DNA of 64,000 bases from Clostridia bacterium (GTDB lineage: Bacteria; Bacillota; Clostridia; Oscillospirales; CAG-272), in contig JAFTLJ010000014.1 in assembly GCA_017456005.1 (NCBI GenBank), forward strand, positions 17,310 to 81,309. Reading direction: 5' to 3'. Shown in pieces: positions 1 through 64,000 of the stretch. The position numbers and the translations under genes were made by a program. The notes under the pieces were generated by a model. The model was given only the letters and a program-made list of their open reading frames with translations, ran no database searches and was not told the DNA's origin. How positions within the stretch are numbered: the first letter of the stretch is position 1; each line of letters starts with the position of its first letter.

Positions 1-14
1 CATTTCGTCGCTTC

Positions 15-1064
<1,050 letters not shown>

Positions 1065-1086
1065 TTAGAATATAAATGTGCGTATT

Positions 1087-1314
1087 TTAATCTATGGAAA
1101 TAACGTCGTGAAGCTTGCCGAGCTGGCGGAGCATCTGCGTGTGCGCGTAATCGTCGCCGTACGCCACGATGGTCATTTCGGAAACCATGGGGTCTGCCGT
1201 TTCGTGAACCTCCAGCGAGCTTATGTTAAAGCCGCGGCGCGCGAAAAGCTCGGAAATGCGAACCAGAACGCCGAAACGGTTTACAACGGAGAGGTGAAGC
1301 TGAATTTTATCCAT
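1087..1314 (-). CDS. ilvN: acetolactate synthase small (regulatory) subunit, short ACT-domain-only form
   Basis: 75-aa ORF (LSVVNRFGVLVRISELFARRGFNISSL) matches the ACT domain of IlvN/IlvH. It sits between ilvB and ilvC. Confidence 0.8.
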   Translation of the reverse strand: MDKIQLHLSVVNRFGVLVRISELFARRGFNISSLEVHETADPMVSEMTIVAYGDDYAHTQMLRQLGKLHDVISID

Positions 1315-1325
1315 TTTGTGCCTCC

Positions 1326-2987
1326 TTAGGAAAGAATCATATTTTCTATAGCGCCGCCGGGAGGTATCATCGGGAGCACACGCTCGTCCATATCGATAGC
1401 GCAGTCTATTATCACGGGGCCTGCGTTCTTAACAGCCATTTTCATAGCCATGTTAAGCTCGTCTACCGTGGAAACAGAGAAGCCGGAAGCACCGAACGCT
1501 CTTGCGAGCGCGGGGAAATCTGTTTTTCTTTCGAGTGTTGTTTCAGAGAAGTGGTGGTTGTAGAAAGCCGCCTGCCACTGGCGCACCATGCCGAGCACGC
1601 CGTTGTTGAGCACTACCACTATAAGCGGAAGCTTCTGGGAAACAGCAGTCGCCATTTCGTTGAGGTTCATGCCGAAGGAGCCGTCGCCTGTGAAGAGCAC
1701 GGTGCGTTTGCCCGTTGCTATGCACGCGCCGATAGCCGCGCCCATGCCGTAGCCCATTGTGCCCAGACCGCCGCTTGTCATAAACGTGCGGGGCTTTTCG
1801 AAGCAGTATTTCTGCGCTGTCCACATCTGGTGCTGGCCAACGTCTGTGGCAACGGGGGTGTCGTCGGGAAGATAGGAATTTACTGTTTCTATAACCTGGT
1901 AGGGGGTGAGCGTGCCTATCTGCGCCGCGGCGTTTTCTTTTTCAAACGCTTTGATAGTGTTTATTTCTTCCCACCAAGCGGGGTTTTTCTTTTCTGCAAC
2001 TTTTGCTATAATGCGTGCGAGCGCATCTTTTACGTCGCCGCGGATGCCGAGGTCTACTTTTACGTTTTTGTCGAGCTCTGCCGCGTCTACGTCTATGTGG
2101 ATTATCTTTGCGCTCTTGCAGAATTTTGCAACGTTACCTGTCGCTCTGTCAGAGAAGCGCGCGCCGAGCGTTATAACGAGGTCGGCATCGTTTTTTGCTT
2201 TGGATGCGGTGAAGCAGCCGTGCATGCCCGTCATACCGAGCTTTTTCGGGTGGGAATCGGGAATAGCCGTAATACCCATTATGCTGCAACCCACAGGGGC
2301 ATCTATTTTTTCGGAAAGCTCGCAAAGCTCTGCTTCCGCACCTGCGGAAATAATGCCGCCGCCGCAGTAGATATAGGGCTTTTTGCTTTCGGCGATGAGT
2401 TCTGCCGCTTTTTCTATAAGCTCTTCCTCTGCCTTGGGCATATCGAATGGGGCTACCACGGGCACGGGCTCATATTCCGCTGTGCTTATCTGCACGTTTT
2501 TGGGAATGTCTACGAGCACGGGGCCGGGTCTGCCGGATTTTGCTATTTTGAAGGCTTCTCTTACAGTGTCTGCAAGCTCTTCCGTTTTCGTTACCATAAA
2601 GTTGTGCTTCGTAACGGGGATCGTTATGCCGACAATGTCAACCTCCTGGAAGCTGTCGCGGCCGAGAAGGCTGCAGGGTACGTTACCCGTGATAGCAACC
2701 ATGGGAACGGAATCAAGCATGGCTGTGGCAAGACCTGTAACAAGGTTTGTGGCTCCGGGGCCGGAAGTGGCGATAACCACGCCGACCTTGCCCGTAGCTC
2801 TCGCATAGCCGTCTGCCGCGTGTGCTGCGCCCTGCTCGTGAGCTGTGATTACGTGCTTGATTCTGTCGGATTTGAGGTAGAGAGAATCGTAGATGTTGAG
2901 TACCTGACCGCCCGGGTAGCCGAAAACTACGTCTGCGCCCTGCTCTATCAGAGTTTCAACAAGTATGTCTGAACCTGTGATTTTCAT
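1326..2987 (-). CDS. ilvB: acetolactate synthase large subunit (ThDP-dependent)
   Basis: 553-aa ORF with ThDP motifs (GYPGG; GDGSFGMNLNE). GGAGG RBS upstream. Confidence 0.95.
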   Translation of the reverse strand: MKITGSDILVETLIEQGADVVFGYPGGQVLNIYDSLYLKSDRIKHVITAHEQGAAHAADGYARATGKVGVVIATSGPGATNLVTGLATAMLDSVPMVAITGNVPCSLLGRDSFQEVDIVGITIPVTKHNFMVTKTEELADTVREAFKIAKSGRPGPVLVDIPKNVQISTAEYEPVPVVAPFDMPKAEEELIEKAAELIAESKKPYIYCGGGIISAGAEAELCELSEKIDAPVGCSIMGITAIPDSHPKKLGMTGMHGCFTASKAKNDADLVITLGARFSDRATGNVAKFCKSAKIIHIDVDAAELDKNVKVDLGIRGDVKDALARIIAKVAEKKNPAWWEEINTIKAFEKENAAAQIGTLTPYQVIETVNSYLPDDTPVATDVGQHQMWTAQKYCFEKPRTFMTSGGLGTMGYGMGAAIGACIATGKRTVLFTGDGSFGMNLNEMATAVSQKLPLIVVVLNNGVLGMVRQWQAAFYNHHFSETTLERKTDFPALARAFGASGFSVSTVDELNMAMKMAVKNAGPVIIDCAIDMDERVLPMIPPGGAIENMILS

Positions 2988-3017
2988 AGTTCCTCCTGAA
3001 TGGTACTGAGTTTGGTT

Positions 3018-3061
3018 TAGGAAAAAATAACAAAGACCTATGGTTAAAAGCTAACCATAGG
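3018..3061 (-). terminator. leader terminator (attenuator) upstream of ilvB
   Basis: Perfect 10-bp stem CCTATGGTTA/TAACCATAGG (3037-3061). On the minus strand it is followed by TCTTTGTTATTTTTTCC, about 30 nt before the ilvB start. Confidence 0.6.
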
Positions 3062-3136
3062 CCGAAAGATTCTAAAAATCCATATTTACGGAAAGCGTCT
3101 AACGGTGAAAATTCCCACTCCGTAAAAAACAAACGT

Positions 3137-3244
3137 TCACTCTTTGCAAACCACAGCACAACTTTTAACGCTATTCTGAACCATACCGATAGATAGGACG
3201 ATAGCGCAAATAATTATGCAGTTGATCGCATATGCGTAGAACAT
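3137..3244 (-). CDS. candidate ilv leader peptide (35 aa, Ile/Val-rich)
   Basis: AGGAGA lies 7 nt before the ATG. Hand translation is MFYAYAINCIIICAIVLSIGMVQNSVKSCAVVCKE (6 Ile, 5 Val, 1 Leu). It lies between the promoter and the leader terminator. Confidence 0.35.
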   Translation of the reverse strand: MFYAYAINCIIICAIVLSIGMVQNSVKSCAVVCKE

Positions 3245-3295
3245 TTTATTTCTCCTGTGAAATACCTGAAAATTCAATATTTTTGATTACCATTT

Positions 3296-3324
3296 AATAT
3301 ATCAAAAGTGACGCTAAAAGTCAA
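3296..3324 (-). promoter_or_regulatory. sigma-A-type promoter of the ilv leader
   Basis: Minus strand reads TTGACT-N17-TATATT. Confidence 0.5.
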
Positions 3325-3389
3325 TAGCTTTGCGGCGTTTTTTTGTAAATTTTTTTATGATTTTTGATGTTTTTCTGAAATAATATGTA

Positions 3390-3424
3390 AAAAAGGTAAA
3401 AAGTGGGCGGCTTTTTACCTTTTG
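3390..3424. terminator. hairpin terminator downstream of degV
   Basis: AAAGGTAAAAAG / CTTTTTACCTTT stem flanked by A/T runs. Confidence 0.55.
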
Positions 3425-3433
3425 AAAAAGTGT

Positions 3434-4273
3434 TTACTTTTCAAATCCTACGAGCATACCGCCCTCTTCGGCGTAGAAGCTGCAGAGCCCGCGGCACGTA
3501 TCCGTTTCGACGAAGGCAGAGGAGTATTCGTTTTTTATGAGCTCGCAGAGCGTGATTGCGGCGCTTTCGTTGTTGCAGTGAGCTATCTTAACTCTGCCGC
3601 CAGCAAAGCCTTCTTTTTTCATATGCTCTAAAACTGCGGCAACACCTTTTTTTGCGCCGCGGTATTTGCCGAGCTGCTCCAGCGTGCCTTCTGCGCTTGC
3701 TTTGCCTACTACGCGTATGCCGAGAACGGAAGCGACTTTAGCCACGATAGGGTTTACTCTGCCGTTGTTTGCAAGGTTTTTGAGCGATTCAAGCATAAAC
3801 ATAAGCCCCGTGCTTTTTGTGTATTCACAAACGCTTTCGCAAACTTGCTCAAAGCTTTTTCCCTCTATAATTCCTTCTTCTATTTTTTCTGCCGCCAAAA
3901 GTATTTCGGGGCCTGTGGAAAGGGAATTGAGCACGAAAACATTTCTGCCCGGGTACATTTCTTCGTATTTTTTCTTTGCCGCACAAGCGGAGTTGTAGGA
4001 GCCGGAAAGAGAACCTGTTATGGTGATGCAGAAAATATTTTCCGCATCTCCGAATGCTGCCAGAAATTCTTCGGGGTTGGGGCAGGAGGTGGAGGATCTG
4101 CCGGAATATGCGCGCAGATCTTCTATCATTCCTGCTACATCGAGCTGTTCGTTATCCGTATATTCTTTTTCGGAGGTTATTATTTTAAGAGGTACGAGCT
4201 CTGTGGGTATTTCACGAAGATGCGGAGTATCTGCGGAAGAATCGAGTACGATTTTTGTGTTGAGTGCGTTCAT
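3434..4273 (-). CDS. DegV family fatty-acid-binding protein
   Basis: Translation from MNALNTKIVLDSSADTP is typical of DegV. The start was moved to the ATG at 4273, which is preceded by AAGGAG. Confidence 0.85.
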   Translation of the reverse strand: MNALNTKIVLDSSADTPHLREIPTELVPLKIITSEKEYTDNEQLDVAGMIEDLRAYSGRSSTSCPNPEEFLAAFGDAENIFCITITGSLSGSYNSACAAKKKYEEMYPGRNVFVLNSLSTGPEILLAAEKIEEGIIEGKSFEQVCESVCEYTKSTGLMFMLESLKNLANNGRVNPIVAKVASVLGIRVVGKASAEGTLEQLGKYRGAKKGVAAVLEHMKKEGFAGGRVKIAHCNNESAAITLCELIKNEYSSAFVETDTCRGLCSFYAEEGGMLVGFEK

Positions 4274-4442
4274 GCAATTTATCTCCTTGCGTTTTTTTCT
4301 TACAGTAAAATTGTACCGCGCTTTTTCGCTAAAAGTCAATCTACGAAGTGCTTGCACGGCGTTTTTCTGCTCTATCCTCTGAAAACAGCGACTCTACGGA
4401 GAGTAGAATTTGCGGTAGAGTGCGATTTTTGCGCGCAAAGCG

Positions 4443-4471
4443 TTGCAAAACGGAGGAAAATATGCTACAAT
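4443..4471 (+). promoter_or_regulatory. sigma-A-type promoter
   Basis: TTGCAA-N17-TACAAT with TGn extended -10, about 20 nt before the 4493 start. Confidence 0.45.
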
Positions 4472-4492
4472 AAGCGCAAGAGGTGATATGTA

Positions 4493-5338
4493 ATGATAAC
4501 GATCGATAACGGTATACTTTCCCTTTCCGTAGAAGAAAAAGGTGCGCAAATGCGCTCGCTTTGCGATAATGCCACAGGCAGAGAATATCTTTGGCAGGCA
4601 GACCCCGATGTCTGGGCAAGGACCGCGCCCATACTTTTCCCCGCGGTGGGCAAGATGCATACGGACGGATATATTTACGGCGGCAAAAGATATGAAATGC
4701 CCAAGCACGGCTTTGCGCGCGATGCAAAGTTTGCCGTGGAAAAACTGCGTGAGGATTACCTGGAGCTCGTATTTGCTCCCGATGAAAAAATAAAGGCAAA
4801 ATACCCATTCGATTTTGAATTTGCGGCGAAATTTGCTCTGGACGGCAGGGCGCTCGTTTTTGCTTACGAGGTGGAAAACAAAGGCAAAGAAACGATGTAT
4901 TTCTCGCTCGGAGCGCACCCGGGCTTTAATATAAGCTTTGGCGATAAAATAGTTTTCGGTAAAAAAGAAAACCTCACCGCGCTTTACTATAACGAGGCAG
5001 ACAGGCCCAACCCCGACGCCGCGCCCGTTGTGATGAACGGAGAGGACACGCTTACGCTTGCAAAAGAGTTTTTTGCCCCCGGCTCGCTTTGCTTCCCACC
5101 CGTTGAATCTGAAAGCGTTTCGCTTAAAGATGCACAGGGCAAGGAATATTTGCATATGCAGTTTGGCAAAGTGCCGCATCTTTGGCTTTGGGCGAAGGCA
5201 GGTGCGCCTTACGTTTGCATAGAGCCGTGGCACGGTGCAGACGAAACCGTCCCCGTGGAAACGCTTTGCGATAAAAAGGGAATAGTGGCGCTTGAAGCAA
5301 GCAAAAAATTTGTTTTTGAAATAAAAATAGAGGTTTAA
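4493..5338 (+). CDS. aldose 1-epimerase family protein (LacX-like)
   Basis: 281-aa ORF. PILFPAVGK, MPKHGFAR and LGAHPGFN resemble galactose-mutarotase-like proteins. Confidence 0.75.
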   Translation: MITIDNGILSLSVEEKGAQMRSLCDNATGREYLWQADPDVWARTAPILFPAVGKMHTDGYIYGGKRYEMPKHGFARDAKFAVEKLREDYLELVFAPDEKIKAKYPFDFEFAAKFALDGRALVFAYEVENKGKETMYFSLGAHPGFNISFGDKIVFGKKENLTALYYNEADRPNPDAAPVVMNGEDTLTLAKEFFAPGSLCFPPVESESVSLKDAQGKEYLHMQFGKVPHLWLWAKAGAPYVCIEPWHGADETVPVETLCDKKGIVALEASKKFVFEIKIEV

Positions 5339-5340
5339 AA

Positions 5341-5490
5341 TAAAAAGCCGTCGCAAAGGTTGGTTCTCATAAGGAAGTTTGATTTCTACTTGTAGGGACC
5401 GGCGTCCTCGACGGTCCATTAAGCCATAATTGCATTGCAGAAGACAAAGATTAACCCCGACAGATTTTTGAACGCTCTGTCGGGGTTTGT
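5341..5490 (+). repeat. intergenic repeat family A, copy A1 (includes terminator hairpin 5455-5485)
   Basis: Shares TTCTCATAAGG, the hairpin GTAGGGACCGGCGTCCTCGACGGTCC, CATAATTGC and the hairpin CCCCGACAGA..TCTGTCGGGG with 6464-6541 (inverted), 43560-43660 and 63650-63745. Confidence 0.8.
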
Positions 5491-5511
5491 TATTCAATAA
5501 ATTGGAATTTG

Positions 5512-6114
5512 TCATTTTGTAACACACCAAATAGCTAATGGCACATAGCAGCTCACTAATACGAGTCTTTGCCAAAGACCGCCGTATCTCAAAATAGTAT
5601 TTGCGAATTTTTCTTTCTCCCCCATAATGAAGAAGCAGAAGAACAAGAACGTTGCAATAAAGCTAACAAGCGAGATCGCTCCCATAATTATATCTCCCGC
5701 TTGAAACTGCATTATTGCCAAGAGCAATGGTACAGCAATTAATGTCATAAATCCGATCGCAGAAGCACCGCCGTGAATTTTAGTCAGTGCATCCTCGTCT
5801 TGTCTGTTCTCGTTCAATGGACAAAAGCCCGAAATAATCTCACAGCCGATACCGTATATTGCAAGTAATATCCATATTGCGATTGCCAAGCCACCGATTT
5901 TTTCTTGATACAACGCATACGGAGCAATACAGAAAACGACACCCGAGAGTATGCACCACACATTGTAAATCCACTTCACAGGACTTTGCCGTGAGCCCAG
6001 TACCGAGAGTGCCATTTCTTTATGCTTATAGTTTGGATAAAAATGCGCAAGCAACAATGGTAGTAGATTATCTGCTACCAAAATAATAATCCATAATATT
6101 TTCATGTATTTCAC
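5512..6114 (-). CDS. hypothetical polytopic membrane protein
   Basis: 200-aa ORF with about 6 hydrophobic segments. GAGGTG RBS upstream. No motif I can name with confidence (possibly DUF998-like). Confidence 0.6.
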   Translation of the reverse strand: MKYMKILWIIILVADNLLPLLLAHFYPNYKHKEMALSVLGSRQSPVKWIYNVWCILSGVVFCIAPYALYQEKIGGLAIAIWILLAIYGIGCEIISGFCPLNENRQDEDALTKIHGGASAIGFMTLIAVPLLLAIMQFQAGDIIMGAISLVSFIATFLFFCFFIMGEKEKFANTILRYGGLWQRLVLVSCYVPLAIWCVTK

Positions 6115-6141
6115 CTCGCCAAATTCTTATTTATCCTTCTG

Positions 6142-6452
6142 TTTATCGCCAGTTTCGCCTTTGTATTACAAAGGCATAGGGCAAAGCCCATACCCCTATT
6201 GTTGTGCGTAACCTAAGGCTCCCTCCGGGAGGGAGCTGGCGCCGTAGGCGGCTGAGGGAGAGCGCGTTACAATGAAATTAGTACAAACCTAAAGTCACGC
6301 GGGCTCCTTCCGTCACGCTTCGCAGCGAACCCCCAAAGCTCATTTCATTCGCTTCGGGGAACCCCAGCCGCGTGCCACCTTCCTCCCGGAGGAAGGCTTT
6401 TTGCTTTCTCCCATTATAACACACATCGGCAGAGAAAACAACATCTCTGCCG
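6142..6452 (-). repeat. repeat family B, copy B1 (promoter-bearing structured leader element)
   Basis: About 310 bp, collinear with 44131-44461 in the same orientation. It ends at the RBS of the downstream minus-strand ORF. Confidence 0.85.
6413..6441 (-). promoter_or_regulatory. promoter inside repeat B1
   Basis: Minus strand reads TTGTTT-N17-TATAAT with TGT extended -10. The -35 lies in the loop of the CGGCAGAGA/TCTCTGCCG hairpin. Confidence 0.5.
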
Positions 6453-6463
6453 AAAATTATGTG

Positions 6464-6541
6464 TCGCAGACCGTCGAGGACGCCGGTCCCTACAATTTTG
6501 TAAACATCCTTATGAGAATAAACCTAAAGACGGCTTTTTAT
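6464..6541 (-). repeat. repeat family A, copy A2 (inverted partial copy)
   Basis: Its reverse complement aligns with 5341-5417 at roughly 80 percent identity by eye. The match includes an identical 26-nt hairpin segment. Confidence 0.8.
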
Positions 6542-6690
6542 ATATGAAAAATATCAAAATATTGTAATCAATTCAAGAGCGAGATATGGATATAATTCAC
6601 CAAAATGCATTAAAAAGATATTATCTGTTGACAAGCATAATAAATAAATTGTATAATAATTATAAAATATCTTGAATTTTGGAGGAAAAA

Positions 6691-7692
6691 ATGGAGTATC
6701 TTTGGCTCATCGCGGGATTTGTGCTTCTTATAGTGGGCGCCGACATATTTGTGGAAGGCAGCTCCGCTATTGCAAAGCTTTTCAAAATCCCCACAATCAT
6801 CATCGGTCTTACAATAGTAGCTCTCGGCACGAGTTTGCCGGAGGCATCTGTCAGCGTCAGCGCGGCACTTGCGGGAAGCAACGATATTGCCATAAGCAAC
6901 GTTATAGGCTCTAACATTTTCAATTTGCTCGTGGTGCTCGGTGCGAGCGCGCTTATCTGCCCTGTTAGAGTGCATTCTGCATCCATCAAAAAAGAAATTC
7001 CTTTTTCCATTTTTGTAACTGTTGCGCTCGGTGCTCTTCTTGCTATAGGCATCTCTTTTGATACCGAGGCGGATGTGCTTATGGGTATGGAAATATTCGA
7101 GCATGCGGCGTTTACCTTGGGGATTGCGGGCGGTGCGATACTCCTTGTTTTTCTTGCCCTTTATATGTATTGGCAGATAAGAGGTGCACTTAAAGCCAGA
7201 AAGAAAGGAAAAATTGTAGACGAGCCCGAGGACGAAAACAAAAAGATACCCACTATGATGGCTGTTGAAATGGTTATTCTCGGCATCGTAGGCATTATTA
7301 TGGGCGGTAATATCGTTGTTGAAAACGCTTCAGTAATAGCCGCAAACTTTGGTATGAGCCAGACTCTCATAGGTCTTACGATAGTTGCAATAGGTACTTC
7401 ATTGCCGGAGCTTGTAACGTCTATGGTTGCGGCAAAAAAGGGAGAAAGCGATATTGCGCTCGGCAATGTAATAGGTTCAAACGTATTCAACATCGTATTT
7501 ATACTTGGCTTCAGTGCGATTATTTCGCCTATGACGGTAGATGTGCTTGCTATATACGATACGCTCGTTCTGCTTGCGGTAAGCGTTCTTACACTTGTTT
7601 TTGCGAAAACAAATAAGCGTTTTTCACGTTCGGAAGGCGCTGTAATGCTTGCGATATATGCAATATACTTTGTTTACGCTATTTTGAGATAA
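6691..7692 (+). CDS. calcium/cation antiporter, CaCA (YrbG-like) family
   Basis: Two alpha-repeat motifs (GTSLPE..GSNIFNLL and GTSLPE..GSNVFNI). Start placed at the ATG 6 nt after GGAGG. Confidence 0.9.
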   Translation: MEYLWLIAGFVLLIVGADIFVEGSSAIAKLFKIPTIIIGLTIVALGTSLPEASVSVSAALAGSNDIAISNVIGSNIFNLLVVLGASALICPVRVHSASIKKEIPFSIFVTVALGALLAIGISFDTEADVLMGMEIFEHAAFTLGIAGGAILLVFLALYMYWQIRGALKARKKGKIVDEPEDENKKIPTMMAVEMVILGIVGIIMGGNIVVENASVIAANFGMSQTLIGLTIVAIGTSLPELVTSMVAAKKGESDIALGNVIGSNVFNIVFILGFSAIISPMTVDVLAIYDTLVLLAVSVLTLVFAKTNKRFSRSEGAVMLAIYAIYFVYAILR

Positions 7693-7696
7693 ACAA

Positions 7697-7740
7697 AAGA
7701 TCCCAAAGACCGATCAAAAGGTTTGTGGGATCTTTATTTA
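7697..7740 (+). terminator. terminator after antiporter gene
   Basis: GATCCCAAA...TTTGTGGGATC hairpin followed by a T-rich run. Confidence 0.6.
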
Positions 7741-7748
7741 TGTAATAG

Positions 7749-7900
7749 GCAATTGCGCGCAAATCGTGCGCAATTGCTTGTTCAAAAAAAGTTTTCCTTA
7801 TACAAAAATGCCCGATTTTCGGGCATTTTATAGTTGCCGAAGGCAACTTTTTTATATAGGCAGAAGAAAGAACAAAAAAGGCTCCCTCCAGGAGGGAGGC
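7749..7900. repeat. cluster of four independent hairpins
   Basis: GCAATTGCGC/GCGCAATTGC (7749-7777); ATGCCCG/CGGGCAT (7808-7826); GTTGCC/GGCAAC plus T6 (7833-7854); GGCTCCCTCC/GGAGGGAGGC (7880-7900, a motif shared with repeat B). Confidence 0.6.
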
Positions 7901-8096
7901 TATAACAATACACAGGGTACGCCCATACCATTATTTTGTTTCTTCGATAAGAACATCACGCTTTTGCCTGTGGGATTTTTATAGGAAGAAAAAGAAGGGG
8001 TAGATATCTATTTTGCGTTACTTTTATCATTATATATATAACGGGGCATCGCTATCGGGATTCAACTCGCGGTTGTGGAATACAACGTTGTCTCTA

Positions 8097-8125
8097 TTGT
8101 ATCAAACCTCGATTTGTGATACAAT
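8097..8125 (+). promoter_or_regulatory. sigma-A-type promoter of XRE regulator gene
   Basis: TTGTAT-N17-TACAAT with TGA extended -10. Confidence 0.45.
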
Positions 8126-8164
8126 GAATTCACAAAGGTGATGATGAATCGCAGGAGGTTTTTT

Positions 8165-9031
8165 ATGGAACTCAAAATCGGAGAAAAGATTGCAAAACAC
8201 AGAAAACTTAAAGGCTATACGCAAGAACAACTAGGAGAATTTTTGGGGGTCTCGGGACAAGCCGTATCGAAATGGGAAAACGGCGGCGTTCCGGATACGT
8301 ATTTGCTGCCGAATATCGCAAAAGTTTTGGGGGTGTCTGTTGATATATTGTTCGGAGTAGAGAAGAAGATATCCGATTATACTAAAGATGAGATACTTGA
8401 TGATCTGTTTAAGTTTTGCCTTCAAAAGACCAATTGCAAAGAAGATAAAATTGATTTTTTTGAATTTATGTTTGAAACTATATGGACTTTGCAAAGCGCA
8501 TATTTCGGGAACGAGAGCCGAACAATGTTAAAAGATATTATTGAAAAGAATAGCGGTAATCAGCAAATAACATCTCAAATCATCAACGACGAGGGAACGA
8601 CATATCTATCGCTTGTGGAAAACTTTCCGTTCTTTTGTGCGGTCGGTGATACGCCCGAAATATCCAAAAAACTGTTGTCCGAAAAGAACTTTGCGGAGTT
8701 CTTCTCTTTGCTTGCTTCGGAAGAGGGAATGAAAGCAATAATCTTCACGCAAACCGCAACGGAAACAAGCCAATACACAGCGGATATGATTGCTAAAAAA
8801 ATAGGGATCACACTTGAAAGCTTTCTTGAAGTTGAACCGTTGCTTGTTAAATACGGCCTATTGAATGAAGATAGCTTAACACTGGATGATAATGTGATCA
8901 AGGTATATCATAAATGGAGTAACCCCGAGCTTCGTCCACTGTTGATTATGGCATACCAATTTATCAATGCAAGACAGTGTTATTACGATTTCACTTGCAA
9001 CAGAACCAAACCTTATTTTGAATACGAATAA
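8165..9031 (+). CDS. XRE-family HTH transcriptional regulator with C-terminal domain of unknown function
   Basis: N-terminal HTH_3 motif (LKGYTQEQLGEFLGVSGQAVSKWENG). ATG preceded by AGGAGG. Confidence 0.85.
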   Translation: MELKIGEKIAKHRKLKGYTQEQLGEFLGVSGQAVSKWENGGVPDTYLLPNIAKVLGVSVDILFGVEKKISDYTKDEILDDLFKFCLQKTNCKEDKIDFFEFMFETIWTLQSAYFGNESRTMLKDIIEKNSGNQQITSQIINDEGTTYLSLVENFPFFCAVGDTPEISKKLLSEKNFAEFFSLLASEEGMKAIIFTQTATETSQYTADMIAKKIGITLESFLEVEPLLVKYGLLNEDSLTLDDNVIKVYHKWSNPELRPLLIMAYQFINARQCYYDFTCNRTKPYFEYE

Positions 9032-9036
9032 GATAT

Positions 9037-9074
9037 ACCGCCGAGAATAACCGTAATTGGTCGCTCTCGGCGGT
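9037..9074 (+). terminator. terminator after XRE gene
   Basis: ACCGCCGAGA...TCTCGGCGGT hairpin. Confidence 0.55.
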
Positions 9075-9173
9075 TGCTTGTTTAAATTATTTTTCGCCGC
9101 GAAGCATTGGGCGGCTGTTTTTATGGTTAAAACCGACCGTCAGAACACGGCAAATACGTGATTTTTCGCTTTT

Positions 9174-9626
9174 TCACGCTTCCAGCTGCTTGCCGAGAAA
9201 GGAAGCCGCTGTTTGAATAAGCTTTATTTCCGTTTCGCGGCCCGGGCATTCGCCTTTTGTTCCTTCGCCCGCAAGCGACATTACACAACCTATAACGTCA
9301 CCCTCTGTGAAAATGGGCATGGCGCAGGATATGTGGCAGCTATCGTTTTCTTCTGTAGGATGGACCTTCTCTGCCGAATTTTCGTCGGTGTAAAGCGAGC
9401 GTGCTTCTATAATTTTTTCCAGGCTATGAGAATTTTTCTTTTCCAAAAATTCTTTTTTGGGCACGCCCGCGCACGCTATGATACAGTCTTTGTCGCATAC
9501 GGCGACGGGCATGTTGCAGGTTTTATAGAGCGTTTCCGCATATTCTGCGGCGAAATCCATAAGCTCGCCTATGGGCGAATATTTTTTGAATATGACCTCG
9601 CCCTCTCTGTCTGTGTATATTTCCAG
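9174..9626 (-). pseudogene. spoVT: spoVT 3' segment (codons 34-183; GAF-like C-terminal domain) of a split gene
   Basis: LEIYTDREGEVIFKKYSPIGELMDFAAEYAETLY...AASFLGKQLEA is collinear with B. subtilis SpoVT residues 34-178 (recalled sequence). It has no start codon of its own and is read as the tail of the recombinase ORF. Confidence 0.9.
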
Positions 9627-11387
9627 CGGGTCGCCGCCGCTGATAACGTTGACACGGAAAACCTTATCGCGCCTTTTTTTGGCGGATTGGGCTGCCACGG
9701 TGGAAAGCTCCTCTGCGGCTTTTTCGATATTTTCCGTGCCGAGGTTAAAATTTACGGCTTGCTTTTCTTTTTCGAAGTGTTCTATTTTACCCGTGCGCAG
9801 AAGCTCGTCTACGTCTGCCTTCAGCTTTATTTCTATGACATCCTCGTAAACGATTATCCTGTCGATGATAAGGTGCAGGTCGCGCTTGTCGAGCTTTTCC
9901 TTTTCGAGTATGTCGCTGAATATGTCGATGACCGTTCTTGCCACGCGGTTCACCTTCGTGATGGTGTTGGTGGTGTTTGCCACCATAGCGAGCTGATTTT
10001 CAAGCCCGTCTATGCGGTTGTTTGCTTCTTCTATGAGCGCGTCGTAGGTTTCTTCTATTATGCGTGCATCGCCCGATGCACGCGCAACGTCGCGTATTTT
10101 TTGGCGCATCATAACCTTTAGCTCGGCGCGTTCTTCCTCAATTTGCTTGCGCAGCTCGTCTGCGGCTTGCATTCCGCTTTCCGTCGTGCGCTTTTCGAAG
10201 TTCAGGTTCTCCTGCAAAATGCGGAGCATTTCGGCGGAATTATCCCTTACCTTGCGGATATACTCTTTTAAGAGGCTATCGAGAAAATCCACGCGGATGT
10301 GGTGCGAGGTGCACCCGGCCGTGCCCCTTACGTGGTAAGTTCCGCAGGTGTATGCGGGCGCGAGATTTTTGCGGCTCATAGCAAACATTGGCGAACCGCA
10401 ATCGCCGCAGAAGAGGAAGCCGGAGTAGGTGTTGTCGTATTTTTTCACACCGCGATAGTTGCTTTTCGTGCGCTGTGCGAGCTGTTCCTGCGCTGTGGCA
10501 AACACTCTGTAATCCACTATTGCTTCGTGGTGGTTTTCAAATACGATATGCTCGCTTTTGTCCAGCTCCACATCGTTGCCGTTGATTTTCTTGCGGCGGT
10601 ATTTGTGCTCGCGCAGCGTACCTATATAGAAATCGTTGTTGATTATTTCGGAAACGGTGACTATGCTCCACTGCTCGCGCACCTTACCCTTGTATTCGTC
10701 TCCCTGCGCCTCCTTGCGTGCGCGTTCGCACATTCTCGGCGTGGGGATGTGCTTGTCTGTGAGGTGGTTGGCTATTTTTTGGTAGCCCCAGCCGTCGATA
10801 TAGAGGTCGAAAATAGTCCTCACCACCTCTGCGGCGGGCTTGTCCACCTCAAAGCTCATTTTTTTGGAGTTGGTCATAACGTACCCGTAGGGAACAGAGC
10901 ATATCCACTCGCCCTTTGCCTGCCTGCTGGCGATAACGTCGGAAACCTTGCGGCTGGCATCGGTAACGGGCATTTCGTTCACGAAGAAGTAGAGCTTTAT
11001 TTTCATCCAGTCGTCCGTGTGGTCCTGGTAATAGTCCACGCCGTCGCCTATGGCTATTATGCGTATATCGTGCTCGGCGATGTCCTCAAATTCTGCCAGC
11101 CCCTTGCCCGTGCGCCTCGAAAAACGGCTAAGGTCCTTTACGATTAGTATATCGTACTCGCCGCGCAGAAGCTTCGGGCGGAGCTTTAAATAATAATCTG
11201 GGCGTTGCTCAAAGGTATAGCCCGAATGGTCGCGGTCTTCATAGTAATCCACGTCGCTTGTGGGAAAATGGAGCTTACAGTAATCTCCGATAATAGCCTT
11301 CTGGTTTTCGATACTCGTGTTGTCCTTGTCGAGCTCAAGGTCAACTGAAATACGCGTATAGGCTGCTATTTTAAAACGCTCTAACAA
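9174..11387 (-). CDS. large serine recombinase (about 587 aa) fused in frame to the spoVT 3' segment
   Basis: The ORF carries a resolvase catalytic motif (AAYTRISV, VKDLSRFSRR), a recombinase domain, a zinc ribbon (CGDCGSPM...CGTYHVRGTAGC) and a coiled coil. TTG start after GGAG. The last 150 aa are SpoVT-derived. Confidence 0.9.
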   Translation of the reverse strand: MLERFKIAAYTRISVDLELDKDNTSIENQKAIIGDYCKLHFPTSDVDYYEDRDHSGYTFEQRPDYYLKLRPKLLRGEYDILIVKDLSRFSRRTGKGLAEFEDIAEHDIRIIAIGDGVDYYQDHTDDWMKIKLYFFVNEMPVTDASRKVSDVIASRQAKGEWICSVPYGYVMTNSKKMSFEVDKPAAEVVRTIFDLYIDGWGYQKIANHLTDKHIPTPRMCERARKEAQGDEYKGKVREQWSIVTVSEIINNDFYIGTLREHKYRRKKINGNDVELDKSEHIVFENHHEAIVDYRVFATAQEQLAQRTKSNYRGVKKYDNTYSGFLFCGDCGSPMFAMSRKNLAPAYTCGTYHVRGTAGCTSHHIRVDFLDSLLKEYIRKVRDNSAEMLRILQENLNFEKRTTESGMQAADELRKQIEEERAELKVMMRQKIRDVARASGDARIIEETYDALIEEANNRIDGLENQLAMVANTTNTITKVNRVARTVIDIFSDILEKEKLDKRDLHLIIDRIIVYEDVIEIKLKADVDELLRTGKIEHFEKEKQAVNFNLGTENIEKAAEELSTVAAQSAKKRRDKVFRVNVISGGDPLEIYTDREGEVIFKKYSPIGELMDFAAEYAETLYKTCNMPVAVCDKDCIIACAGVPKKEFLEKKNSHSLEKIIEARSLYTDENSAEKVHPTEENDSCHISCAMPIFTEGDVIGCVMSLAGEGTKGECPGRETEIKLIQTAASFLGKQLEA
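9606..9655. other. left junction of element (att site half: core CGGGTCGCC 9627-9635)
   Basis: The 9-bp core is identical to 43253-43261. The element-side arm ACGTTGACAC (9646-9655) is the inverted complement of 43234-43243. Confidence 0.8.
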
Positions 11388-11412
11388 TATTGTATTCTCC
11401 TTTCAAAGGTTA

Positions 11413-12801
11413 TTATGAACGGACATACTTTTGATTTTTACTGCTTGGCTTGTCCGGGATAGTTCTGAGCAGCTTTTTTGTTTCGAGTAAGGGGTTCAAG
11501 TATGTGCGTGTAAAATAAGTTAGATTGTTAAAGCCGAGATGTTCACAAATTTCACGCTTGCTTCTTGGTTTTGTGCAAAATTCCAAAATCATCTTAGTCA
11601 CATCTTGGTCACTATCCTGGTCACTATCTCGGTTGCTGAGTGACTGAGATGAATAATTTATATTCTTTAAAATAACGAAGAATGATGAATTGGTAGAATG
11701 GAATGTGGGCTTGAATTCATCAGTATATCCGGGTAATCTTGCGGTTCCTTCTAGAATTTTCCTGAATCCGCTGCCTTGGCGTTCCATATATCCCAAGCGA
11801 CCAAAAATGTCAGCGAGAATAGGGTTGCGACGTGTGGATGATACGTTAGATATATCTCTTTCTTGTATCAGTGTTCCGTCTGCCATACCGCCGGGGGAAT
11901 AAATCGTTAGGCGGTCATCGTAAATATCAATATGGATCTCGCTTCCAAGCACTGTATAGTCGCGGTGAATAAGAGCGTTTACGAGTGCTTCAAAAACGCT
12001 TCGTTCACAGTAATCGGGCATTTCGATGCGAGAATTTGATGTTTTCTTCCAACGTGTTTTCATATTTCGCTTTACAAAGCCAATACCTTCATTAAGCAAG
12101 ATTATCAAACTGCCGGAATATTCTGCGCTGTCCAGAGCGTCAATAACGCCTCCGCTTTTGTCAAGACCGTTCCAGCGTGTGCAGAACAATCGCGAATGGC
12201 GAATAGGAGAACTGTCTGCCAACAGTGCACCTGCATTTGTGAGTTTTCCGTTTTTATCACGCATTTCAAAGGAATCGAACAGCTTATCTTCCATACTGTT
12301 ACCTGTCCAAGCTTTATATTGCTCGCGCATTTTAGAAAAAGCGTAATCCTTGAAATCATATTCTGAAATGAGTGCATCGTAGGTGAGATTCATTCCTTTT
12401 AAAAGCAACTGGTTTAACACGTAGTCGGGCGCAATTACGCTTTCATTGCCTATTCGGATATAGGCTTCTGTTATTCCGTCTGCTTTATAGTAATATGGCG
12501 TTGAGCGTCCTGGATAAACTGTAAGCACCAACAAGTCTTTTCCGTTTTCTTTTTCGGGGGTAAGAACAAAATTCGGAAAAGGCGTGATACGCTCTTTTAT
12601 CAATCGGCTGATATTTTCTGCATCGCTTTGAATATTGTTGAGTCCAATAATGTTTTTATCATTATCAATTCCGAAAAACAGTGTGCCACCGATACCATTT
12701 GCAAAGGCACTGACGCTTTTGAGCCAACTCTTGGGCTTTTTTGTTTCCAATGCAACTTTAAAATCACATTCGGTTGCTTCTGCAATCCATTTGCCTATCA
12801 T
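11413..12801 (-). CDS. AlbA_2 (Schlafen-like) plus HATPase_c_4 domain protein, COG2865-type putative regulator/ATPase
   Basis: 462-aa ORF. It has an N-terminal AlbA_2-like region (SVSAFANGIGGTLFFGID), a central ALVNALIHRDY motif and a C-terminal wHTH-like tail. Confidence 0.65.
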   Translation of the reverse strand: MIGKWIAEATECDFKVALETKKPKSWLKSVSAFANGIGGTLFFGIDNDKNIIGLNNIQSDAENISRLIKERITPFPNFVLTPEKENGKDLLVLTVYPGRSTPYYYKADGITEAYIRIGNESVIAPDYVLNQLLLKGMNLTYDALISEYDFKDYAFSKMREQYKAWTGNSMEDKLFDSFEMRDKNGKLTNAGALLADSSPIRHSRLFCTRWNGLDKSGGVIDALDSAEYSGSLIILLNEGIGFVKRNMKTRWKKTSNSRIEMPDYCERSVFEALVNALIHRDYTVLGSEIHIDIYDDRLTIYSPGGMADGTLIQERDISNVSSTRRNPILADIFGRLGYMERQGSGFRKILEGTARLPGYTDEFKPTFHSTNSSFFVILKNINYSSQSLSNRDSDQDSDQDVTKMILEFCTKPRSKREICEHLGFNNLTYFTRTYLNPLLETKKLLRTIPDKPSSKNQKYVRS

Positions 12802-12867
12802 AAATTTTCGTCCTTTCTAATTGCTTGTGACAATATTGAATTAACTTTACAATTATCTTTCGATAAC

Positions 12868-12896
12868 ATTGTACCATATAAACCGCAGAAAGTCAA
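12868..12896 (-). promoter_or_regulatory. sigma-A-type promoter driving the 12801-9174 transcription unit
   Basis: Minus strand reads TTGACT-N17-TACAAT with TGG extended -10. Confidence 0.55.
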
Positions 12897-12954
12897 CGGT
12901 TTTGTGTATGGAAGAATAATTTGTAAAATTATACGCTTTCGGCTTTTGGTAATG

Positions 12955-13007
12955 AAAAATAGTGAAAAAATAGTGAAAATTAGTGTAAAAATAGTGTAAA
13001 AATAGTG
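12955..13007 (+). repeat. five phased 10-11-bp direct repeats (AAAATAGTG core)
   Basis: aaaaatagtg / aaaaaatagtg / aaaattagtg / taaaaatagtg / taaaaatagtg, immediately upstream of the fic promoter region. Confidence 0.85.
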
Positions 13008-13069
13008 GAATTTTTTGAAGCTATGGTGTATAATAATTTATAGACAATATATTGTAAGGGAATGGTGTT

Positions 13070-14167
13070 ATGGTAAAAGTAATATTGACAAATGAAGCGC
13101 TAAAACGGATTTCTGCCATTGAGGAGAGCCGATTTTCGCTGAAAACGATAGATTTGCCGCAAATTACAAAAAACAGACTTCGTAAAAATTCAAAAAAGAA
13201 AAGCTCGTATGCTTCCAATAAAATAGAGGGCAACCCGCTTACCGAGGCACAGGCGAACGAAGCGATGGAAAGAGATGTTCACAAGCATTTTCTCAAACCC
13301 GAGCAAGAAGTTCGAAATTACTTTTTGGCTTTGAATTTGCTTGAAGAAAAGCTTAAAGCAAAAACACCTTTTTCGAAAGAATTGCTTCTTGAGGTGCAGG
13401 CAATGGTGGAAAAAGGTGCGCCGAAGGAAAAAATCGGGCTCAGAGGCGAAATGCCGCCCGGTGTGCTGTTTGCTGTTTATGATTCGGAAAGCGGATTGCC
13501 GGAATATATCCCTCCGGAATATACGGATATTCCGCAGCTTCTTGATGAGCTTGTTGAATACGTTAATTCCACAGACGACCATCCGCTCATTATTGCGGCT
13601 GTCGTGCATTATCAACTTGTCACAATACATCCATTCGAAGATGGCAACGGGAGAACTGCGAGATTGATGTCGGGGTACATTTTGGATATGTACGGTTACG
13701 GATTTAACGGTATAGGCTCTTTGGAAGAATACTTTGCATATGACCCCGATGAATATTATTCCTCGCTTCAGATGGGTTTGCCCGCACTGTATTATTCAGG
13801 CAGGGACAATCCTCCGCATTTTGAAATTTGGCTGAATTATTTTTTGCGTATGATGGAATTGTATTCTAAAAAAGTATGCGAAATATCGAAAGAAGCGAGC
13901 GAAGACGAGCTTGCGGGAAGTTTATCGTATTTGAATATAAAAGAAAAAGAACTGCTATCATTTCTTCTTCAACATCGCATATATGAATTTACACCTATTG
14001 AAATCAGCAAGCAGCTCGGGGTGACGAACAAGACTGTAATCAATCGGTGCGCCAAACTTACTACAAGTGGGTTTTTGGTGCCGAATATTGTAAAAGAGAG
14101 AGTGCGTTCATACTCGCTTACGGATTTTGCAAAAAGCAATGCAAAACAAATCGTTTCGTTGTATTGA
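13070..14167 (+). CDS. Fic family protein (class II, N-terminal inhibitory motif) with C-terminal wHTH
   Basis: Fic motif HPFEDGNGRTARL. Inhibitory-helix motif SNKIEG matches [ST]xxxE[GN]. Confidence 0.9.
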   Translation: MVKVILTNEALKRISAIEESRFSLKTIDLPQITKNRLRKNSKKKSSYASNKIEGNPLTEAQANEAMERDVHKHFLKPEQEVRNYFLALNLLEEKLKAKTPFSKELLLEVQAMVEKGAPKEKIGLRGEMPPGVLFAVYDSESGLPEYIPPEYTDIPQLLDELVEYVNSTDDHPLIIAAVVHYQLVTIHPFEDGNGRTARLMSGYILDMYGYGFNGIGSLEEYFAYDPDEYYSSLQMGLPALYYSGRDNPPHFEIWLNYFLRMMELYSKKVCEISKEASEDELAGSLSYLNIKEKELLSFLLQHRIYEFTPIEISKQLGVTNKTVINRCAKLTTSGFLVPNIVKERVRSYSLTDFAKSNAKQIVSLY

Positions 14168-14227
14168 AAACCTCTGTAAATCACGCAAAATCAAATTCCT
14201 CGTAATTCGGAGAATTTTTTCGGAAAA

Positions 14228-14375
14228 GTCGATTTTATTCGAATTTTATTCGACAAAAATGTGATTTTATTAGAAAAATAATAAAATTATTCGACAAAAT
14301 ACGATTTTATAAGAAAATTACGAGAAATTTATAAGAAAAATTCGAATAAAATTCTTATAATTTTCGCATAAATTT
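14228..14375. repeat. AT-rich iteron-like array (ATTTTATTCGA / TTCGAATAAAAT / TTATAAGAAAA units)
   Basis: Several direct and inverted copies of 11-12-bp units are visible in a 150-bp non-coding stretch. Confidence 0.7.
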
Positions 14376-14400
14376 CAAATAAAATACATCCTGTTAAGCA

Positions 14401-14430
14401 AAAAGGCTTTGGCGTGCGCCAAAGCCTTTT
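14401..14430. terminator. bidirectional hairpin terminator
   Basis: AAAAGGCTTTGGCG/CGCCAAAGCCTTTT. Confidence 0.65.
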
Positions 14431-14446
14431 CTGCTGTTTACCCGTT

Positions 14447-14712
14447 TCAGCAAAGCTCCTGTTGCGGCTCTTTCCTTGCCATCACTTCCGCGTTATGCTT
14501 CAAAAGCTCGCCCGTGAGCATCGTAAGGTCGCACGTGCCCGATTCAAACAGAACTATGCGGTACTTCTTTTGCCTGTATTCGTCGTATAAAGGCTTCAGC
14601 CTTTCGCGCAAGGCTTCACTTGCCGACTCCGCTTTGGTAAGCCATACCGAAACGTATTTTTTGTCGTCGTGTACGTTTATCTCTATATAGCTCGCCCCCT
14701 TTGTTCTATCAT
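14447..14712 (-). pseudogene. small element-borne ORF disrupted by a frameshift in a G5 run
   Basis: ATG at 14712 gives MIEQRGRAI-stop. The adjacent frame reads ASYIEINVHDDKKYVSVWLTKAESASEALRERLKPLYDEYRQKKYRIVLFESG... to a TGA at 14447. One extra G in the run at 14695-14699 would join the two frames. Confidence 0.5.
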
Positions 14713-14779
14713 TTTTGCCGATATTTTGACAAAATATTCAGTTTTAAGTGTGCTGTATAATTTCACTTTGCCTCCGTAA

Positions 14780-16912
14780 TTATAAGGTTTGTTCAAGTTG
14801 TTTTCGCTTTTTCTGCGTTTTAGGCATGGTGGTGCAATCTTCCGGCACACGGTAGCTTTCTATATTTGCAAGCCCTGCGACGATGTCTAAAATATCCGTG
14901 GCAACGGCGAGTGCTGCGTTCTGCGCCATTCGCGCAAGAGCCACGGCGGCTGGCTCGCACCCTGCCTGCGCCGAGCGGTTGAGGCATTCTATGGCCTTTT
15001 CTATATCAAATATATCCGCCTCGAAAAGATAAGCTTGCGCCAGGCGGTAGTCGGCATACATATTTCCGCGTGCCGAAGCAAGCTCCAAGTGTTCTATGGC
15101 TTTGGCTATATTCTTCTTTACGAGCTTGCCTTCCATATAATATTTGCCGAGGGTGTATGCCGCAAACTCGCTCCCTGCGCTCTCGGCGCGGAAAAGGTGG
15201 CGGAATCCTTTGCTGTGGCTTTCGCCGAACAGGTCGCTTTCCACATAGAGCTTGCCGAGCAGGGCATCGGCAGAAGTGCTTCCGTTTTGCGCGGCTTCCG
15301 AGAGCCATTTTTCCGCTTCAAGCTCGTCCTCCCTATAAACAATGCCGTAAAGAAACATCTTGCCCGTGCGGTACTGCGCCACAGAATAGCCCTTTTCTGC
15401 GGCTTTTGTGAGGTAAATTTCGCCGAGCGCTTCGTTGTAATGCCCGCTGTTTTTATCGAAATAAACGCGCGAAAGGCGATACATAGCGTATACGTTTCCG
15501 AGTCGTGCTTGCTCCTTAAGACGATATATCGAGGTGCCGTTCTCTTGCTCGTCCCCGTCGAAAGGCATATCATCATATAAAGTAGCCTCATCGGGGAAGA
15601 AGCCGCTTATTTCATCAGCAGAGAGATTAGTGCCGCCGTGAGCGCCGAAAGCGCTGCCGAGCCTGCTATCGCCCCAATTATCCAGCGCTTCATCTCGGAG
15701 ATCAGAGCCGAGAATGCCTCCGTATAGCTCTCCGTCGCGGCGTTCAGCTTCGAGAAAAATTGCTCGCGCTTCCTCCCATCCTGTAAAAGCGTTTCCTTGT
15801 TCTCTGCAAGCAGATCCTGCACTTTCGGTACTATACTGCCCGCCGAGGTCTTCACGTCGCGGCTCAGCCTGCCCGACCATTCCTCGATTATCGCCCACAT
15901 CTGCGAAAGGTCCTCCTGCGTTGCCACTTTCCCCTCCAGCGCCGCGAATTTCTCGTACATATTCGGCTGGAATTCCGCCGAGGCTTTCATATATTTGAAG
16001 AAATCCTCCCATATCCTCTCCGGAATCGCATACACTATCGGGCGGTAGGGCGTTTCCTCCACCGTCTTTATCGCTGTTTCCGTGCATTGCTTCAGCTTCG
16101 AAAGCGCTGTGTTTGCCGTGGGTTTGTTCTCTGATTGTAAATTCATATTCCATATTCTCCTTTAAAAATTTAGTTTCGTGCAGGCTCTTGTCACGCACCT
16201 TCATTCCGTTCGGGCAGGTGTAGGTTATGTGCTTTCGGCTGTCCGTCCACGTAACGCCATAGCCTACCGACTCCATAAGCGCGATAAAATCCTGTTTTGT
16301 GCCTGCCATTGTCATCGCTTTTTCGATGTTGTTTATACATTTGAATTTCCAGCTCTCGCCCCTCAGCGCGGAGCGATATTCTCTTGTGTTTATAGCTTTT
16401 GTGCCGAAGCTCTGCTTGTATTCGGGCAGGACGGAAAGGTTGTGCGCGCGGCATATTTCGTCGCTGATTTTTCGCATTTGCTCAAGCGAATGTGTGCCGA
16501 GCTGCAGCTTTTTGCCGTTTTCGAAGCTTACGCTGTTTATAACGAAATGGTTGTGCACACGCTCGGCACCGTCGCTTTCCGCATCGAGATGCGTGCCCAC
16601 GAGAACCTCATAGCCCGCGAACATCCGCGCGGCAAGCTCCGTGCCGATTAGGTGCGCCTCATCGTAGGAGGCGATCTCACCCGGGCGGAAGGATTGCTCG
16701 TAGTGGTAGAAATACGTTCCCTTGCATTTGCCGAAAAGGTTTTTTGTCGCCATAAACTCTTCGAAAGCCGCCTCGCCCATACAGTTTACGCCCGAAAGGT
16801 AACGCCTGCCGTTTTTATCGACCGTCTTTGTGTCCTGTGAAACGTAGCGGATCACCGCGCGCATAGAGCTTTCGTTTTGCTTTGTTTCTCTTATAAAGTT
16901 ACACGTTGCCAC
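14780..16912 (-). CDS. relaxase/mobilization nuclease (MobA/VirD2-type) with C-terminal Sel1-like repeats
   Basis: Histidine triad region THLDAESDGAERVHNHFVINSV. The C-terminus carries at least 5 Sel1/TPR-like repeats (YRLSRVYF, AQYRTGKMFLYG, LGKLYVE, LGKYYMEG, YRLAQAYLF). GTG start at 16912 overlaps the mobC stop. Confidence 0.8.
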   Translation of the reverse strand: MATCNFIRETKQNESSMRAVIRYVSQDTKTVDKNGRRYLSGVNCMGEAAFEEFMATKNLFGKCKGTYFYHYEQSFRPGEIASYDEAHLIGTELAARMFAGYEVLVGTHLDAESDGAERVHNHFVINSVSFENGKKLQLGTHSLEQMRKISDEICRAHNLSVLPEYKQSFGTKAINTREYRSALRGESWKFKCINNIEKAMTMAGTKQDFIALMESVGYGVTWTDSRKHITYTCPNGMKVRDKSLHETKFLKENMEYEFTIREQTHGKHSAFEAEAMHGNSDKDGGGNALPPDSVCDSGEDMGGFLQIYESLGGIPAEYVREIRGAGGESGNAGGPFADVGDNRGMVGQAEPRREDLGGQYSTESAGSACREQGNAFTGWEEARAIFLEAERRDGELYGGILGSDLRDEALDNWGDSRLGSAFGAHGGTNLSADEISGFFPDEATLYDDMPFDGDEQENGTSIYRLKEQARLGNVYAMYRLSRVYFDKNSGHYNEALGEIYLTKAAEKGYSVAQYRTGKMFLYGIVYREDELEAEKWLSEAAQNGSTSADALLGKLYVESDLFGESHSKGFRHLFRAESAGSEFAAYTLGKYYMEGKLVKKNIAKAIEHLELASARGNMYADYRLAQAYLFEADIFDIEKAIECLNRSAQAGCEPAAVALARMAQNAALAVATDILDIVAGLANIESYRVPEDCTTMPKTQKKRKQLEQTL
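15607..16146 (-). CDS. internal alternative-frame ORF (179 aa, helical, C-terminal hydrophobic helix)
   Basis: ATG lies 10 nt after AAGGAG. Its codon third positions resemble the flanking genes, and the amino-acid composition is realistic. It overlaps the low-complexity middle of the relaxase ORF. Confidence 0.5.
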   Translation of the reverse strand: MNLQSENKPTANTALSKLKQCTETAIKTVEETPYRPIVYAIPERIWEDFFKYMKASAEFQPNMYEKFAALEGKVATQEDLSQMWAIIEEWSGRLSRDVKTSAGSIVPKVQDLLAENKETLLQDGRKREQFFSKLNAATESYTEAFSALISEMKRWIIGAIAGSAALSALTAALISLLMK

Positions 16913-17264
16913 TACTCTCGCCTTCCGTTTCCGTGGGCATATTTCCGCTGGCAATAGCGCCGTTTGCTTCTTCGAAGAGGCAGTTTATCGCCGTATAATT
17001 TCTGCAAAGTGCATCTTTGGCGGCGGTCAGGTTTACCGTGTCCACTTGCCCCAGGTGCGAGAGCATAGTGAGCTGATTTAAGTTCCTGCCGATGGCTTTC
17101 AGCTCGCGGAGCGTGGGCTTAAGCTCTTCTATCTGGTAAATATTTTTGCCCAGAGCCGCCGCCAGCAGGTATTCACGCTGTGTCATACCCGAGCGCGCTA
17201 CAGCTTTTGAAATTTTGTTTTTCTCGGCCTCGCTTGCCCAAAAAGATATTTTCTTGTCGCGCAA
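16899..17264 (-). CDS. mobC: MobC-family relaxosome accessory protein
   Basis: RHH-like N-terminus and the motif ELKAIGRNLNQLTMLSH, typical of the bacterial mobilisation protein MobC. It lies directly upstream of the relaxase. Confidence 0.8.
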   Translation of the reverse strand: MRDKKISFWASEAEKNKISKAVARSGMTQREYLLAAALGKNIYQIEELKPTLRELKAIGRNLNQLTMLSHLGQVDTVNLTAAKDALCRNYTAINCLFEEANGAIASGNMPTETEGESSGNV

Positions 17265-17446
17265 GCGGCCTTTTGTTTTGCTTTTTTCTGTGTTGTCTAT
17301 AATGTTTCCTCGCTTTCGTAAAGATAAAAATGTGTTGCAATTTTTTGTTGAATTTCAGATAAAAAAGTGGATTTGCTCCTTGGGTGAAGTCTTTCTTTTG
17401 GGGAGCGAAAACAAGTGGGGTAGGGGGCTTCCGCCCCTTTTTAAAG

Positions 17447-17488
17447 GTGTTTGGGCGAAACGCCGCGGCGCGGTGGGAGCCCAAACAC
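17447..17488. promoter_or_regulatory. candidate oriT inverted repeat
   Basis: Perfect 10-bp inverted repeat GTGTTTGGGC...GCCCAAACAC in the non-coding region upstream of mobC. Confidence 0.35.
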
Positions 17489-17651
17489 TCTGCTTGCCCC
17501 GCTTTCGCGGGAGCTTTTTGGTATATCCGAAAAATAAATTTTGAATTTTAACGGCATTATAGGCGGAAAAGGCGTAACATCCGAAACATATATTTTCTCT
17601 CTTCGGCTTTGAAGCATGTGCTTCGCCTGTCACGCCAAAACGCCTTTTTCC

Positions 17652-19439
17652 TTATATACCTGCGATTTTTTCAGCTTTGCCCTTGTATAGAAGCAGAACG
17701 CGTTTCGTCTTACTTCCGAACCTCATAGAGCGTGTGTTTTTGCCCGTGCCGCTGTTTATAAGCCCTTCATCCGAGAGTGCTTTGGCGAGCGCCTTTGAAG
17801 TGATCGCAAAGCCTTCGCCCTGGTCCTCGCAGAATTTTTTTACTGCCTTGTGTGTCGCTTCAAAGAAGAGATAATAATACTCGTCGTCCTCGTAGCCGAG
17901 GCAACCCGAGGGCAGTGTGACACTTCCGCTGCAGGCAGGAACTACGCAAGCCTGACCGCACTCCACCATAGCGATAAATTTGCGAATGAATATGTGGGTA
18001 GGTCTGTCTTGCTCTACCGCTTCGGATTGATGCGCGGCGTGGGCGAGCATAATGGCTTCGTAATTTGCCTTTGCCTTTTCTGCTTCGTTCTGTGCCAGCA
18101 CGCCGCTGTGAAGCAGAAAAGAGAGCAGATGGGAAAAACCGAGCGCAAGGCACGCCAGCGTATCCGGTATACGGTCGTGGAATTTTACGCCGTTTTCGCG
18201 GAGCTTTTCGCGCCAATATGCGCGCGTGTTTTTGTATTCCTCGCCGAGCGCTTCGAGGAAAGCTTCGCTTTGCTCGTCGCTCGAAAGCCTCGTTTCCCTT
18301 AGCCACTCGGTGTAGGCATACATCGTGTGCGTAAGCTTTCCCTTGGAGGCGCGCTCCTGGAGCTCCGTAAGGTAGGGAAGGTCTATTTGTCCGGGCTTCA
18401 TTTCAATGCAGAAAAGGCGCGCTGTGCCGCTTTCACCTATGTCGGGCGCGAACTCCGCCGTTACTATGACGTTGCCCTGAGGAGGTCTTGCTTCACGCAG
18501 AGTAATATCCGGGGTGAGGCGGTTGCGTGCGGCGCGGTCGCCGTATCCTCGCGCCACCGTTTGCATAATAGCCTTCATATTTTCGCTTTCTCTTTTGCCC
18601 GTGGGGTGGTAATCGTCCACGCACGTAAGCACATCTTTGAGCGAGTAGGCGCTGTGAGCGATGCTGTTCGCCGTGTCGCGAAAACTCATAGGCAGGTCGG
18701 TTGCCGAAAAACTGCCGAAGAATGAGGTCATAAGCGCGGCAACGGTGCTTTTCATGCTACCCGTTCTGCCGAGCAAGGTGAGAATGAATTTAGGCTCGTG
18801 CCCCGTTTGCCTCAAAAATTCGTTCAGCGGAGAGAGAAATACCAGCGCAAGGCAGGGAAGTGCGATCTCCCTGGGTATGAGGTCGAGGCAGAGAAACCCG
18901 ATAATCTCTTCAAAGTCGGTATCTTCCGCTATTGGTTCTAAAAAATAGCCGCGCTGTTTCCCTTGGAGCTGTACGTCGAAATCTCCGTTTCCGGGCATAA
19001 GATATTCCCATTTGCCGCCAATCTTTTTCCAGCCTGTGCGAGTGTAGATGAATTTCTTTTCGGCGAACCTCGCCGTACCTTTCATCGCGTGGCGAACGTG
19101 CTTTTCTACCTGCGGTATAATTTCAAGGTCGAGGCAGGCATCGAGGCTGTTGTGAAGCCAATCCATCTTTTCAAGCTCCGTGGCGGCTATTTCCACTGGC
19201 GGAAGCTCGCGCCCGTTTTCATCTGTGCCGCCGATTAGGTATTTGCAGGTTTGCTCCGTGCCGTTGTCGATGGTTAGAACGCTCATAATGCGCGGCGCGA
19301 AATTACAAAGGCGCGTATAGCTTTCTCCGTGTCGCGTGTATGACACCTTGCAAAGGCACCCGTCAACTGCTTCATACGGGCTTGGGTAGATGTTTTCTTC
19401 TGTTTGTTCGCGTGTGAGTTGTCTTGTTTTTTCGTTCAA
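17652..19439 (-). CDS. P-loop NTPase, plasmid/phage replication-type (SF3 helicase / DUF927-like)
   Basis: 595-aa ORF with Walker A GRTGSMKST and a Walker B-like VLTCVDDY. Its context is next to the mobilization genes. The family assignment is tentative. Confidence 0.45.
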   Translation of the reverse strand: MNEKTRQLTREQTEENIYPSPYEAVDGCLCKVSYTRHGESYTRLCNFAPRIMSVLTIDNGTEQTCKYLIGGTDENGRELPPVEIAATELEKMDWLHNSLDACLDLEIIPQVEKHVRHAMKGTARFAEKKFIYTRTGWKKIGGKWEYLMPGNGDFDVQLQGKQRGYFLEPIAEDTDFEEIIGFLCLDLIPREIALPCLALVFLSPLNEFLRQTGHEPKFILTLLGRTGSMKSTVAALMTSFFGSFSATDLPMSFRDTANSIAHSAYSLKDVLTCVDDYHPTGKRESENMKAIMQTVARGYGDRAARNRLTPDITLREARPPQGNVIVTAEFAPDIGESGTARLFCIEMKPGQIDLPYLTELQERASKGKLTHTMYAYTEWLRETRLSSDEQSEAFLEALGEEYKNTRAYWREKLRENGVKFHDRIPDTLACLALGFSHLLSFLLHSGVLAQNEAEKAKANYEAIMLAHAAHQSEAVEQDRPTHIFIRKFIAMVECGQACVVPACSGSVTLPSGCLGYEDDEYYYLFFEATHKAVKKFCEDQGEGFAITSKALAKALSDEGLINSGTGKNTRSMRFGSKTKRVLLLYKGKAEKIAGI

Positions 19440-19502
19440 TTAAAAATTTTCCTTTCTTCGCGGTAGATTTTTCAGTGACCGCGATTATGTAACCGGGCAC
19501 GG

Positions 19503-19588
19503 AAAAACAAAAAAGCCGTTGCATAACGGTACGACGAAACGGAGGTAGCGGCTACCCCTTATTTCGTACTCGCTATGTAACGGCTTTT
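19503..19588 (-). other. long imperfect hairpin followed by a U-run in the 5' leader of the 19439 gene
   Basis: AAAAGCCGTT.CATA..GTACGA... pairs with ...TCGTAC..TATG.AACGGCTTTT. On the minus strand it is followed by TTTTTTGTTTTTCC. Confidence 0.5.
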
Positions 19589-19958
19589 AGCCAAAAAGTG
19601 CTTTCCTAAAAAATAATATTATGTTGTATATGTTTAATCCCATTTGGGAATAATAAAAATGGGAAAATGTGCGTTTTTAGCACTATGTAAATTGTAAGCA
19701 TATTATACCATTTTTGCGGCATTTTTTCAAGAGATTTTTGAAAAAAGCCCTGTTTTCTCTCTTTTTGCCAAAGGAAGCGGGTGTTATGAGCGAAATAAAA
19801 ACAAACATTTGTGCGTTTTAAACATAAATATATTCGGAAAGGCTAAGAAAATACTTGGTTTGGGCATAAAAAAACAGATGGATTTTGAAATGTTTATTTG
19901 AAAATCTTTCTGTTTTGCCTCTTTTGAGCGAAAGATTTTGGAAAGCAGAGGGTAAACC

Positions 19959-19987
19959 TTGACATAATCGACAGTTTGTGCTATACT
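19959..19987 (+). promoter_or_regulatory. strong sigma-A-type promoter of the polysaccharide locus
   Basis: TTGACA-N17-TATACT with TGC extended -10, about 160 nt upstream of the first ORF. Confidence 0.6.
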
Positions 19988-20145
19988 ATAGAAGTAAAAT
20001 AAGGCGAAGTTATGCATTGATTTTGAAAAAATATGCAACTTTGCTCAGTTGCTACGCATAAAAACAGTATTGGTCACTCCAATGATGGAATTGCAAAAAT
20101 ACAATTCGGTATTCGGGGAGATGACGGGCGGAGGAGGTAAATTAA

Positions 20146-20736
20146 GTGAACAATTTGCTTATACTCGGCGCGGGTCAGTTTGGCCTGATGGTAAAAGAAA
20201 TAGCCGAGAGTATGAATTGCTTCGATAAAATAGATTTTTTAGACGATAAAAATGAGCTTGCCGTCGGCAAACTCTGAGATTATGCGAATTTTTCGCGCGA
20301 ATACCGCTATGCGGTGGTGGCAATCGGTAACCCGGAGATACGCCTCTCATACATTCAAAAGCTTGAGGAGGCTTGCTTTATTGTGGCAGTTATCGCAAGC
20401 CCGAGGGCGTATATTGCACCTTCTGCACAGATAATGAAAGGCTCTATAATCGAGCCTATGGCGGTTGTACAGGCAAACTCCGTTGTGGCAATAGGCTCGA
20501 TAATCTCGTCGGGGGCGGTGGTTCGCCATAACGCCTTCGTCGGCGACGTGTGCCACGTAGACTGCAACGCCGTAGTAATATCGGGCGGCATGGTGAGAGC
20601 AAAAACAAAGGTCGAGGCTTGCACTGTGTATAGGGATTACCCTGCGGAAGCAAAAAAGACGATTACGGTAACAATCCCGTCGGGCGGTCTCGAATCGGTA
20701 GACGGGCTTGAATATAAATTTGAAGACGGAATGTGA
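20146..20736 (+). pseudogene. NeuD/PglD-type sugar N-acetyltransferase interrupted by an in-frame TGA
   Basis: GTG start after GGAGG. The N-terminus LILGAGQFG is Rossmann-like. An in-frame TGA lies at 20275-20277. The hexapeptide-repeat part continues in the same frame to 20736. Confidence 0.7.
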
Positions 20737-20747
20737 GGTTTCTTCCT

Positions 20748-21383
20748 ATGTACAAACATTTTTTCAAAAGATTTATTGACATTGTTTTGTCGTTCATTGG
20801 CGGAATCGTGCTTTTGCCCGTGTTCCTTATCATCGCTATAGCGATAGTGATAGACGACCCCGGCCCCGTATTCTTCAGACAGAAGCGCGTGGGCAAAAAC
20901 AAAAAGCTTTTCTGGCTCCACAAGTTCAGAAGCATGAAGGTTAAAACACCCGATATTCCCACTCACTTGCTCGAAAATCCTGAACAGTACATAACGCGCG
21001 TTGGTAAATTCCTGCGCAAAACCAGCCTTGACGAGCTTCCCCAGGTTTATGACATTTTGTTCGGCAAAATGTCAATCATCGGTCCCCGTCCCGCACTTTG
21101 GAACCAGGATGACCTTATCGCAGAGCGCGACAAATACGGCGCGAACGATATAAAACCGGGTCTTACTGGTTGGGCGCAGATAAACGGCAGAGACGAGCTT
21201 GAAATTCCCGTTAAGGCAAAGCTTGACGGCGAATACGTTGAAAAAATGAGCTTCGGCTTCGACTGTAAATGCTTCTTCGGCACTATCACGAGCGTGCTTA
21301 AGCACGACGGTGTTGTTGAAGGCGGTACGGGAGAAATGAAGCGCGAAGCGGAAGAGAAAGAAAAAGAGGCAGCCGGAAAATGA
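20748..21383 (+). CDS. initiating phosphoglycosyl transferase (small bacterial sugar transferase, PglC/WbaP-C type)
   Basis: One N-terminal membrane helix, plus motifs PGPVFFRQKRVG, DELPQ and IIGPRP. Confidence 0.9.
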   Translation: MYKHFFKRFIDIVLSFIGGIVLLPVFLIIAIAIVIDDPGPVFFRQKRVGKNKKLFWLHKFRSMKVKTPDIPTHLLENPEQYITRVGKFLRKTSLDELPQVYDILFGKMSIIGPRPALWNQDDLIAERDKYGANDIKPGLTGWAQINGRDELEIPVKAKLDGEYVEKMSFGFDCKCFFGTITSVLKHDGVVEGGTGEMKREAEEKEKEAAGK

Positions 21384-22255
21384 AAAAGATTCTGATTACA
21401 GGCGCAAATAGCTACATAGGGGTTTCGTTTGAAAACTATATGAAGCAGTGGGCTGACGAATACTCCGTTGACACTGTCGATATGATAGACGGCACGTGGC
21501 GAGATAAGGACTTCGGCGGCTATGACGCGGTATTCCATGTTGCGGGAATAGCGCACTCCGATAACGGAAAGATAAGCGCGGAAAAAGAGAAGCTTTACTA
21601 CGCCGTAAATACGGATCTTACGGTAGAAACAGCGAAAAAGGCAAAGGCTGACGGCGCAAAGCAGTTCATTTTTATGAGTTCCGCTATCGTTTACGGAGAG
21701 AGTGCGCCTATCGGCAAAACGAAAGTAATCACAAAAGACACACCCACGTCCCCTGCGAATTGCTACGGTGACAGCAAGGTTCAGGCTGAGAAGGGAATAC
21801 TTCCTTTGAATGATGATAATTTCAAGGTTGTGGTTCTCCGTCCTCCTATGATATACGGCAAGGGAAGCAAGGGTAATTACCCGACACTTGCTAAAATGGC
21901 GCTGAAAATGCCTGTTTTTCCCTATGTGAAAAACGAGCGTTCGATGCTCTATATAGGAAATCTCTGCGAATTTATCAGACTCATGATAGTTAACGGCGAG
22001 CAGGGGATATTTTGGCCACAGAACGGCGAGTACAGCAATACCGCCGAGCTTGTCCGTATGATAGCGGCGGCGCACGGCAAAAAAGTCGGTCTTGTAAAGG
22101 GCTTCGTTTGGGCGCTGAAGGCTATGAGCCCGTTCACGGGGCTTGTGAACAAGGCGTTTGGTAGCTTGAGCTACGATATGAGCTTGAGCGAGTATAAGGA
22201 AAATTACAGAGTGACGACTTTGGAAGAGTCTATAAAAATGACGGAGGCTATATGA
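21380..22255 (+). CDS. NAD-dependent sugar epimerase/dehydratase (SDR)
   Basis: Rossmann motif GANSYIG and catalytic YGDSK. Confidence 0.8.
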   Translation: MKKILITGANSYIGVSFENYMKQWADEYSVDTVDMIDGTWRDKDFGGYDAVFHVAGIAHSDNGKISAEKEKLYYAVNTDLTVETAKKAKADGAKQFIFMSSAIVYGESAPIGKTKVITKDTPTSPANCYGDSKVQAEKGILPLNDDNFKVVVLRPPMIYGKGSKGNYPTLAKMALKMPVFPYVKNERSMLYIGNLCEFIRLMIVNGEQGIFWPQNGEYSNTAELVRMIAAAHGKKVGLVKGFVWALKAMSPFTGLVNKAFGSLSYDMSLSEYKENYRVTTLEESIKMTEAI

Positions 22256-23334
22256 GCAAGATTTTATTTCTGGTCAATCACGATGTCGTAATTTACAATT
22301 TCCGTTTGGAACTGGTCGAAAGACTGCTTGTTGACGGTCATACCGTTGTAATTTCTTCTCCTTACGGTGAAAGAATAGAAGATCTGAAAAAACTTGGTTG
22401 TGAATACAAAGAAATTGAAATATCACGCCATGGAATGAATCCGGTAAAAGAAATGGCGTTGATTTCCGCATACAAGAAATTGCTTAAAGAAGTAAAACCC
22501 GACATTGTTTTTGCATATACCATAAAGCCAAATATTTACGGTGCGATCGCTTGCAGATCAATGAAAATTCCTTGCGTTGCCAATATAACGGGATTGGGTA
22601 CTGCTGTGGAGAGCGGTGGAGTTGTGCAGAAAATAACCGTTTTGCTCTATAAATACGCATTTACACAGATTCAAAAAGTGTATTTTCAGAATACAGAAAA
22701 TATGCAGTTTTTCATAGACCATAAAATAGCAACTGATAAGCACGATCTCTTGCCCGGTTCGGGGGTAAATCTCCAAAGATTCGTTCCGCTGGATTATCCG
22801 TCCGATGAAAAGGTAGAGTTTGCATTTATCTCCCGTATCATGAAGGAAAAAGGCGTGGATCAGTATCTTGAGGCTGCGGAATATATTCGCGAAAAGTACC
22901 CGAACACCGTATTTCACGTTTGCGGATTCTGCGAGCAGGCTTATGAAGAAAAGCTGAGGGACTTGAACGATCGCGGTATTGTTGTATATCATGGTATGGT
23001 CCGCGACATTAAAACAGTTTTGAAGGATATTCATTGTACAATACATCCTACGTATTATCCCGAGGGCATATCAAACGTATTGCTGGAAAGCTCCGCGTGC
23101 GCGCGCCCTATCATAACCACCAACCGTTCCGGTTGCCGCGAGGTTATTGACGATGGTATAAACGGATTTATCGTAAATCAAAAGGATAGCAAGGATCTGA
23201 TCGAGAAAATAGAAAAATTCTTATCGCTTTCTTGGGAGGAACGCAGGAATATGGGTCTTGCGGGAAGAGCAAAGGTGGAGAAGGAATTTGATAGACAGAT
23301 TGTTGTAGAGAAGTATGTGAATGAACTGAATTGA
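22252..23334 (+). CDS. glycosyltransferase, GT4 (GT-B fold)
   Basis: 360-aa ORF. The C-terminal half has the EGISNVLLESSACARPII motif typical of GT4. Confidence 0.8.
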   Translation: MSKILFLVNHDVVIYNFRLELVERLLVDGHTVVISSPYGERIEDLKKLGCEYKEIEISRHGMNPVKEMALISAYKKLLKEVKPDIVFAYTIKPNIYGAIACRSMKIPCVANITGLGTAVESGGVVQKITVLLYKYAFTQIQKVYFQNTENMQFFIDHKIATDKHDLLPGSGVNLQRFVPLDYPSDEKVEFAFISRIMKEKGVDQYLEAAEYIREKYPNTVFHVCGFCEQAYEEKLRDLNDRGIVVYHGMVRDIKTVLKDIHCTIHPTYYPEGISNVLLESSACARPIITTNRSGCREVIDDGINGFIVNQKDSKDLIEKIEKFLSLSWEERRNMGLAGRAKVEKEFDRQIVVEKYVNELN

Positions 23335-23347
23335 GGAGATATAGCAT

Positions 23348-23908
23348 ATGAATAAATATATCAGAACAATGTTTTGTTTGCCTTTTGGTATGTTGAAAAT
23401 GGCATTTACCAAAGTTTTTCATATAAGAACATTTAAAGGATCTTTATACAGTGTAGTATCTCCTTTTACGGAAATATCCCTTGAATATGGGGCTAAATTA
23501 AATATTGGCAGAAAATTCAGAATGCGCGATGGAGCTAAGATAAGAGTTCGTAAAGGTGCTGAATGTAAGATAGGCAAGAATGTTTCAGTTAATAGCAATA
23601 ACATGATTGCGTGTCATGAAAGTATATTTATTGGTGACAACATTCAATTTGGACCGAATGTTCAGATTTATGATCATGACCACGATTTTCGTGCTGAAGG
23701 TGGAGTATCGGCAATGAAATATAAAACAGCCCCTGTTGAAATAGGCAACAATGTGTGGGTCGGTGCAAATGTGGTGATATTACGAGGAACAAAAATTGGT
23801 GATAACTGCGTTGTTGGCGCAGGTGCGGTCATAAAAGGAAATTACCCTGATAACAGTATCATTGTCCAAAAGAGGGTAGAGGATGTTCGCGCAATATCAA
23901 AAAATTGA
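23348..23908 (+). CDS. hexapeptide-repeat O-acetyltransferase
   Basis: LbH repeats (IGNNVWVGANVVILRGTKIGDNCVVGAGAVI). Confidence 0.8.
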   Translation: MNKYIRTMFCLPFGMLKMAFTKVFHIRTFKGSLYSVVSPFTEISLEYGAKLNIGRKFRMRDGAKIRVRKGAECKIGKNVSVNSNNMIACHESIFIGDNIQFGPNVQIYDHDHDFRAEGGVSAMKYKTAPVEIGNNVWVGANVVILRGTKIGDNCVVGAGAVIKGNYPDNSIIVQKRVEDVRAISKN

Positions 23909-23984
23909 TTTTAATTTTCTGTAATCAGAAAATACGATTCAAAAACGTGTTTTGCGTAACTTTTATAAGGAGAAAACAAAGACG

Positions 23985-25157
23985 ATGAGAATTTTTATTT
24001 GCGCAGATATTCATTTTCCGCGAGGTGACGCAGGTGCTAACCGTATTCAATATGTAGCCAAAGCTATTATGGCCGCAGGACAAGATGTAGTGATTATTTC
24101 TTGCGGAAGAAAAGACGGTGAACTTAACAAAGACGGTTTCTTCTATTATGACGGGATAAAATACAAAAATATTACCGTTGGCAATAATAAGATATTAAAA
24201 ATATTAAATAAAAAAATATTCAGCGGAAAATCTGTGCTGAATATCCTTAAACAATTTAATCCGTCTGAAAAAGATATTATTTATATCTACGGCTCAAACA
24301 GTCTTTTTGTATATCCGATAATGAAATATGCAGAAAGAAAAAATATTTGTTCATATATCGAGGTTGTTGAGTGGCATCAGCCGTATCAATATAAGTACGG
24401 CAGTGTGAATCCCGGATATATCTCGTCAAATAAAACTTTTGAATCGTTAGCTCCTCGTATAGGAAATGTATTAGCTATATCTGAGAAAATTGCTGATTAT
24501 TACAAAGAAAAAAAATGTAACGTAGATGTTTTTCCGGTTTTTATAGATACTGATTCTCAATTTATAAATTCTGATTTCCTTGATGAAAAATATGTTCACT
24601 TGGTATATCCCGGTAAGCCCCAAACCAAGGATAATATTGCTACTATGATTAAAGCAATGCTACTTTTGCCCAGAGAGGAACTTGATAGATGTGTTTTCCA
24701 TATAACTGGAACTACTGAATCTGCTATTTGTGAAGCTTTAGGCAATGAGCGTGATCTGCTGGATGCGCTGGGAGAACATATTATTTTCCACGGATGGATG
24801 GAATATGACGAGTTGGTTGATCTTTATCAAAAAATGGATTTTCTATATATGTGCAGATTTAATAACGAAGTATCGCAAGCAAATTTCCCGAGTAAGCTCC
24901 CCGAGCTGATGGCATGGGGCATTGCTCCTATATGCAACAAGGTTGGTGATTACTACCGTTATTTAGAAGACGGCAAGAATGCCTTTATATTTGATAACGA
25001 TTCTGTTGATGATTGTGTTTCGGCGTTAAAACGGGCTTTGAAGCTAAGTGAAGAAGAAAAAATGATAATGAAAAGAAATGCGCGTCAGTGCGCGATAGAC
25101 CATTTCGATTACCGTTCATGGCAAAAGAAATTAACGGATTTTTTGAGGTTGAGTTGA
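23985..25157 (+). CDS. glycosyltransferase, GT4-like
   Basis: The start was moved to the ATG after AAGGAG. GT-B architecture, set in a polysaccharide locus. Confidence 0.7.
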   Translation: MRIFICADIHFPRGDAGANRIQYVAKAIMAAGQDVVIISCGRKDGELNKDGFFYYDGIKYKNITVGNNKILKILNKKIFSGKSVLNILKQFNPSEKDIIYIYGSNSLFVYPIMKYAERKNICSYIEVVEWHQPYQYKYGSVNPGYISSNKTFESLAPRIGNVLAISEKIADYYKEKKCNVDVFPVFIDTDSQFINSDFLDEKYVHLVYPGKPQTKDNIATMIKAMLLLPREELDRCVFHITGTTESAICEALGNERDLLDALGEHIIFHGWMEYDELVDLYQKMDFLYMCRFNNEVSQANFPSKLPELMAWGIAPICNKVGDYYRYLEDGKNAFIFDNDSVDDCVSALKRALKLSEEEKMIMKRNARQCAIDHFDYRSWQKKLTDFLRLS

Positions 25158-25158
25158 A

Positions 25159-25755
25159 ATGAATAAAGTTGTGAAAAGAATACTGAGATACCTATACTAT
25201 TTCCCGTCTACTTTCTGTAATAAAATAAATTACTTTTTCAAGAAAGTTACCGTGGGAAAGGGGCATGAAACAAAGGGATTACTATGCATAAAGAATAATG
25301 GGAAAATACACATTGGTAACAATGTTCGCATAAATTCATCGGGAAAAGCCAATCCAATTGGTTTTGGAGATAAAACATATTTTCAAGTGTTCAAAAATGG
25401 TGAAATTATCATTGCGGATAATGTAAGAATGTCGAATTGTGCGATTACTTCCCAAACCGCTGTTAAGATAGGCGAGTATGCCAGAATTGGTGCGGGGGTG
25501 AAAATTTATGATACGGATTTTCATTCTATTGATCCGTATTTGAGAACTTCGGTTCCTGAAGGTAAACCTGTCAGTAAACCTGTTGAAATCGGCGAATATG
25601 CTTTCATAGGAGCGGGAAGTATCATTTTAAAAGGTGTTTCTATAGGTAAATACAGTGTGATCGGTGCAGGTTCGGTAGTAACTAAAAATGTTCCTGACGG
25701 TGAAATATGGGGAGGAAATCCTGCAAAACGAATAGGAATTATCAATTCTGATTAA
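25159..25755 (+). CDS. hexapeptide-repeat O-acetyltransferase
   Basis: LbH repeats (IGEYAFIGAGSIILKGVSIGKYSVIGAGSVV). Confidence 0.8.
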   Translation: MNKVVKRILRYLYYFPSTFCNKINYFFKKVTVGKGHETKGLLCIKNNGKIHIGNNVRINSSGKANPIGFGDKTYFQVFKNGEIIIADNVRMSNCAITSQTAVKIGEYARIGAGVKIYDTDFHSIDPYLRTSVPEGKPVSKPVEIGEYAFIGAGSIILKGVSIGKYSVIGAGSVVTKNVPDGEIWGGNPAKRIGIINSD

Positions 25756-25775
25756 ATATTATCTAAGAGGATTTT

Positions 25776-27014
25776 ATGAAAGTTTTAGTTATAAATAATT
25801 TGCTTATAGGAGAAGAAAATGCCACGGGAGCGACGTTAAAAAACATTTTTAGCGGATTTTCTGATATTGATATATTGGAATATACTTTTGTTCCTGATTC
25901 ATCTAGAGAATATTCTTTTAATGGTACACATATAGAAACTATTTGCAATCAAAAAACAAATTATTTGAATAAGTTTATACATAATTATCATCAGAAAAGT
26001 TTGAAAAGCAACACAGGGTTTTCTGATGAGACAAATGTTTCGTGGAAATCAAAGTTAAAGCTGAAATTAAAAAAAGATGCTCTGATGTGGAACGAGCTGA
26101 TTCCAATTAAAATCGAGAAAGAGTGTATGCAACAAATTATCAATTTTAGTCCGGAACTGATTTACACATTAGGTGCAGATATCAATGTGTTGCGAAATGT
26201 CATCAAATTGTCCGAACTTTTGAATATTCCCATTGTTCTTCATAATATGGATGATCTATATCATACGAAGTTTAATGGACATTCTTTTTTTCAGAAATTG
26301 GCAAAAAGAAAATTACAAAAATTATATAAAAAGGCATATGAACACAGCAAAAAAAGTTTGGCAATCGGTCCTAAAATGGCAAAGGAATACGAGGAACTGT
26401 TTGGTCTGCCGTTTGATTGGGCAATGAATTGTGTAGGCGATATACAGAGTGAGGTTGCTCCGGAAGAAAATTTGGCGATTTTTTCGGGAGGGTTACATGG
26501 TGGACGAGCTACCACATTGGCAAGCTTGGCACAAGCTTTGGAAGGTACGGCAATCAAACTGGAGATTTACACGGATGATAGAAATTTCGTCTCGTATGAA
26601 TCTTTGTTTGCGGGTTTAAAAAACACAAGGCTTTGCCATTACGTTCCAAATGAAAAGATGTTTGATAATTTGTCGCGCGCATCGATTTTGGTTCATGTGG
26701 AGTCTTTTGAAGAAGAATACATAAAGTATTTTCGTTTGTCTATGTCTACAAAAATTCCAGAATATCTCGTTGCTAAAAGACCTGTTTTTTGTATTGGCCC
26801 AAAGGAGATCGCTACATCCTCGTATATTGAAAATTCAGGAGTAGGTGTGGTAGCCGAAAGCTATGAGGATATATCCGATAAATTAACCCAATTAACATCA
26901 GCCGATAAAAAGGAAGAGATTTTATGTTGCATAGAGACCAGAATAAATGAGGATTTCAGACGCGCGGATGTTCAGAAAAAGATTTGCGCGGTTTTTGAAT
27001 ACAACGTAATGTAA
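25776..27014 (+). CDS. putative GT-B-fold glycosyltransferase-like protein
   Basis: 412-aa ORF. The C-terminal segment ESFEEEYIKYFRLSMSTKIPEYL resembles the ExxxxxxE region of GT4 enzymes. The assignment is weak. Confidence 0.45.
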   Translation: MKVLVINNLLIGEENATGATLKNIFSGFSDIDILEYTFVPDSSREYSFNGTHIETICNQKTNYLNKFIHNYHQKSLKSNTGFSDETNVSWKSKLKLKLKKDALMWNELIPIKIEKECMQQIINFSPELIYTLGADINVLRNVIKLSELLNIPIVLHNMDDLYHTKFNGHSFFQKLAKRKLQKLYKKAYEHSKKSLAIGPKMAKEYEELFGLPFDWAMNCVGDIQSEVAPEENLAIFSGGLHGGRATTLASLAQALEGTAIKLEIYTDDRNFVSYESLFAGLKNTRLCHYVPNEKMFDNLSRASILVHVESFEEEYIKYFRLSMSTKIPEYLVAKRPVFCIGPKEIATSSYIENSGVGVVAESYEDISDKLTQLTSADKKEEILCCIETRINEDFRRADVQKKICAVFEYNVM

Positions 27015-27031
27015 AGCGGAGACGATAAAAT

Positions 27032-27835
27032 ATGAAAAAAATATCTATTGTAACCCCGTCGTTTAATGGAGCAAATTTTTTAGAAAGATGTATAAAGTCC
27101 ATAATGGGCCAGACCTATCAGAATTTTGAGCATATTATTGTGGATGGCGGCTCAACCGACGAAACGTTATCGATATTAAAGCGATACGAAGGACAGTACA
27201 ATATGCGTTGGATATCCGAAAAGGATGAGGGGATGTATGATGCTATTTGCAAGGGATTTTCTATAGCGGATGGAGAAATATTTGCCTGGCTTAATACAGA
27301 CGATATTTATATGCCATGGACCTTGCAGATTATCGCTGAAGTTTTTGAAAATGACAAATATCAATGGTGTACGGCAAGTCAGAGTTCTTATATAACAGGA
27401 GACGGAAAATTCTATTTCAGAACACGCACAGTAGGGCCTAAGTCCTATTCGCGAAAAAATATTGCGCGCGGCTATCACGACGGCAGAATATTGCCTTTTA
27501 TTCAGCAGGAATCCACTTTCTGGACCAGAAAACTGTGGGAAAAGAGTGGAGGTGTTGATAAATCCTACCGTTTGGCAGGAGACTTTTATTTGTGGAAAAC
27601 ATTTGCTGAATACGAGCCTCTGTATACGCTAAATACTGTTTTGGCGGCATTTTGCGTTCACAAAGGACAGTTATCGTCAAATGCTGATGCGTATATGCTT
27701 GAATTACCCAAACTTTCTTTAAATGGTAAGATTCTTCATAAAACCAGATTATTGTTTTTATATTTAAATATTTTTCACCCGTATCACGGTAATTTGATAC
27801 AAATAGAGGAAATTATCAATGGAAATTATGAATGA
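27032..27835 (+). CDS. glycosyltransferase family 2
   Basis: ISIVTPSFNGANFLERCIKSI...VDGGSTD...NTDD, a typical GT2 N-terminal domain. Confidence 0.85.
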   Translation: MKKISIVTPSFNGANFLERCIKSIMGQTYQNFEHIIVDGGSTDETLSILKRYEGQYNMRWISEKDEGMYDAICKGFSIADGEIFAWLNTDDIYMPWTLQIIAEVFENDKYQWCTASQSSYITGDGKFYFRTRTVGPKSYSRKNIARGYHDGRILPFIQQESTFWTRKLWEKSGGVDKSYRLAGDFYLWKTFAEYEPLYTLNTVLAAFCVHKGQLSSNADAYMLELPKLSLNGKILHKTRLLFLYLNIFHPYHGNLIQIEEIINGNYE

Positions 27836-29039
27836 TGCTAAAAAGAGCTACATACTCTATTTTTGGATGTTTTTGTGCTTTTTTATTACGGATTCGCCGT
27901 TTGCCAATTATGCTGCAAACGGGTATGTTTTTAAAGTAACTGCACCCATGATTTTGGGTATACTTTATCCTGCCTATTGCATGATATTTAAAAAATACAC
28001 TTTAAGCAGGAGTTATACGCTGGTTACTCTGTTTATTTTCTCTATGGTTGCATTATCAAGTGCTTTGGGTGGCGGCGGACTGCGTATGACTGTGGCGTAT
28101 TTGGGAATGTGGCTGTTCGGATTATTTTTTAGCAAAACATATTCCTTTGAGGATTTTAGACGTGCGTTTATGAACTCTGTGATTTTCATAGCAATATTTT
28201 CTATTATTATATATCTTGTTTTACTTTTATTTCCTGTAAGTAAATATATGTTTCCTACAGTGTTATACAGTAACGGTATGACGGTCGACCTTTTCTTTAC
28301 TACGTTCAGATTGATGTCTGGCCCTGTGCGCCGCAATTACGGTATGTTTTGGGAACCCGGTACTTATCAAGCATATTTAAATTTAGCGTTGTTGTTTTTA
28401 TTCAAGGAAAAGAAGTGTGACTTTTTTTTACCGAAAGTTATAGTGTTAGTGTTAGCCATCATAACCACTTTTTCAACAACGGGATTCATAGTTATGGCCC
28501 TTATTCTTTGCTACAGTATGCTGACGAAAAGCGATGCTTTGCAAAAAAGCGCATTTAAAAAAATTTCATTTGTTGTTTTTATGATTGGAGTATCTATTAT
28601 TGCTCTTGCTAATGCAGATATGATAGCCAGACTTGTTTTTGATAAAATGGAGGCTGGCAATAACTCATATGATAGCAGAATGCTATCCATATTAGGCAAT
28701 TTGATAGTTACTCTGAAATATCCATTTTTGGGCGCTGGTTACGGAAATAGTGCGCAGGTTTTAAATCAGTTGGTTGAGTCGACCTCCGGTTTTATCCATC
28801 AAACTAATACGTTTACAAATTATTTTGCAACATTCGGTATTTTTATAGGCGGTCTTTTTATTTTCTTTTGGATGAAAATTTCAAGCGCGCTTTCAAAAAA
28901 TTTGATGGAGAATATTTTTACAATAGTTATTTTGACTTTGATTACATCTGGAGAAAATTTTTTGAGTTCATTTGCTTTTATCCTGTTTTTAATATATGGG
29001 TTTAGGTTATCCAAATTGGACAATTGGTTTAAATTATAA
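27819..29039 (+). CDS. wzy: O-antigen/repeat-unit polymerase (Wzy-like) membrane protein
   Basis: 406-aa ORF with about 10-11 hydrophobic segments, in a Wzx-containing locus. No sequence motif was verified. Confidence 0.55.
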   Translation: MEIMNDAKKSYILYFWMFLCFFITDSPFANYAANGYVFKVTAPMILGILYPAYCMIFKKYTLSRSYTLVTLFIFSMVALSSALGGGGLRMTVAYLGMWLFGLFFSKTYSFEDFRRAFMNSVIFIAIFSIIIYLVLLLFPVSKYMFPTVLYSNGMTVDLFFTTFRLMSGPVRRNYGMFWEPGTYQAYLNLALLFLFKEKKCDFFLPKVIVLVLAIITTFSTTGFIVMALILCYSMLTKSDALQKSAFKKISFVVFMIGVSIIALANADMIARLVFDKMEAGNNSYDSRMLSILGNLIVTLKYPFLGAGYGNSAQVLNQLVESTSGFIHQTNTFTNYFATFGIFIGGLFIFFWMKISSALSKNLMENIFTIVILTLITSGENFLSSFAFILFLIYGFRLSKLDNWFKL

Positions 29040-29069
29040 TTGTGATATGAGAATTAGGAGATGACATGT

Positions 29070-30335
29070 ATGAATGTATTGATGTTTACAAATTATGCTC
29101 CTGCTGATATACAAAAAAAGCAGGGGAGCGTTATGGTAAACGAGGGTTGGGTTTATGGATTGCAACAAAATTTGCTCAGGATAAAAGGTATAAAACTTCA
29201 TGTTATGTATCCTCAGAATATTGACAAAGAGCCTATTTTTGAGTCTATAAGCGATAATTTTGTTGCAAATGGTTATTATCATAACTCAAATAACTTTTCG
29301 GACGAAGAAAATATAAAGCTTCAGATCAAAAATTACCGTTATATCAGTGATATCGATGTGATTCATATAATGGGAACAGAGTTTTTTCACTCGCTGGCGG
29401 CCTTTCATGCGATGAATGAATTGGGACTGAATGGTAGAACAGTAATTTCCATTCAAGGGCTGGTTTCATTTTGTGCAAAACACTATGATTATGGTGTTCC
29501 TAAAAAATATTGTTATGGATTTTCTATTCAAGAAATATATAATGGATTTTCTTCAATAAATAAACGCAAGGAAGAGTTTGAGGCGAGAGGAGTTTTTGAA
29601 ACTCGTCTGCTCAGCGAGTGCAAAAATGTTATTGGCAGAACAAATTGGGATAAACGATGCACAAGATTAATTAACCCCGATATCCAATATTATCATAATG
29701 GTGAGAATTTAAGATCAAGTTTCTATAGTGAGGAGCGCTGGAATATAGAAAATTGCGAAAAATATTCTATTTTTGTATCTCAAGCGACTTATCCTTTGAA
29801 GGGATTGCATCATGTATTGAGTATATTACCCGATATAGTGAAAAAGTATCCCGAAACAAAATTATATGTTGGAGGAAAATCTCCGATAAATACAAGTCAT
29901 TGGAAATGTAATTCCTATGCTAATTATCTTAATGCTTTAATAAAACGTGGGAATTTAGAGGATCATGTGTGTTTCTGCGGATCTTTGTCTGAAGAAGATA
30001 TAAAAAAGCGCTATTTAAAATCACACGTGTTCCTTTCTCCTTCCAATATTGAGAATTCCTCGAATTCAATCGGTGAAGCAATGATGCTGGGTGTTCCCGT
30101 TGTTGCCTCAAATGTTGGTGGAACAGATTCTGTTTTAGAAAACGGCAAGAGTGGTTTTTTGTATCCTTTGACAGAATCGTATATTATGGTTCAAGAAATT
30201 TTTGATATTTTCGGAAGTAATGATTTGGCAAATTATGTATCGAAAAATGCTATTGAATATTCGTCTCATTTGTATGATTCTAATGAAAATATTAGAACTT
30301 TGCTTGAAATTTACAGGCGATTAAGTAATAGCTAA
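29070..30335 (+). CDS. glycosyltransferase, GT4
   Basis: ENSSNSIGEAMMLGVPVVASNVGG motif. ATG lies 9 nt after AGGAG. Confidence 0.8.
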   Translation: MNVLMFTNYAPADIQKKQGSVMVNEGWVYGLQQNLLRIKGIKLHVMYPQNIDKEPIFESISDNFVANGYYHNSNNFSDEENIKLQIKNYRYISDIDVIHIMGTEFFHSLAAFHAMNELGLNGRTVISIQGLVSFCAKHYDYGVPKKYCYGFSIQEIYNGFSSINKRKEEFEARGVFETRLLSECKNVIGRTNWDKRCTRLINPDIQYYHNGENLRSSFYSEERWNIENCEKYSIFVSQATYPLKGLHHVLSILPDIVKKYPETKLYVGGKSPINTSHWKCNSYANYLNALIKRGNLEDHVCFCGSLSEEDIKKRYLKSHVFLSPSNIENSSNSIGEAMMLGVPVVASNVGGTDSVLENGKSGFLYPLTESYIMVQEIFDIFGSNDLANYVSKNAIEYSSHLYDSNENIRTLLEIYRRLSNS

Positions 30336-30398
30336 TATACCTTATTATAAACATTATAAACTCGACGGTCATGGTCTTCAAAAAAGGAGAGACGATTT

Positions 30399-31325
30399 AT
30401 GATACAAGATAAAGTGTCAGTAATAATCACGACATATAAAGCCACAGATCGATTAAGAGATGCGATCAAATCGGTATTGAATCAAACATATGAACATTTT
30501 GAGGTTTGTGTTGTAGATGACAATAATCCCGATACGGAATCGAGAGCGTATACGGAAAGAATCATACAGGAGTTCGCAGATCATCCAAAATTGAAATATA
30601 TAAAACATGAACGAAACAAAAATGGTTCGGCGGCAAGAAATACGGGAATTTGTGCTACAGATGGAGAATTTATTGCTTTTTTGGATGATGATGATATATA
30701 TTACAGCGATAGATTGGCGAAATGTGTGGGGGCGCTGAAAAAAGATGTCTTATTGGGCGGCGTATATACTCATGTAGATATATATGAAGATGAAATTCCG
30801 ATCGGCGTAAGACATGCGGAATTCTCCGGGAAAATCTGGAAGGACTTTCTCCTTAACGAGGGTGTAATGGGTACCGGAAGCAATATGTTTTTACGAAGAA
30901 CATGTATGACGGAAATTGGCTTTTTCAATGAAGCATTTCTTCGCTATCAGGATGTTGAATACATGCTGAGATTTACGGAAAAATATGCTCTTTTGGCGTT
31001 ACCTCAAGTTTTGGTCAGAAAAAATATTCAAGTTACCAATATTCCGGAATACAAAAAATATAAGGCAAATAAACTTTTGATTTTTAATACGTTTGGCTAT
31101 TTGATCAATCGATTGAGTGAAGAAGAACGGAACCATTTTTATTATCAGCATTATATGGCTTTGTACAGAACGGCGATTGCTTCGTGTAATAGAAAAAATA
31201 TTGCCGAAGCGATGATTGATTGCGAAAAAATGAATCCCAAGTTGACTAAAAAGGAAAAACTGAGAGGATATTTTCCGCGTGTGTTTAAAGTATACGCTAA
31301 AATCAGAAAGAAACTAAATCGATAA
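30399..31325 (+). CDS. glycosyltransferase family 2
   Basis: VSVIITTYKATDRLRDAIKSV...VDDNNPD...LDDDD, a GT2 signature. Confidence 0.85.
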   Translation: MIQDKVSVIITTYKATDRLRDAIKSVLNQTYEHFEVCVVDDNNPDTESRAYTERIIQEFADHPKLKYIKHERNKNGSAARNTGICATDGEFIAFLDDDDIYYSDRLAKCVGALKKDVLLGGVYTHVDIYEDEIPIGVRHAEFSGKIWKDFLLNEGVMGTGSNMFLRRTCMTEIGFFNEAFLRYQDVEYMLRFTEKYALLALPQVLVRKNIQVTNIPEYKKYKANKLLIFNTFGYLINRLSEEERNHFYYQHYMALYRTAIASCNRKNIAEAMIDCEKMNPKLTKKEKLRGYFPRVFKVYAKIRKKLNR

Positions 31326-31360
31326 ATTTTATATAACTTGTGATTTGGAGAGGGGTAAAT

Positions 31361-32569
31361 ATGAATGTTTTGATTGTAGGTGCTAATTTTTCTAACAAAG
31401 GCGCACAGTCTATGCTGTTCATTGCTGTTGATGAATTGAAAAAACGTTTTCCGGAAAGTAAAGTATATTTTGGACGTGTGGAGCCTTTTGACAATCAGTT
31501 GTATCAATTTGATGAAATTTATTATTCGAAAGAATCCAAAGAAACCGCCTTGAACCGCATTAAAAGTTTTTCAACGGTTTCAACGGTTGCCAAAGATTGC
31601 GTCAAAACCCTTTTGGGACGACGCAATAACACGTGGAGAATTTTGGCGTTAAAAAAACGGATCAAGGATATAGACCTGATCATTGATATCAGCGGTTTTA
31701 ATCTTGGAGAAAAATGGGATATATATACACATGAGGAGTATTTGAGAAATATCAGGCTTGCCAAAAAGTATAATATTCCGATGATTTTGATGCCGCAGTC
31801 TTTTGGACCGTTTAACTACACAAAGGAAAAAGCTTATTTGCTTGAGCAGATGCGTGAACTTCTGAAATATCCTAAACTAATTTTTGCCAGAGAGCAGGAA
31901 GGATATGATTATTTGATTCAGACGTTTGATTTGAAAAATGTCAGATTGTCGACAGATTTGGTTTTGCAAAATGCCGGCGTCGATTTGAAAAATATATATC
32001 GCGCTATTCCCGAGAAAAAAGTGCCCTGCTTGAATACTGAGAATAATGTGGGCATCGTTCCCAATTTCCAATGCATCCGACACGGTAATAAAGAGATGAT
32101 GTTGGATGTATATATTTCTCTTATCAACAAGCTGATCGAAAAGGGCAAGCACGTGTATATTTTCAGACATTCCCGCGAGGATCTGGATGTTTGCAAAATG
32201 ATAAAGAACGAGTTCGTAAACACAGAATCCGTTATCCTTTTGGAGCAGGATTTTAACTGTTTTGAATATGATGATTTTGTAAAACAATTTCAGTATATCA
32301 TTTGTTCGAGATATCACGGCATCGTTCATGCATATCGCAATTACGTCCCGGCTATTTTGTTGGGCTGGGCGATTAAATATGAAGAATTGGCCCGTAATGT
32401 CGGACAGGGAGAATACGCGTTTGATATTACGGATAAAGCGTTCAATAAGAATTTGGTACTGAAGGCAATCGATTCCATGGATGCAAACATTGAAGCAAAT
32501 GTTGCGACCATTTCTGATAATGTCCAAAGAATCCAAAAAGATAATTGCTTTGATTATATTACTGAATAA
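31361..32569 (+). CDS. polysaccharide pyruvyl transferase family protein
   Basis: NKGAQSML N-terminus and SRYHGIVHA motif, typical of CsaB/WcaK-like pyruvyl transferases. Confidence 0.7.
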   Translation: MNVLIVGANFSNKGAQSMLFIAVDELKKRFPESKVYFGRVEPFDNQLYQFDEIYYSKESKETALNRIKSFSTVSTVAKDCVKTLLGRRNNTWRILALKKRIKDIDLIIDISGFNLGEKWDIYTHEEYLRNIRLAKKYNIPMILMPQSFGPFNYTKEKAYLLEQMRELLKYPKLIFAREQEGYDYLIQTFDLKNVRLSTDLVLQNAGVDLKNIYRAIPEKKVPCLNTENNVGIVPNFQCIRHGNKEMMLDVYISLINKLIEKGKHVYIFRHSREDLDVCKMIKNEFVNTESVILLEQDFNCFEYDDFVKQFQYIICSRYHGIVHAYRNYVPAILLGWAIKYEELARNVGQGEYAFDITDKAFNKNLVLKAIDSMDANIEANVATISDNVQRIQKDNCFDYITE

Positions 32570-32626
32570 TATGCTCTATAGTATCGAATATGGATTTTAT
32601 TATTTACGGTAATCAAAAGGGGTTAT

Positions 32627-34165
32627 ATGATGGAAAGCAGATTTAAAAATTCGATTCGTAATTTGTCTTGGGGCGTTGTTAATAAAATGGTGACGCTCCT
32701 CCTTCCGTTTGTCACGAGGACAATTGTTTTATACTTATTGGGTGCAAAGTTTCTTGGCATAGGCACGCTGTTTTCGTCGGTGCTTAATTTTCTCAGCTTG
32801 GCGGAATTGGGATTGAATTCGGCGATTGTTTATATTATGTATAAACCAATCGCAGAGAATGACTACGAAACCATTTCGGCGTTGCTGAATTATTACAGAA
32901 AATTATACCGGGTGATCGGAACTGTAATTTTGGTGATCGGCACTGCCATTTTGCCTTTCATTCCATATTTGATCAAAGGCGATGTTCCGGAAGGACTGAA
33001 TGTCTATTCCGTATACTATTTGTTTTTGTTGAATTCGGTTATCAGTTATTTTTTTGCGGGATATAAGCAGAGCTTGCTGACGGCATACCAGAGACAGGAT
33101 ATTATCACAAATATTGCTACGTTAAGCAATGTCGCTTTACAGGTGTTTCAGATTTTGTTGCTGTATCTTACAGAAAGTTATTACGTATATGCAATCGTTC
33201 CGATACCGATCACAATTTGCGTAAACATTTTAAACGCCATAATAACAAAGCGTAAATTCCCGGAAATCAAACCCTGCGGTATGATTTCGCAAGAATTGAA
33301 AAAGAATATCCATAAACGGTTGAGTGGACTTTTCGGAACAAAATTGAATAGCATCGTTGTACATTCGGCAGATACCGTCGTTATTTCCGCATTTTTGGGA
33401 TTAACGTTGACTGCTCAGTACGGAAATTATTATATGTTATTTAATGCAGTTCATGGCTTTGTGATCGTAATATATACCTCATTGGCGGCAAGCATCGGTA
33501 ATAAGCTGGCTGTGGATTCCATAGAAAAAAATTATCATTTGTTTAAACATTTAAGCTTTTTAAACGCATGGATCGTTTGCTTTTGCTGCACCTGCTTCTT
33601 GTGTTTGTATGAACCCTTTATGAAGATATGGGTGGGCGAAGAACTTTGTCTGGGAATTATTTTTGTCATTTTGTTTTGCTTGTATTTCTTTGTTTTTGAT
33701 ATACAAAGAACAATTTTGGTCTTCAAGGACGCAGCGGGACTTTGGCATATTGACAAAATAAGACCTTATATTTCAATGCTCGTTAATCTTGTGAGCAATT
33801 TGATCTTGGTGCAATTTATAGGAATTTACGGCATTGTCGTCTCATCGATTCTTTCGTTTTTGATCTCTGTTCCGTGGGTGAATAAAGTTCTTTTCGATCA
33901 TTTGTTTCACAAAAAACCGGGAAAAAACCTGCTTAGTATTTTAATTTATTTTGCAGCGACGGTGTTGATTGGAGCGAGCACGTATGCTATTTGCTCTCTT
34001 TGTCATGACGGGTTCCTTGGCTTGGTCGAACGGTTGATCGTGTGCGTATTTTGTTCCAATGCATTTTTCGTCCTTTTGTTTATTCGATCGGATAGTTTCA
34101 AATATTGGAAAAAAGTGTTGCTTGATTTTGTAAATAGAAAGTTGAGGAAATCTCATGGGAATTAA
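32627..34165 (+). CDS. wzx: Wzx-type oligosaccharide flippase (MOP superfamily)
   Basis: 512-aa ORF with 12-14 hydrophobic segments. The N-terminus SIRNLSWGVVNKMVTLLLPFVTRTIVLYLLG is typical of polysaccharide biosynthesis proteins. Confidence 0.8.
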   Translation: MMESRFKNSIRNLSWGVVNKMVTLLLPFVTRTIVLYLLGAKFLGIGTLFSSVLNFLSLAELGLNSAIVYIMYKPIAENDYETISALLNYYRKLYRVIGTVILVIGTAILPFIPYLIKGDVPEGLNVYSVYYLFLLNSVISYFFAGYKQSLLTAYQRQDIITNIATLSNVALQVFQILLLYLTESYYVYAIVPIPITICVNILNAIITKRKFPEIKPCGMISQELKKNIHKRLSGLFGTKLNSIVVHSADTVVISAFLGLTLTAQYGNYYMLFNAVHGFVIVIYTSLAASIGNKLAVDSIEKNYHLFKHLSFLNAWIVCFCCTCFLCLYEPFMKIWVGEELCLGIIFVILFCLYFFVFDIQRTILVFKDAAGLWHIDKIRPYISMLVNLVSNLILVQFIGIYGIVVSSILSFLISVPWVNKVLFDHLFHKKPGKNLLSILIYFAATVLIGASTYAICSLCHDGFLGLVERLIVCVFCSNAFFVLLFIRSDSFKYWKKVLLDFVNRKLRKSHGN

Positions 34166-35123
34166 ATCTGTGATTAAAAAAATTATTATTCAGAGAAACG
34201 GATCGAAGAAAAAATTAAATTCTGAGTATTTGAAAAAATACGATAAATATTCTTTCAGAGGAACGAATTGTACGAATGTTCAGCAATATGAAGCGGTAAT
34301 AACGCGGCTTTATCATTCTATTGAAAAGGGTCTTTCGTATCAGAATTATAGGGTTGGCTTCGGAAAGGCGAATATCGAAGCTTTGCTATCAACTCTGGAA
34401 AAATACAGCTCTGAAATGAAAGATTATGATGTCTTCTTTTATCGAACAGCACTTTCAACATTGTTTGAATATATTAAAAAGAACAAAGAACATGGACATT
34501 TTGATGAGAATTTGGAACAAAGAGTAAAAGCTTTGCCTGGAAATCCCAATATTTTGGGTGGGATTATTAAATTTGAACCATTAACGGAAGAGAATGTCCA
34601 AAAATTGAATTTTAACGATTTTCTGAAGGATAGACATAGTATCAGACATTTTTCGGGTGTCCCTGTAGATGTTGAAAAATTGAAGGCGGCAGTGCGCTTG
34701 GCTCAGTATACTCCTTCTGCGTGTAACAGACAAGGGTGGCGAACCCGTATTATTGCAAATAAAGATTTACTGAACAAAGTGTTGAGCAATCAAAATGGAA
34801 ATACAGGCTTTGGTCAGGAAATTGATAAACTTCTTATTGTTACAACGGATATCCGATATTTTAACAGAGACAGAGAAACCTACCAAGCGTTCATTGATGG
34901 AGGTATGTACGCAGAAAATCTAATCAATGCGTTGCATTTTTACCATATTGGCTCCATTCCACTTAGCGCTTCTTTGACAAAGGAACAGGAAACCAACGTG
35001 AGAGACTTCATCGGAATGGATGATGCGGAAGTGCTGATTTTGTTTATTGGCGTAGGATCATATCCGGAACAGTGTCAGACAACCAGATCTGAAAGACGTG
35101 ATGCGGAAATCACAGTGCTTTAA
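34155..35123 (+). CDS. nitroreductase family protein
   Basis: RHSIRHF...PSACNRQGWR, nitroreductase-fold motifs in the C-terminal half. Confidence 0.75.
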   Translation: MGIKSVIKKIIIQRNGSKKKLNSEYLKKYDKYSFRGTNCTNVQQYEAVITRLYHSIEKGLSYQNYRVGFGKANIEALLSTLEKYSSEMKDYDVFFYRTALSTLFEYIKKNKEHGHFDENLEQRVKALPGNPNILGGIIKFEPLTEENVQKLNFNDFLKDRHSIRHFSGVPVDVEKLKAAVRLAQYTPSACNRQGWRTRIIANKDLLNKVLSNQNGNTGFGQEIDKLLIVTTDIRYFNRDRETYQAFIDGGMYAENLINALHFYHIGSIPLSASLTKEQETNVRDFIGMDDAEVLILFIGVGSYPEQCQTTRSERRDAEITVL

Positions 35124-35424
35124 TTGTTGGGATAGAATTCTTCGAACGCATAATTTTTGAAGAATATTGCTATTTTATTGAAATTGCGTGATTGCTAATT
35201 AACGATAGAAATAAAATTTGAAGCAACATATAAAGCAACATATACTGACTTCGTCCCTCCACGTTTACAGCGTCACATAGCATTTGCTCATTCTAAAAAG
35301 TAGACGTACTTAATTGCTAAGTCAGAAAAAGAAAGCTTTGTCGAAAACCTTAGGAACAGATACTTTTACCAAAGTTTTTTGCCAAGATTTTTTCAAAAAA
35401 AGCGGAAATATGAGAAAAAATCAA

Positions 35425-35940
35425 ACGAAATGTCTTCTACTTGCGCTGGGATATGCGACTCGCCTTTAGCCCTTGATCGAAAATTCCCGAAGCATTTGCT
35501 TGAGGTAAAAGGGAAGAGCGTATTTGATTGTATGATTGACGATATTGACACGCTTATTATCACGTGAGACTATCTGCTTGACTGCAGACTCACTGAATTT
35601 ATAAATACACAAAAGCCCAAAACAGCTTATGCGTTATGCGATGCTATTGGACGAATGAGCAGAAGCTTCTCAAATGTGACATCGTAACTATCGATGAAAA
35701 CGACAAGATACTCGAAAGGGCAGAGAAATCGTTGCACTCGTGACGCGTTAATACGTACCTCCTTTCTACTTTTATGCAAAAGGAGGATATAAATCCTATT
35801 TGAACATGCATCTATGCCGGTTTTAGTGTTGATACTCCCTGAAAATGTGATTCTGCAAACAGACGGGTGTTTATGCGATGCAAATGCCGGGTGGGTATCA
35901 TAATATAGTAAAAATCGAAAGCTACGAAAAGTACAGACCA
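35425..35940 (+). pseudogene. decayed, internally deleted copy of the sugar-1-P nucleotidyltransferase gene at 40752-41486
   Basis: Nucleotide collinearity with 40752-41470 is visible by eye (KCLLLALGYATRL-stop). The ATG is lost, stop codons are present, and a central block of about 230 bp is missing. The upstream leader 35335-35424 is also duplicated (compare 40655-40751). Confidence 0.8.
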
Positions 35941-35974
35941 AATATATGGACCAAATATATGGACCAAATATATG
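35936..35974 (+). repeat. perfect 3 x 13-bp tandem repeat (GACCAAATATATG)
   Basis: Read directly from the sequence, about 35 nt upstream of the fkp start. Confidence 0.95.
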
Positions 35975-36009
35975 GGAATAAGCAAATAAATATTAGGAGA
36001 TGACTAACA

Positions 36010-38973
36010 ATGACCCACACATCACTATTCCTCTCCCAATCCTATTTGGACACATGGGACGACTACAAACGCTCACTCACGCGCGATAACTTCGCGCGCT
36101 GGGATTACGTAATACTCACCGCCTCGAACCCCCAGCAGGCGCAGGGCTTTGAGGCTCAGATAGCGGAGCGCAAAAAGGCAGGTTTTTTGCCCCGCAACAC
36201 GCATTTTGCCGTTATCCCCGACAGGGACGGCAAGCGCATCGGAAGCGGCGGTGCGACGCTCGGCGTTATCAAATATATAGCGGAGCACACCGGAAAGAGC
36301 GATTTCTCGGGACTTCGCATACTCGTTATACACTCGGGCGGCGACTCTAAAAGAGTACCGCAGTATTCGGCTCTCGGCAAGCTCTTTTCGCCTGTCCCAC
36401 ATGAGCTTCCCAACGGCAGAGCCGCAACGCTTTTCGATGAATTCATGATCGCCATGTCGAGCGTTCCCTCCAGAATCCGCGAGGGTATGCTCCTGCTCTC
36501 CGGTGACGTGCTCTTGCTTTTCAATCCCTTGCAGATTGACTACAGCGGCAACGGTGCTGCGGCTATATCCTTCAAAGAAGACGTTGAAACGGGCAAGAAC
36601 CACGGCGTGTTCTTGAACGGCGAAAACGGCAAGGTCGCAAAGTTCCTGCATAAGCAGACGGTAGAATCCTTGCGCGCATACGGCGCCGTAAACGAGCGCG
36701 GTGCGGTCGATATCGACACTGGCGCCGTAATATTCTCCACGGATATGCTCGCCTCTCTCTACTCGCTCATTTCGACGGATGCTGACTACGATAAATATGT
36801 GAACGATACTGTTCGCCTTTCTCTCTACGGCGACTTCCTTTATCCGCTCGCTACGGAATCCACTCTCGAACAGTTCTATCTTGAAAAACCCGAGGGCGAA
36901 TTCTGCGACGAGCTTCACGAGGCTCGCACAGCAGTGTGGGAAGCTCTGCGTCCCTATAGACTCAAGCTCTTGCGCCTCGCGCCTGCGAAGTTTATCCATT
37001 TCGGCACGACGAATGAGATACTCAAGCTCATGTCGGGCGGTATCGACCAGTACAAGGAGCTCGGCTGGAGCAAGCATGTAAACAGCAGCATCACAAGAGC
37101 TACAGCGGGCTACAACAGCGTTCTGTCGAGCAGAGCCAAGGTCGGCAAGGATTGCTACCTTGAGGTCTCTTACGTTCACAGAAACGCTAAAATTGGCGAT
37201 AACGTAGTTCTTTCCTACATAGACATACACGATGAAGAAGTGCCTTCCGACGTAGTCCTCCACGGACTCAAGCAGAAGGACGGCAAGTTCGTAGCGAGAA
37301 TCTACGGCGTCAAGGATAACCCGAAGGAAGACAAGCTCTTCGGTATGCCCATCTCCGAATTCCTTGCTAAAAACGGCATAGATGTTTCCGAGCTCGGTGC
37401 CGACTACAACGGCACTCTCTGGACGGCGGATATGTATCCCGCTTGCGACACGATAGTTGAAGCGGTAGCGGCGGCGCTCAATATCTACGATATGGCGCAT
37501 GACGGCGGCGATGTTGATGCGTGGAAAAACTCTGTTCGTAAATCCCTCTGCTCGGGCTTCAATGCTGCAGACCCCGAAGCGATAATCGCTTGGGACAACC
37601 GCATGCAGGAGCTTGTACGCATGGACGGTATTGCAAAGCTCATCATCTCGGGCAGACCCGCAAGGGAAGCGAAGGACGTTCTGCGCTCGAACAAGCTCAC
37701 TCCCGTGCAGGAGCAGTGGCTTGAAAAAAGACTTGAAGCCGCTGACTTTGCGGAAACGATAAGACTTTACTACTACATAGGAACGGCGCTCGGCGGCATT
37801 GAGGGCGAGAAGCTTCTCGGCAAATGCTTCGACACCATTTCCGAAACTATACTCAAAGGAACAATAGACAATCTTCAGTATAACGAAAACTGCAAGATAA
37901 CAACAGATAAACACACCGTAAAACTTCCTCTGCGTGTAAACTGGGGCGGCGGTTGGTCCGATACCCCCCCGTATTGCAACGAAAAAGGTGGCACTGTACT
38001 TAACGCGGCGATACTCTTAAACGGCGAAAAGCCCGTTGAAGTAACGCTCGAAATAATAGATGAACACAAAATCGTATTCGACAGCCGCGATATGGACGTA
38101 CACGGCGAATTTGACAGCATCGAGCCTTTGCAGGCTACGGGCGACCCGTACGACTCATTCGCACTTCAGAAGGCGGCGCTTCTCGCGTGCGGAATACTCC
38201 CGAAAGAGGGCGGCGACCTTGACGAGATTCTCACTCGCCTTGGCGGCGGCTTCGTGATGCATTCCGAGGTAACTAACGTACCGAAGGGAAGCGGTCTTGG
38301 CACGAGCTCCATTCTCTCCGCGGCTTGCGTAAAAGCGATATTCGAGTTTATGGGTATCGAGCATACGGAGGACGACCTCTACCAGCACGTTCTCGTTATG
38401 GAGCAGATTATGTCCACGGGCGGCGGTTGGCAGGACCAGGTAGGCGGTGTTACACCGGGAATCAAGTATATCACGACGATGCCTGGTATCGCGCAGAAGA
38501 TAAAGGTTTCCCACGTAGAGATACCCGAAGAAACCAAGAAGGAGCTCAACGAGCGCTTCGTGCTTATCTACACGGGTCAGCGCAGACTTGCGAGAAACCT
38601 GCTTCGCGACGTTGTGGGCAGATACGTAGGCAACGAGCCCGACTCGCTCTTCGCTCTCAACGAGATACAGAAAACGGCGGCTCTTATGAAGTTTGAGCTT
38701 GAGAGAGGTAATGTGGAAGAATTCGCAAACCTTCTCAACTACCACTGGGAGCTTTCTCAGAAGGTGGATAAAGGCTCTACGAATACACTTATCGACCAGA
38801 TATTTGCAAGCGTTGACGAATTTGCGGCAGGCAAACTCGTTTGCGGCGCGGGCGGCGGCGGCTTCCTCCAGATGCTCCTTAAGAAGGGCGTGGACAAAGC
38901 TGACGTGCGCGCGAGACTCAAGGAAGTATTCCAAGATTCCGCAGTCGATGTCTGGGATTGCACTCTCGTGTAA
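36010..38973 (+). CDS. fkp: bifunctional L-fucokinase / fucose-1-phosphate guanylyltransferase
   Basis: 987-aa ORF. It combines an N-terminal fucose-pyrophosphorylase-like domain with a C-terminal GHMP kinase (PKGSGLGTSSILSAA). This is the same architecture as Bacteroides Fkp. Confidence 0.8.
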   Translation: MTHTSLFLSQSYLDTWDDYKRSLTRDNFARWDYVILTASNPQQAQGFEAQIAERKKAGFLPRNTHFAVIPDRDGKRIGSGGATLGVIKYIAEHTGKSDFSGLRILVIHSGGDSKRVPQYSALGKLFSPVPHELPNGRAATLFDEFMIAMSSVPSRIREGMLLLSGDVLLLFNPLQIDYSGNGAAAISFKEDVETGKNHGVFLNGENGKVAKFLHKQTVESLRAYGAVNERGAVDIDTGAVIFSTDMLASLYSLISTDADYDKYVNDTVRLSLYGDFLYPLATESTLEQFYLEKPEGEFCDELHEARTAVWEALRPYRLKLLRLAPAKFIHFGTTNEILKLMSGGIDQYKELGWSKHVNSSITRATAGYNSVLSSRAKVGKDCYLEVSYVHRNAKIGDNVVLSYIDIHDEEVPSDVVLHGLKQKDGKFVARIYGVKDNPKEDKLFGMPISEFLAKNGIDVSELGADYNGTLWTADMYPACDTIVEAVAAALNIYDMAHDGGDVDAWKNSVRKSLCSGFNAADPEAIIAWDNRMQELVRMDGIAKLIISGRPAREAKDVLRSNKLTPVQEQWLEKRLEAADFAETIRLYYYIGTALGGIEGEKLLGKCFDTISETILKGTIDNLQYNENCKITTDKHTVKLPLRVNWGGGWSDTPPYCNEKGGTVLNAAILLNGEKPVEVTLEIIDEHKIVFDSRDMDVHGEFDSIEPLQATGDPYDSFALQKAALLACGILPKEGGDLDEILTRLGGGFVMHSEVTNVPKGSGLGTSSILSAACVKAIFEFMGIEHTEDDLYQHVLVMEQIMSTGGGWQDQVGGVTPGIKYITTMPGIAQKIKVSHVEIPEETKKELNERFVLIYTGQRRLARNLLRDVVGRYVGNEPDSLFALNEIQKTAALMKFELERGNVEEFANLLNYHWELSQKVDKGSTNTLIDQIFASVDEFAAGKLVCGAGGGGFLQMLLKKGVDKADVRARLKEVFQDSAVDVWDCTLV

Positions 38974-38985
38974 GGGGGTGGGGAT

Positions 38986-39411
38986 ATGCTGAAGAATATT
39001 TCCCCCATCATCTCCCCGATGCTCCTCAAGGTCCTGTGCGAAATGGGACACGGCGACGAGATAGTTCTTGCAGACGCGAACTTCCCCTCGGAGAGCATCG
39101 CTCATAACAATCAGATAATACGCGCGGACGGCATCGGCGTTCTGGACCTCCTTAACGCCATCCTCCCGCTTTTCCCGCTCGACCAGTATGACAGTGAAAA
39201 CTTCATCGTCATGCAGGTCGTGGACGGCGACCCCATCCCGACGATATGGGATGAATTCAAGAAGATCATCGACAAATACGAACCCGAATGCAGTATGACG
39301 TTTATTGACAGATTCGACTATTACGAAAGGTCAAAAAAAGCTTACGCGGTAATCGCCACCGGCGAAAAAGCGCAGTATGCGAATGTGGTGCTGAAAAAAG
39401 GGGTTATTTAA
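38986..39411 (+). CDS. fucU: RbsD/FucU family sugar mutarotase
   Basis: 141-aa ORF with the motif GHGDEIVLADANFP. Confidence 0.85.
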   Translation: MLKNISPIISPMLLKVLCEMGHGDEIVLADANFPSESIAHNNQIIRADGIGVLDLLNAILPLFPLDQYDSENFIVMQVVDGDPIPTIWDEFKKIIDKYEPECSMTFIDRFDYYERSKKAYAVIATGEKAQYANVVLKKGVI

Positions 39412-39437
39412 AACATTATGTCGGAGGAAGTTTTTCT

Positions 39438-40613
39438 ATGACCGCATACGAAACATTTGAACAAACCTACCGTAAGCCACCTGAATACACCACATTTACC
39501 CCATACCGTATCTGCCCGCTCGGTGCTCATTCCGACCATCAGCTCGGCAAGATAACGGGCTTTGCCATTGACAAAGGCATACATATCGCGTACGGACCGA
39601 AGCAGAACGGTATTATTGAGATACAGTCCGTGCAGTTCCCGAAGCGAGCGCAGTGGCACGTAGCGTCCACCCCTTCCGAGAAGCAGGGAGACTGGGCCGA
39701 CCACCTTCGCGGTGCTACAATAGCTCTTAACAGCCGCTATCCTCTGCGCACAGGCCTTTGCGCGGTGCTCGACGGCGAGCTTCCGATAGGCGGTCTTTCC
39801 TCGTCTGCGGCGGTGATTATCACTTTTCTATCGGCCCTCTGCCAGATGAATGGTATTCACTTGACAGAATCAGAGCTTGTGCAGATATCGCTCGAAGCAG
39901 AGAATAAATACGTCGGCGTTTCCTGCGGCAAGCTCGACCAGAGCTGTGAGGTATATTCCAGAAAGGACAACCTCCTTTATATGGACCTCAAGGATGACAG
40001 CTACGAGCTTATCCCTCAGCATCCCGACATGAAGCCGTATAAGATAGCGATATTCTTCAGCGGCTTGGAGCGCAGTTTGGCAAGCTCGAAATTCAATATG
40101 CGCGTTGACGAATGCCGTTCCGCTGCATATGCCCTTATGGCATATGCGGGAATGGACTACGGCAAATTTAATGAAACAAACTTGCGTGACGTTCCCAGAG
40201 AAGTATACGAGCAGTATAAGGACAAGCTTCCCGAAAACTGGCGCAAACGTGCCGAGCATTGGTACACTGAATTTGACCGTGTGCAGAGAGGCGCCGAAGC
40301 ATGGCGCAGAGGCGATATAGAAGAATTCGGCAGACTTTCGTTCGAAAGCGGACACTCGTCTATCTACAACTGGGAAACAGGCTCTCCCGAGCTTATCAAG
40401 CTCTATGAGATTATGACCAAGACTCAAGGCATCTACGGCGGACGCTTCTCGGGCGCAGGCTTCAAGGGCTGTTGCATGGCGCTTATCGATCCTGCTTACG
40501 AAGAAAGCATCGTAGAAAAAGTAACACGCGAATATCTCGCGGCGTTCCCCGAGCTTGAGGGAAAATATTCCGCACATATCTGCGAAAGTGCAGACGGAGT
40601 AAAACTCCCATAA
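39438..40613 (+). CDS. galactokinase-family (GHMP) sugar-1-kinase, substrate unknown
   Basis: Motifs PLGAHSDHQ, PIGGLSSSAAV, NMRVDEC and GGRFSGAGFKGC. Confidence 0.8.
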   Translation: MTAYETFEQTYRKPPEYTTFTPYRICPLGAHSDHQLGKITGFAIDKGIHIAYGPKQNGIIEIQSVQFPKRAQWHVASTPSEKQGDWADHLRGATIALNSRYPLRTGLCAVLDGELPIGGLSSSAAVIITFLSALCQMNGIHLTESELVQISLEAENKYVGVSCGKLDQSCEVYSRKDNLLYMDLKDDSYELIPQHPDMKPYKIAIFFSGLERSLASSKFNMRVDECRSAAYALMAYAGMDYGKFNETNLRDVPREVYEQYKDKLPENWRKRAEHWYTEFDRVQRGAEAWRRGDIEEFGRLSFESGHSSIYNWETGSPELIKLYEIMTKTQGIYGGRFSGAGFKGCCMALIDPAYEESIVEKVTREYLAAFPELEGKYSAHICESADGVKLP

Positions 40614-40751
40614 GGAAGTTTTACAAAAAAACTTAATACATAAAACCAAAAGCTTTGGCGAGAACCTTAGGAACGAACACGTTTGACTAAAGTTTTTTTG
40701 CCAAGCTTTTTTTCAAAAAAGCGAAAAAAACAGCGGAGGAATGAACTAAAC

Positions 40752-41486
40752 ATGAAATGTCTTATACTTGCGGCGGGATATGCAACTCGCCTTTACCCAC
40801 TCACGGAAAACTTCCCGAAACCTTTGCTTGAAGTAAAAGGGAAGACCATACTTGACTGGCTGATTGACGACATCGACACGCTCGGCGCGGTTGACGAATA
40901 CATTGTTATCTCAAACCATAAATTTGCTCACCATTTCGATAAATGGGCTGCTGAAAAAACGCAGAAAGTAACCGTTGTTGACGACGGCACAAGCACGAAC
41001 GAAACCAGGCTCGGTGCTGTTAAAGATATACAATATGCTATTGATAAGCTTGGGCTCGATGATGATATACTCGTAATTGCAGGTGATAATTTGCTCGACT
41101 TCAGCCTCACTGAGTTTATCAAATATGCGAAAGCTAAAAATAGCTCCTGCATCATGCGTTACTATGAAGCAAACGAGCAGAAGCTTCTCAAATGCGGCGT
41201 CGTAACGATCGATGAAAACGATAAGATACTCGAAATGACAGAGAAATCTCCTACACCTGCAACGCATTGGTGCACGCCTCCTTTCTATTTTTACACGAAA
41301 GAAGATGCAAAACTTGTTCAGGCAGGAATAGATTCAGGATGCGGCGTTGACGCTCCCGGGAGCTACATCGCATGGCTCTGCAAGCAGACGAACGTTTATG
41401 CTATGGAAATGCCCGGCAAACGCTATGACATAGGCAACCTTGAAAGCTACGAAAAAGTGCAGAAGGAGTATAACGGAATATGCTGA
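40752..41486 (+). CDS. sugar-1-phosphate nucleotidyltransferase
   Basis: MKCLILAAGYATRLYPLTENFPKPLL, an NTP-transferase signature. ATG after GGAGG. Confidence 0.85.
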   Translation: MKCLILAAGYATRLYPLTENFPKPLLEVKGKTILDWLIDDIDTLGAVDEYIVISNHKFAHHFDKWAAEKTQKVTVVDDGTSTNETRLGAVKDIQYAIDKLGLDDDILVIAGDNLLDFSLTEFIKYAKAKNSSCIMRYYEANEQKLLKCGVVTIDENDKILEMTEKSPTPATHWCTPPFYFYTKEDAKLVQAGIDSGCGVDAPGSYIAWLCKQTNVYAMEMPGKRYDIGNLESYEKVQKEYNGIC

Positions 41487-42562
41487 CACCTAACGTAAAT
41501 CTCACAGGAAAAACGGTTCTCGTTACGGGTGCGGCTGGCTTTGTAGGCGCTAACCTCGTAAAAGAACTTCTTAACACAGTAGAAAAGATACACATCGTCG
41601 GTATCGACAATATGAACGATTACTACGACGTGTCCATCAAAGATTACCGCCTCGCTGAAATAGAAAAACTCGCGGCGGAAAAGACTGGTTGCAAATGGAC
41701 TTTCGTGAAGGGCAATATCGCCGATAGAGCGCTTATCGACAGACTTTTCGCCGAATACGGATTTGCGGTAGTCGTAAACCTTGCGGCTCAGGCGGGCGTA
41801 AGATATTCCATCACAAACCCCGACGTGTACATAGAATCCAATATCATCGGCTTCTATAACATACTAGAAGCATGCCGCGCAAATCCCGTTGAGCATCTTG
41901 TTTACGCGTCAAGCTCCTCGGTATACGGTTCAAACAAGAAGATACCTTATTCCACCGACGATAAGGTTGACAATCCCGTGTCCCTCTACGCGGCTACGAA
42001 GAAAAGCAACGAGCTTATGGCTCACGCTTACTCGAAGCTTTACAATATCCCGTCCACGGGACTTCGCTTCTTCACGGTATACGGTCCTGCAGGCCGTCCC
42101 GATATGGCTTACTTCGGATTTACGAACAAGCTTCGTGAGGGTAAGACTATTGAAATATTTAACTTCGGTAACTGCAAACGCGACTTTACATACGTTGACG
42201 ATATAGTTACAGGCGTTAAGCACATTATGCAGAACGCTCCCGAAAAAGTAACGGGTGAAGACGGACTTCCCGTACCTCCTTACAGAGTTTACAATATCGG
42301 TAACAACAGCCCCGAAAATCTGCTTGACTTCGTTGATATCCTTCAGCAGGAGCTTATTTGTGCTAAAGTTCTTCCCGAAGACTATGACTTCGAAGCTCAT
42401 AAAAAGCTCGTTCCAATGCAGGCGGGTGACGTTCCGATAACGTATGCTGATACAAGTGCGCTTGAAAGAGATTTCGGCTTCAAGCCGAACACGAGCTTGA
42501 GAGAGGGCTTGAGGAAGTTTGCTGAGTGGTACTATGAGTTCTATCTCGAAAAAGGTGAATAA
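41480..42562 (+). CDS. NAD-dependent epimerase, UDP-glucuronate 4-epimerase-like
   Basis: GAAGFVG, SSSSVYG, YAATKKSNE (YxxxK) and RFFTVYGPAGRPDMA. Confidence 0.7.
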   Translation: MLTPNVNLTGKTVLVTGAAGFVGANLVKELLNTVEKIHIVGIDNMNDYYDVSIKDYRLAEIEKLAAEKTGCKWTFVKGNIADRALIDRLFAEYGFAVVVNLAAQAGVRYSITNPDVYIESNIIGFYNILEACRANPVEHLVYASSSSVYGSNKKIPYSTDDKVDNPVSLYAATKKSNELMAHAYSKLYNIPSTGLRFFTVYGPAGRPDMAYFGFTNKLREGKTIEIFNFGNCKRDFTYVDDIVTGVKHIMQNAPEKVTGEDGLPVPPYRVYNIGNNSPENLLDFVDILQQELICAKVLPEDYDFEAHKKLVPMQAGDVPITYADTSALERDFGFKPNTSLREGLRKFAEWYYEFYLEKGE

Positions 42563-42576
42563 ATATATAGATTACC

Positions 42577-42606
42577 AAGGACATCTGCATGCAGATGTCC
42601 TTTTTG
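42577..42606 (+). terminator. terminator at the end of the polysaccharide operon
   Basis: AAGGACATCTGCATGCAGATGTCCTT followed by TTTT. Confidence 0.75.
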
Positions 42607-42695
42607 CCAATTGTCAATGGCTCACCGATACATTGACAATATGGTGCTTTCGTGGTATCATAAATATACATTCAGCTACAAACTTGCGAGGATTT

Positions 42696-43136
42696 ATGTA
42701 TATGGATGATATTAAGCAAAAATTATGCCCTAATTGCCGGGCGAATGTGGAAGGCTTGGTGCACAGGTGCAATTGTTGCGGTGCAACTCTTGATAAAAAG
42801 CCGTCGTTTTTCATTTGGCATACTTATATGACACAGGAAAGCGGAGATTTACAAGCTTTAACCAAAAAAATCTTTGATGAGAAAGCTGTGCCCGAAAACC
42901 CGGATCATCTTGAGCATGTGAAGAAAATCATTTTCGATATATATTGCTATCCGCAAGATATGCTTGGGGATATGACAAACAAGGTGATCTGCTATAGAAC
43001 GAAAAAAGAATGCCGTATCAGAATTGTTTTAGATTATGAGAAGTATATATCTTCAAATTCTTTTGAAAAAACAGAGATGATTACCGATGGTATTATTGCA
43101 GGGATAGAACTGTTTGAAAGTAGATTTAAAAAATAA
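42696..43136 (+). CDS. hypothetical protein with N-terminal CxxC...CxxC zinc-ribbon
   Basis: 146-aa ORF (MYMDDIKQKLCPNCRANVEGLVHRCNCCGATL...). It is the last gene of the element before the right junction. Confidence 0.55.
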   Translation: MYMDDIKQKLCPNCRANVEGLVHRCNCCGATLDKKPSFFIWHTYMTQESGDLQALTKKIFDEKAVPENPDHLEHVKKIIFDIYCYPQDMLGDMTNKVICYRTKKECRIRIVLDYEKYISSNSFEKTEMITDGIIAGIELFESRFKK

Positions 43137-43146
43137 TAAATCATGC

Positions 43147-43175
43147 AAAAAAGCCTTATGTATCAAGGCTTTTTG
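43147..43175. terminator. bidirectional hairpin terminator at element right end
   Basis: AAAAAGCCTT/AAGGCTTTTT. It contains the stop codon of the truncated spoVT' ORF. Confidence 0.6.
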
Positions 43176-43351
43176 CTGTTTAAACCCGCTCTATCGCCAA
43201 AATCGATCATCGCTATGCAGAACCTTTCTGTCTGTGTCAACGTCATCTGCGACGGGTCGCCCTCGCGAATACGCATGGTTCTTCTTATTTCTTTAGGTAT
43301 AACGACTCTTCCGAGGTCGTCGATACGTCTTACAATACCGGTAGCTTTCAT
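43163..43351 (-). CDS. truncated SpoVT' (33 native codons plus a 29-codon element-encoded tail)
   Basis: 62-aa ORF MKATGIVRRIDDLGRVVIPKEIRRTMRIREGDP + SQMTLTQTERFCIAMIDFGDRAGLNSKKP. Confidence 0.6.
   Translation of the reverse strand: MKATGIVRRIDDLGRVVIPKEIRRTMRIREGDPSQMTLTQTERFCIAMIDFGDRAGLNSKKP
43227..43270. other. right junction of element (core CGGGTCGCC 43253-43261)
   Basis: The core is identical to 9627-9635. The element-side arm is GTGTCAACGT (43234-43243). The 11-mer TCTGTCTGTGT (43227-43237) also occurs at 9606-9616. Confidence 0.8.
43253..43351 (-). pseudogene. spoVT: spoVT 5' segment (codons 1-33, AbrB-type swapped-hairpin N-terminus)
   Basis: MKATGIVRRIDDLGRVVIPKEIRRTMRIREGDP is nearly identical to the B. 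subtilis SpoVT N-terminus. GGAGG RBS upstream. Confidence 0.9.
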
Positions 43352-43421
43352 ATATATAAATCCTCCGTAAAAATCTTTTTAATTTTTGCAAAATTTGTCT
43401 GTTCAAGCGGTGGTATTATCA

Positions 43422-43450
43422 AGTATACCCTGTATTTTGCAAAATATGCG
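43422..43450 (-). promoter_or_regulatory. candidate spoVT promoter (forespore sigma-F/G-like -35)
   Basis: Minus strand reads GCATA-N17-TATACTT, a partial match to GHATR/CATnnTA-type consensus. Confidence 0.25.
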
Positions 43451-43559
43451 TTTTTTTGCGGATGGATTTATATTAAAAAAGCCGCCACAATGGCGTGGTG
43501 TTCTGATCGGAGAAATTGTGTAGCGCACGGTAGGGGCGAACATCCGAGCAAACTTGGCG

Positions 43560-43660
43560 GTTCGCCCGCGGGAGACCACAGGTCTCCACTACGGATAGGG
43601 CATAATTGCTATGAAGGAAAAATAGCAAGCCCCGACAGACCTTCAAATCTGTCGGGGCTC
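43560..43660 (+). repeat. repeat family A-related segment with terminator hairpin (43629-43658)
   Basis: GGAGACCACAGGTCTCC hairpin, then CATAATTGC, then GCCCCGACAGA..TCTGTCGGGGC. Confidence 0.65.
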
Positions 43661-43663
43661 GTT

Positions 43664-44116
43664 TTACGTATTATTTTGATTGGAGAGCAGTGCAGTAAAA
43701 GACAATTCCAAGATAGGACTGGGGAAGTTTTCTTCTATCCACCCCATCCTTTTACTGTCGTTATCAAACCAAACTAAAAAATCCACATTTTTATCGGGGG
43801 CAAATGCATTTGAACGGTCAAAGCATGGTCCGCTTATCTTGCCGTTTAATAATGTGCCAACAATATGATACCATCCGCCGTAATTATCCTTTTCGTTGGT
43901 TGTACCGAATACTTCTCCCGGCTTTCGGGGATCAATCCCTAAGCTGTTTAGAAAATCTACAACAGCAGCCGAGCAAGACATAATTGCATTAGGAAAACGT
44001 TGACAACGTTCGCAAGAGCATACTTCACTTGTTGTGAAGGAGAAATTACTTGTATAATAAGCTCTTGTTTTTTCAACATCTACATCAACCGTATATCTAC
44101 CGAATTGAAATATCAC
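43664..44116 (-). CDS. hypothetical protein
   Basis: 150-aa ORF with a GTG start 8 nt after GGAGG. The composition is realistic. No family was recognised. Confidence 0.6.
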   Translation of the reverse strand: MIFQFGRYTVDVDVEKTRAYYTSNFSFTTSEVCSCERCQRFPNAIMSCSAAVVDFLNSLGIDPRKPGEVFGTTNEKDNYGGWYHIVGTLLNGKISGPCFDRSNAFAPDKNVDFLVWFDNDSKRMGWIEENFPSPILELSFTALLSNQNNT

Positions 44117-44130
44117 CTGTATATCCTCCT

Positions 44131-44461
44131 TTTATCGCCAGTTTCGCCTTTGTATTACAGCGTTGCAAGCGGCGCATGCTTCGGGCAAAGCCCATACCCC
44201 TAAAGATGCACGAACGCGTCCAAAGGCTCCCTCCGGGAGGGAGCTCCCGACGAAGTCGGGTGAGGGAGAATGCGTGACAATAAAACATATCAAAACTTCA
44301 AAGTTACGCGGGCTCCTTCCGTCACGCTTCGCAGCGAACCCCCAAAGCTCATTTCATTCGCTTCGGGGAACCCCTGCCGCGTGCCACCTTCCTCCCGGAG
44401 GAAGGCTTTTTTGCTAACCCCATTATACCACAAATCGGCAGAGAAAACAAGTTCTCTGCCG
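44131..44461 (-). repeat. repeat family B, copy B2
   Basis: Collinear with 6142-6452. The core 44307-44415 differs from 6298-6405 by one substitution and one T indel. Confidence 0.85.
44422..44450 (-). promoter_or_regulatory. promoter inside repeat B2
   Basis: Minus strand reads TTGTTT-N17-TATAAT with TGG extended -10. Confidence 0.5.
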
Positions 44462-44520
44462 ATATTTTGTACCCTCTATTTCTCCGCTAAGAATGCAGAG
44501 AGAATGGCGGCTTTTCGGCT

Positions 44521-44760
44521 TTATGCAATATCATCATACATTTTTTCGTAGAATTTAAGCATCTTTTCGATGTTTTCTTCGTGCATCATAAAAGCTGTGC
44601 AAAGCTCGGAAACGTTGTTTTCTTCCGTTTCCTCGCATGCCGAGGCAACGGTGTCGTTGAGCGCGGCAAGGGTAGCGGCGGTGCTTTCTGTAAGCTCTTT
44701 TTGCAAAATTTTTATCTGTTCAAAAATTTCTCTTTTCGTAGGTGCGTTATTTTCTGTCAT
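44521..44760 (-). CDS. small acidic helical protein, co-transcribed with sigma factor
   Basis: 79-aa ORF. A strong AAGGAGG RBS overlaps the end of the upstream gene. Confidence 0.6.
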   Translation of the reverse strand: MTENNAPTKREIFEQIKILQKELTESTAATLAALNDTVASACEETEENNVSELCTAFMMHEENIEKMLKFYEKMYDDIA

Positions 44761-44776
44761 TTTCTTTCCCTCCTTG

Positions 44777-46399
44777 TCAGGGTCTTTCCCAAATGATAGT
44801 GCATATGCTTTTTGCTTCCTCTGCCGAGGGCTTTTTAAGCTTGCCTGCGGAAAAGAGCAAATATCCTATGGCGTTGGGTTTATAGATGTTTTGTTTTACG
44901 AAAGTGCGTTCTTCCTCGGAAACGGGCGCGTTTATCTGCTTGTCTGTAAATTCCGCATACTCTGCGGCGAAATCACTGCCGTATGATGCGATGGCCTTTT
45001 TTACGATGCTTTCGTTTACGATGCTTTCAAGCTTTTCGTGCTCTGCGGAAGTGAAATAGGGTATTGTAAGCCTCGGCTTGCCGTTTTCAACAGACACAAA
45101 GCCTTTTTCTGCCCACAGAGCGATAAGCTCTTTATCGTATTCGCTTGGTTCTGTGTTCTGCGTGATGATCGTGTGTATACGCCCGAGGTCGCTTATTTCC
45201 CTTGACGTTAAAGGCTTTCTGTCGGGCGTTATACAGTTTGGGTCGAACTGCTGCATACAAAGCTGGTTGTTTGACGTGTACTTGCCTGCTGCGCCGCCGG
45301 CATATTTTATATAATCCGCGATCTGCGAGGGAAGATTGGGCAGGGCTTTCAGTACCTCGTTTTTTTCAACGCTTGCCAAAATCCAATGCTTGCTGCCGTC
45401 GCCGCGAAGCGGACAGAATTTAGATACTTTGTTTTCAAACGAGCATATGAGCTTGTTTCCATAGTTGTGCGCCGCAATTTCACAAACAGCCCACATAAGT
45501 ACGTTTTCGGGTAGGTCACAGCCCATAAAGCCTATTTTTCGGATTTCTGGCAAAGCCGCTTTTGCTTCATTATAAATAATAGCGGCAACGGGGGTAAACT
45601 TCCCGAATTCGTAGCTGCTTTTTGCCGCTATGAAGTCTTCGTCCTGCACGAAGAACGTGGTGCGGTATTTTGCCGCGCCAACCTTTTCTATATATCCCAT
45701 ATAGAGTAGGTTTTCCAGCTTGTTTTCTATAAACAGGGCAGACATACAAAGTTTCTGCGCTATTTCCTCTACAGTAAGCGCTTTGCCTGCGCAAGCTATG
45801 CAAATGTTTTGCGTGAGCAGGTCGTTTCTGAGCTCGGCAATCTTTGCAATGTCGTTTAAGGTTCCGCTGAAGTATATATCGAGTTTTTTGGGTCTGTAAA
45901 TCGTATCTTTCATATCAATTCGCTCCTTTAAAGTTTTTTTTGCTTCGCCCAAATACCAGCGTACGGTGGCGGCAGGTATGCCGAAATACGCGGCTATATC
46001 CTTGCCGCTTTTGCCGTCGTAATAGAACATTATGGTTATTTCGCGCTTCATACGGCTGAGGTACATAAGCTCACGTCGGAGCTTGATATACGTTTCGCTT
46101 TTTATGAGCTCTTCCTCGAGGTTTTCTTCCGAAGCGGAATTTTCGAGCTCGTCTGCGTAGCTTGCGCTGTTCCACACGGGCTTATTTTTGCGCAGGAAAT
46201 TAGACCACGTGTAGTTGCATACGCGCCAGATATAGCCATCCATATCGGCTATATCCTTGCCCTCAAAGTCTATTTTGCAAAGTGTGAGCAAAATGCTTTG
46301 GGAAAGGTCCTCGGCGTCGTGCGTGTTGCCCGTTTTGCCGTATGCGAAACCGTATATTTTTTTAGCGTACTGTTCTGTCAGCTTTTCGGTAAAATCCAT
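44777..46399 (-). CDS. sigma-70 family (ECF-like) sigma factor with a C-terminal extension of about 370 aa
   Basis: Region 2 (DAEDLSQSILLTL) and region 4 HTH (GKDIAAYFGIPAATVRWYLGEAKKTLKE) lie in the first roughly 170 aa. Start at the ATG after GGAGG. Confidence 0.8.
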   Translation of the reverse strand: MDFTEKLTEQYAKKIYGFAYGKTGNTHDAEDLSQSILLTLCKIDFEGKDIADMDGYIWRVCNYTWSNFLRKNKPVWNSASYADELENSASEENLEEELIKSETYIKLRRELMYLSRMKREITIMFYYDGKSGKDIAAYFGIPAATVRWYLGEAKKTLKERIDMKDTIYRPKKLDIYFSGTLNDIAKIAELRNDLLTQNICIACAGKALTVEEIAQKLCMSALFIENKLENLLYMGYIEKVGAAKYRTTFFVQDEDFIAAKSSYEFGKFTPVAAIIYNEAKAALPEIRKIGFMGCDLPENVLMWAVCEIAAHNYGNKLICSFENKVSKFCPLRGDGSKHWILASVEKNEVLKALPNLPSQIADYIKYAGGAAGKYTSNNQLCMQQFDPNCITPDRKPLTSREISDLGRIHTIITQNTEPSEYDKELIALWAEKGFVSVENGKPRLTIPYFTSAEHEKLESIVNESIVKKAIASYGSDFAAEYAEFTDKQINAPVSEEERTFVKQNIYKPNAIGYLLFSAGKLKKPSAEEAKSICTIIWERP

Positions 46400-46531
46400 T
46401 TTGTGCCTCCGCTGTTTTGTGCTTTCACTATACAAGTAGCGCGAAAAGGGGAAATGTTGGAGCGTTTTTGAAAATTTTTTTGTTTTTATAAAATTATATC
46501 ACGTTTTAGGCAAAAAGGAAAGATAGAATGG

Positions 46532-47077
46532 CTATTTCTCTTTTTCAAATCTCGTTTCGCGCACGTAATCGCAAAGGCGCGTGCGCTTGCCATCGCCGCC
46601 AACCGCCGTGGGAAATAGGTTTTCTATAAGCACCGCGCCGCTATCGAAGTAAAATTCGTTCTTTTCGGCGGTTTTCCACATTTTATGTGGGAAAAAACGC
46701 TTGGCGGGCAGCAAAATTTCGCGCTCGGTACACCATATTTCGCCCGATTTGCGGTAGCAGAGCACACGTTTGCCATCGCAAAACACGTATTCGCGCGTAA
46801 GGCTGATTATTTCTTCGTCTGCGTGCGTTACGTTGAAGAACATATTCATACGCAGAGGGGCAAAGTTTCTTTTTTCGCGGCGTGGGAGCGATTTGTATTC
46901 CTCTGCCTTTTTCTCTGCTTCCTCACGGAAAAAATCGATCAGATTTTCGGCAAGCTCTGCGTAAAAGGAGTTTATTTTCTCTTTCCCCTCGAAAACGGGG
47001 TATAGCACACGGCAGGCGGCGCAGGACACGCCCAGCACGCACAGCGCGTGCTTTTTTTCTTCTGTTGTTATCTTCAT
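46532..47077 (-). CDS. hypothetical protein
   Basis: 181-aa ORF from the ATG after GGAGG (MKITTEEKKH...). The upstream extension in the ORF track is Arg/Cys-rich and implausible. Confidence 0.55.
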   Translation of the reverse strand: MKITTEEKKHALCVLGVSCAACRVLYPVFEGKEKINSFYAELAENLIDFFREEAEKKAEEYKSLPRREKRNFAPLRMNMFFNVTHADEEIISLTREYVFCDGKRVLCYRKSGEIWCTEREILLPAKRFFPHKMWKTAEKNEFYFDSGAVLIENLFPTAVGGDGKRTRLCDYVRETRFEKEK

Positions 47078-47144
47078 AGCGTACCTCCGATGTTTTTGCC
47101 TTATTATAATTATTATAAATATTCCGTGTGTTGCACAAAAATGC

Positions 47145-47501
47145 TCATTTTTTCTTTTTAAAAAGAGCGAGCGCCCCCGAGGCGAGCAAAAGCCAGCCAA
47201 ATGCCTTGCGCAGAAGCACGGGCGTGGCGAGCGAAAGCAGGTATGCGCCCAAAAACGTACCGAACACACCAGAAAGACCGAATAGCAGCGCTATCGGCAG
47301 TCGTATTTTGCGCTTTGCGAAATGTACGGCGAGGCTCGGCACGCACAGGGCAAGAAAAAAGCAGAGGTTTATGCCCTGCGCGGCAAGCTGCTCCGCCCCG
47401 CGCACGAGCGTAAGGTATATTACGAAAAGCCCTCCGCCGCCCACGCCCATCCCCGCGAGCGCGGCGGCAAAAATAGCCGCCAAAAAATCGAGAAGTGCCA
47501 T
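47145..47501 (-). CDS. TSUP (TauE/SafE) transporter, C-terminal half-size subunit
   Basis: 118-aa ORF with 4 hydrophobic segments and the motif AGMGVGGG. Confidence 0.7.
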   Translation of the reverse strand: MALLDFLAAIFAAALAGMGVGGGGLFVIYLTLVRGAEQLAAQGINLCFFLALCVPSLAVHFAKRKIRLPIALLFGLSGVFGTFLGAYLLSLATPVLLRKAFGWLLLASGALALFKKKK

Positions 47502-47502
47502 G

Positions 47503-47895
47503 TTACCTCCAAATAAGCATCGCGCCGGCGTACAGCACGAGCAGGGCGAAAATTTTTTTGAGCGCCCCTGTTTTCACCTTGTCGAGCAGCAAAGCGCCCA
47601 CATACCCACCGGCGAGCGCGGGCGGCAAATGCGGAATAGCGGCAGAAAAATCTGCCCCGCCTGCGCGCGCATATATAAAAACGGAGGAAAGCGACATGAT
47701 GAACGCCGCGCAGAGCGTTGTGGCGAATATTTCTTTCGGCGAAAGCAGATTTTTGAAAAACGGCACGTTTGCGAGGGCAAAAACGGCTATAATGCCGCCG
47801 CCCGTGCCGAAAAGCCCGTTTACCGTGCCTGCGGCAAAGCCGCAAAGCAACAGAAAAGCAATGGCGAGAAAGGGTTTTGCGGTTTTTATCCTCAT
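47503..47895 (-). CDS. TSUP (TauE/SafE) transporter, N-terminal half-size subunit
   Basis: 130-aa ORF with the motif NGLFGTGGG. Its stop lies 1 nt before the next ATG, and a GGAGG sits inside its 3' end. Confidence 0.7.
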   Translation of the reverse strand: MRIKTAKPFLAIAFLLLCGFAAGTVNGLFGTGGGIIAVFALANVPFFKNLLSPKEIFATTLCAAFIMSLSSVFIYARAGGADFSAAIPHLPPALAGGYVGALLLDKVKTGALKKIFALLVLYAGAMLIWR

Positions 47896-48038
47896 TTTGT
47901 TGCTCCGTTAAAAAATAAAATTAAATATTTGTTGTGTTTTCTGTTATTTTGTGCTATAATTAATTTGTTATACTTTGCACATTTGTGGCGCGGCGTAGGC
48001 GTGCCGCGCAAATGACCACGCAGAAAGGAAGATGAGAA

Positions 48039-51000
48039 ATGGCAAAAAACGAAAAAGATGCAAAAAACGCATCTGCAAATAAAAGCAAAAAGAAAAAAGT
48101 AGACGTCCCCTATGAAACGCTTGACGGCTACGATACAAAGCAAGGCAAAAAAGGTGCAGACCTTTCTTCCTCCGTATATTTTATGGTTTCCGCCGTGCTC
48201 GTGGCGGTGGCGCTGTTCATACTTATTTGCTACGGTTTCCCCGAAACCTGCGGCTTTATAGGTGAATGGACAAAGAGGATAATGTTCGGTATGTTCGCAG
48301 GCGGCGCGATACTCGTGCCCATACTTATGCTGGCGCAGGCATTTTACCTTAAGCGCGATGCGGCAAAGGGGAAAATTTTCTACCGCCCGCTTTTCTCGCT
48401 CGTGGCGGTGCTCACAATATCTGCGCTGCTGCACGCGATATTTGCCGGCTTTACAGAGGCAATAAAAATAAATATAACGCAGATGACTCTTGTTAAAATA
48501 GCAGACTTTTTCGAGCACGGTACGCGCCTCGTGGGCGGCGGCGTGTTCGGCGGCGTGCTGGGCACGCTCATAATGTCTGCCGTAGGCATAACGGGCACGA
48601 TAATTTTGGCTGTTTTGCTTATACTTTTCTCCTGTATATTCCTTTTCGGCTTTACGCCGCGCACGTTTATAAAGAGCGTGAGATATAAATATTTCAAATT
48701 CTGCGAAAACAGAGCCATAAAGAAGCAGCAGAAGGAAGAAGCCGCGGCAAAGGCGCTGGAAGAGCGCAAAAAGGCAGAGGCGGCGGCGCGTGTGCGCGAG
48801 GAACGCAAACGTGCGGAAGCGGCGGCGCGTGAACGCGAGCTGCGCGCAAAGGAAGAGGAGGAAAACCGCGAAATAGAGCGTATGCGCAAGGATACGCAGG
48901 CTCACCGCCAGCGTGCGGAGGAGCTGCGCCGCGCTAATACTGCGGCAAAATCCGTCGGCAAAAAAAGCCATGGCGATATAGACGAGATATTCGCAGAGGA
49001 TTTTGCGGAGGCAAAGCCCAAAAAGGCACGCGCGGAAGCGCCCAAAGCGCCTGCGGTAAAAGAAGAAAAAGAAGAAAATGACGACGACATAGAGTTTTAT
49101 GGTGAATCTGTAGCTGAATTCTGGCGCAAAAACGACCCCGACACAGAAACAACTTTCGAAGCTGAACCCGAAGAGGGCGAAGGCGAAGAGCCTGAGGTGC
49201 ACGTTTTCGCGGAAGAGGACATCATAGCAGAGCAGGGCTTCAAAGCGGAGGATACATACGCAGAGGAGTATGAAGAGGAGGAAGACCTTTTCGAGCTGCC
49301 CGAGTATGAGGAAGAAATACCTGAGCCCACCCCCGTACCTGCAGAAGAGCCGGAGGACCTGCCCGAAGATACCATACCGTGGGAAGAGATCGTAGGCGAG
49401 GAAGAAAAGCCCACGCCCGTTCAAGCGAAGAGGGAAGAACCGCTGGAAGATAAACTGCGCAAAACGCTGGACGGCGCGCGCAGAAATATGGGCACGCCCA
49501 ACCCCACAAGAACACAGGCCGCCCCCGTACAGGAAAAAGCACCGGTTGCCCCCGCCGTTATCGCGGCAGAGCCTGCGCCCGAGCCCGAGCCCAAAGTGCC
49601 TGAATACGTTTTCCCGCCAATAGAACTGCTTAAGCAGGACCCCGGCAAGGTGGGTGATGACAGCGACGAGCTCCATATGAACGCAGAAAAGCTCGTGGCT
49701 ACACTTCGCAGCTTCAACGTTCGCGCAAAGATAGTGGACGTTTCTCGCGGACCTACGATAACACGATATGAAATAGGCCTCGAAGCGGGCACGCGCGTGC
49801 GCACCATAATGAACCTTGTAGACGATATTTCCTATGCTCTCGCCACAAACGGTGTGCGTATAGAGGGTGTTATACCCGGCAAGAGCGCTATAGGCATAGA
49901 GGTGCCGAACGGCTCTGCAGAAACCGTTTATTTGCGCAGCCTTTTGGAGGATACGAAGTTTACGGAAGCCAAAAGCAAGCTCACCACGGCGCTCGGCAAG
50001 AGCGTTTCGGGCGACAATATTTACCTCGATATTTCCAAAATGCCCCATTTGCTTATCGCAGGTACAACGGGTTCGGGTAAATCCGTATGTATAAACACTA
50101 TTCTCGTAAGCCTTCTTTACAAGGCAACGCCCGAGGAAGTCAAGCTCGTGCTCGTAGACCCGAAGAAGGTAGAGCTTAACGTATACAATGGTATACCCCA
50201 CCTTCTCGTGCCCGTTGTTTTCGACCCGAAAAAGGCGGCGGGTGCGCTCCACTGGTGCGTGACTGAAATGGAACGCCGCTTTGACCTTATCGAATCTATG
50301 AACGTGCGCAACCTCGACGGCTACAACAAAGCAATAGAGGGCGACCCCACAAAGGAAAAGCTGCCTAGAATCGTTATAGTTATAGACGAGCTTGCCGACC
50401 TTATGATGACAGCCTCCAACGAGGTAGAAACGTCTATTTGCCGTATCGCGCAGAAGGCGCGTGCCGCAGGCATGCACCTTATTATAGGTACACAGCGCCC
50501 GTCTGTCGACGTTATCACGGGTCTTATAAAGGCAAACGTGCCCTCGCGTATAGCGTTTACGGTTATGTCGCAGGTAGACAGCCGTACTATCATAGATACC
50601 ACAGGCGCGGAAAAGCTCATAGGCCGCGGCGATATGCTCTTTGCCCCCGTTGGCTGTACAAAGCCCATGCGTGCGCAGGGCGCGTTCGTTTCCGACGCGG
50701 AGCTTGAAAGCATTATAGACTTTATAAAAGAAAACGCTAAAAAAGCGGAATATTCCGATGAGATTATTGCCCGTATAGAAAAAGAAGCGGCGCTTTGCGG
50801 CAAAAAGGGCAAGGCTCGCGAAGAAGCCGAGGATATGGACGACGGCGAGGAAGAGGTGGACCCCAAGCTCGACAGCGCGATAAAGCTTGCTGTGGAGGAG
50901 GGCAAGATCTCCACTTCGCTTATCCAGCGCAGACTTTCGCTTGGCTATGGCAGAGCCGCGAAGCTCATAGACGTTATGGAGCGCCGCGGCATAGTGGGCG

Positions 51001-51158
51001 CACCGGACGGTCAGCGCCCTCGCGAGGTGCTCATAACCAAGGAACAGTACCTTGAAATGCAGATGCGCAGCGACGGCGCTGTGGGCGCTACCGCTATGAG
51101 CGAGGCAGAGGAAGAGGTCGCGCTTTCGCGCGAGGACTTCCCCGAGGACGAAATTTAA
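48039..51158 (+). CDS. ftsK: DNA translocase FtsK/SpoIIIE
   Basis: 1039-aa ORF. It has N-terminal TM helices, a charged low-complexity linker, a motor domain (GTTGSGKSVCIN, VVIDELADL) and a gamma wHTH domain. Confidence 0.95.
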   Translation: MAKNEKDAKNASANKSKKKKVDVPYETLDGYDTKQGKKGADLSSSVYFMVSAVLVAVALFILICYGFPETCGFIGEWTKRIMFGMFAGGAILVPILMLAQAFYLKRDAAKGKIFYRPLFSLVAVLTISALLHAIFAGFTEAIKINITQMTLVKIADFFEHGTRLVGGGVFGGVLGTLIMSAVGITGTIILAVLLILFSCIFLFGFTPRTFIKSVRYKYFKFCENRAIKKQQKEEAAAKALEERKKAEAAARVREERKRAEAAARERELRAKEEEENREIERMRKDTQAHRQRAEELRRANTAAKSVGKKSHGDIDEIFAEDFAEAKPKKARAEAPKAPAVKEEKEENDDDIEFYGESVAEFWRKNDPDTETTFEAEPEEGEGEEPEVHVFAEEDIIAEQGFKAEDTYAEEYEEEEDLFELPEYEEEIPEPTPVPAEEPEDLPEDTIPWEEIVGEEEKPTPVQAKREEPLEDKLRKTLDGARRNMGTPNPTRTQAAPVQEKAPVAPAVIAAEPAPEPEPKVPEYVFPPIELLKQDPGKVGDDSDELHMNAEKLVATLRSFNVRAKIVDVSRGPTITRYEIGLEAGTRVRTIMNLVDDISYALATNGVRIEGVIPGKSAIGIEVPNGSAETVYLRSLLEDTKFTEAKSKLTTALGKSVSGDNIYLDISKMPHLLIAGTTGSGKSVCINTILVSLLYKATPEEVKLVLVDPKKVELNVYNGIPHLLVPVVFDPKKAAGALHWCVTEMERRFDLIESMNVRNLDGYNKAIEGDPTKEKLPRIVIVIDELADLMMTASNEVETSICRIAQKARAAGMHLIIGTQRPSVDVITGLIKANVPSRIAFTVMSQVDSRTIIDTTGAEKLIGRGDMLFAPVGCTKPMRAQGAFVSDAELESIIDFIKENAKKAEYSDEIIARIEKEAALCGKKGKAREEAEDMDDGEEEVDPKLDSAIKLAVEEGKISTSLIQRRLSLGYGRAAKLIDVMERRGIVGAPDGQRPREVLITKEQYLEMQMRSDGAVGATAMSEAEEEVALSREDFPEDEI

Positions 51159-51221
51159 AGAAGGAAATTCGGTGCTTTATGCGCCGAATTTCCCAAAGTT
51201 TACGGAAGAAAGGTGTTAGAA

Positions 51222-51902
51222 ATGAGCAAACTTATTGCTGTGGAGGGCCTCGACGGCTCGGGAAAGGGAACGCAATCGGAGCTGCTTTACAAAACGCTTA
51301 CGGAAAGATATGAAAAAGTAAAGCTTCTTTCCTTCCCCGATTACGATAACCCCTCCTCCACGCTCGTAAAGATGTACCTTGACGGCGAATTCGGCAGAAA
51401 GCCGAGCGACGTTAATGCATACGCCGCCACGATGTTCTTTGCGGCAGACCGCTATGCCTCCTACAAAAAATTCTGGCAGACGGATTATGAAAAAGAGGAT
51501 ACGGTTATTCTGGCGAACAGATATACCACCTCAAACGCGATACATCAGCTTTGCAAGCTGCCAAAAGAGCAGTGGGGCGAATTTTTGCCTTGGCTTTGCG
51601 ATTTTGAGTTCACAAAGCTCGGCTTGCCCGCGCCGGGGCTCGTTATTTACCTGGAGGTCACTCCCGAGGTAACGCTTGAATACGTGCGCAAGCGCAGCGC
51701 GGAAACGGGCAGAAAAATGGACATTCACGAGCTTGACCCCGAGTATATGGCGCACTGCTACGAAGCGGCGCTCTATGCGGCGGAAAAAATGGGCTGGGTG
51801 CGCATACGTTGCTGTGATGCCACGGGCAAAAAGCTTTTGCCTATAGAAGAGATACACGCTATGGTGCTTTCTGCCGCGGAAAAATACCTTGAAAGAGGCT
51901 GA
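51222..51902 (+). CDS. thymidylate kinase family protein
   Basis: P-loop VEGLDGSGKGTQ and a dTMP-kinase-like layout. Confidence 0.7.
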   Translation: MSKLIAVEGLDGSGKGTQSELLYKTLTERYEKVKLLSFPDYDNPSSTLVKMYLDGEFGRKPSDVNAYAATMFFAADRYASYKKFWQTDYEKEDTVILANRYTTSNAIHQLCKLPKEQWGEFLPWLCDFEFTKLGLPAPGLVIYLEVTPEVTLEYVRKRSAETGRKMDIHELDPEYMAHCYEAALYAAEKMGWVRIRCCDATGKKLLPIEEIHAMVLSAAEKYLERG

Positions 51903-51904
51903 AG

Positions 51905-52690
51905 ATGGAAAATATAAAAGAAAAACTTGCCATTCGCTTCCCCGAAACGGAGGCAGAATGGGCGCAAATTATAAAAAATCAATGCGAAATATTTGGCGAC
52001 AGCACAGCCTTCTACGATGACCTTTATATCTGGGCAGGCAAAAAATGCACGCTCGCCGCTTTCTGCGGCGAAAAGCCCGTGGGCGCGGTAAGCTTCCCCG
52101 AAATAACGTATCCCGAAAAAGACAAAATTTACACAGGCGGCTATATTTTTGCCGCTTGGGTAGCGCCCGAATACCGCGGAAACGGCATTTTTGCCGAGCT
52201 TATGGCGGCGGCCGAGGGCGTTATGCGCGAGCGCGGATATGAGTTTGCTTTTGTTGTGCCTGCAGAGGAAAGGCTTTTTTCCCTGTACGAAAAAATTGGC
52301 TACACGGCAAAGGTAAAAAACGGCTTCCCCTACAAAGCACCGCGCGAAATCTTGCGCGAATATAACCCAACGGACGATATTTATATGCTTTGGAAGGTAT
52401 ATTCCCGTGTGCACGATATGTTCGCAAAGGATATGGAATTTTTCAACCACACCTTGCAGGTTATGGAGGCAGAGGGCAAATGCTTTGCCATTTCCAAGCG
52501 CGGTTACATTGTTTATGCTCCTTGCTACGATAACACCGTCACCGTATACGACCGCATGGAAAACGGCAGTCTTGTGGGCGGCAAAGGCGCCGTTCGCGGC
52601 CTTTGCAAAGCCTTTGGCACGGAAAAAACGTTTGAAAACAGCGTTTTCAATATGTTTTTTGAGCCTGCATACGAAATATTAAAAAAATAA
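51905..52690 (+). CDS. GNAT family N-acetyltransferase
   Basis: Acetyl-CoA motif region VAPEYRGNGIFAELM. Confidence 0.65.
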   Translation: MENIKEKLAIRFPETEAEWAQIIKNQCEIFGDSTAFYDDLYIWAGKKCTLAAFCGEKPVGAVSFPEITYPEKDKIYTGGYIFAAWVAPEYRGNGIFAELMAAAEGVMRERGYEFAFVVPAEERLFSLYEKIGYTAKVKNGFPYKAPREILREYNPTDDIYMLWKVYSRVHDMFAKDMEFFNHTLQVMEAEGKCFAISKRGYIVYAPCYDNTVTVYDRMENGSLVGGKGAVRGLCKAFGTEKTFENSVFNMFFEPAYEILKK

Positions 52691-52702
52691 AGGAGCTGTT
52701 TT

Positions 52703-53245
52703 ATGAAAAAAGTTATTGTTTTTCTTGCCGACGGTACGGAAGAAGTAGAGGTGCTCACACCTGTTGATATGCTTAGGCGCGCAGGGGCGGAGGTAACGCT
52801 TGCCGGCGTGCCCGAAATGGTATGCACCTGCTCCCATAATGTGAAAATAACGGCAGACGCGCAGGCGTGCGACTGCGTTTACAGCGAATACGATATGGTC
52901 GTGCTCCCCGGCGGTATGCCCGGCACGCTGAACCTCGGCGCGAGTGAGGACGTAAAGAAAATTACGGCAAAAGCATATGCGGGCGGCAAATTCGTGGCGG
53001 CTATATGCGCCGCACCCTCTGTGCTCGGCGAAATGGGCTTGCTCGCGGGCAAGCGTGCCACATGCTACCCCGGGTTTGAAGAAAAGCTTACCGGCGCTTG
53101 CGTAGTGCGCGAAAAAGCCGTGCGCGACGGCAATATTATAACGTCCTGCGGCGCAGGCGCGGCTATGGAATTTTCCCTTTTGCTCGTAGAGGCGCTTTAC
53201 GGCAGTGAAACGAGCGAAAATTTAAGAAAGGCGGTTTTTGCTTGA
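52703..53245 (+). CDS. DJ-1/PfpI family protein
   Basis: Nucleophile-elbow motif AAICAAP, 180 aa. Confidence 0.85.
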   Translation: MKKVIVFLADGTEEVEVLTPVDMLRRAGAEVTLAGVPEMVCTCSHNVKITADAQACDCVYSEYDMVVLPGGMPGTLNLGASEDVKKITAKAYAGGKFVAAICAAPSVLGEMGLLAGKRATCYPGFEEKLTGACVVREKAVRDGNIITSCGAGAAMEFSLLLVEALYGSETSENLRKAVFA

Positions 53246-53246
53246 A

Positions 53247-53834
53247 ATGTACGAAATAAGAAAACACAAAACCGAAATAAGAGAATATTATCTTGAAAAA
53301 AGACGTGCGCTCACGGCAGAGGAGCGCGCGGAAAAGAGCGAAAAGGTTTGCCGCAATATGCTCGGCTCCGCAACATACAGATATGCCGACGTGCTCCTTA
53401 TGTACTACCCCAAGGAAGATGAGATAGATATACGCCCCATAGCGGAAGCGGCGCTTGCCGCAGGCAAGAAAGTGGCTTTTCCGCGCTGTAACCCTGCGGA
53501 CCACACTATGGTATTCCATTTTGTAAGCTCGCTTGCCGAACTTTTGCCCGGTTCATACAACATTATGGAGCCATCTGCAGAGCTTCCCGCGTTTGACCTT
53601 GCAGATGCGGAAACGTGTAACGTGGCGTGCGTTGTGCCCGCTGTCGTATTCGATAAAAAGGGCTTTCGCATAGGATATGGCGGCGGATACTACGACCGCT
53701 ATCTCGCGGGCTTCCGCGGTACGAAGCTGGGGCTTGTTTACCGCGATTTTATAGTTAACTCCGTTCCGCACGGCAGATACGACCTTACTGTGGACGTTAT
53801 GATAACGGAAAGAGGGCTCTATGCGAAGAATTAA
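53247..53834 (+). CDS. 5-formyltetrahydrofolate cyclo-ligase
   Basis: GYGGGYYDRYL motif and typical length. Confidence 0.85.
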   Translation: MYEIRKHKTEIREYYLEKRRALTAEERAEKSEKVCRNMLGSATYRYADVLLMYYPKEDEIDIRPIAEAALAAGKKVAFPRCNPADHTMVFHFVSSLAELLPGSYNIMEPSAELPAFDLADAETCNVACVVPAVVFDKKGFRIGYGGGYYDRYLAGFRGTKLGLVYRDFIVNSVPHGRYDLTVDVMITERGLYAKN

Positions 53835-54750
53835 GGCTTCGCACCCCTTCTTCGCCGCGCCCGCGCTCGTTTTCGTTATATCCGTTTTTATGGTGTTTTT
53901 GCAGTTTGCAAACCTCGATACGGATAACGAGGCTGTCATATACGGCGTAATGCTTATTTTGCAGTTGGTGGTGTTCGCTATACCTGCCGGGGCTTTCTGC
54001 TTCCTTCGCGGCGGCGAATACGTGCTGAAAATGGATATATACGCGCCGCGCAAGCATTCGCTCGGCGTGCTGCTCACAGGCTCGCTTTTCATTGTGCTCA
54101 CTTCGGGCGTGCTGAAATTCGTGTTTTTCCATTTTGCATACGACTATTCCGTATATTCGCTTTACGGCAGCAGTATAACGCTGGAGGTCGGCTCCTTCGG
54201 CACAGGGCTGCTTATGGTGCTTTCGCTGGCGATTTTTCCCGCGCTTACGGAAGAATTTGTGTTCCGAGGCATAATTTTCCGCGAATACAGGGCGTGCGGC
54301 ACGGTGTTTGCCATGCTCGTTTCTTCGCTTCTCTTTGCGTTCGTCCATTTCGACCTCAAGCTGTTCCCCATATATTTTATTTTGGGTATGTTGCTTGTAT
54401 GGATAGCTTTTATAACACATTCGCTTTGGGCGGCGGTTCTGGCACATATGGCATATAACCTTTACGTAATATTTTTTGAAAAATATATTTGGCTGTTTTC
54501 TTCCAACCCCGACAGCGATATACTTTTCTGGCTTATACTTTTGGTACTGTGGTTCATTTGCGCATTTTTCTTCCTCGCCGCGGCAGAGCGCGTTATGCGC
54601 GCCTGCGTGGAAAACGGCGAAAGCGCGCCGAAAGCAGTGCCGAAGGGCAAAAGAAAAGCTCTTTATTTAGAGGCGCTTGTTTCCCGACCGTTGCTTTTGG
54701 ATGCCGCGGTGTTCATTATAATGGGTATTATAGGGCTTTTCGTTTCGTAA
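53821..54750 (+). CDS. CPBP family intramembrane glutamic endopeptidase
   Basis: EEFVFRG and FAFVHF motifs; multi-TM protein. Confidence 0.8.
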   Translation: MRRIKASHPFFAAPALVFVISVFMVFLQFANLDTDNEAVIYGVMLILQLVVFAIPAGAFCFLRGGEYVLKMDIYAPRKHSLGVLLTGSLFIVLTSGVLKFVFFHFAYDYSVYSLYGSSITLEVGSFGTGLLMVLSLAIFPALTEEFVFRGIIFREYRACGTVFAMLVSSLLFAFVHFDLKLFPIYFILGMLLVWIAFITHSLWAAVLAHMAYNLYVIFFEKYIWLFSSNPDSDILFWLILLVLWFICAFFFLAAAERVMRACVENGESAPKAVPKGKRKALYLEALVSRPLLLDAAVFIIMGIIGLFVS

Positions 54751-54804
54751 TAAAATTTTTAAAACCGCGCAGAATAAGTGCAAAACTTATTTTGGCGGTT
54801 TAAA

Positions 54805-55785
54805 ATGAAAAAAGGCAGTAAAATTTTAATATATATACTTTCCGTTGTGCTTGTGAGTGCGGCACTTTGGGCGTGCGCCGTGTGCGCGGCAAACGATGCC
54901 TTTGCGCTTTGCAAAAAGGGCGAGGCAAGCGATTTTACGCTGGAGAGCGACACACCGCTTGCGGAAACGGCGAAAAAGCTTAAAAACGCGGGTATTATAA
55001 AATATCCGCTTGTTTTCCGTGTGTATTTTATGCTGAAAAGTGGGGGCGACGTTTTCCCTGCGGGAAGCTACGTGCTTTCGCCCGATATGAGCTACGACGA
55101 AATACGCTATGAGATATTCGGCATAGGCAAAGCGCGCAAAGAGGTGCGCATAACCTTCCCGGAGGGCTCTACTACAGACGAGGTTATAGAGCTTTTTCTG
55201 AAAAACGGCATAGGCACGCGCGAAGGCTTTGAAAAAGCCATACAAACGCACGAATTCAGCTTTGCGTTTATGCCGAAAACGGTAAACACGGCGCGCAAAT
55301 ACCGCTTGGATGGCTACCTTTTCCCCGACACTTATAATTTTTATTCCGATACTTCCGAAGAGGAGGCTGTAGCGAAGATGCTCGAAAATTTCGAGCGCAA
55401 GTTTACCTCCGTTATGGTTGCGGATGCGGCGCGTGCGGGCTACACGGCAGACGAGGCGGTAACGCTCGCTTCCATGGTGCAGGGCGAGGCATACTATCTT
55501 TCCGATATGGCAGGGATAGCCTCTGTTTTCCGCAACAGACTGCGCGGCGGAATGAAATATCTGCAGAGCGATGCCACGGGGCTATACGGCGAGGCTTATG
55601 ATACGTACGAGCACGCGGGGTTGCCCCCGGGGCCTATATGCAACCCTGGCGCGGCGGCGCTGGAGGCGGCTGTTTATCCTGCCAACACGAAATATTACTA
55701 TTTCCTGACCGGGCGCGATAAAAAAGCCGTGTTTTCGCGGACTTATGCCGAGCATAAGAAAGCGATAAATAGAATGAAGAATTAA
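54805..55785 (+). CDS. mltG: endolytic murein transglycosylase MltG (YceG-like)
   Basis: N-terminal TM helix plus motifs DGYLFPDTY and ASMVQGEA. Confidence 0.85.
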   Translation: MKKGSKILIYILSVVLVSAALWACAVCAANDAFALCKKGEASDFTLESDTPLAETAKKLKNAGIIKYPLVFRVYFMLKSGGDVFPAGSYVLSPDMSYDEIRYEIFGIGKARKEVRITFPEGSTTDEVIELFLKNGIGTREGFEKAIQTHEFSFAFMPKTVNTARKYRLDGYLFPDTYNFYSDTSEEEAVAKMLENFERKFTSVMVADAARAGYTADEAVTLASMVQGEAYYLSDMAGIASVFRNRLRGGMKYLQSDATGLYGEAYDTYEHAGLPPGPICNPGAAALEAAVYPANTKYYYFLTGRDKKAVFSRTYAEHKKAINRMKN

Positions 55786-55828
55786 GAGTGCAGAATGCAG
55801 AGTGAAAATGCAAGAAAGAGAGAGAATT

Positions 55829-57052
55829 ATGACAGAACTTCTTTCCCCTGCGGGAAATTTCGAGAAAATGAAAGCCGCGTTCCTCTATGGTGCGGATGCG
55901 GTATACCTTGCGGCAAAGCGCTTCGGTATGCGCGCCGCGGCAGATAACTTTACTATGGAAGAGCTTTCCGAGGCGGCAAAATACGCCCACGAACGCGGCA
56001 AAAAGATATATCTTACCATGAATACGCTTCCTCGCGAATACGAATACGAAGACCTTGCGGATTTTATACGCGAGCTTGCCGCGCTTCCGCACAAGGTGGA
56101 TGCGGCGATAGTTGCCGACGTAGGCGTTTTTGCGCTTCTTCGCAAGCTTTACCCTGAGCTGGAGCTGCATATTTCCACCCAGGCGGGCATTGTAAGCTCT
56201 GCAGACTGCCGCTTCTGGTACGAGCAGGGCGCAAAGCGCGTGGTGCTCGCACGCGAGGTTTCGCTGGAGGAAATAAAGCAGATACGCAAAAATATACCCG
56301 ATGATATGGAGATAGAGGCGTTTGTGCACGGTTCCATGTGCGTTTCCTTCAGCGGCAGATGCTTGCTTTCCAACAACCTTGTGGGCAGAGATGCCAACCG
56401 CGGCGCGTGCGCTCAGCCCTGCCGCTGGAACTACACTATACGCGAAGAAAAGCGCCCCGATATGCCCCTTACGCTCGAAGAGGAGCGCGAGGGCACGTAC
56501 ATAATGAGCTCCAAGGATATGTGTATGGTAGAGCATATGAACGAGCTTATAGAAGCTGGCATAACTTCCTTTAAAATAGAGGGCAGAATGAAGAGCGCAT
56601 ATTACACGGCGGTCGTGACAAACGCATACCGCGCGGCTATAGACGGCTATATGGAAAAGGGCGCGGAATTTGCGCTTGACCCCGCGTGGCTAACCGAGCT
56701 GGACAGCGTGAGCCACCGCGAATATTGCACGGGCTACTTTTTCGACGACCCTATGAAAAATGCGCAGACCTGCACGGTTCAGGGCTATTTGCGCGAAAAG
56801 GCGTACCTTGCCGTTGTTAAGGAATACGATGCAGAAAAGGGAATGGCGAAGTGTATACAGCGCAATAAATTCTGTGCGCACGACGCCGTAGAGCTTATCA
56901 CCCCCGGGAAAACGGGCAGACGCTTTGAAGCGAAAGAAATTTATAGCACAGAAGGCGAGGCTATACCCTCCGTTCCCCATCCGTTTATGGAGTTTTACCT
57001 CAAAGTGCCTTTCGAGGTGAAGGCCGGCGATATTATAAGAGGCGCGAACTGA
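55829..57052 (+). CDS. peptidase U32 family protein
   Basis: ELLSPAGNFEKMKAAFLYGADAVY and the E..HGSMC.S.SGRC motif. Confidence 0.85.
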   Translation: MTELLSPAGNFEKMKAAFLYGADAVYLAAKRFGMRAAADNFTMEELSEAAKYAHERGKKIYLTMNTLPREYEYEDLADFIRELAALPHKVDAAIVADVGVFALLRKLYPELELHISTQAGIVSSADCRFWYEQGAKRVVLAREVSLEEIKQIRKNIPDDMEIEAFVHGSMCVSFSGRCLLSNNLVGRDANRGACAQPCRWNYTIREEKRPDMPLTLEEEREGTYIMSSKDMCMVEHMNELIEAGITSFKIEGRMKSAYYTAVVTNAYRAAIDGYMEKGAEFALDPAWLTELDSVSHREYCTGYFFDDPMKNAQTCTVQGYLREKAYLAVVKEYDAEKGMAKCIQRNKFCAHDAVELITPGKTGRRFEAKEIYSTEGEAIPSVPHPFMEFYLKVPFEVKAGDIIRGAN

Positions 57053-57143
57053 TAAAAAGTGCCGTTTCTCCCTACGTGATAACGGTTATGCCGAAAAATA
57101 TAAATCCACATTGTGTTTTTTGCTGAATTGACTTCAAAGGAGC

Positions 57144-57416
57144 GTGGTTTGCGTGAAAAAGAAAGCGATCATAGCGGCAGCTGTCTTAATTTTAATACTG
57201 TTTTTTCCGATTTTTCGCGGAGGTTATAACGACGGCGGAACTTCTGAATACTGTGCGCTGACTTATAGAATAGTTAAGTGGAAAAGGCTGGTGACGGTAT
57301 ATGAAGAAGACGGTACGATAAACCACGAAACATACAAGAAAACACGGGTTTATTGGTTTCCCGATAATTTTAAATCCATCGGCGAACTATGGGAAATGGA
57401 ATATACGAAGGAATGA
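57144..57416 (+). CDS. small membrane-anchored hypothetical protein
   Basis: 90-aa ORF with one N-terminal hydrophobic helix. Confidence 0.45.
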   Translation: MVCVKKKAIIAAAVLILILFFPIFRGGYNDGGTSEYCALTYRIVKWKRLVTVYEEDGTINHETYKKTRVYWFPDNFKSIGELWEMEYTKE

Positions 57417-57586
57417 TAATTAAAATCCTCGAAAGAGCAGAACGCCTTTCGGGGATTTTGGCACAAATACACATTTTTGCGCACTTTTTTTGCCGTATGT
57501 TTCATTTTTAATTAAAAACTATTGAAAATATTATTATAATATGCTAAAATAATCTTGTTAAAAAATTTTTTCGGAGGTTGAAAGAA

Positions 57587-58900
57587 ATGACTTACAACAA
57601 GAAAACAATTGAAGACATTGATGTCAAAGGCAAAAAAGTCCTTGTAAGATGCGACTTTAACGTTCCCGTTAAAGACGGCGTTATCACAAGCGACAAAAGA
57701 ATCGTAGAAGCTCTTCCCACAATCAAATATCTCGTGGCACAGGGCGCAAAAGTAGTTCTTTGCTCTCATATGGGCAAACCCCACGCTATTTTTGAAAAGA
57801 GCTTCAAGCTCACAAAGAAAGAACTTGCTAAGATCGCAGAGCTTCCCGCAGAAGAACAGGAAGCTGCAACAGCAAAAGCTTTCGAAAAAGCTCAGGGCGA
57901 TATTACGAAATATTCTCTTGCAATCGTTGCGGACAGACTCAATGAGCTTCTCGGCGGTATCGTAACTTTCGCAAAAGACACAGTTGGCGAAGATGCACAG
58001 GCTAAAGTTGCCGCTCTCGAAGAAGGCAAAATCGTTCTTCTCGAAAACACACGCTTCAACGCAGGCGAAACAAAGAATGACGAAGCTTTCTCCAAAAAGC
58101 TCGCTGCTTTCGGCGACGTATTCGTAAACGACGCATTCGGTTCTGCACACAGAGCACACGCTTCTACAGCAGGTGTTACACAGTTCGGCGGCCTTCCCGC
58201 AGTTTGCGGCTACCTCATTCAGAAAGAAATTTCTATTATGGGTAAAGCTCTTGAAGATCCCAAACGCCCCTTCGTTGCTATCCTCGGCGGCGCTAAAGTT
58301 TCCGATAAGCTCAACGTTATCAAAAACCTCCTCACAAAGGTTGATACACTTATCATCGGCGGCGGTATGGCATACACATTCCTCGCAACAAAAGGCTATG
58401 AGATCGGCACATCTCTCTTCGATGAAGAAAAAGTTGATTACTGCCGCGAAATGCTCGAGCTCGCTGAAAAGAACGACGTAAAACTCCTTCTCCCCATCGA
58501 TACAGTTGTTGCGAAAGATTTCCCCAACCCCATCGATGCTGAAATCGAAGTTACAACAGTTGATTCCGATGCTATCCCCGCAGATATGCAGGGTCTCGAC
58601 ATCGGCGAAAAGACAAGAGAACTCTTTGCAGATGCTGTTAAGAACGCGCAGACAGTTGTTTGGAACGGTCCTATGGGCGTATTTGAAAACCCCACACTCG
58701 CAAAAGGTACGATTGCTGTAGCACAGGCTCTGGCTGATTCCGATGCTATCACGATCGTTGGCGGCGGCGACAGCGCTGCAGCTTGCGAACAGCTCGGCTT
58801 CGCTTCCCAGATCACACACATTTCCACAGGCGGCGGCGCATCCCTCGAACTTCTCGAAGGTCTTGAACTTCCCGGTATCGCTTGCCTCGAAAACAAATAA
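57587..58900 (+). CDS. pgk: phosphoglycerate kinase
   Basis: Collinear with Pgk ([25 protein letters not shown]). It carries an extra segment of about 35 aa after SHMGKP. Confidence 0.95.
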
Positions 58901-58924
58901 TTTCCCGAAAGAGAGAATTTGAAA

Positions 58925-59692
58925 ATGAATAAAGCTAAAAGAAACGTTGTTATTGCCGGCAACTGGAAAATGAATATGACACCCGCACAGACAACAGAAT
59001 TTATCACAGCACTTGCACCCATGGTTGCAGGTATGGACGGCTGCAAGGTTGTTCTCTGCGTTCCTTACGTAGACATCGCTGCTGCTGTTGCTGCTGCAGA
59101 AGGCACAAACATCGAAATCGGCGCAGAAAACGTTCATATGGAAGCTAAAGGCGCTTACACAGGCGAAATTTCCGGCGAAATGCTCGCTGCTTGCGGCGTT
59201 AAATACGTTATCGTTGGCCACAGCGAACGCAGACAGTACTTCGGCGAAACAGATGTTACTGTAAACGGCAGACTCAAAGCAGGTCTTGCAAACGGCCTTA
59301 AGGTTATCCTTTGCGTTGGCGAAACACTCACAGAACGCGAACAGGGCATCACATTTGAAACTGTTGCAAAGCAGACAAAGATCGCTCTTCTCGGCGTATC
59401 TGCTGAAGAACTCAAAAACGTTGTTATCGCATACGAACCCGTTTGGGCTATCGGCACGGGCAAAACAGCTACTTCCGCGCAGGCAGAAGAAGTTTGTGCA
59501 GACATCCGCGGCGTAGTTGCAGGCCTTTACGGTGCAGAAGCTGCAGAAGCTGTTACTATCCAGTACGGCGGCTCTATGAACGCAGGCAACGCTGCAGAGC
59601 TCCTTTCTATGGAAAATATCGACGGCGGCCTTATCGGCGGCGCGTCCCTCAAAACAGCAGACTTTACAACAATCGTAAAAGCTGCTCAGTAA
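58925..59692 (+). CDS. tpiA: triosephosphate isomerase
   Basis: Motifs AGNWKMN, VGHSERR, AYEPVWAIGTG and GGASL. Confidence 0.95.
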   Translation: MNKAKRNVVIAGNWKMNMTPAQTTEFITALAPMVAGMDGCKVVLCVPYVDIAAAVAAAEGTNIEIGAENVHMEAKGAYTGEISGEMLAACGVKYVIVGHSERRQYFGETDVTVNGRLKAGLANGLKVILCVGETLTEREQGITFETVAKQTKIALLGVSAEELKNVVIAYEPVWAIGTGKTATSAQAEEVCADIRGVVAGLYGAEAAEAVTIQYGGSMNAGNAAELLSMENIDGGLIGGASLKTADFTTIVKAAQ

Positions 59693-59764
59693 CCTACTTT
59701 TCTTTCGGAGAAAAGCAGGCAAAAGAACTTTGTCAGGATAAGCTAAGTATTTTGCTTTAAACAG

Positions 59765-59797
59765 AAAATCGCTCCTTGAAAAAGGAGCGATTTTTTC
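59765..59797 (+). terminator. terminator after pgk-tpiA
   Basis: AAAATCGCTCCTT/AAGGAGCGATTTT followed by a T run. Confidence 0.75.
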
Positions 59798-59888
59798 TTT
59801 GAAAAAACTTATTGCCGCATCTATTGAAAACGCGGTGCTCCTGTGCTATAATTTATATACCGATATTTTCCGGGAAGGAGAAATTTTT

Positions 59889-60662
59889 ATGAAAATCGTT
59901 ACTTTTAATTTGCGTTGTGTGTGGGATAAAGATGGAATAAACTCATTTATTCACCGTGTGGGAATGATTTACGATAAAATAAAAGAAGAAATGCCCGATA
60001 TTATAGCTTTTCAAGAATGTACGCCGAGAAGTATGGAGCTTATGGAGAAAATGTTCCCCGAATACTCTTTTTCTGGAATGTTCAGGAGCGAAAATTATTG
60101 GGGAGAGGGGCTTTTCACAGCGGTGAGAAAAGAAGATTTTCGCATAGCTTCTGCCGAGAGCTTTTGGATAAGCCCCACACCGTACGTGCCCGGTTCGCGC
60201 TTCCCGGAGCAGAGCGATTGCCCGAGAATTTGCAATGCCGTTGTGGTGCGCAACAGGAAGACCGACAAAATGATACGGCTTTTCAACATTCACCTCGACC
60301 ATATTTCCGAGGCGGCGCGCGTAAAGGGAATGGATTTTATGCTCGGTAAAATGGCGGAATATAACAAGCAGCTGCCTTTGCCCTCCGTTATTTTGGGCGA
60401 TTTCAATTGCACGCCGGAAAGCGAGCCTATAAAGATGTGCGTTGCGTGCGAAAACCCCGTGCTTTTCGACGTTACAGCGGGAATAGAGTGTACAAACCAC
60501 GATTTCGGGCGTTTTGACGGATGCTCCGCAAAAAAGATAGACTATATTTTTGTAACGCAGGAGCTTAATAAGTCTTTCCGTAGCGTAACGGTTTGGGATA
60601 CCTGCCACGATGGCATTTACCTTTCGGATCATTACCCCGTTTGCGCGGAATTTGAATATTGA
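59889..60662 (+). CDS. endonuclease/exonuclease/phosphatase (EEP) family protein
   Basis: MKIVTFNLR start, FQE, GDFN and SDHYPV motifs. Confidence 0.8.
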   Translation: MKIVTFNLRCVWDKDGINSFIHRVGMIYDKIKEEMPDIIAFQECTPRSMELMEKMFPEYSFSGMFRSENYWGEGLFTAVRKEDFRIASAESFWISPTPYVPGSRFPEQSDCPRICNAVVVRNRKTDKMIRLFNIHLDHISEAARVKGMDFMLGKMAEYNKQLPLPSVILGDFNCTPESEPIKMCVACENPVLFDVTAGIECTNHDFGRFDGCSAKKIDYIFVTQELNKSFRSVTVWDTCHDGIYLSDHYPVCAEFEY

Positions 60663-60672
60663 GAAGAATTTG

Positions 60673-60706
60673 AAAAACGCACCCTTAAGGGTGCGTTTTT
60701 TTATTT
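60673..60706. terminator. bidirectional terminator between convergent genes
   Basis: AAAAACGCACCC/GGGTGCGTTTTT. Confidence 0.7.
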
Positions 60707-62308
60707 TCTTTCCCATTTGTCGCAAAGCGATTCTATTTGGCTTGTGAACTTGGCAAGGTCTTTATTAGCTCCGCCGCGGTTCTGTTCTATAACGGAAATA
60801 AGGCGCTTGCCGGCGAGCAAAAGTCGCTCGAAAACGGCGTTTGCACGTCTGCGCGCCGCATTGGATTTGCGCGGTATGCGCACAACGGGCGCTTTTTCCA
60901 CACATTCGCCCGTTTCAAGATCGAATATGTCGCCGCTGTACGGTGCGGCGGAAAAGTAGCCGAGTTCATCGTATACGGCGTTTGCAAATTTATCGCAAAC
61001 ATCGTCGGCGCCGTGGTTAACAAAAACCTTTTTCGGCGGCTTAGGCATGTTTGCGAGCCATTCCAGCAGCATATCTCTGTCGGCGTGGCCGCTTATGCCC
61101 TTTATCATTTGGATGTTGGCGTTCACGGTTATTTCTTCGCCGAAAAGGCGCACGCTTGTAACCCCGTCCAGCAGTTTTCTGCCTATAGTGCCCTCTGTCT
61201 GGTAGCCCACGAAAAGTATGGTGCTTTCTTCGCGCCACAGGTTGTGCTTCAGGTGGTGGCGTATTCTGCCTGCCTCGCACATACCGGAAGCGGAAATTAT
61301 TATTTTGGGTTCAAAATCGTCGTTTATCGCGCGGGAATCGGCGCTTGTGAGCGAAAGCTTTAGCCCCGGGAAGTGTATGGGGTCTATGCCGTTTTTCAGA
61401 AGCTCCAGTGTTTCATCGTCGTAATACTCCGTAAGGCCGCCGCCGTAAATATTCGTTGCTTCCACGGCAAGCGGGCTGTCTACGTAAACAGAAAAGCCAT
61501 CGTGGTATTTTATAAGCTTTTTCTCTTTTATAATGCGTATTAGGTAAAGCAGCTCTTGCGTTCTGCCAACGGCAAAGGAGGGGATCACCACGTTGCCGCC
61601 GCGGTCAAACGTAGCTTGTATGATCTCGGAAAGCTGAGCTATATAATCGGGGCGCTCTTCGTGAAGCCTGTCGCCGTAGGTGGATTCTATAACAACGTAA
61701 TCTGCCTTCGGCGGTGTCTGAGGGTCGCGTATCAGCGGACGCATCTTGTTGCCAAGGTCGCCCGAAAAAAGCACGGACGTGCGTTTTCCTTCTTCAAAAG
61801 CGGTTATCAGTATGCAAGAGGAGCCGAGAAGATGCCCTGCATCGAAAAATTCTATTTTTATGCCGTCGAAGATCTCAAGCTCCTTGCCGTAATGGCAGGT
61901 TTCGAAAAGCTCGAGCGTACGCTCCGCATCCTGCATTGTGTACATGGGCTCATACGGTTCTGCACCTGCGCGCTGTGCCTTGCGGTTGCGCCACTGTGCT
62001 TCAAATTCTTGAATATGTGCGGAATCGCGCAGCATTATGTCGCAAAGGCGGTGCGTTGCCACCGTGGAATAGATCGGCCCTTCATAACCCATGGAAACCA
62101 TGGCGGGCAGCTTACCGGAATGGTCTATGTGCGCGTGCGTAAGGCAAATTGCGTCTATATCGCCGGGGGCGATGGGCAGATCGCAGTTTTCGTATATATC
62201 CTCGCCCTGTTCCATGCCGCAATCGATAAGTATATGCTTGCCACAGGCATCGATAAGTGTGCAAGAACCAGTAACCTCGTGTGCCGCTCCCAAAAATGTC
62301 AATTTCAC
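60701..62308 (-). CDS. MBL-fold beta-CASP ribonuclease-like hydrolase
   Basis: HAHIDHSG motif, a beta-CASP insert and an RNA-specificity C-terminal domain; 535 aa. Confidence 0.85.
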   Translation of the reverse strand: MKLTFLGAAHEVTGSCTLIDACGKHILIDCGMEQGEDIYENCDLPIAPGDIDAICLTHAHIDHSGKLPAMVSMGYEGPIYSTVATHRLCDIMLRDSAHIQEFEAQWRNRKAQRAGAEPYEPMYTMQDAERTLELFETCHYGKELEIFDGIKIEFFDAGHLLGSSCILITAFEEGKRTSVLFSGDLGNKMRPLIRDPQTPPKADYVVIESTYGDRLHEERPDYIAQLSEIIQATFDRGGNVVIPSFAVGRTQELLYLIRIIKEKKLIKYHDGFSVYVDSPLAVEATNIYGGGLTEYYDDETLELLKNGIDPIHFPGLKLSLTSADSRAINDDFEPKIIISASGMCEAGRIRHHLKHNLWREESTILFVGYQTEGTIGRKLLDGVTSVRLFGEEITVNANIQMIKGISGHADRDMLLEWLANMPKPPKKVFVNHGADDVCDKFANAVYDELGYFSAAPYSGDIFDLETGECVEKAPVVRIPRKSNAARRRANAVFERLLLAGKRLISVIEQNRGGANKDLAKFTSQIESLCDKWERK

Positions 62309-62490
62309 TCAAAACACCTCCTGTTGAATTTTACTAATTTTACAAAAATATTTTACCATATTTCAGTCGAAATGTCTATAGATAAATTGTAAACACGAAA
62401 ATGAAATAAATATTTTTTTGAATTTACAAATTTTTTATCACTTATCCTGTATTTTATGGTAAAATATATTATAATATACATTTATTCAAG

Positions 62491-63621
62491 GTGGCAAAAT
62501 TGAATTTTTACAGAATTTACGCAAAAATAGACCTTTCGGCTATTTCATATAACATAAAGCTGATAAAAGAAAGAATAGGCAAAAGCAAGCTCATGCTTGT
62601 GGTAAAAGCCGATGCATATGGGCACGGTGCGCTCGCCGTGGCAAAAGCCTTTGAAAAGGATGCCGATTATTTTGCCGTGGCGGAAATGGGCGAGGCTATA
62701 GAGCTGCGTGCGGGCGGTGTACGCACGCCGATACTTATTTTGGGCTACACCTCGCCATCGCTCTACGAGCTGGCGATAGAGCACGATATAACGCTGACCA
62801 TATTTACTTTAAAAGCGGCGCAGGCGCTTTCGGAGCTGTGCGTGCGCACGGGCAAAACGGCGCGTGTTCACTTCGCCGTGGATACGGGCATGGGGCGCAT
62901 AGGCTGGCGTGTGTGCGAACATAGCGCAGACGAAGCGGCAGAGGCGGCGAGCCTGCCGGGGATCGCGGCAGAGGGCATTTTCAGCCATTTTGCAACGGCA
63001 GACCTTGCGGAAGACTCTTTTGCGGAGGAACAGCGAGAGCAGTTTGAACGCTTTGTAGAAATGCTTAAAACGCGCGGAGTGGCTGTACCCATAAAGCACA
63101 TGAACAACAGCGCGGGTATTTTTAAGTTCCGCGAGCAATACGATATGGTTCGCGCCGGGATAGTGATGTACGGGCTGTCCCCCTCTGAAAACGTAGCGGC
63201 GGCAGGTGGCTTTGCGGTGCGCCCGGCGATGGAGCTTATAACTCACATAGCACACGTAAAGGAGCTGGAAGAGGGCAAGCCGATAAGCTACGGCTCTACA
63301 TACGTTACAGAGCGCAAAACGCGCGTTGCCACACTTCCCGTGGGCTATGCAGACGGCTACCCACGCGCGCTTTCGGGCAAGGGAGAGGTGCTTGTGCGCG
63401 GTGTGCGCTGCCCGATACTCGGCAGGGTGTGTATGGACCAGATGATGGTCGACATAAGCGCCGTGCCGGAGGCAGAGGTAGAAGAGCCTGTCGTGCTTAT
63501 GGGGCGCGATGGGGCAGAGCATATTTCCGCAGACGAAATAGCCGCGCACGCGGACACGATAAACTACGAGATTGTATGCGGTATAGCAAAGCGTGTGCCT
63601 AGAATTTATTTTAAAAATTGA
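62491..63621 (+). CDS. alr: alanine racemase
   Basis: PLP motif VVKADAYGHG, collinear with Alr. Confidence 0.9.
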   Translation: MAKLNFYRIYAKIDLSAISYNIKLIKERIGKSKLMLVVKADAYGHGALAVAKAFEKDADYFAVAEMGEAIELRAGGVRTPILILGYTSPSLYELAIEHDITLTIFTLKAAQALSELCVRTGKTARVHFAVDTGMGRIGWRVCEHSADEAAEAASLPGIAAEGIFSHFATADLAEDSFAEEQREQFERFVEMLKTRGVAVPIKHMNNSAGIFKFREQYDMVRAGIVMYGLSPSENVAAAGGFAVRPAMELITHIAHVKELEEGKPISYGSTYVTERKTRVATLPVGYADGYPRALSGKGEVLVRGVRCPILGRVCMDQMMVDISAVPEAEVEEPVVLMGRDGAEHISADEIAAHADTINYEIVCGIAKRVPRIYFKN

Positions 63622-63649
63622 AAAATGAAGAAAAAACGAGCTCAAAAAG

Positions 63650-63745
63650 GCTCCTTCTCATAAGGCTGTTAAATTAAAATTGATTCGCAGTAGACAAAGA
63701 ATTAACCCCGACAGATTGCAAGGTCTGTCGGGGTTGGTTTTATTC
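63650..63745 (+). repeat. repeat family A, copy A3 (with terminator hairpin 63706-63733)
   Basis: TTCTCATAAGG...GCAGTAGACAAAGAATTAACCCCGACAGA..TCTGTCGGGGTT, collinear with 5367-5490 but lacking the central hairpin. Confidence 0.75.
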
Positions 63746-64000
63746 GGTTTTAAATTCTCTTGATACATTTATGGTAAACTCTGCGCTTTCTCCTGCTACG
63801 CGAATTTCAAATTCTTTTCCTTTTGCGTTATTTACGGTATAACTTGATTTTTCAGTCACACTGAAATCATGGATAATATCCAAATTTTCATCTAACAACA
63901 CAATCCTCACATTCCCTTTGGTGCGAGCACATTCAACAGTAAATGTAATGGTTTCCGCTGTTCCATATGTTAATTGCAGAAGAGAAACGCCCGAAAGCGG
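63740..64000 (-). CDS. 3' end of a hypothetical protein (5' part lies outside the window)
   Basis: Hand translation of the minus strand stays open to the window edge. It ends ...GKEFEIRVAGESAEFTINVSREFKTE-stop at 63740-63742. The ORF is not in the supplied track. Confidence 0.35.
   Translation of the reverse strand, partial: PLSGVSLLQLTYGTAETITFTVECARTKGNVRIVLLDENLDIIHDFSVTEKSSYTVNNAKGKEFEIRVAGESAEFTINVSREFKTE

Follow-up and report, generated by a model that had tools for sequence, protein, structure and literature searches.

The elements that most resemble the repeats considered here are mobile insertion cassettes (MICs) and MITEs (the Correia elements of Neisseria, for example). These are non-autonomous and lie between inverted repeats, with a short repeat at the junction; they occur in multiple intergenic copies, are polymorphic in their presence or absence, have a sigma-70-type promoter inside and form stable hairpins, and passenger genes are a further feature of MICs. 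RAYT/REP-REPIN systems pair the gene of a REP-associated tyrosine transposase (RAYT) with REP units of about 35 nt, whose defining feature is a GTAG head, and with doublets of such units. Insertion sequences of the IS200 type have a small Y1 transposase gene and, at the 5' side, a left-end hairpin that resembles a terminator against incoming transcription, followed by a promoter and a leader. A tyrosine (HUH) transposase is expected neither to require inverted ends nor to produce a target duplication. An integron gene cassette has its attC site after a promoter-less ORF and lies in an array beside intI. The promoters and stable transcript structures of MITEs have been reviewed (PMC10969869), and the MIC concept is in use (PMC5444012). 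Finally, ISPpu9, an IS110-family element of Pseudomonas putida, is described as inserted into palindromic repeats and carrying the gene of a small RNA, Ssr9, extra copies of which occur elsewhere in the genome (PMC12288879).

The window, by which I mean the whole 64-kb stretch of DNA that was analysed, holds two minus-strand copies of a repeat that a sequence-only reading had taken for a portable module of terminator, promoter and structured leader. Alignment and a covariance model confirm that the two copies are real and far above chance. A repeat search gives one aligned block of 168 nt at 92% identity (6291-6458 vs 44300-44467) and a second of 66 nt at 83% identity, and the covariance model, built from homologues, finds exactly two sites in the window, 6215-6403 (minus strand, 227 bits) and 44223-44412 (minus strand, 224.5 bits). 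Common to both copies are a hairpin, an extended -10 promoter, a 189-nt core of five hairpins, and a tail of about 75-90 nt.

These repeats probably form the promoter-proximal end of mobile, non-autonomous cassettes, about 1-1.2 kb long, that make up a family in gut Clostridia. Such a cassette would begin with an inverted-repeat end of the TTCTCATAAGGA type and optional REP-like inserts, continue through a terminator-like hairpin, whose loop and 3' flank would form a sigma-A-type promoter with an extended -10, to the pseudo-symmetric five-hairpin core, the conserved tail, and a Shine-Dalgarno sequence with a variable cargo ORF, and close with an intrinsic terminator and the other inverted-repeat end. 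The features of the first cassette, element A, are as follows (positions within the window).

5355 to 5358, no strand: AAAG, left junction direct repeat (right copy at 6526-6529; the empty site has one AAAG)
5359 to 6525, minus strand: whole inserted element A, 1167 bp, from the empty-site comparison with contigs L080/L081
5359 to 5380, plus strand: 3'-end inverted repeat of element A, GTTGGTTCTCATAAGGAAGTTT, near-identical in locus L071
5458 to 5488, minus strand: cassette terminator hairpin CCCCGACAGA..TCTGTCGGGG, from reading of the sequence
5512 to 6114, minus strand: cargo ORF A, a DUF998 membrane protein; likely start ATG at 6105, with GAGGTG 7 nt upstream
6142 to 6214, minus strand: alpha-type tail of copy A, TAGGGGTATGGGCTTTGCCC..CTTTGTAATACAAAGGCGAAACTGGCGATAAA, stopping before the ribosome-binding site
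6215 to 6403, minus strand: five-hairpin core (P1-P5) of copy A, from the covariance model (227 bits) and covariation
6413 to 6421, minus strand: extended -10, TGtTATAAT, 17 nt after TTGTTT, from its sequence and conservation
6427 to 6452, minus strand: hairpin CGGCAGAGA-N8-TCTCTGCCG of copy A, terminator-like in a scan, with TTGTTT (6436-6441) in its loop
6469 to 6495, minus strand: REP-like unit (GTAG, then a hairpin) between the end repeat and the promoter hairpin
6503 to 6525, minus strand: 5'-end inverted repeat of element A, AGGTTTATTCTCATAAGGATGTT; same end in other loci

Element A is a discrete insertion in the loop of a host terminator. Related contigs were found through homologues of the window's aldose-epimerase (an exact look-up of that epimerase gave no record), and in two of them, L080 and L081, the sequence reads AAAAAGCCGTCGCAAAGACGGCTTTTT, with flanks identical to those of the window. 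These metagenome contigs retain an intact terminator, AAAAAGCCGTC-GCAAA-GACGGCTTTTT, beside an epimerase 90% identical to the window's, and therefore represent the empty site. In the window, the loop of the terminator 3' of the aldose-epimerase gene contains the 1167-bp unit with AAAG on either side, the repeat being either a 4-bp target-site duplication or a target identical to the cleavage tetranucleotide at the element's end. The supposed portability of the repeat is thus borne out, since copy A lies within an insertion missing from an otherwise identical site. The end hairpins of the element may stand in for the terminator that the insertion split. Other members of the family occupy the same epimerase-terminator site in other lineages: L082 is empty, L083 and L084 (encoding a protein identical to that of L082) are filled in the opposite orientation, and L085 has a cargo-less version of about 290 bp.

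The terminal inverted repeats of element A are imperfect and about 22 bp long (5359-5380 vs 6503-6525), and they enclose the REP-like inserts, the hairpin and promoter, the core, the tail, the cargo ORF and the terminator. The inverted-repeat ends of the window elements are conserved at 10 other loci at least. The 5' end of element A recurs in L042, L051, L053, L076, L021, L024, L037 and L028, while its 3' end is found nearly unchanged in L071 with a different cargo. The REP-like unit at 6469-6495 is the perfect 27-nt inverted partner of 5390-5416, and this insert is variable, absent from L051 and doubled in L021, L024 and L036. An invertible promoter segment lying between the 27-nt perfect inverted repeats was considered and dropped, because the repeats are independent REP-like inserts that L051 does without. 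The other cassettes of the window have the following features.

43496 to 44504, minus strand: element B, putative extent of 1009 bp, from the CGCCA repeats and the split terminator halves AAAAGCCGCCA ... TGGCGGCTTTTTT
43626 to 43661, minus strand: cassette terminator hairpin of element B, called terminator-like on either strand by a consensus scan
43664 to 44116, minus strand: cargo ORF B, 150 aa, no Pfam match
44131 to 44222, minus strand: alpha-type tail of copy B, from the alignment of copies
44223 to 44412, minus strand: five-hairpin core of copy B, from the covariance model (224.5 bits)
44422 to 44461, minus strand: hairpin and promoter of copy B (hairpin 44436-44461, TTGTTT 44445-44450, TGgTATAAT 44422-44430)
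44478 to 44493, minus strand: 5'-end inverted repeat of element B, TTCTTAGCGGAGAAAT (partner at 43501-43516)
63620 to 63740, minus strand: 3' end of a third alpha-type cassette, with terminator CCCCGACAGA..TCTGTCGGGG and end repeat AAAAAGGCTCCTTCTCATAAGGCTG

CGCCA stands on both sides of element B and is presumed to be its junction repeat, an exact empty site not having been recovered among related contigs. The locus is polymorphic: L093 has a version with a RAYT gene at the same junction, L094 a reversed mini core, and L095 no element. The terminator target of element B is deduced from the split halves, and the third cassette, whose ORF and leader lie beyond the window end, shows the 3' half only. 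GTAG units occur as separate inserts at 5390-5416, 6469-6495 and 43530-43592.

Most of the parts that the sequence-only reading had named are found where it put them. The hairpin with TTGTTT in its loop and the extended -10 that follows 17 nt on can be read in both copies. Among the leader hairpins, CCTTCCTCC-GGG-AGGAAGG and GCTCCCTCC-CGG-AGGGAGC are present in both, but GCCTTTGTA-AT-TACAAAGGC is intact in copy A only, copy B lacking its 5' arm. Conservation does stop, as proposed, at the ribosome-binding site, the last conserved sequence being GGCGATAAA (6142 / 44131), just 5' of each ORF's Shine-Dalgarno sequence. The downstream ORFs are indeed unrelated, the cargo across the family including DUF998, several ORFans, an AraC-type regulator and a nitroreductase-like protein, with no common function. 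The limits given to the repeat were too narrow: the repeat is there, but the common sequence runs further, with a terminator of the same type, CCCCGACAGA..TCTGTCGGGG, after both ORFs, and each whole unit, A or B, is bracketed by inverted repeats that lie outside those limits. Because the ORF and terminator are cargo of the same inverted-repeat-bounded unit, the module cannot be said to serve any host gene that happens to lie downstream. Neither is the core family an obligate 5' leader, since in other genomes many copies are free-standing, with terminators of their own, or sit between convergent genes. What survives of the portable module, then, is a portable, structured sequence with a conserved promoter, which forms the front of a larger unit.

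The hairpin CGGCAGAGA/TCTCTGCCG is conserved in alpha-type copies and 5' of RAYT genes, and other genomes keep hairpin and extended -10 promoter together in no fewer than 13 homologous copies. A simple consensus scan called the upstream hairpin terminator-like but made no call at the promoter, TTGTTT agreeing with TTGACA at only 3 of 6 positions. Transcription from the predicted promoter would place core, tail and cargo in one mRNA, and the element would thereby give its own passenger gene insulation, a promoter and a long structured 5' UTR. The alpha-type tail is also found after the RAYT genes in L093 and L098, and the cassette terminator is conserved behind different cargo ORFs in L071, L051, L037 and L036, the last of which has two cassettes in tandem.

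The core hairpins are maintained through compensatory changes, and covariation supports a folded structure. In the alignment 98.2% of cells pair, a value that none of 500 shuffles reaches (93.1%), and pairing drops to 38-55% once the partner columns are slid. Changes are seen on both sides at 29 of 39 pairs over 65 copies, with a mean of 10.9 and a maximum of 16 in the shuffles. A long-range helix closing P1 on P5, suggested by the folding of single sequences, was rejected (78.7% paired, with systematic mismatches, where the local hairpins reach 98% and 95%); only one lineage, the SUG2050 minis, favours it. Coding of a small peptide by the core, from the ATG of the P2 loop (MSFGGSLRSVTEGAR..), was likewise rejected: other subtypes have a different P2 domain throughout, and the substitutions are of the compensatory, not the synonymous, kind. 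Rfam 15 at the gathering score gives 0 matches in the whole window, to a riboswitch or any other family, and in E-value mode around both copies only noise, in keeping with the earlier failure to recognize a riboswitch class. Strings of core sequence have no match in a full-text literature search, nor has BLASTN any match among GenBank plasmids and phages.

By my own count there are 57 pattern-matched loci in 36 Clostridia gut assemblies, some of them labelled Oscillospiraceae or Acutalibacteraceae, and an additional 7 metagenome loci carry the core. Diverged and mini copies cluster near core loci. In several subtypes boxes resembling a -10 precede the core, and tails of three different types close with same-strand intrinsic terminators; together with the co-orientation of the upstream neighbouring gene (44 vs 17), this speaks for transcription. 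The right end of beta-type copies was not found, and a scan of viral contigs for the end repeat gave 0 matches. Gene context in the GC-rich viral contigs is to be read with caution, longest-ORF calling being unreliable there. Some contigs end inside elements (L083/L084), and the associated RAYT genes are often on very short contigs, so the elements may fragment metagenome assemblies.

In sister contigs the same frame of ends, hairpin, promoter, tail, downstream ORF and terminator is built around a RAYT gene. Both L093 and L098 have an ORF of 165-175 aa set between these end repeats, hairpin, promoter and tail; it matches NCBIfam REP_Tyr_transpos (E=8e-22) and Pfam Y1_Tnp, and the enzyme scores 77.7 bits as a RAYT vs 19.7 bits as IS200. 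In the window, the core fills the slot that the RAYT gene holds in these contigs. The only ORFs inside the window elements are those of the DUF998 protein and the 150-aa ORFan; no transposase gene was found in the window copies or anywhere in the window, and tblastn with the RAYT found nothing. The window copies would then be transposase-less derivatives moved in trans, most plausibly by a RAYT-type enzyme. The junction repeats (AAAG; CGCCA) are no less suited to a DDE enzyme, and among the contigs examined none had a DDE transposase gene bracketed by these ends. The RAYT copy of L098 occurs at one locus in six samples and so looks like a resident gene, not an active transposon.

Set beside the systems described at the outset, the window units, 1.0-1.2 kb with one passenger ORF, are MIC-like, and the cargo-less L085 is MITE-like. 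Unlike MICs and MITEs, the window cassettes carry five independent hairpins kept by compensatory change, beyond any end-to-end complementarity; their insertions with readable flanks are in terminator hairpins (shown to be in the loop for A and L083/L084); the putative cognate frame encodes a tyrosine (RAYT) enzyme, not a DDE transposase; and window-type cassettes can be tandem, each with its own promoter. With RAYT/REP-REPIN systems the family shares the RAYT gene (NCBIfam REP_Tyr_transpos) in the same frame and the GTAG-plus-hairpin units and inverted doublets that crowd the element ends; the core, a pseudo-symmetric doublet whose two-hairpin modules are also found singly, is alike by resemblance only. 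The core differs from REP and REPIN sequences in having no GTAG head, in comprising five hairpins in about 190 nt rather than a doublet of ~35-nt units, in its promoter, terminators and fixed orientation within units that carry cargo ORFs, and in replacing the RAYT gene instead of flanking it. The frame of the window cassette resembles the IS200 layout of left hairpin, promoter and leader, and as in IS200/IS605 the left and right end hairpins are similar, CGGCAGAGA..TCTCTGCCG resembling the post-cargo CCCCGACAGA..TCTGTCGGGG; however, IS200/IS605 elements lack the ~22-bp imperfect inverted ends and junction repeat of the window units, and the latter have no TnpB. ISPpu9 with Ssr9 is alike, by its description, as a mobile element in palindromic repeats with a multi-copy RNA module; it differs, by the same description, in its recombinase family, in having its RNA downstream of the transposase, and in having no cargo ORFs. 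Window-type cassettes, in contrast to those of integrons, have their own promoters, and no integrase recurs among their neighbours.

The core hairpins may act as RNA or as DNA; I tentatively favour a transcribed module with a structural or stabilising role, one that may also occur as a free RNA of ~270-300 nt. The strongest alternative, which I consider possible but unlikely, is that the core is a palindromic repeat at the DNA level, like a REPIN doublet or an IS200-type end, with its hairpins kept as a single-stranded or cruciform substrate of a transposase, its transcription incidental and its RNA functionless. The right half of the core (Pyr2-P4-P5) is close to the reverse complement of the left half (P1-P2-Pur2), hence the reverse-strand matches of 60-80 bits (80 and 69 bits opposite the two window cores), and with such nearly two-fold symmetry selection on the hairpins could be at the level of DNA, not of RNA. 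The same reading draws on the half-modules and fragments of the core that occur alone, in either orientation and also in viral contigs, on the place of the core in the RAYT gene's slot, and on the clustering of GTAG-type REP units at the element ends. Outside three fixed sites, moreover, G.U-type mismatches at paired sites are not in excess over A.C-type, the two being equally common (43 vs 51). The G.U pair that closes P1 speaks for RNA, being invariant (64/64), as does another G.U in 39 copies. A DNA repeat of the REP kind would also be expected to have the defining GTAG head, which is missing, and does not explain the orientation of the core, which is fixed across subtypes with respect to promoter-like boxes and terminators and non-random with respect to the upstream neighbouring gene (co-oriented 44 vs 17, p=0.0007).

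It is rather doubtful that the core is instead a multi-copy family of genes for trans-acting sRNAs, regulatory or protein-sequestering, with the window copies reading through into the adjoining ORF. The beta, delta and epsilon subtypes, with their own promoter-like boxes and intrinsic terminators, do form units of ~270-300 nt, often between convergent genes (core copies L005 and L008 are so placed); an orthologous copy is kept in two species (L011 and L022); and tandem clusters look like sibling sRNAs. Yet there is no conserved single-stranded seed, conservation falling on helices and junctions, and the P2 domain with its invariant-looking 11-nt loop is replaced in other subtypes. The core-bearing unit, moreover, has presence/absence polymorphism, inverted ends and cargo. 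Nor is a partner protein gene linked to it, since clustering of ORFs within 4 kb of 66 copies gave spurious ORFs that overlap the element and no conserved partner.

More speculative again is an extension of the preferred cassette reading, by which the core would be the transcribed non-coding counterpart of the RAYT gene: elements that had lost rayT would keep, in the transposase slot, a structured RNA or ssDNA form needed for recognition, terminator-loop targeting or regulation of a RAYT supplied in trans, a transposase/repeat partnership undescribed in Clostridia.

In its strongest form the sequence-only reading would make the module a cis-regulatory leader, riboswitch-like or otherwise, through which a sensed signal governs the gene downstream; this is improbable. 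The module is long, conserved and supported by covariation, alpha-type copies end at the ribosome-binding site, and segments of CCUCC and GGAGG type might in principle cover up a generic Shine-Dalgarno sequence. The genes downstream, however, have no common function, and the neighbour on that side is on the same strand in 23 cases and on the opposite strand in 19 of 42. In many copies a terminator follows and no gene comes after it, a transposase ORF can take the place of the core within the same frame, and the core sequence is near-identical over the 36 assemblies, unlike that of paralogous riboswitches. By analogy with IS110 bridge RNA and IS605 omega RNA, the core RNA might be a mobility cofactor that guides or regulates a recombinase into terminator loops, but this is the least credible reading, for although the core is what even the smallest elements (L085) retain and sits in the transposase slot behind the same promoter, insertions target terminator loops, and the P3 loop of copy A, CUUUAGGUUU, is identical over 10 nt to that copy's own end junction, CTTTAGGTTT, this one match, in copy A only, is not general (the likeness fails to track over eight other copies, and the P4 and P3 loops have no match to the flanks of copy B), no adjoining recombinase or nuclease of the bridge-RNA or TnpB type was found nearby, and Rfam gives no match to omega or HEARO RNAs.

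The cassette, read as a mobile unit with its own cargo, appears to be a compact vehicle by which small accessory genes, every one bringing a promoter and a terminator of its own, spread among gut Clostridia that are for the most part uncultured, and its landing inside terminator hairpins would keep the cost to the host low. That one frame holds either a RAYT gene or a hairpin module joins MICs, RAYT/REP systems and structured non-coding RNAs, which are usually handled separately, and the core itself adds a covariation-supported structured family new to Rfam. For organisms without genetic tools, the frame of terminator, promoter, leader and terminator offers a natural expression cassette that insulates itself. 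If the core should prove to be the RAYT's non-coding counterpart, these elements would amount to a protein-free, RNA-bearing cassette vehicle for accessory genes.

Both copies of the repeat lie on the minus strand and can be aligned from an upstream hairpin to the motif GGCGATAAA, where conservation ends; directly 3' of it, in each case, stands the ribosome-binding site of an ORF, and the two ORFs are unrelated:

6215-6403, minus strand: core of copy A, upstream of the DUF998 ORF at 5512-6114
44223-44412, minus strand: core of copy B, upstream of the ORF at 43664-44116

The copies are 92% identical over their 5' 168 nt, and the 3' portion is patchy, with indels. Each part described in the sequence-only reading was located in both copies: the upstream hairpin, whose loop carries TTGTTT, then a spacer of 17 nt, then the TGnTATAAT box. 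A consensus scan calls the hairpin terminator-like and leaves the promoter of both copies uncalled, because TTGTTT agrees with TTGACA at only three of six positions. A further hairpin named in that reading, GCCTTTGTA/TACAAAGGC, is intact in copy A but not in copy B.

Five local hairpins were predicted in the 189-nt core by RNAalifold from 44 sequences:

P1: GCCUUCCUC paired with GAGGAAGGU
P2: base CACGC paired with GCGUG, enclosing anything from a GNRA-type tetraloop to a domain of up to 55 nt
P3: GGAAGGAG paired with CUCCCUC, and CGCG with CGCG, around a variable AU-rich loop
P4: the fourth local hairpin
P5: GCUCCCUC paired with GAGGGAGC

The junctions (UGG, ACGG, CA, AG) are conserved. By pair counting, 98.2% of cells are paired, as compared to 93.1% in shuffles (none of 500 as high) and 38-55% when the partners are slid. 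In my own count, covering 39 pairs in 65 forward copies from the covariance-model alignment, 94.0% were paired (shuffle mean 85.6%), and both sides had changed at 29 of the 39 pairs (shuffle mean 10.9, maximum 16). P4 alone exhibits GC/CG/AU, then CG/UA, then AU/CG/GC/UA at successive positions, and in other subtypes the A.C mismatch conserved in P3 gives way to A-U, G-C or U-A. The core structure is kept by compensatory change, and its hairpins are clearly under selection. Selection may act at the level of RNA or of DNA; outside three fixed sites, mismatches of the G.U type (43) and the A.C type (51) are equally frequent. A long-range P1:P5 helix suggested by single-sequence folding fits more poorly, with just 78.7% paired. 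The right half of the core approximates the reverse complement of the left, which explains reverse-strand matches of 60-80 bits, and P1 is also called terminator-like on the opposite strand. The covariance model finds exactly two sites in the window, copy A (227 bits) and copy B (224.5 bits).

No Rfam family accounts for the repeat: release 15 gave no match to the whole window at the gathering score, and only noise in E-value mode. A two-anchor pattern scan found seven true copies in metagenomes and 57 in a species-representative genome set, besides about ten chance matches in unrelated phyla. All true matches come from gut MAGs of animals and humans that are assigned to Clostridia, Oscillospiraceae, Acutalibacteraceae or "Eubacteriales", and the 57 loci are spread over 36 assemblies (counted by accession prefix), with at most six per genome. 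Diverged mini copies and fragments, found by covariance-model search, adjoin the primary copies, often as tandem clusters. The GenBank plasmid and phage collections gave no match to the repeat, and a full-text literature search with core sequence strings found no paper. Half-modules of the core occur on their own in GC-rich IMG/VR viral contigs (L086-L092), one kind made up of the P1 hairpin with a short P2 hairpin and ACGGAGGGAG, the other of the mirrored arrangement, CUCCCUC-P4-P5. In one of them, L092, a 3' half and a 5' half lie in that order, 16 nt apart, behind a putative gene for a restriction-modification specificity subunit.

The copies fall into subtypes according to what stands 5' and 3' of the core:

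Alpha (including both window copies): CGGCAGAGA hairpin and promoter, core, tail to GGCGATAAA, ribosome-binding site, ORF
Beta, delta and epsilon: different promoter-like boxes, and tails that terminate in intrinsic terminators

The proposal that the repeat is a 5' leader fits the alpha copies, which lead into a ribosome-binding site and an ORF; of the others, several sit between convergent genes. Counted across the whole family, downstream neighbours share the strand of the core in 23 cases and lie on the opposite one in 19, and the upstream neighbour is co-oriented in 44 and not in 17 (p=0.0007). The core family is not an obligate leader. Alpha cargo is indeed unrelated from copy to copy, as was surmised (DUF998, several ORFans, an AraC-type regulator), and no protein family recurs among the ORFs beside the element.

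Empty sites were sought among homologues of the aldose epimerase that flanks copy A. Two loci, L080 and L081 (epimerase 90% identical in protein), have the same flanks as the window and an unbroken terminator, ...AAAAAGCCGTCGCAAAGACGGCTTTTTATATATG..., into whose loop the window has received 1167 bp (5359-6525), with AAAG on either side. The module is portable, as supposed: copy A lies in a discrete insertion. In a second lineage, with identical epimerases, L082 is empty, and L083 and L084 are filled, again in the terminator loop, in the opposite orientation. The same intergenic region in L085 holds a mini element of about 290 bp that lacks cargo but has ends of like kind, and L077 has nothing but a hairpin with an apex similar to the end motif, which may be a footprint or a micro-element. 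The copy B locus likewise varies between relatives.

The halves of the split host terminators stand outside the inverted ends, AAAAAGCCGTC ... GACGGCTTTTT for copy A and AAAAGCCGCCA ... TGGCGGCTTTTTT for copy B. Alpha cassettes agree at their 3' ends, which hold the terminator CCCCGACAGA..TCTGTCGGGG and, in inverted orientation, the 5' end motif TTCTCATAAGGA; these ends are near-identical between the window and L071 despite different cargo. The alpha module belongs to an inserted unit with defined bounds, conserved ends and variable cargo. The terminator and end repeat of a third alpha-type cassette were found as well:

63620-63740, minus strand: 3' end of the third cassette

Its ORF and leader lie beyond the window end, which makes three cassettes within 64 kb. 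In L036 (6520-8000) two tandem cassettes follow a single end repeat, in the order promoter, mini core, tail, 165-aa ORF, terminator, REP unit, then promoter, full core, tail, ORF. Core types interchange here inside one frame, and promoter, core, tail, ORF and terminator therefore behave like modules that can be exchanged.

GTAG-plus-hairpin REP-like units or inverted doublets (REPIN-like) occur at 5390-5416, 6469-6495 and 43530-43592, and in L021, L024, L028, L036, L037, L011, L052 and others. They number zero, one or two, between end repeat and promoter hairpin and between cassette terminator and opposite end; those on either side of cassette A are perfect inverted repeats of each other over 27 nt. 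In copy A the P3 loop (6289-6298), CUUUAGGUUU, is the same as the copy's own 5' junction, CTTTAGGTTT (6521-6530); three alpha copies combine TTTAGG loops with TTAGG ends, and the pattern fails in five others.

Other repeats and relics were seen nearby. Solitary hairpins with the end-repeat core as apex (..CTCCCATAAGGAAG.. / ..CTTCCGATAAGGAG..) stand just past gene ends (window 40596-40625; L077 4855-4895) and may represent footprints of excision, micro-elements or native targets. At 7860-7960, 3' of a Na/Ca exchanger gene, a lone P1/P5-like hairpin, AAAAAAGGCTCCCTCCAGGAGGGAGGC (a weak covariance-model match, 12.4 bits), precedes an end-repeat-like TTTCTTCGATAAGAAC; the pair is likely a relic. 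In L077, which has the empty site, the exchanger gene is followed by a gene for a large serine recombinase with Resolvase, Recombinase and Zn_ribbon_recom domains (6096-8345, minus strand). The 737-aa ORF at 9174-11387 (minus strand) of the window occupies roughly the corresponding position and is probably its counterpart; if so, a link between it and the cassette is improbable. A 128-nt direct repeat (35603-35730 and 41121-41248, 80% identity) has its second copy inside a nucleotidyl-transferase-like ORF (40683-41486), and so probably reflects paralogous sugar-nucleotide genes.

The closest relative at locus B, L093, whose neighbouring sigma-like protein is 99% identical, has the left end, hairpin and promoter of copy B and the alpha tail, with a 165-aa ORF between promoter and tail replacing the core. 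This ORF matches NCBIfam REP_Tyr_transpos (E=8e-22; 77.7 bits, cut-off 80) and Pfam Y1_Tnp, marking a REP-associated tyrosine transposase (RAYT). The frame is complete in a second species (L098-L103), running from end-like repeats, hairpin and promoter through RAYT, tail and a downstream kinase-like ORF to a terminator and an end-like repeat. The window units thus share the expression frame of a RAYT gene, with the hairpin module in the transposase slot. The protein has more than 4000 homologues, many on very short contigs, and no RAYT gene is encoded in the 64-kb window. The RAYT genes (L093 2269-2766; L098 2501-3028) contain two inverted coding segments, GTAGGGGCGATTCACGAATCGCCC and its complement, which translate as ..VVGAIHESP.. 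and ..RAIRESPLRG.. and closely resemble the GTAG REP units scattered through those genomes. Relative to L098, L099 and L100 (2190-2375) show a 184-nt indel 5' of the RAYT frame with inverted ends of its own, GGGAACCTCTAAAAACTC .. GAGTTTTTAGAGGTGACC, probably another small MITE family.

On the features compared, the window module does not fit a bridge RNA or omega RNA, a riboswitch or a REP; the window units fit a non-autonomous inverted-repeat element. IS200 has a terminator hairpin, then a promoter, then a small Y1 transposase gene. This layout and RAYT/REP-REPIN systems are among the closest known kinds, together with mobile insertion cassettes, MITEs that bear promoters, for example Correia elements (PMC10969869, PMC5444012), and ISPpu9/Ssr9, an element with a small-RNA module (PMC12288879). 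What is new is that four features occur together: a five-hairpin module, supported by covariation, in the transposase slot; passenger genes with their own expression signals; location in terminator hairpins; and a RAYT-type relative. The window units may be mobilised in trans by an enzyme of uncertain kind, since a tyrosine HUH enzyme would not be expected to give a junction repeat and inverted ends. The internal promoter would drive transcription across core and tail into the cargo, and the element's end hairpins would restore the termination lost when the host terminator was split.

Follow-up and report, generated by a model that had tools for sequence, protein, structure and literature searches.

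An integrative mobilizable element in spoVT whose insertion joins its serine recombinase in frame to the C-terminal part of SpoVT

Reciprocal junctions in spoVT

We analyzed a 64,000-nucleotide stretch of a Clostridia bacterium contig (JAFTLJ010000014.1; Oscillospirales, CAG-272), hereafter the window, in which a 737-aa ORF with a TTG start encodes a large serine recombinase (LSR, 587 aa) in frame with the last 150 aa of SpoVT (Table 1). The ORF list and Pfam reproduced the coordinates and reading frames of a preliminary description of this DNA. Pfam searches of the 737-aa protein identified the Resolvase (PF00239, residues 8-160, E 6.6e-13), Recombinase (PF07508, 185-306) and Zn_ribbon_recom (PF13408, 321-378) domains, followed by SpoVT_C (PF15714, 608-736, E 2.5e-36). 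In addition, the SpoVT crystal structure 2w1t aligned to residues 578-736 (E 2.8e-30), and the SPbeta integrase structure 9dxh gave a sequence match to residues 54-485. The recombinase has the catalytic domain, the recombinase domain, the zinc ribbon with an inserted coiled coil and the short attP of LSRs, and its motif AAYTRISVD is invariant among 23 aligned relatives. In the host-derived part are the GAF-like domain of SpoVT and, from its AbrB-like domain, the second beta-hairpin. An AlphaFold2 (AF2) model of the chimera, whose low confidence (mean pLDDT 55.8) precludes reading domain contacts, contains long helices at residues 366-495 that are consistent with the coiled coil, with pLDDT below 50 at residues 532-608 and of approximately 80-87 in the SpoVT GAF-like domain. 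The ORF at 9174-11387 forms the right-hand boundary (attR) of an integrative mobilizable element of 33.6 kb, which a large serine recombinase has inserted into codons 33-35 of the sporulation regulator gene spoVT.

Table 1. Features of the inserted element and its junctions, in window coordinates.
Feature	Position	Strand	Evidence
Inserted element, 33,626 bp between two predicted crossover positions	9631..43257		Junctions, gene content
Chimeric ORF, attR side	9174..11387	-	ORF list, Pfam, PDB sequence matches (SPbeta integrase 9dxh, SpoVT 2w1t)
Host spoVT 3' part, codons 34-183 and stop	9174..9626	-	PF15714, 2w1t alignment, reconstituted SpoVT
Element-encoded recombinase part, codons 1-587	9627..11387	-	Resolvase, recombinase, zinc ribbon, coiled coil, poorly modelled C-terminal linker
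Core copy GGCGACCCG at attR	9627..9635	-	Sequence
attR: 22-nt P arm GTGTCAACGTTATCAGCGGCGG, then centre CGAC; predicted crossover GA 9631-9632	9630..9655	-	Arm symmetry
Schlafen AlbA_2 / HATPase_c_4 / Fic-like_C protein, cargo	11413..12801	-	Pfam
Sigma-70-like promoter TTGACT-17-TACAAT, extended TG	12868..12896	-	Sequence
Fic/DOC protein with HTH domain, cargo	13070..14167	+	PF02661, E 2.2e-18
Conserved small ORF, ~75 aa	14450..14674	-	63% identity to 80-aa ORF directly upstream of the recombinase gene of relative L001
MobA/VirD2-family relaxase with Sel1 repeats	14780..16954	-	PF03432, E 3.7e-31; 64% identity to relaxase adjoining L001 recombinase
NikA-like/MobC relaxosome accessory protein	16899..17264	-	PF21983, E 6.5e-16; 65% identity to L001 protein
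DUF927 protein	17652..19439	-	PF06048, E 4.5e-06
Polysaccharide (capsule or EPS type) biosynthesis cluster, cargo, ~22 kb	20314..42562	+	Pfam
Terminator-like hairpin and U-run, overlapping stop codon of tail ORF	43147..43174	-	-14.4 kcal/mol, z -3.75
attL ORF, 62 aa: SpoVT 1-33 and native C-terminal 29 aa of the recombinase	43163..43351	-	ORF list, Pfam, MBQ7290394.1, tail motif kept in 79 relatives
P' arm CCGTCGCAGATGACGTTGACAC	43234..43255	-	Reverse complement matches P arm at 19/22 positions
Core copy GGCGACCCG at attL; predicted crossover GA 43257-43258	43253..43261	-	Sequence

At the opposite end of the element (attL), codons 1-33 of spoVT run into 29 element codons, as had been claimed, forming a 62-aa ORF with the sequence MKATGIVRRIDDLGRVVIPKEIRRTMRIREGDP then SQMTLTQTERFCIAMIDFGDRAGLNSKKP; it is positioned behind the spoVT ribosome-binding site, and PF04014 matches residues 7-32 of the spoVT 5' fragment. 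Joining the halves in silico exchanged the tails in the manner proposed, yielding a full-length SpoVT of 183 aa with both domains and a recombinase of 616 aa ending in ...VISGGDPSQMTLTQTERFCIAMIDFGDRAGLNSKKP. Intact SpoVT homologues were also identified (P0149 and P0181). The possibility that the recombinase end mimics the missing N-terminal half of SpoVT was rejected: the two have only I-x-x-G-D-P in common, and the DNA-binding domain is probably not restored.

The window apparently derives from a metagenome-assembled genome (MAG), and a sequencing or assembly error or a chimeric MAG contig could in principle create such junctions; we consider the probability of this to be negligible. Proteins identical to the 737-aa chimera (MBQ7290365.1) and to the 62-aa ORF (MBQ7290394.1, present on 30 contigs) have been deposited, which also excludes the sequencing error introducing a stop or frameshift that the preliminary description had named as a caveat. 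The 90% cluster of the chimera has 18 members from independent assemblies, and both proteins recur across independent contigs and samples. Furthermore, at least 144 distinct recombinase::SpoVT chimeras, with identity down to 54%, all have the junction at the identical residue, and the flanks of occupied and empty sites match.

Both junctions contain the core GGCGACCCG, which lies inside both coding sequences and encodes Gly-Asp-Pro in the same frame in each, again as described beforehand. The reconstructed attP is approximately 48 bp long, with 22-nt inverted arms (19/22 matching) around CGAC, and is positioned within the recombinase coding sequence, 29 codons upstream of the stop. The DNA of the P arm is nearly invariant among relatives whose recombinases are ~70% identical, and P0157, which has the same recombinase, diverges immediately after ...GGCGGCGA. 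Relative L098 has an unbroken palindrome within the gene, with 25-nt arms around TGAC, and the phage-like relative L100 has CAATGTTGT arms around TGAA. Since the junctions have 9 identical bases in common, the crossover dinucleotide can only be predicted and not mapped directly, and GA is the putative crossover dinucleotide. The two genes have the same codon phase at this crossover (GGC-GA|C-CC, encoding Gly-Asp-Pro), and their 3' ends are therefore exchanged upon integration.

Gene content, native tail and distribution

The NikA-like protein, the MobA relaxase and the small conserved ORF are common to the window and its relatives, and no domain of a type IV secretion system or coupling protein was detected in the scanned ORFs of the 33.6-kb element. 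With its own integration module, relaxase and accessory protein, the element is, as judged from its gene content, an integrative mobilizable element (IME); a prophage identity was rejected in view of the relaxase and NikA-like protein and of a Pfam search that contained no phage structural genes. The 75-aa ORF, which matched no family in a Pfam search, is a candidate recombination directionality factor, and the DUF927 protein may possibly be part of the replication or mobilization module of the element. As in the IMEs of Bacillota that carry serine recombinases (PMC5704250), integration functions and a MobA-type relaxase with its NikA-like accessory protein are accompanied by variable cargo, and the element has no conjugation apparatus of its own; it differs from these IMEs in its spoVT target at codons 33-35, its in-gene attP and its cargo of polysaccharide-synthesis genes. 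This cargo includes genes for a sugar transferase, glycosyltransferases, a Wzy-like protein, a flippase-like protein, a pyruvyl transferase, fucose and galactose activation, and a GDP-mannose-dehydratase-like enzyme, and the GC content drops to 34-37% between 22 and 35 kb. Elements of this kind move large cargo across species, here a 22-kb surface-polysaccharide cluster. In the relatives, a promoter lies immediately upstream of the recombinase gene (TTGACA-N17-TGATACAAT in L001 and L005), whereas in the window the AlbA_2 cargo gene is inserted between the two, with only 25 nt from its stop to the recombinase start; the promoter upstream of the AlbA_2 gene probably drives both genes jointly.

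We then considered whether the 29 codons beyond attP form a real part of the recombinase. A junction-pattern scan of one-genome-per-species contigs gave 90 matching stretches, 79 of which were clean SpoVT(1-33)+tail left junctions with a readable tail; all spoVT-associated matches were left junctions. Matches in an Alphaproteobacteria genome (L023) and a Chloroflexota genome (L065) were apparently due to chance, and a match on a viral contig (L097), which lay within an unrelated ORF, was a chance match. The tails were 27-30 aa long in 63 of the 79 clean junctions, and the standard deviation of their length was 5.2 codons compared to 18-21 in the other two frames. Among 70 tails of 26-32 aa, and counting only residues outside the searched junction pattern, position 14 was F/Y in 66, position 17 was A/G in 57 and position 24 was R in 64; the tails terminate with ...RLGK, ...RYIGK or ...SKKP. 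The terminator hairpin of the tail ORF was equalled in folding by none of 200 shuffled sequences. A homologous tail is contiguous with the recombinase in four relatives at 36-47% identity (P0200, which lies mid-contig on a phage-like contig, P0202, P0208 and P0217), and in an AF2 model of P0202 (mean pLDDT 84) the attP-encoded residues 528-538 form a low-confidence linker and residues 535-558 a terminal helix. The constraint on length and motif thus indicates that the tail is a protein-constrained, real coding part of the recombinase and, together with its own terminator and its contiguity in distant relatives, that the native gene spans attP. The reconstruction and the contiguous relatives bear out the proposed placement of attP within the 3' end of the gene for the recombinase, as well as the proposed difference between the enzymes encoded in the integrated and excised states. 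The question of whether relatives share this arrangement can be answered affirmatively for the whole family, in at least 120 clusters and 79 junctions and in the L098 palindrome.

The elements proved to be widespread. In addition to the cluster of the window, at least 120 further 90% clusters combine a recombinase with SpoVT_C (733-790 aa, 69-99% identity). In Oscillospiraceae, Ruminococcus and Acutalibacteraceae of the gut and rumen, spoVT is often the insertion target, which could alter sporulation in many uncultured species; one carrier, Flavonifractor sp. An100 (L080), is apparently a cultured isolate. Empty spoVT sites with the same downstream genes occur in the species carrying P0111. 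In 778 protein pairs the recombinase part was at least 90% identical and the SpoVT part at most 65%, and in several pairs the recombinases were 100% identical with SpoVT tails that were only 56-64% identical, which implies recent transfer between hosts. The sequence comparisons thus show the family to be widespread and recently transferred. Among annotated phages and plasmids there was no recombinase above 55% identity; the top two records labelled 'Bacteriophage sp.' are unverified scaffolds of faecal origin, of which one is cut at the junction and the other is a further spoVT chimera.

The excised (attP) junction was found neither with two attP-specific patterns on metagenome contigs, in scans run without a positive control, nor in one viral-contig scan. 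Likewise, the exact 616-aa native recombinase and the exact reconstituted 183-aa SpoVT of the window species were absent from a collection of 15 billion proteins, and an 80-aa query across attP, for which the candidate filter was too narrow, returned only two 62-aa left-junction proteins.

Possible roles of the two enzyme forms

We consider it probable that the in-frame fusion has been inherited and is locked geometrically by the position of attP, and that the chimera still excises with the SpoVT domain as a tolerated passenger. In the free circle, the gene would encode a 616-aa enzyme ending in a flexible attP-encoded linker and a conserved amphipathic helix, and this native form would perform integration after transfer. 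The integrated copy would encode only recombinase(1-587)::SpoVT(34-183), leaving the detached tail as the end of the 62-aa SpoVT(1-33)::tail peptide. The chimera would be active for excision, probably with a directionality factor, for which the 75-aa ORF at 14450-14674 is the candidate, and the SpoVT GAF-like domain would be tethered to the enzyme and tolerated by it. The activity of either enzyme form and any effect of the swap on directionality are, like the exact crossover base, inferred here. The C-terminal region of TnpX is reportedly dispensable for excision, a point that we do not use as evidence.

Serine integrases are valued because a separate directionality factor governs the direction of the reaction; in the present family, which of the two enzyme forms is encoded depends on the state of the DNA. 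A lesser possibility, to our minds, is a state-dependent directionality switch, which extends the suggestion in the preliminary description that the GAF-like domain of SpoVT may sense a ligand or dimerization and bias directionality. In such a switch the native tail would favour or be needed for attP x attB recombination, and loss of the tail or gain of the dimerizing SpoVT domain would render the integrated-state enzyme competent or biased for attL x attR. The swap would be a directionality device built into the element, comparable to engineered fusions of an integrase with its directionality factor. Each DNA state encodes a different enzyme by construction, the protein-level constraint on the tail implies that the tail does something, and the elements do leave chromosomes, where the chimera alone is encoded. 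The swap point is predicted to lie in a flexible linker, so that both products should fold, and C-terminal fusions of a directionality factor to the SPbeta integrase have been constructed and their structure solved (9dxd), indicating that C-terminal fusions fit the fold. However, a specific contact with the SpoVT part would have to tolerate the 56-64% identity seen between hosts of identical recombinases, and the small conserved ORF, a separate gene, might supply a conventional directionality factor. Furthermore, the conservation of the in-frame fusion is not evidence of selection, since a single attP/attB ancestry accounts for it and the conserved core fixes the frame. The family nevertheless provides a natural system for testing the effects of C-terminal extensions on the direction of serine integrases and, if the two forms do differ in direction, a compact self-contained switch for engineering.

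The failure to find the excised form in any of the genome, metagenome, viral-contig or protein searches could also mean that integration is 'suicidal', with tail loss or the 150 foreign residues inactivating the enzyme and the element remaining stuck unless a related incoming element supplies recombinase in trans. There is an archaeal precedent for this, together with a trans-rescue model (PMC8371274), and some MAGs hold several related junctions, so that co-resident elements do occur. We nonetheless regard this explanation as unlikely, since only 29 of 616 residues are removed and the catalytic and DNA-binding domains are all intact, since identical recombinases in hosts whose SpoVT differs by ~40% point to frequent recent escape from chromosomes, and since the retained relaxase module is useful only after excision.

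A quite improbable explanation, in our estimation, is that of a developmental intervening element of the skin/sigK or SPbeta/spsM type, in which excision during sporulation would rebuild spoVT. As in the known cases, a sporulation gene is hit and a serine recombinase lies at the element end (PMC4191935, PMC5595907). Nearly all carriers retain both halves of spoVT intact, and in some lineages the chimera cluster is very large (1058 members), with an intact-length SpoVT in none of the 15 members listed, out of 40; intact halves are, however, explained equally well by recent insertion. Integration is the default reaction of a serine integrase that lacks its directionality factor, which would also fit this explanation. 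On the other hand, to our knowledge the known sporulation intervening elements all target mother-cell genes, where excision is not inherited, whereas spoVT of B. subtilis is transcribed in the forespore (sigma-G). Given this forespore role, the circle would need to persist in the spore and re-integrate at germination. The recombinase gene of the relatives is, moreover, under a vegetative-type promoter, and spoVT has not been reported as an integration target or interrupted gene in the literature we searched, in which subscription journals were thinly covered.

It is also conceivable, but very improbable, that the swap acts as a split-protein sensor of host development, in which the tail peptide and the chimera re-associate and trigger excision when SpoVT is needed. 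The integrated recombinase would be without its conserved C-terminal helix, which would be made only as part of the 62-aa peptide, and this peptide, expressed from the spoVT promoter and ribosome-binding site, would appear only once the forespore turns spoVT on. The swap point separates the two hairpins of the AbrB-like SpoVT barrel, such that re-association of the peptide (beta1-beta2-helix) with the chimera (beta3-beta4 plus GAF) could return the tail to the enzyme; the circle would then be kept in the spore and re-integrated by the native enzyme at germination.

Comparison with known integration systems

The recombinase shares with the LSRs of SPbeta (SprA/YokA) and with TnpX/TndX the resolvase-recombinase-zinc ribbon order with an inserted coiled coil, short att sites in which imperfect inverted arms flank a central dinucleotide, and the location of its gene at the extreme end of the element. 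DUF4368 is absent here, in contrast to the multi-target TnpX/TndX enzymes. Unlike in known LSRs, attP lies inside the enzyme's own reading frame and the C-termini differ between the integrated and free states; a literature search, again with thin coverage of subscription journals, found no serine recombinase described as carrying attP within the gene that encodes it.

One of the two closest known parallels is found in the archaeal SSV-, pTN3- and pT26-2-type integrases, in which the recombination site lies in the integrase gene and integration partitions the gene (PMC8371274), so that there too the DNA state determines which protein can be made. A 2021 review held this own-gene-splitting arrangement to be exclusive to Archaea, and proposals for these suicidal integrases include rescue in trans (PMC8371274). 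The archaeal enzymes are tyrosine recombinases (PF16795) whose gene is cut into two inactive halves, whereas here a serine recombinase exchanges its last 29 of 616 residues, keeps every catalytic and DNA-binding domain on a single polypeptide and gains a folded host domain in frame. Because it is a serine recombinase and only the last 29 residues are detached, we regard the present system as an analogue, not a member, of the suicidal integrases and as a bacterial counterpart, based on a serine recombinase, of the archaeal integrases whose own gene is split.

The other close parallel is the integration-dependent immunity of mycobacteriophages, in which integration serves as a molecular switch, according to the account of Broussard et al. 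(2013) given in PMC8092301. In that account the repressor gene is split by a tyrosine integrase, and an ssrA-like degradation tag is removed with a stop at attL; here, the recombinase itself is split, the tail ends do not read as tag-like and the ORF continues into 150 host codons. This system is thus an analogue only. In the skin/sigK, SPbeta/spsM, gin/gerE and yin/yabG cases, an element ending in a serine recombinase splits a sporulation coding sequence, with short identical cores at both junctions, as seen here (PMC5595907). The present family differs from these in its target, spoVT, which was not found among those reported, and in being a relaxase-bearing mobilizable element with signs of frequent interspecies transfer; reciprocal in-frame chimeras of proteins are not known from skin/SPbeta-type elements. 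In the databases, hundreds of entries of ~740 aa annotated as 'recombinase family protein' and of ~60 aa annotated as 'AbrB/MazE/SpoVT family' are junction chimeras of this kind.

Junction reading frames and their recurrence

The preliminary description of this locus had proposed that integration fuses a serine recombinase in frame to the C-terminal part of SpoVT. Pfam searches bore this out, as the chimeric open reading frame (ORF) contains Resolvase (residues 8-160), Recombinase (185-306), Zn_ribbon_recom (321-378) and SpoVT_C (608-736, E 2.5e-36) domains; residues 54-485 align with the SPbeta integrase structure 9dxh and residues 578-736 with the B. subtilis SpoVT structure 2w1t. A six-frame peptide search located the other half of spoVT 33.6 kb from the chimera, where, as had also been claimed, spoVT codons 1-33 run into 29 element-encoded codons, the resulting ORF reading MKATGIVRRIDDLGRVVIPKEIRRTMRIREGDP and then SQMTLTQTERFCIAMIDFGDRAGLNSKKP. 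The core GGCGACCCG, present at both junctions, encodes Gly-Asp-Pro in both ORFs. Rejoining the halves in silico yielded the two products foretold for excision: SpoVT at 183 aa, and a recombinase of 616 aa that has the predicted ending. The window's junction proteins are deposited as MBQ7290365.1, labelled 'recombinase family protein', and MBQ7290394.1, labelled 'AbrB/MazE/SpoVT family DNA-binding domain-containing protein'.

Coordinates of features in the window and on related contigs
Feature	Sequence	Position	Strand	Description
Chimeric ORF	window	9174..11387	minus	737 aa
Core, chimera side	window	9627-9635		GGCGACCCG
Left-junction ORF	window	43163..43351	minus	62 aa
Core, left junction	window	43253-43261		GGCGACCCG
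AlbA_2/HATPase_c_4 gene	window	11413-12801	minus	Schlafen AlbA_2
Promoter	window	12868-12896		precedes AlbA_2 gene
Fic/DOC gene	window	13070-14167	plus
Surface-polysaccharide cluster	window	20314-42562	plus	complete-looking cargo
Middle of polysaccharide cluster	window	22000-35000		13 kb, GC 34-37%
P0202 gene	L098	10001-11683		560 aa
Gene with PF05183 (RdRP) domain	L001	3452-6409	minus	985 aa
spoVT 5' stubs	L070 (CAMNJD010000430.1)	~741, 6373, 7852		same orientation
CRISPR array and tail ORF	L084 (MSGZ01000035.1)	~3190-5010

With the chimera as query, at least 120 clusters defined at 90% identity were recovered (733-790 aa, 69-99% identical), all of which combine recombinase domains with SpoVT_C, and a search of 50%-identity representatives added more spoVT chimeras at 54-61% identity. 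The junction, ...DKVFRVNVISGGDP followed directly by LEIYTDREGEVIFKKYSP, was nearly invariant in an alignment of 23 chimeras. At the DNA level, a pattern consisting of the core and the P' arm was matched 90 times in a one-genome-per-species collection, and in 79 of these matches SpoVT(1-33) ran cleanly into a readable tail; the remaining matches comprised a few that were cut by contig ends or had a damaged spoVT 5' end, two apparent chance matches and two with non-spoVT DNA upstream. The hosts were Oscillospiraceae, Ruminococcus, Acutalibacteraceae, Flavonifractor, Oscillibacter and some Lachnospiraceae. Flavonifractor sp. An100 (NZ_NFMA01000039.1, L080) and Oscillibacter sp. NK-OSC (L072) appear to be carriers in culture, and ERZ21549409 and SRR14355447 are among the sequencing runs in which the element is present. 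The anatomy is solid; the arrangement is real and recurrent, and apparently so far undescribed, and we regard the chance that it is an artefact as negligible.

An attachment site within the native recombinase gene

Both in its sequence and in its sites, the window's enzyme shows the features of a large serine recombinase. The 48-bp attachment site of the free element (attP) was reconstructed as GTGTCAACGTTATCAGCGGCGG-CGAC-CCGTCGCAGATGACGTTGACAC, with 22-nt arms that are inverted copies of each other (19/22 positions matching) around a symmetry centre of GA. The exact crossover base is only inferred, because nine bases are common to both junctions; a crossover at GA agrees with P0157, which has the same recombinase and departs in sequence right after ...GGC GGC GA, with the unbroken in-gene palindrome of a distant relative on contig L098 (25-nt arms around TGAC), with the CAATGTTGT arms around TGAA in the phage-like relative on contig L100, and with the empty and occupied sites of one species, which are identical from GGCGACCC onwards. 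The P arm lies inside the recombinase ORF, in the codons ...R V N V I S G G D, and its DNA is almost invariant, third codon positions included, in elements whose recombinases are ~70% identical. This fits a double role as coding sequence and binding site.

The main addition to the preliminary description is that the native recombinase gene spans attP. Accidental read-through should drift, so the stable length and sequence of the tail argue that its codons did not arise in this way. Tail length was 27-30 aa in 63 of the 79 junctions, and its standard deviation beyond the P' arm was 5.2 codons, versus 18 and 21 when the alternative frames were read. A helix-like motif, counted over 70 tails of 26-32 aa outside the bases fixed by the search pattern, has F/Y at position 14 (66/70), A/G at position 17 (57/70), V/M/I at position 18 (63/70), L/I/F/A/V at position 21 (67/70) and R at position 24 (64/70). 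In the window, the stop of the tail ORF falls within a terminator-like hairpin and U-run (-14.4 kcal/mol, z -3.75). Furthermore, a homologous ending is contiguous in more distant relatives, namely P0200 (...NINVVREGEGFVTTLSLIERYCYAIVLLSSR...), P0202 (...NIDSEGDPSQTTLEAMDGFVFSLHSMVKR...), P0208 and P0217. The P0200 gene lies mid-contig, on phage-like DNA that also encodes NrdD, dUTPase and endolysin; this is the unintegrated arrangement.

In the AF2 model of P0202 (mean pLDDT 84), the attP-encoded residues 528-538 form a low-confidence linker and residues 535-558 a terminal helix, while in the low-confidence model of the chimera the SpoVT domain is well predicted (~80-87) on a poorly predicted linker (532-608). 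This layout in the models places the recombinase swap point at a domain boundary. On our reading of the AbrB fold, the SpoVT swap point presumably falls immediately ahead of the second hairpin in the AbrB-like domain.

The contigs of these relatives have further features. On L100, nrdD is split into two gene calls, an HNH endonuclease gene follows closely downstream, and reverse transcriptase, RelA/SpoT-like and SocA/Panacea-domain genes are also present. The P0202 gene, with the uninterrupted attP-like palindrome inside its 3' end, lies on L098 between clpS/clpA and a metallo-beta-lactamase gene, with an ATP synthase operon adjoining; the locus looks chromosomal, and an intact attP there is unexpected.

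Mobility of the elements and the role of the chimera

In the species of the chimera P0111, intact 175-aa SpoVT genes (P0149) are found upstream of the genes that follow the chimera when the site is occupied; these downstream genes, at empty and occupied sites, encode two F5/8 type C proteins and GlyRS. Pairwise comparison of 144 chimeras gave 778 pairs with recombinase parts at least 90% identical and SpoVT parts at most 65% identical, several of them with 100% versus 56-64% identity, and 16 pairs had the reverse pattern (recombinase at most 75%, SpoVT at least 85%). These discordant identities place identical elements in clearly different hosts and different elements in one host lineage, and the comparisons indicate that the elements are mobile. 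The integrated copy can encode only the chimera; for excision, either the chimera itself is competent or help is supplied in trans. The excised junction was not found in two metagenome scans, one viral-contig scan and a genome scan, nor in exact and near-exact protein look-ups. As negative evidence this is weak, since the metagenome scans lacked a positive control and assembly tends to follow the prevailing integrated path. The exact rejoined SpoVT of the window's species was likewise absent from the protein collection.

We consider it fairly probable that, with attP in the last 30 recombinase codons and in phase with spoVT, the fusion would be inherited by geometry; the native enzyme would perform integration, the chimera would still excise, probably aided by a directionality factor, the conserved small ORF of the element being a candidate, and the GAF-like domain would be a tolerated passenger. 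The alternative that the two forms of the enzyme constitute a true state-dependent directionality switch is possible, if considerably less probable. The chimera and the native enzyme do differ in their C-termini. The kept reading frame is not evidence of selection: all spoVT chimeras go back to a single site pairing, with the frame locked by the dual-coded core.

Archaeal 'suicidal' tyrosine integrases are exclusively found in Archaea according to a 2021 review (PMC8371274), and in mycobacteriophage integration-dependent immunity attP sits within the repressor gene (PMC8092301). The in-gene attP of the window's system works like those of both, but the system belongs to neither, as its enzyme is a serine recombinase and the split gene is that of the recombinase itself; moreover, the exchange affects the last 29 residues alone and brings in a folded host domain. 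Given the mobility of the elements, we think it unlikely that the arrangement here is 'suicidal', with the integrated copy requiring rescue in trans. The system also resembles sporulation gene-intervening elements in that a sporulation gene is interrupted. However, spoVT was not found as a target of such elements in the literature searched. In B. subtilis, spoVT is active in the forespore, not the mother cell. A developmental excision cycle appears to us more unlikely still than rescue in trans.

Element content and atypical junctions

The inserted DNA measures 33,626 bp between the predicted crossovers. A prophage reading was rejected on its content, which includes a MobA/VirD2 relaxase and a NikA-like protein, and Pfam showed no phage structural genes. 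From the recombinase end, along the minus strand, the order is the AlbA_2/HATPase_c_4 protein, the Fic protein and a conserved small ORF of ~75 aa at 14450-14674, followed by the relaxase, the NikA-like protein, a DUF927 protein and a plus-strand polysaccharide-synthesis cluster of ~22 kb. Since conjugation-pore proteins were absent from the ORFs scanned in the element, we class it as an integrative mobilizable element, the features of which it has. Relatives keep a compact order of NikA-like protein, relaxase, small ORFs and recombinase, with differing other cargo; the related element L001 encodes counterparts of the NikA-like protein, relaxase and small ORF in the window, at 63-65% identity. 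In relatives, a strong sigma-70-like promoter, TTGACA-N17-TGATACAAT, lies just upstream of the recombinase gene, whereas in the window a similar promoter precedes the AlbA_2 gene, the end of which is 25 nt from the recombinase start.

The AlbA_2 and Fic/DOC genes, which may be defence or addiction cargo, separate the conserved mobilisation module from the recombinase gene, where relatives have nothing inserted. The GC content on either side of the AT-richer middle of the polysaccharide cluster is 45-53%, and this cargo looks mosaic and recently imported. The cargo of L001 includes a protein with an RdRP domain.

Several junctions elsewhere were atypical. In L070, from a Ruminococcus MAG with four junction-type loci, less than 8 kb contains three full spoVT 5' stubs, each with a ribosome-binding site, ATG, 33 codons, P' arm and tail, and their DNA sequences differ; two junction-type loci each were found on LVAJ01000021.1 (L016/L034) and MSGZ01000035.1 (L068/L084). 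Multiple stubs suggest that elements were nested or accreted, or that copies of left junctions came along from earlier hosts. On L084, a CRISPR array stands where a spoVT 5' half would be expected; CCCGCACCCGCGGGGGTGATCC occurs in it at least 27 times with a 61-nt period, and its final repeat runs straight into the P' arm and tail ORF of an element. The end of the repeat, CGCGGGGGTGATCC, is similar to the left half of attB, CGCGAGGGCGACCC, but is set off from the core by 5 extra bases. A SpoVT-like paralogue is occupied in L034, L063, L071 and L087, reading ...RRTLRIRM/GDP versus ...RIRE/GDP, sometimes alongside an occupied canonical spoVT in the same genome. The representative search also returned P0248 (813 aa), the recombinase of which is only 33% identical to the window's. 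It ends in an NMT1/THI5-like C-terminal half that covers positions 122-249 of the 252 in the PF13379 profile. It thus looks to be another recombinase::target-gene fusion, made to a different target, and an in-gene attP may be a wider trait of this recombinase clade. Finally, in L029 and L060, and also in L037, L064 and L071, unrelated sequence (...IFGFHLTQADDLGRVV...) takes the place of the first ~12 codons in the spoVT 5' stub, which could reflect stub decay or a second upstream insertion.

Follow-up and report, generated by a model that had tools for sequence, protein, structure and literature searches.

An integrative mobilizable element in spoVT of a Clostridia bacterium exchanges gene ends between its large serine recombinase and the host gene

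Here we describe a 33,626-bp integrative mobilizable element that has recombined into spoVT via its large serine recombinase (LSR). It lies in a 64,000-nucleotide stretch of DNA from a Clostridia bacterium (hereafter referred to as the window). As long as the element stays integrated, an intact SpoVT cannot be encoded at this locus. The locus has the following features (window coordinates):

9174..9626, minus strand: spoVT 3' part, codons 34-183 and stop (second half of the AbrB-like domain, and SpoVT_C)
9174..11387, minus strand: 737-codon ORF, LSR residues 1-587 in frame with SpoVT 34-183 (Pfam Resolvase, Recombinase, Zn_ribbon_recom and SpoVT_C)
9627..9635, minus strand: core GGCGACCCG at the LSR/spoVT-C junction (attR)
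9627..43252, no strand: inserted element, 33,626 bp including one copy of the 9-bp core (defined by the junctions and by synteny with the empty site in L089)
11413..12801, minus strand: Schlafen AlbA_2 / HATPase_c_4 / Fic-like_C accessory protein, between the conserved promoter and the LSR gene
12868..12896, minus strand: sigma-A-type promoter TTGACT-N17-TACAAT (TG-extended) for the AlbA_2-LSR unit
13070..14167, plus strand: Fic/DOC-HTH accessory protein (family match)
14447..14686, minus strand: orf80 homologue, ~80 residues, a possible directionality factor, with ATA in place of an ATG/TTG start
14780..16954, minus strand: MobA/VirD2-type relaxase with C-terminal Sel1 repeats (family match)
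16899..17264, minus strand: NikA-like/MobC relaxosome accessory protein (family match)
17652..19439, minus strand: DUF927 protein, 595 aa, conserved backbone
20314..35123, plus strand: polysaccharide synthesis cargo
36010..42562, plus strand: nucleotide-sugar cargo (fucose kinase/pyrophosphorylase, FucU, galactokinase-like protein, nucleotidyl transferase, epimerase/dehydratase)
42519..43136, plus strand: Imm44-like protein, final gene before the spoVT-N junction
43163..43351, minus strand: hybrid 62-codon ORF and stop, SpoVT 1-33 followed by the native 29-residue C-terminal tail of the LSR (SQMTLTQTERFCIAMIDFGDRAGLNSKKP)
43253..43261, minus strand: core GGCGACCCG at the spoVT-N junction (attL)
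43253..43351, minus strand: spoVT 5' part, codons 1-33, first half of the AbrB-like DNA-binding domain (translation)
43422..43449, minus strand: forespore-type (sigma-F/G-like) promoter-like motif GCATA-N14-GGGTATACT, upstream of spoVT

Joined across the 9-bp core, codons 1-33 (43351-43253) and codons 34-183 (9626-9174) give full-length SpoVT. The 183-aa product comprises an AbrB/MazE domain and SpoVT_C, and aligns end to end with Bacillus subtilis SpoVT (PDB 2w1t, 178 aa; residues 1-182 to 1-177, E = 2.4e-50). The insertion point falls in codons 31-33, which code for the R-E-G-D-P loop in the AbrB-like domain, a nearly invariant motif. A sequence-only reading of the window had proposed this split, its joining at the core and the collinearity with the B. 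subtilis protein; all three held, with the translations exactly as it gave them. A lack of homology between 9174-9626 and the SpoVT C-terminal domain would have refuted it, and SpoVT_C was matched there.

That reading had missed that the LSR ORF continues into the host gene. The LSR gene has no stop codon before the junction and thus reads in frame into SpoVT 34-183, forming a 737-aa fusion identical to NCBI MBQ7290365.1. Within the LSR, the Pfam Resolvase catalytic domain spans residues 8-160, Recombinase 185-306 and Zn_ribbon_recom 321-378, followed by a long C-terminal region; the Y-x-R-x-S serine motif is present, and AAYTRISVD is invariant in the family alignment. The protein matches the PHROG 95 integrase (E = 5.6e-85), and its nearest solved relative is SPbeta SprA (PDB; E = 4e-21). 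At the other junction, the 62-aa hybrid corresponds to NCBI MBQ7290394.1; its cluster variants are nearly all 62 aa long, and Pfam MazE_antitoxin matches its residues 7-32.

The reconstructed attP contains the 9-bp shared core and inverted arms (GTGTCAACGT / ACGTTGACAC) symmetric about a central GA, an architecture repeated in a relative (L112) and in a free phage (L092). Because attP is contained in the 3' end of the LSR coding sequence and shares the reading frame of spoVT, integration swaps gene ends: the LSR trades its native 29-residue tail for SpoVT 34-183, and SpoVT 1-33 gains the LSR tail. The closest non-fusion LSRs have tails homologous to this native tail. One of them is encoded by phage L092, where attP, with the same inverted arms, is unrecombined; we infer, from the phage sequence alone, that the L092 core matches the R-E-G-D codons of spoVT as they would be spelled in a low-GC host. 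Catalysis by the LSR of attP × attB recombination and, with a directionality factor, of attL × attR recombination is also inferred, on the indirect basis that the same element is found in several host species.

The element has its own integration and excision module (the LSR and att sites), a NikA/MobC protein, a relaxase and polysaccharide cargo, which identify it as an integrative mobilizable element. The sequence-only reading, which described a 33.6-kb element of this kind with an LSR at one end, MobC, a relaxase and no type IV secretion system (T4SS) or phage genes, held in these respects: no element ORF of at least 80 aa matched T4SS or coupling-protein families, and no virion structural, packaging or lysis family was matched in the element. 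Prophage identity was ruled out on the latter ground. Of the oriT-like region it had described, only candidate inverted repeats were found, and oriT itself was not located. The AlbA_2 gene is missing at the corresponding position in L003 and L112, and the DUF927 protein showed no similarity to the phage primase of L099 or to any PDB sequence. The cargo at 20314..35123 encodes an initiating sugar transferase, glycosyltransferases, acetyltransferases, Wzy-like and flippase-like proteins, a pyruvyl transferase and a nitroreductase-like protein. As the Wzy_C and MatE (flippase-type) matches fall under Pfam's thresholds, the claim of a complete Wzx/Wzy locus held only in part, and completeness is plausible rather than shown. 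A second host species (L107) has the nucleotide-sugar module too, likewise at the end of the element. Transfer between cells with a helper is possible, being consistent with the near-identical LSRs and element ends seen in different host species.

Uninterrupted alleles, which the sequence-only reading had suggested looking for in relatives, were found at the syntenic site. In a sister species, spoVT is uninterrupted (87% identical) and is flanked by the genes that border the two sides of the split copy in the window (gene order Tmk, FtsK, 181-aa ORF, sigma-like protein, spoVT, Na/Ca exchanger, DegV, ilvBNC). Among intact SpoVT proteins, the best matches (87-91% identical) are such syntenic orthologues in sister species, not paralogues. 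Occupied and empty alleles are both found within the same or sister species; in the window's species, spoVT is occupied in all assemblies seen (at least 7). Neither the exact joined SpoVT of the window's lineage nor its exact excised-form LSR was present in the protein collection searched, and JGI metagenomes gave no match to the exact attB or to a degenerate attP pattern. Compared with a conspecific strain, the window has 5 differences in the SpoVT_C part, all 5 synonymous, and 38 in the LSR part, including 8 non-synonymous nucleotide changes in 7 codons. The 5:0 count is small, and independent acquisition of the element by both strains would also give it.

The insertion is not a one-off but belongs to a very common family that includes phages, another point absent from the sequence-only reading. 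All 120 of the 120 best database matches are in-frame LSR::SpoVT fusions (69-99% identity). Full-length fusions form four clusters at 50% identity, some fusion clusters exceed 1000 sequences, and thousands of fusions retain a full-length, Pfam-recognisable SpoVT_C. Members comprise mobilizable elements, a 10,021-bp island recovered in full, both junctions included, a prophage (L098, in which the fusion is accompanied by tail sheath and tube genes) and one human-faecal scaffold. LSRs that are 97-100% identical are joined to SpoVT parts that are 0-55% divergent, indicating recent horizontal spread; the pattern extends to the window element's own lineage. Of 11,325 pairs, 94% are more alike in the LSR than in SpoVT_C, and three host backgrounds share one 62-aa hybrid together with a near-identical element end. 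A shared integration module (sigma-A-type promoter, LSR, partner ORF of ~80 residues, and attP in the LSR 3' end) accompanies mobilization genes in some members and phage genomes or plain cargo in others, and crosses distantly related Clostridia. In the literature searched, we found no description of spoVT as an attachment site or of a spoVT-interrupting element, in agreement with the sequence-only reading; this family of gut-bacterial elements and viruses inserting at one spot in spoVT is large and apparently undescribed. As separate observations, one relative (L114) seems to have lost the spoVT-N side, and the SpoVT part of one fusion (P0310) is scrambled.

The sigma-A-like promoter that the sequence-only reading had placed at 12896-12868 held and is conserved across the family, being kept upstream of the LSR in L003, L098, L100-L102, L092 and L112. 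The sigma-F/G-like motif upstream of spoVT is identical in a same-species strain (L106). In Clostridioides difficile, as in B. subtilis, spoVT is SigF/SigG-dependent, that is, forespore-expressed (PMC3738446, PMC7438776), and it is sometimes essential (PMC3738446, PMC7438776, PMC5061766): its loss is mild in B. subtilis, whereas B. cereus requires it to complete sporulation (PMC5061766). The conserved small ORF partnering the LSR (orf80), also missed by the sequence-only reading, adjoins the LSR not only in mobilizable elements and islands but also in the prophage and the free phage; one homologue lies near an intact spoVT with no LSR. It had no Pfam, PHROG or PDB-fold match, and a role as directionality factor is a possibility guessed from co-occurrence only. 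In the window lineage it lacks a canonical start (ATA). Forespore-like motifs lie ~52-54 nt upstream of orf80 in 3 of 10 members, the window match being imperfect.

We favour, with moderate confidence, a reversible disruption in which spoVT is restored in sporulating cells, although this reading is inferred and could as easily be wrong as right. In this view, the LSR, probably assisted by orf80 as directionality factor, would excise the element precisely by attL × attR recombination, restoring spoVT. The excised circle could remain in the forespore and spore because the forespore does not divide and, after germination, the constitutively expressed LSR, its native tail regained, would reinsert it. 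The earlier argument that forespore excision removes the element from the germline would thus need qualifying, as the circle could persist and reintegrate. Supporting this reading are the exact SpoVT reconstitution, the family-wide in-frame fusion, the native tail and attP, the horizontal spread, the empty and occupied alleles, the synonymous-only change in SpoVT_C, the conserved promoter and orf80, with the forespore-like motifs ahead of orf80 in some members, and the forespore expression and occasional essentiality of spoVT. Against it stand the lack of any excision product in the window lineage, the occupancy of every assembly of the species, an LSR promoter that is vegetative rather than sporulation-specific, and an orf80 with neither known family nor canonical start; given the ATA, excision in this lineage is probably infrequent.

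The three readings left by the sequence-only analysis (inactivation, excision and reintegration, functional split products) are not separated by the evidence. Plain insertional inactivation without programmed excision is a somewhat less likely but serious alternative. Here spoVT would serve merely as a highly conserved sequence, silent in growing cells; carriers would sporulate poorly or differently, or already depend little on SpoVT, and horizontal spread and cargo would maintain the element. The vegetative promoter, the missing attB and attP, the constant occupancy, the ATA start, the apparent loss in L114 and the scrambled SpoVT part of P0310 all fit, and disruption might be tolerated given the mild B. 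subtilis deletion phenotype (PMC5061766). It is opposed by the thousands of fusions keeping SpoVT_C, the 5:0 count and the B. cereus requirement; furthermore, elements have clearly excised and moved in the recent past, so under some conditions integration is reversible by the LSR. A bolder and unlikely proposal is that integration builds a two-part switch sensing integration state and cell compartment. The integrated LSR would lack its native tail and carry SpoVT 34-183, including the second AbrB beta-hairpin; the missing tail would be made only from the captured spoVT forespore promoter, on SpoVT 1-33 (the first hairpin). Reassembly of the SpoVT halves would then return the tail to the LSR only in the forespore, licensing excision, and the excised circle would encode the native LSR from the sigma-A promoter and reinsert after germination. 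If true, this would be a self-contained directionality control needing no sporulation promoter inside the element, and the first programmed rearrangement in the spore germline.

The remaining alternatives carry little weight. It is most improbable that the split products are functional, whether LSR::SpoVT(34-183) and the 62-aa hybrid reassemble into a regulator or the tail replaces a beta-hairpin. In favour, the two hybrid ORFs remain open and vary little in length, and the AbrB-like domain is broken between its two beta-hairpins. However, the Pfam alignment of the 62-aa hybrid ends at residue 32, and the LSR tail therefore does not match the AbrB domain; tail conservation near the junction is explained by the inverted attP arms, and the hybrid genes apparently differ in promoter (sigma-A-type for the LSR, forespore-type for spoVT). 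Equally doubtful is a second intact spoVT or functional substitute that makes the split copy irrelevant, which would have refuted the sequence-only reading. With only 64 kb of the genome in view, a paralogue is not excluded, but the best intact SpoVTs are syntenic orthologues, no closer intact copy was present in the protein collection searched, and changes in the split spoVT are synonymous only. An assembly artefact or chimeric contig, equally damaging to that reading, can be practically dismissed, because the same junction ORFs recur in many independent assemblies (ENA, Logan, JGI, NCBI): the junction-spanning fusion ORF has at least 18 sequence variants from independent assemblies, and the exact 62-aa hybrid is found on 30 contigs.

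Known sporulation intervening elements are skin in sigK, SPbeta in spsM, vfbin in spoVFB, vrin in spoVR, gin in gerE and yin in yabG. Like these, the spoVT element is mobile or formerly mobile DNA in the coding sequence of a sporulation gene, with a serine recombinase at one end, and its in-silico excision at a short core rebuilds the ORF. The targets listed in PMC4191935 and PMC10747680 are all mother-cell genes, as the sequence-only reading had stated; excision there is confined to the mother cell, and the spore thus retains the element. By contrast, spoVT is forespore-expressed, developmental excision is only proposed, and the element is a mobilizable island rather than a prophage remnant; its LSR ORF also spans attP, so that integration yields two in-frame hybrid proteins. 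Integrative mobilizable elements with serine recombinases include the Tn4451/TnpX type. The spoVT element shares their LSR module, relaxase and accessory protein, lack of conjugation pore genes and variable cargo, but differs in its MobA/VirD2-type relaxase with Sel1 repeats and NikA-like partner, in its single strictly conserved target within spoVT, and in the presence of the same module in phages and in islands without mob genes. The Listeria comK prophage (active lysogeny; PMC10747680) also occupies a conditionally needed gene, with reversible excision without loss, as proposed here. For the spoVT element this behaviour is a proposal without experimental support, with sporulation as the suggested trigger and the non-dividing forespore as the suggested refuge. 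Mycobacteriophages BPs and Brujita, a tyrosine-integrase system, show integration-dependent immunity in which attP lies in a coding sequence and the repressor is truncated. Here too attP lies within a coding sequence, and integrated and excised states therefore encode different C-termini, but in the spoVT element it is the recombinase itself that changes its C-terminus and acquires a host domain, any functional consequence being hypothetical.

The spoVT-splitting feature is real and widespread. In the sequence-only reading, two minus-strand translations had been assigned to SpoVT (codons 1-33 at 43351-43253 and codons 34-183 at 9626-9174), and both held exactly, with the core GGCGACCCG present at each spoVT/element junction. 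The claimed collinearity with B. subtilis SpoVT also held: residues 1-182 of the joined 183-residue protein align with residues 1-177 of PDB 2w1t (E = 2.4e-50), and both the AbrB/MazE and the SpoVT_C domains are found in it. A sister species carries an intact gene (protein P0254, 87% identical; contigs L089-L091), and the gene neighbours on either side of spoVT are the same there as in the window (Tmk, FtsK, a 181-aa ORF, a long sigma-70-like protein and small ORFs on one side; Na/Ca exchanger, DegV and ilvBNC on the opposite side). Because the intact gene has the same neighbours and the joined halves align end to end, the 9627-43252 interval is an insertion into a formerly continuous spoVT.

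Two further genes near the split gene were also observed. A 297-aa HTH_3 gene (8138-9031, plus strand) comes immediately after the spoVT 3' part, as in the conspecific contigs L001 and L002, and is missing in the intact-spoVT sister contig L089, where the Na/Ca exchanger gene directly follows spoVT; it lies outside the att site and has no clear link to the element. Two genes upstream of spoVT, a 552-aa protein (44777-46435, minus strand) combines sigma-70 regions 2 and 4 with a long C-terminal extension, and its position is kept in the sister species.

The element has integrated at a fixed site in spoVT, evidently through its large serine recombinase (LSR), with a reciprocal swap of 3' gene ends. 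The LSR reading frame is open up to the junction and continues through SpoVT residues 34-183, giving a 737-residue protein in which Resolvase, Recombinase and Zn-ribbon domains are followed by SpoVT_C. When the element ends were joined in silico, a 616-residue LSR with a 29-residue C-terminal tail was obtained; in the integrated state this tail is attached to SpoVT residues 1-33, forming a 62-residue ORF. Both products have NCBI entries from a 'Clostridia bacterium' MAG that are identical to those of the window (MBQ7290365.1 for the fusion, MBQ7290394.1 for the N-terminal hybrid). In the reconstructed attP, inverted arms GTGTCAACGT / ACGTTGACAC are placed symmetrically around a central GA within the core, and the site contains …GTCAACGTTATCAGCGGCGGCGACCCGTCGCAGATGACGTTGAC…; the empty site, attB, contains …CGCGAGGGCGACCCGCTGGAAATA…. 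Conservation of the tail near the junction is due to the attP arms. The idea that the tail mimics the missing beta3-beta4 of the AbrB fold is unsupported, the Pfam alignment of the 62-aa hybrid ending at residue 32. Exact look-ups found neither the joined SpoVT nor the excised-form LSR in the protein collection, and metagenome scans gave 0 matches to a degenerate attP pattern and 0 to the exact attB of the window's species.

Along the spoVT strand, starting at the 3' junction, the element is organized as follows.

11387-9627, minus strand: LSR gene
Between the LSR gene and its promoter: Schlafen AlbA_2/HATPase_c_4 gene
12896-12868, minus strand: sigma-A-type promoter TTGACT-N17-TACAAT
Next after the promoter: Fic gene, divergently oriented
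14686-14447, minus strand: small conserved ORF (partner ORF)
Then, in order: MobA/VirD2 relaxase with Sel1 repeats, NikA/MobC protein, DUF927 protein
Cargo: ~15 kb of polysaccharide genes and ~6.5 kb of fucose/galactose nucleotide-sugar genes
Last in element order: Imm44-like gene

None of the element's genes matched T4SS, coupling-protein or phage structural families. The element very probably is a bona fide LSR element that meets the criteria for an integrative mobilizable element, LSR catalysis and cell-to-cell transfer being inferred. Matches to Wzy and to the flippase fell below Pfam thresholds, which leaves both assignments plausible and no more. A role for the DUF927 protein as replication primase was not supported, as neither the primase-like protein of contig L099 nor any PDB sequence is similar to it. 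An Rfam scan of the whole window gave no match. About six iterated units of 10-11 bp (AAAAATAGTG[T/A]) occupy 12955-13018, in the intergenic space from which the Fic gene and the AlbA_2-LSR promoter diverge; from sequence alone, they might represent an operator or iteron array. In the conspecific contig L106, the same backbone forms a shorter element (~29.9 kb) in which the polysaccharide/fucose cargo is composed differently from that at 20314-43136 of the window, includes an acyltransferase_3 and a Polysacc_synt flippase and has a different gene order. This difference points to serotype-like switching of cargo within the element.

A conserved module consisting of the promoter, the partner ORF, the LSR and attP is shared across the family. 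The promoter, TTGAC(A/T)-N17-TACAATG(T/A)T (sigma-A-type), lies upstream of the LSR in mobilizable elements, islands, a prophage and a free phage, and wherever the upstream sequence is long enough, in the free phage too, the LSR is accompanied by an ORF of ~70-81 residues. This partner ORF has no Pfam, PHROG or PDB-fold relative. Its AlphaFold model (pLDDT 74) predicts a strand, strand, helix, strand, helix order, for which a Foldseek search of the PDB returned nothing below E = 0.5. Recombination directionality factors are structurally diverse (PMC11795197), and the partner ORF is the obvious candidate for one, a suggestion that rests only on position and co-occurrence.

The start codon of the partner ORF is ATA in the window (14684-14686, minus strand) and in conspecific L001 (about 6702), and ATG or TTG in relatives; the only entry for the window's lineage in the protein collection is a truncated call of 54 residues. 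The proposal that loss of the ATG has locked the element in is weakened by the presence of the same LSR lineage in several host species: since the lineage has spread across species, the ATA start is no proof of immobility. The -10-like motif before the ORF is CAAAAATG in the window's lineage versus CAAAAATA in the related element L003. In three of ten members, forespore-promoter-like motifs lie 52-54 nt upstream of the ORF; they are no more than a hint. A partner-ORF homologue with no LSR nearby was observed in an Oscillospiraceae MAG (L077, 3250-3489), 1.3 kb upstream of an intact spoVT (4925-5464); it may be a remnant of a past element or point to an LSR-independent role.

The four-domain fusion architecture is present in all of the best 120 matches to the fusion (69-99% identity). 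Among the 90% clusters are ones of 185, 572 and 1058 sequences, and clustering at 50% gives four full-length fusion clusters plus fragments spanning the junction. The P0115/P0264 cluster contains NCBI assemblies whose contigs reach 812 kb, and the element is present in samples such as ERZ27236851, SRR10098305 and JGI 3300031555. The nearest non-fusion LSRs (44-47% identical) have tails homologous to that of the excised-form LSR of the window. One of them, P0282, is encoded by a phage whose genome also carries NrdD, dUTPase, endolysin and reverse transcriptase genes; the phage attP has inverted arms of the same kind and the core AGAGAAGGTGA. This core could correspond to spoVT codons R-E-G-D as spelled in a low-GC host, an inference with no low-GC host spoVT sequence behind it. 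No relatives of the free phage were found in IMG/VR. Fusion-bearing contigs are present there, one with tail sheath and tube genes, and the fusion also occurs in a human-faecal 'Bacteriophage sp.' scaffold. A complete 10,021-bp island (L112) has both junctions and no relaxase, and carries a HepT/MNT toxin-antitoxin pair, a metallophosphatase and a 1008-residue discoidin-domain protein.

Further features were noted in single members and relatives. Among the genes of the free phage L092 (1-21848) are SocA_Panacea and RelA_SpoT-like genes, one for a reverse transcriptase and, besides the LSR gene, a shorter one of the resolvase family; an HNH gene interrupts its anaerobic ribonucleotide reductase. 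The cargo of L003 (3452-6409) encodes a 985-aa protein matching Pfam RdRP (PF05183), a eukaryote-type RNA-dependent RNA polymerase that is unusual on a bacterial island. L114 (1-12211) has the LSR::SpoVT_C fusion but no spoVT 5' fragment within 10 kb upstream, where LacI and melibiase genes are found; it may be a decayed member without attL. In the fusion P0310, a normal junction (GDPLEIFTDRD…) is followed by an Arg/Gly-rich stretch dissimilar to SpoVT, probably a frameshifted SpoVT part or an assembly error.

Family elements have moved horizontally in recent times. Within one 90% cluster, LSRs that are 97-99% identical are joined to SpoVT parts differing by 0, 32-37 or 54.5%, and LSRs of the lineage to which the window belongs (97-100% identical) have SpoVT parts that differ by 0 to 28%. 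In 94% of pairs among 151 fusions, the LSRs share higher identity than the SpoVT_C parts do. An identical 62-residue hybrid is found in three host backgrounds, which have 12-17 synonymous changes in the host part and unrelated DNA upstream of it; at the element end the difference is 3 nucleotides, with the same Imm44-like, nucleotidyl-transferase and FucU cargo adjoining. Thus, the polysaccharide module moves along with the element. Occupied and empty spoVT alleles coexist in several species, with SpoVT parts 96-99% identical. In the window's own species every assembly found is occupied, and the nearest intact allele is 89-91% identical.

Comparison of the window with the conspecific strain gives 98.1-98.5% identity for the host flanks and 97.2% for the element backbone; the two elements differ in size (33.6 versus ~29.9 kb) and cargo. 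The SpoVT_C part has five differences, all synonymous, and the LSR part 38, including 8 non-synonymous nucleotide changes in 7 codons. With about three quarters of random changes expected to be non-synonymous, five of five synonymous changes would arise with a probability of ~0.001-0.003, and SpoVT_C therefore appears to be under purifying selection. Independent acquisition of the element by the two strains would, however, leave the same pattern. Upstream of spoVT, and preceded by two terminators, is GCATA-N14-GGGTATACT, which possibly represents a forespore (SigF/SigG) promoter, judged from sequence alone. In C. difficile, spoVT is SigF- and SigG-dependent (PMC3738446, PMC7438776).

How the host copes with the insertion can be read in several ways. 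In a reversible disruption, which we prefer at somewhat less than even odds, precise excision would rebuild spoVT in sporulating cells, the excised circle could persist in the spore because the forespore does not divide, and after germination the vegetatively expressed LSR, its native tail regained by then, would reinsert the circle. Excision itself is inferred. The main rival, to which we give slightly less weight, is a simple disruption that is either tolerated or costly, with movement of the element unrelated to sporulation. Deletion of spoVT in B. cereus stalls sporulation and the cells lyse; the B. subtilis defect is mild (PMC5061766).

A compensating second spoVT copy, split products that remain functional, or an artefact are each less likely than either reversible or simple disruption. 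Assembly error, which the sequence-only reading had named as a possible refutation, is excluded by junction-spanning ORFs in many independent assemblies. That reading had also left uninterrupted alleles to be sought in other genomes: the best 80 matches of a genome scan with the joined SpoVT are all intact and at most 79% identical, and the source species is not among them.

Insertion in spoVT raises the testable question of whether DNA in the spore germline is rearranged in a programmed or reversible way. Clostridia of the animal and human gut carry the family in abundance. It could influence how well they form spores and spread between hosts, and it carries sizeable cargo across species, including surface polysaccharide loci and toxin-antitoxin genes. 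Because the LSR alters its own C-terminus on integration and its target site is conserved across spore-formers, the family offers a compact natural setting in which to study how serine integrases control directionality, and the LSR might be usable as a broad-host-range integration tool for Clostridia. No description of spoVT as an attachment site or integration target was found in the literature searched, which excluded subscription-only papers and the supplementary tables of LSR surveys.

Some mycobacteriophages have integration-dependent immunity, and in these phages attP lies inside a gene, as in the window element. In its layout the element also resembles skin, SPbeta, vfbin, vrin, gin and yin, which are sporulation gene-intervening elements. 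However, it fails on the defining feature of the skin type, a mother-cell target with mother-cell-specific excision. All sporulation-gene rearrangements described so far concern the disposable mother cell, whereas the family described here sits in a gene needed in the forespore and therefore must solve the problem differently: the element could be excised reversibly and retained, loss of SpoVT could be tolerated, or control could work by a new mechanism.
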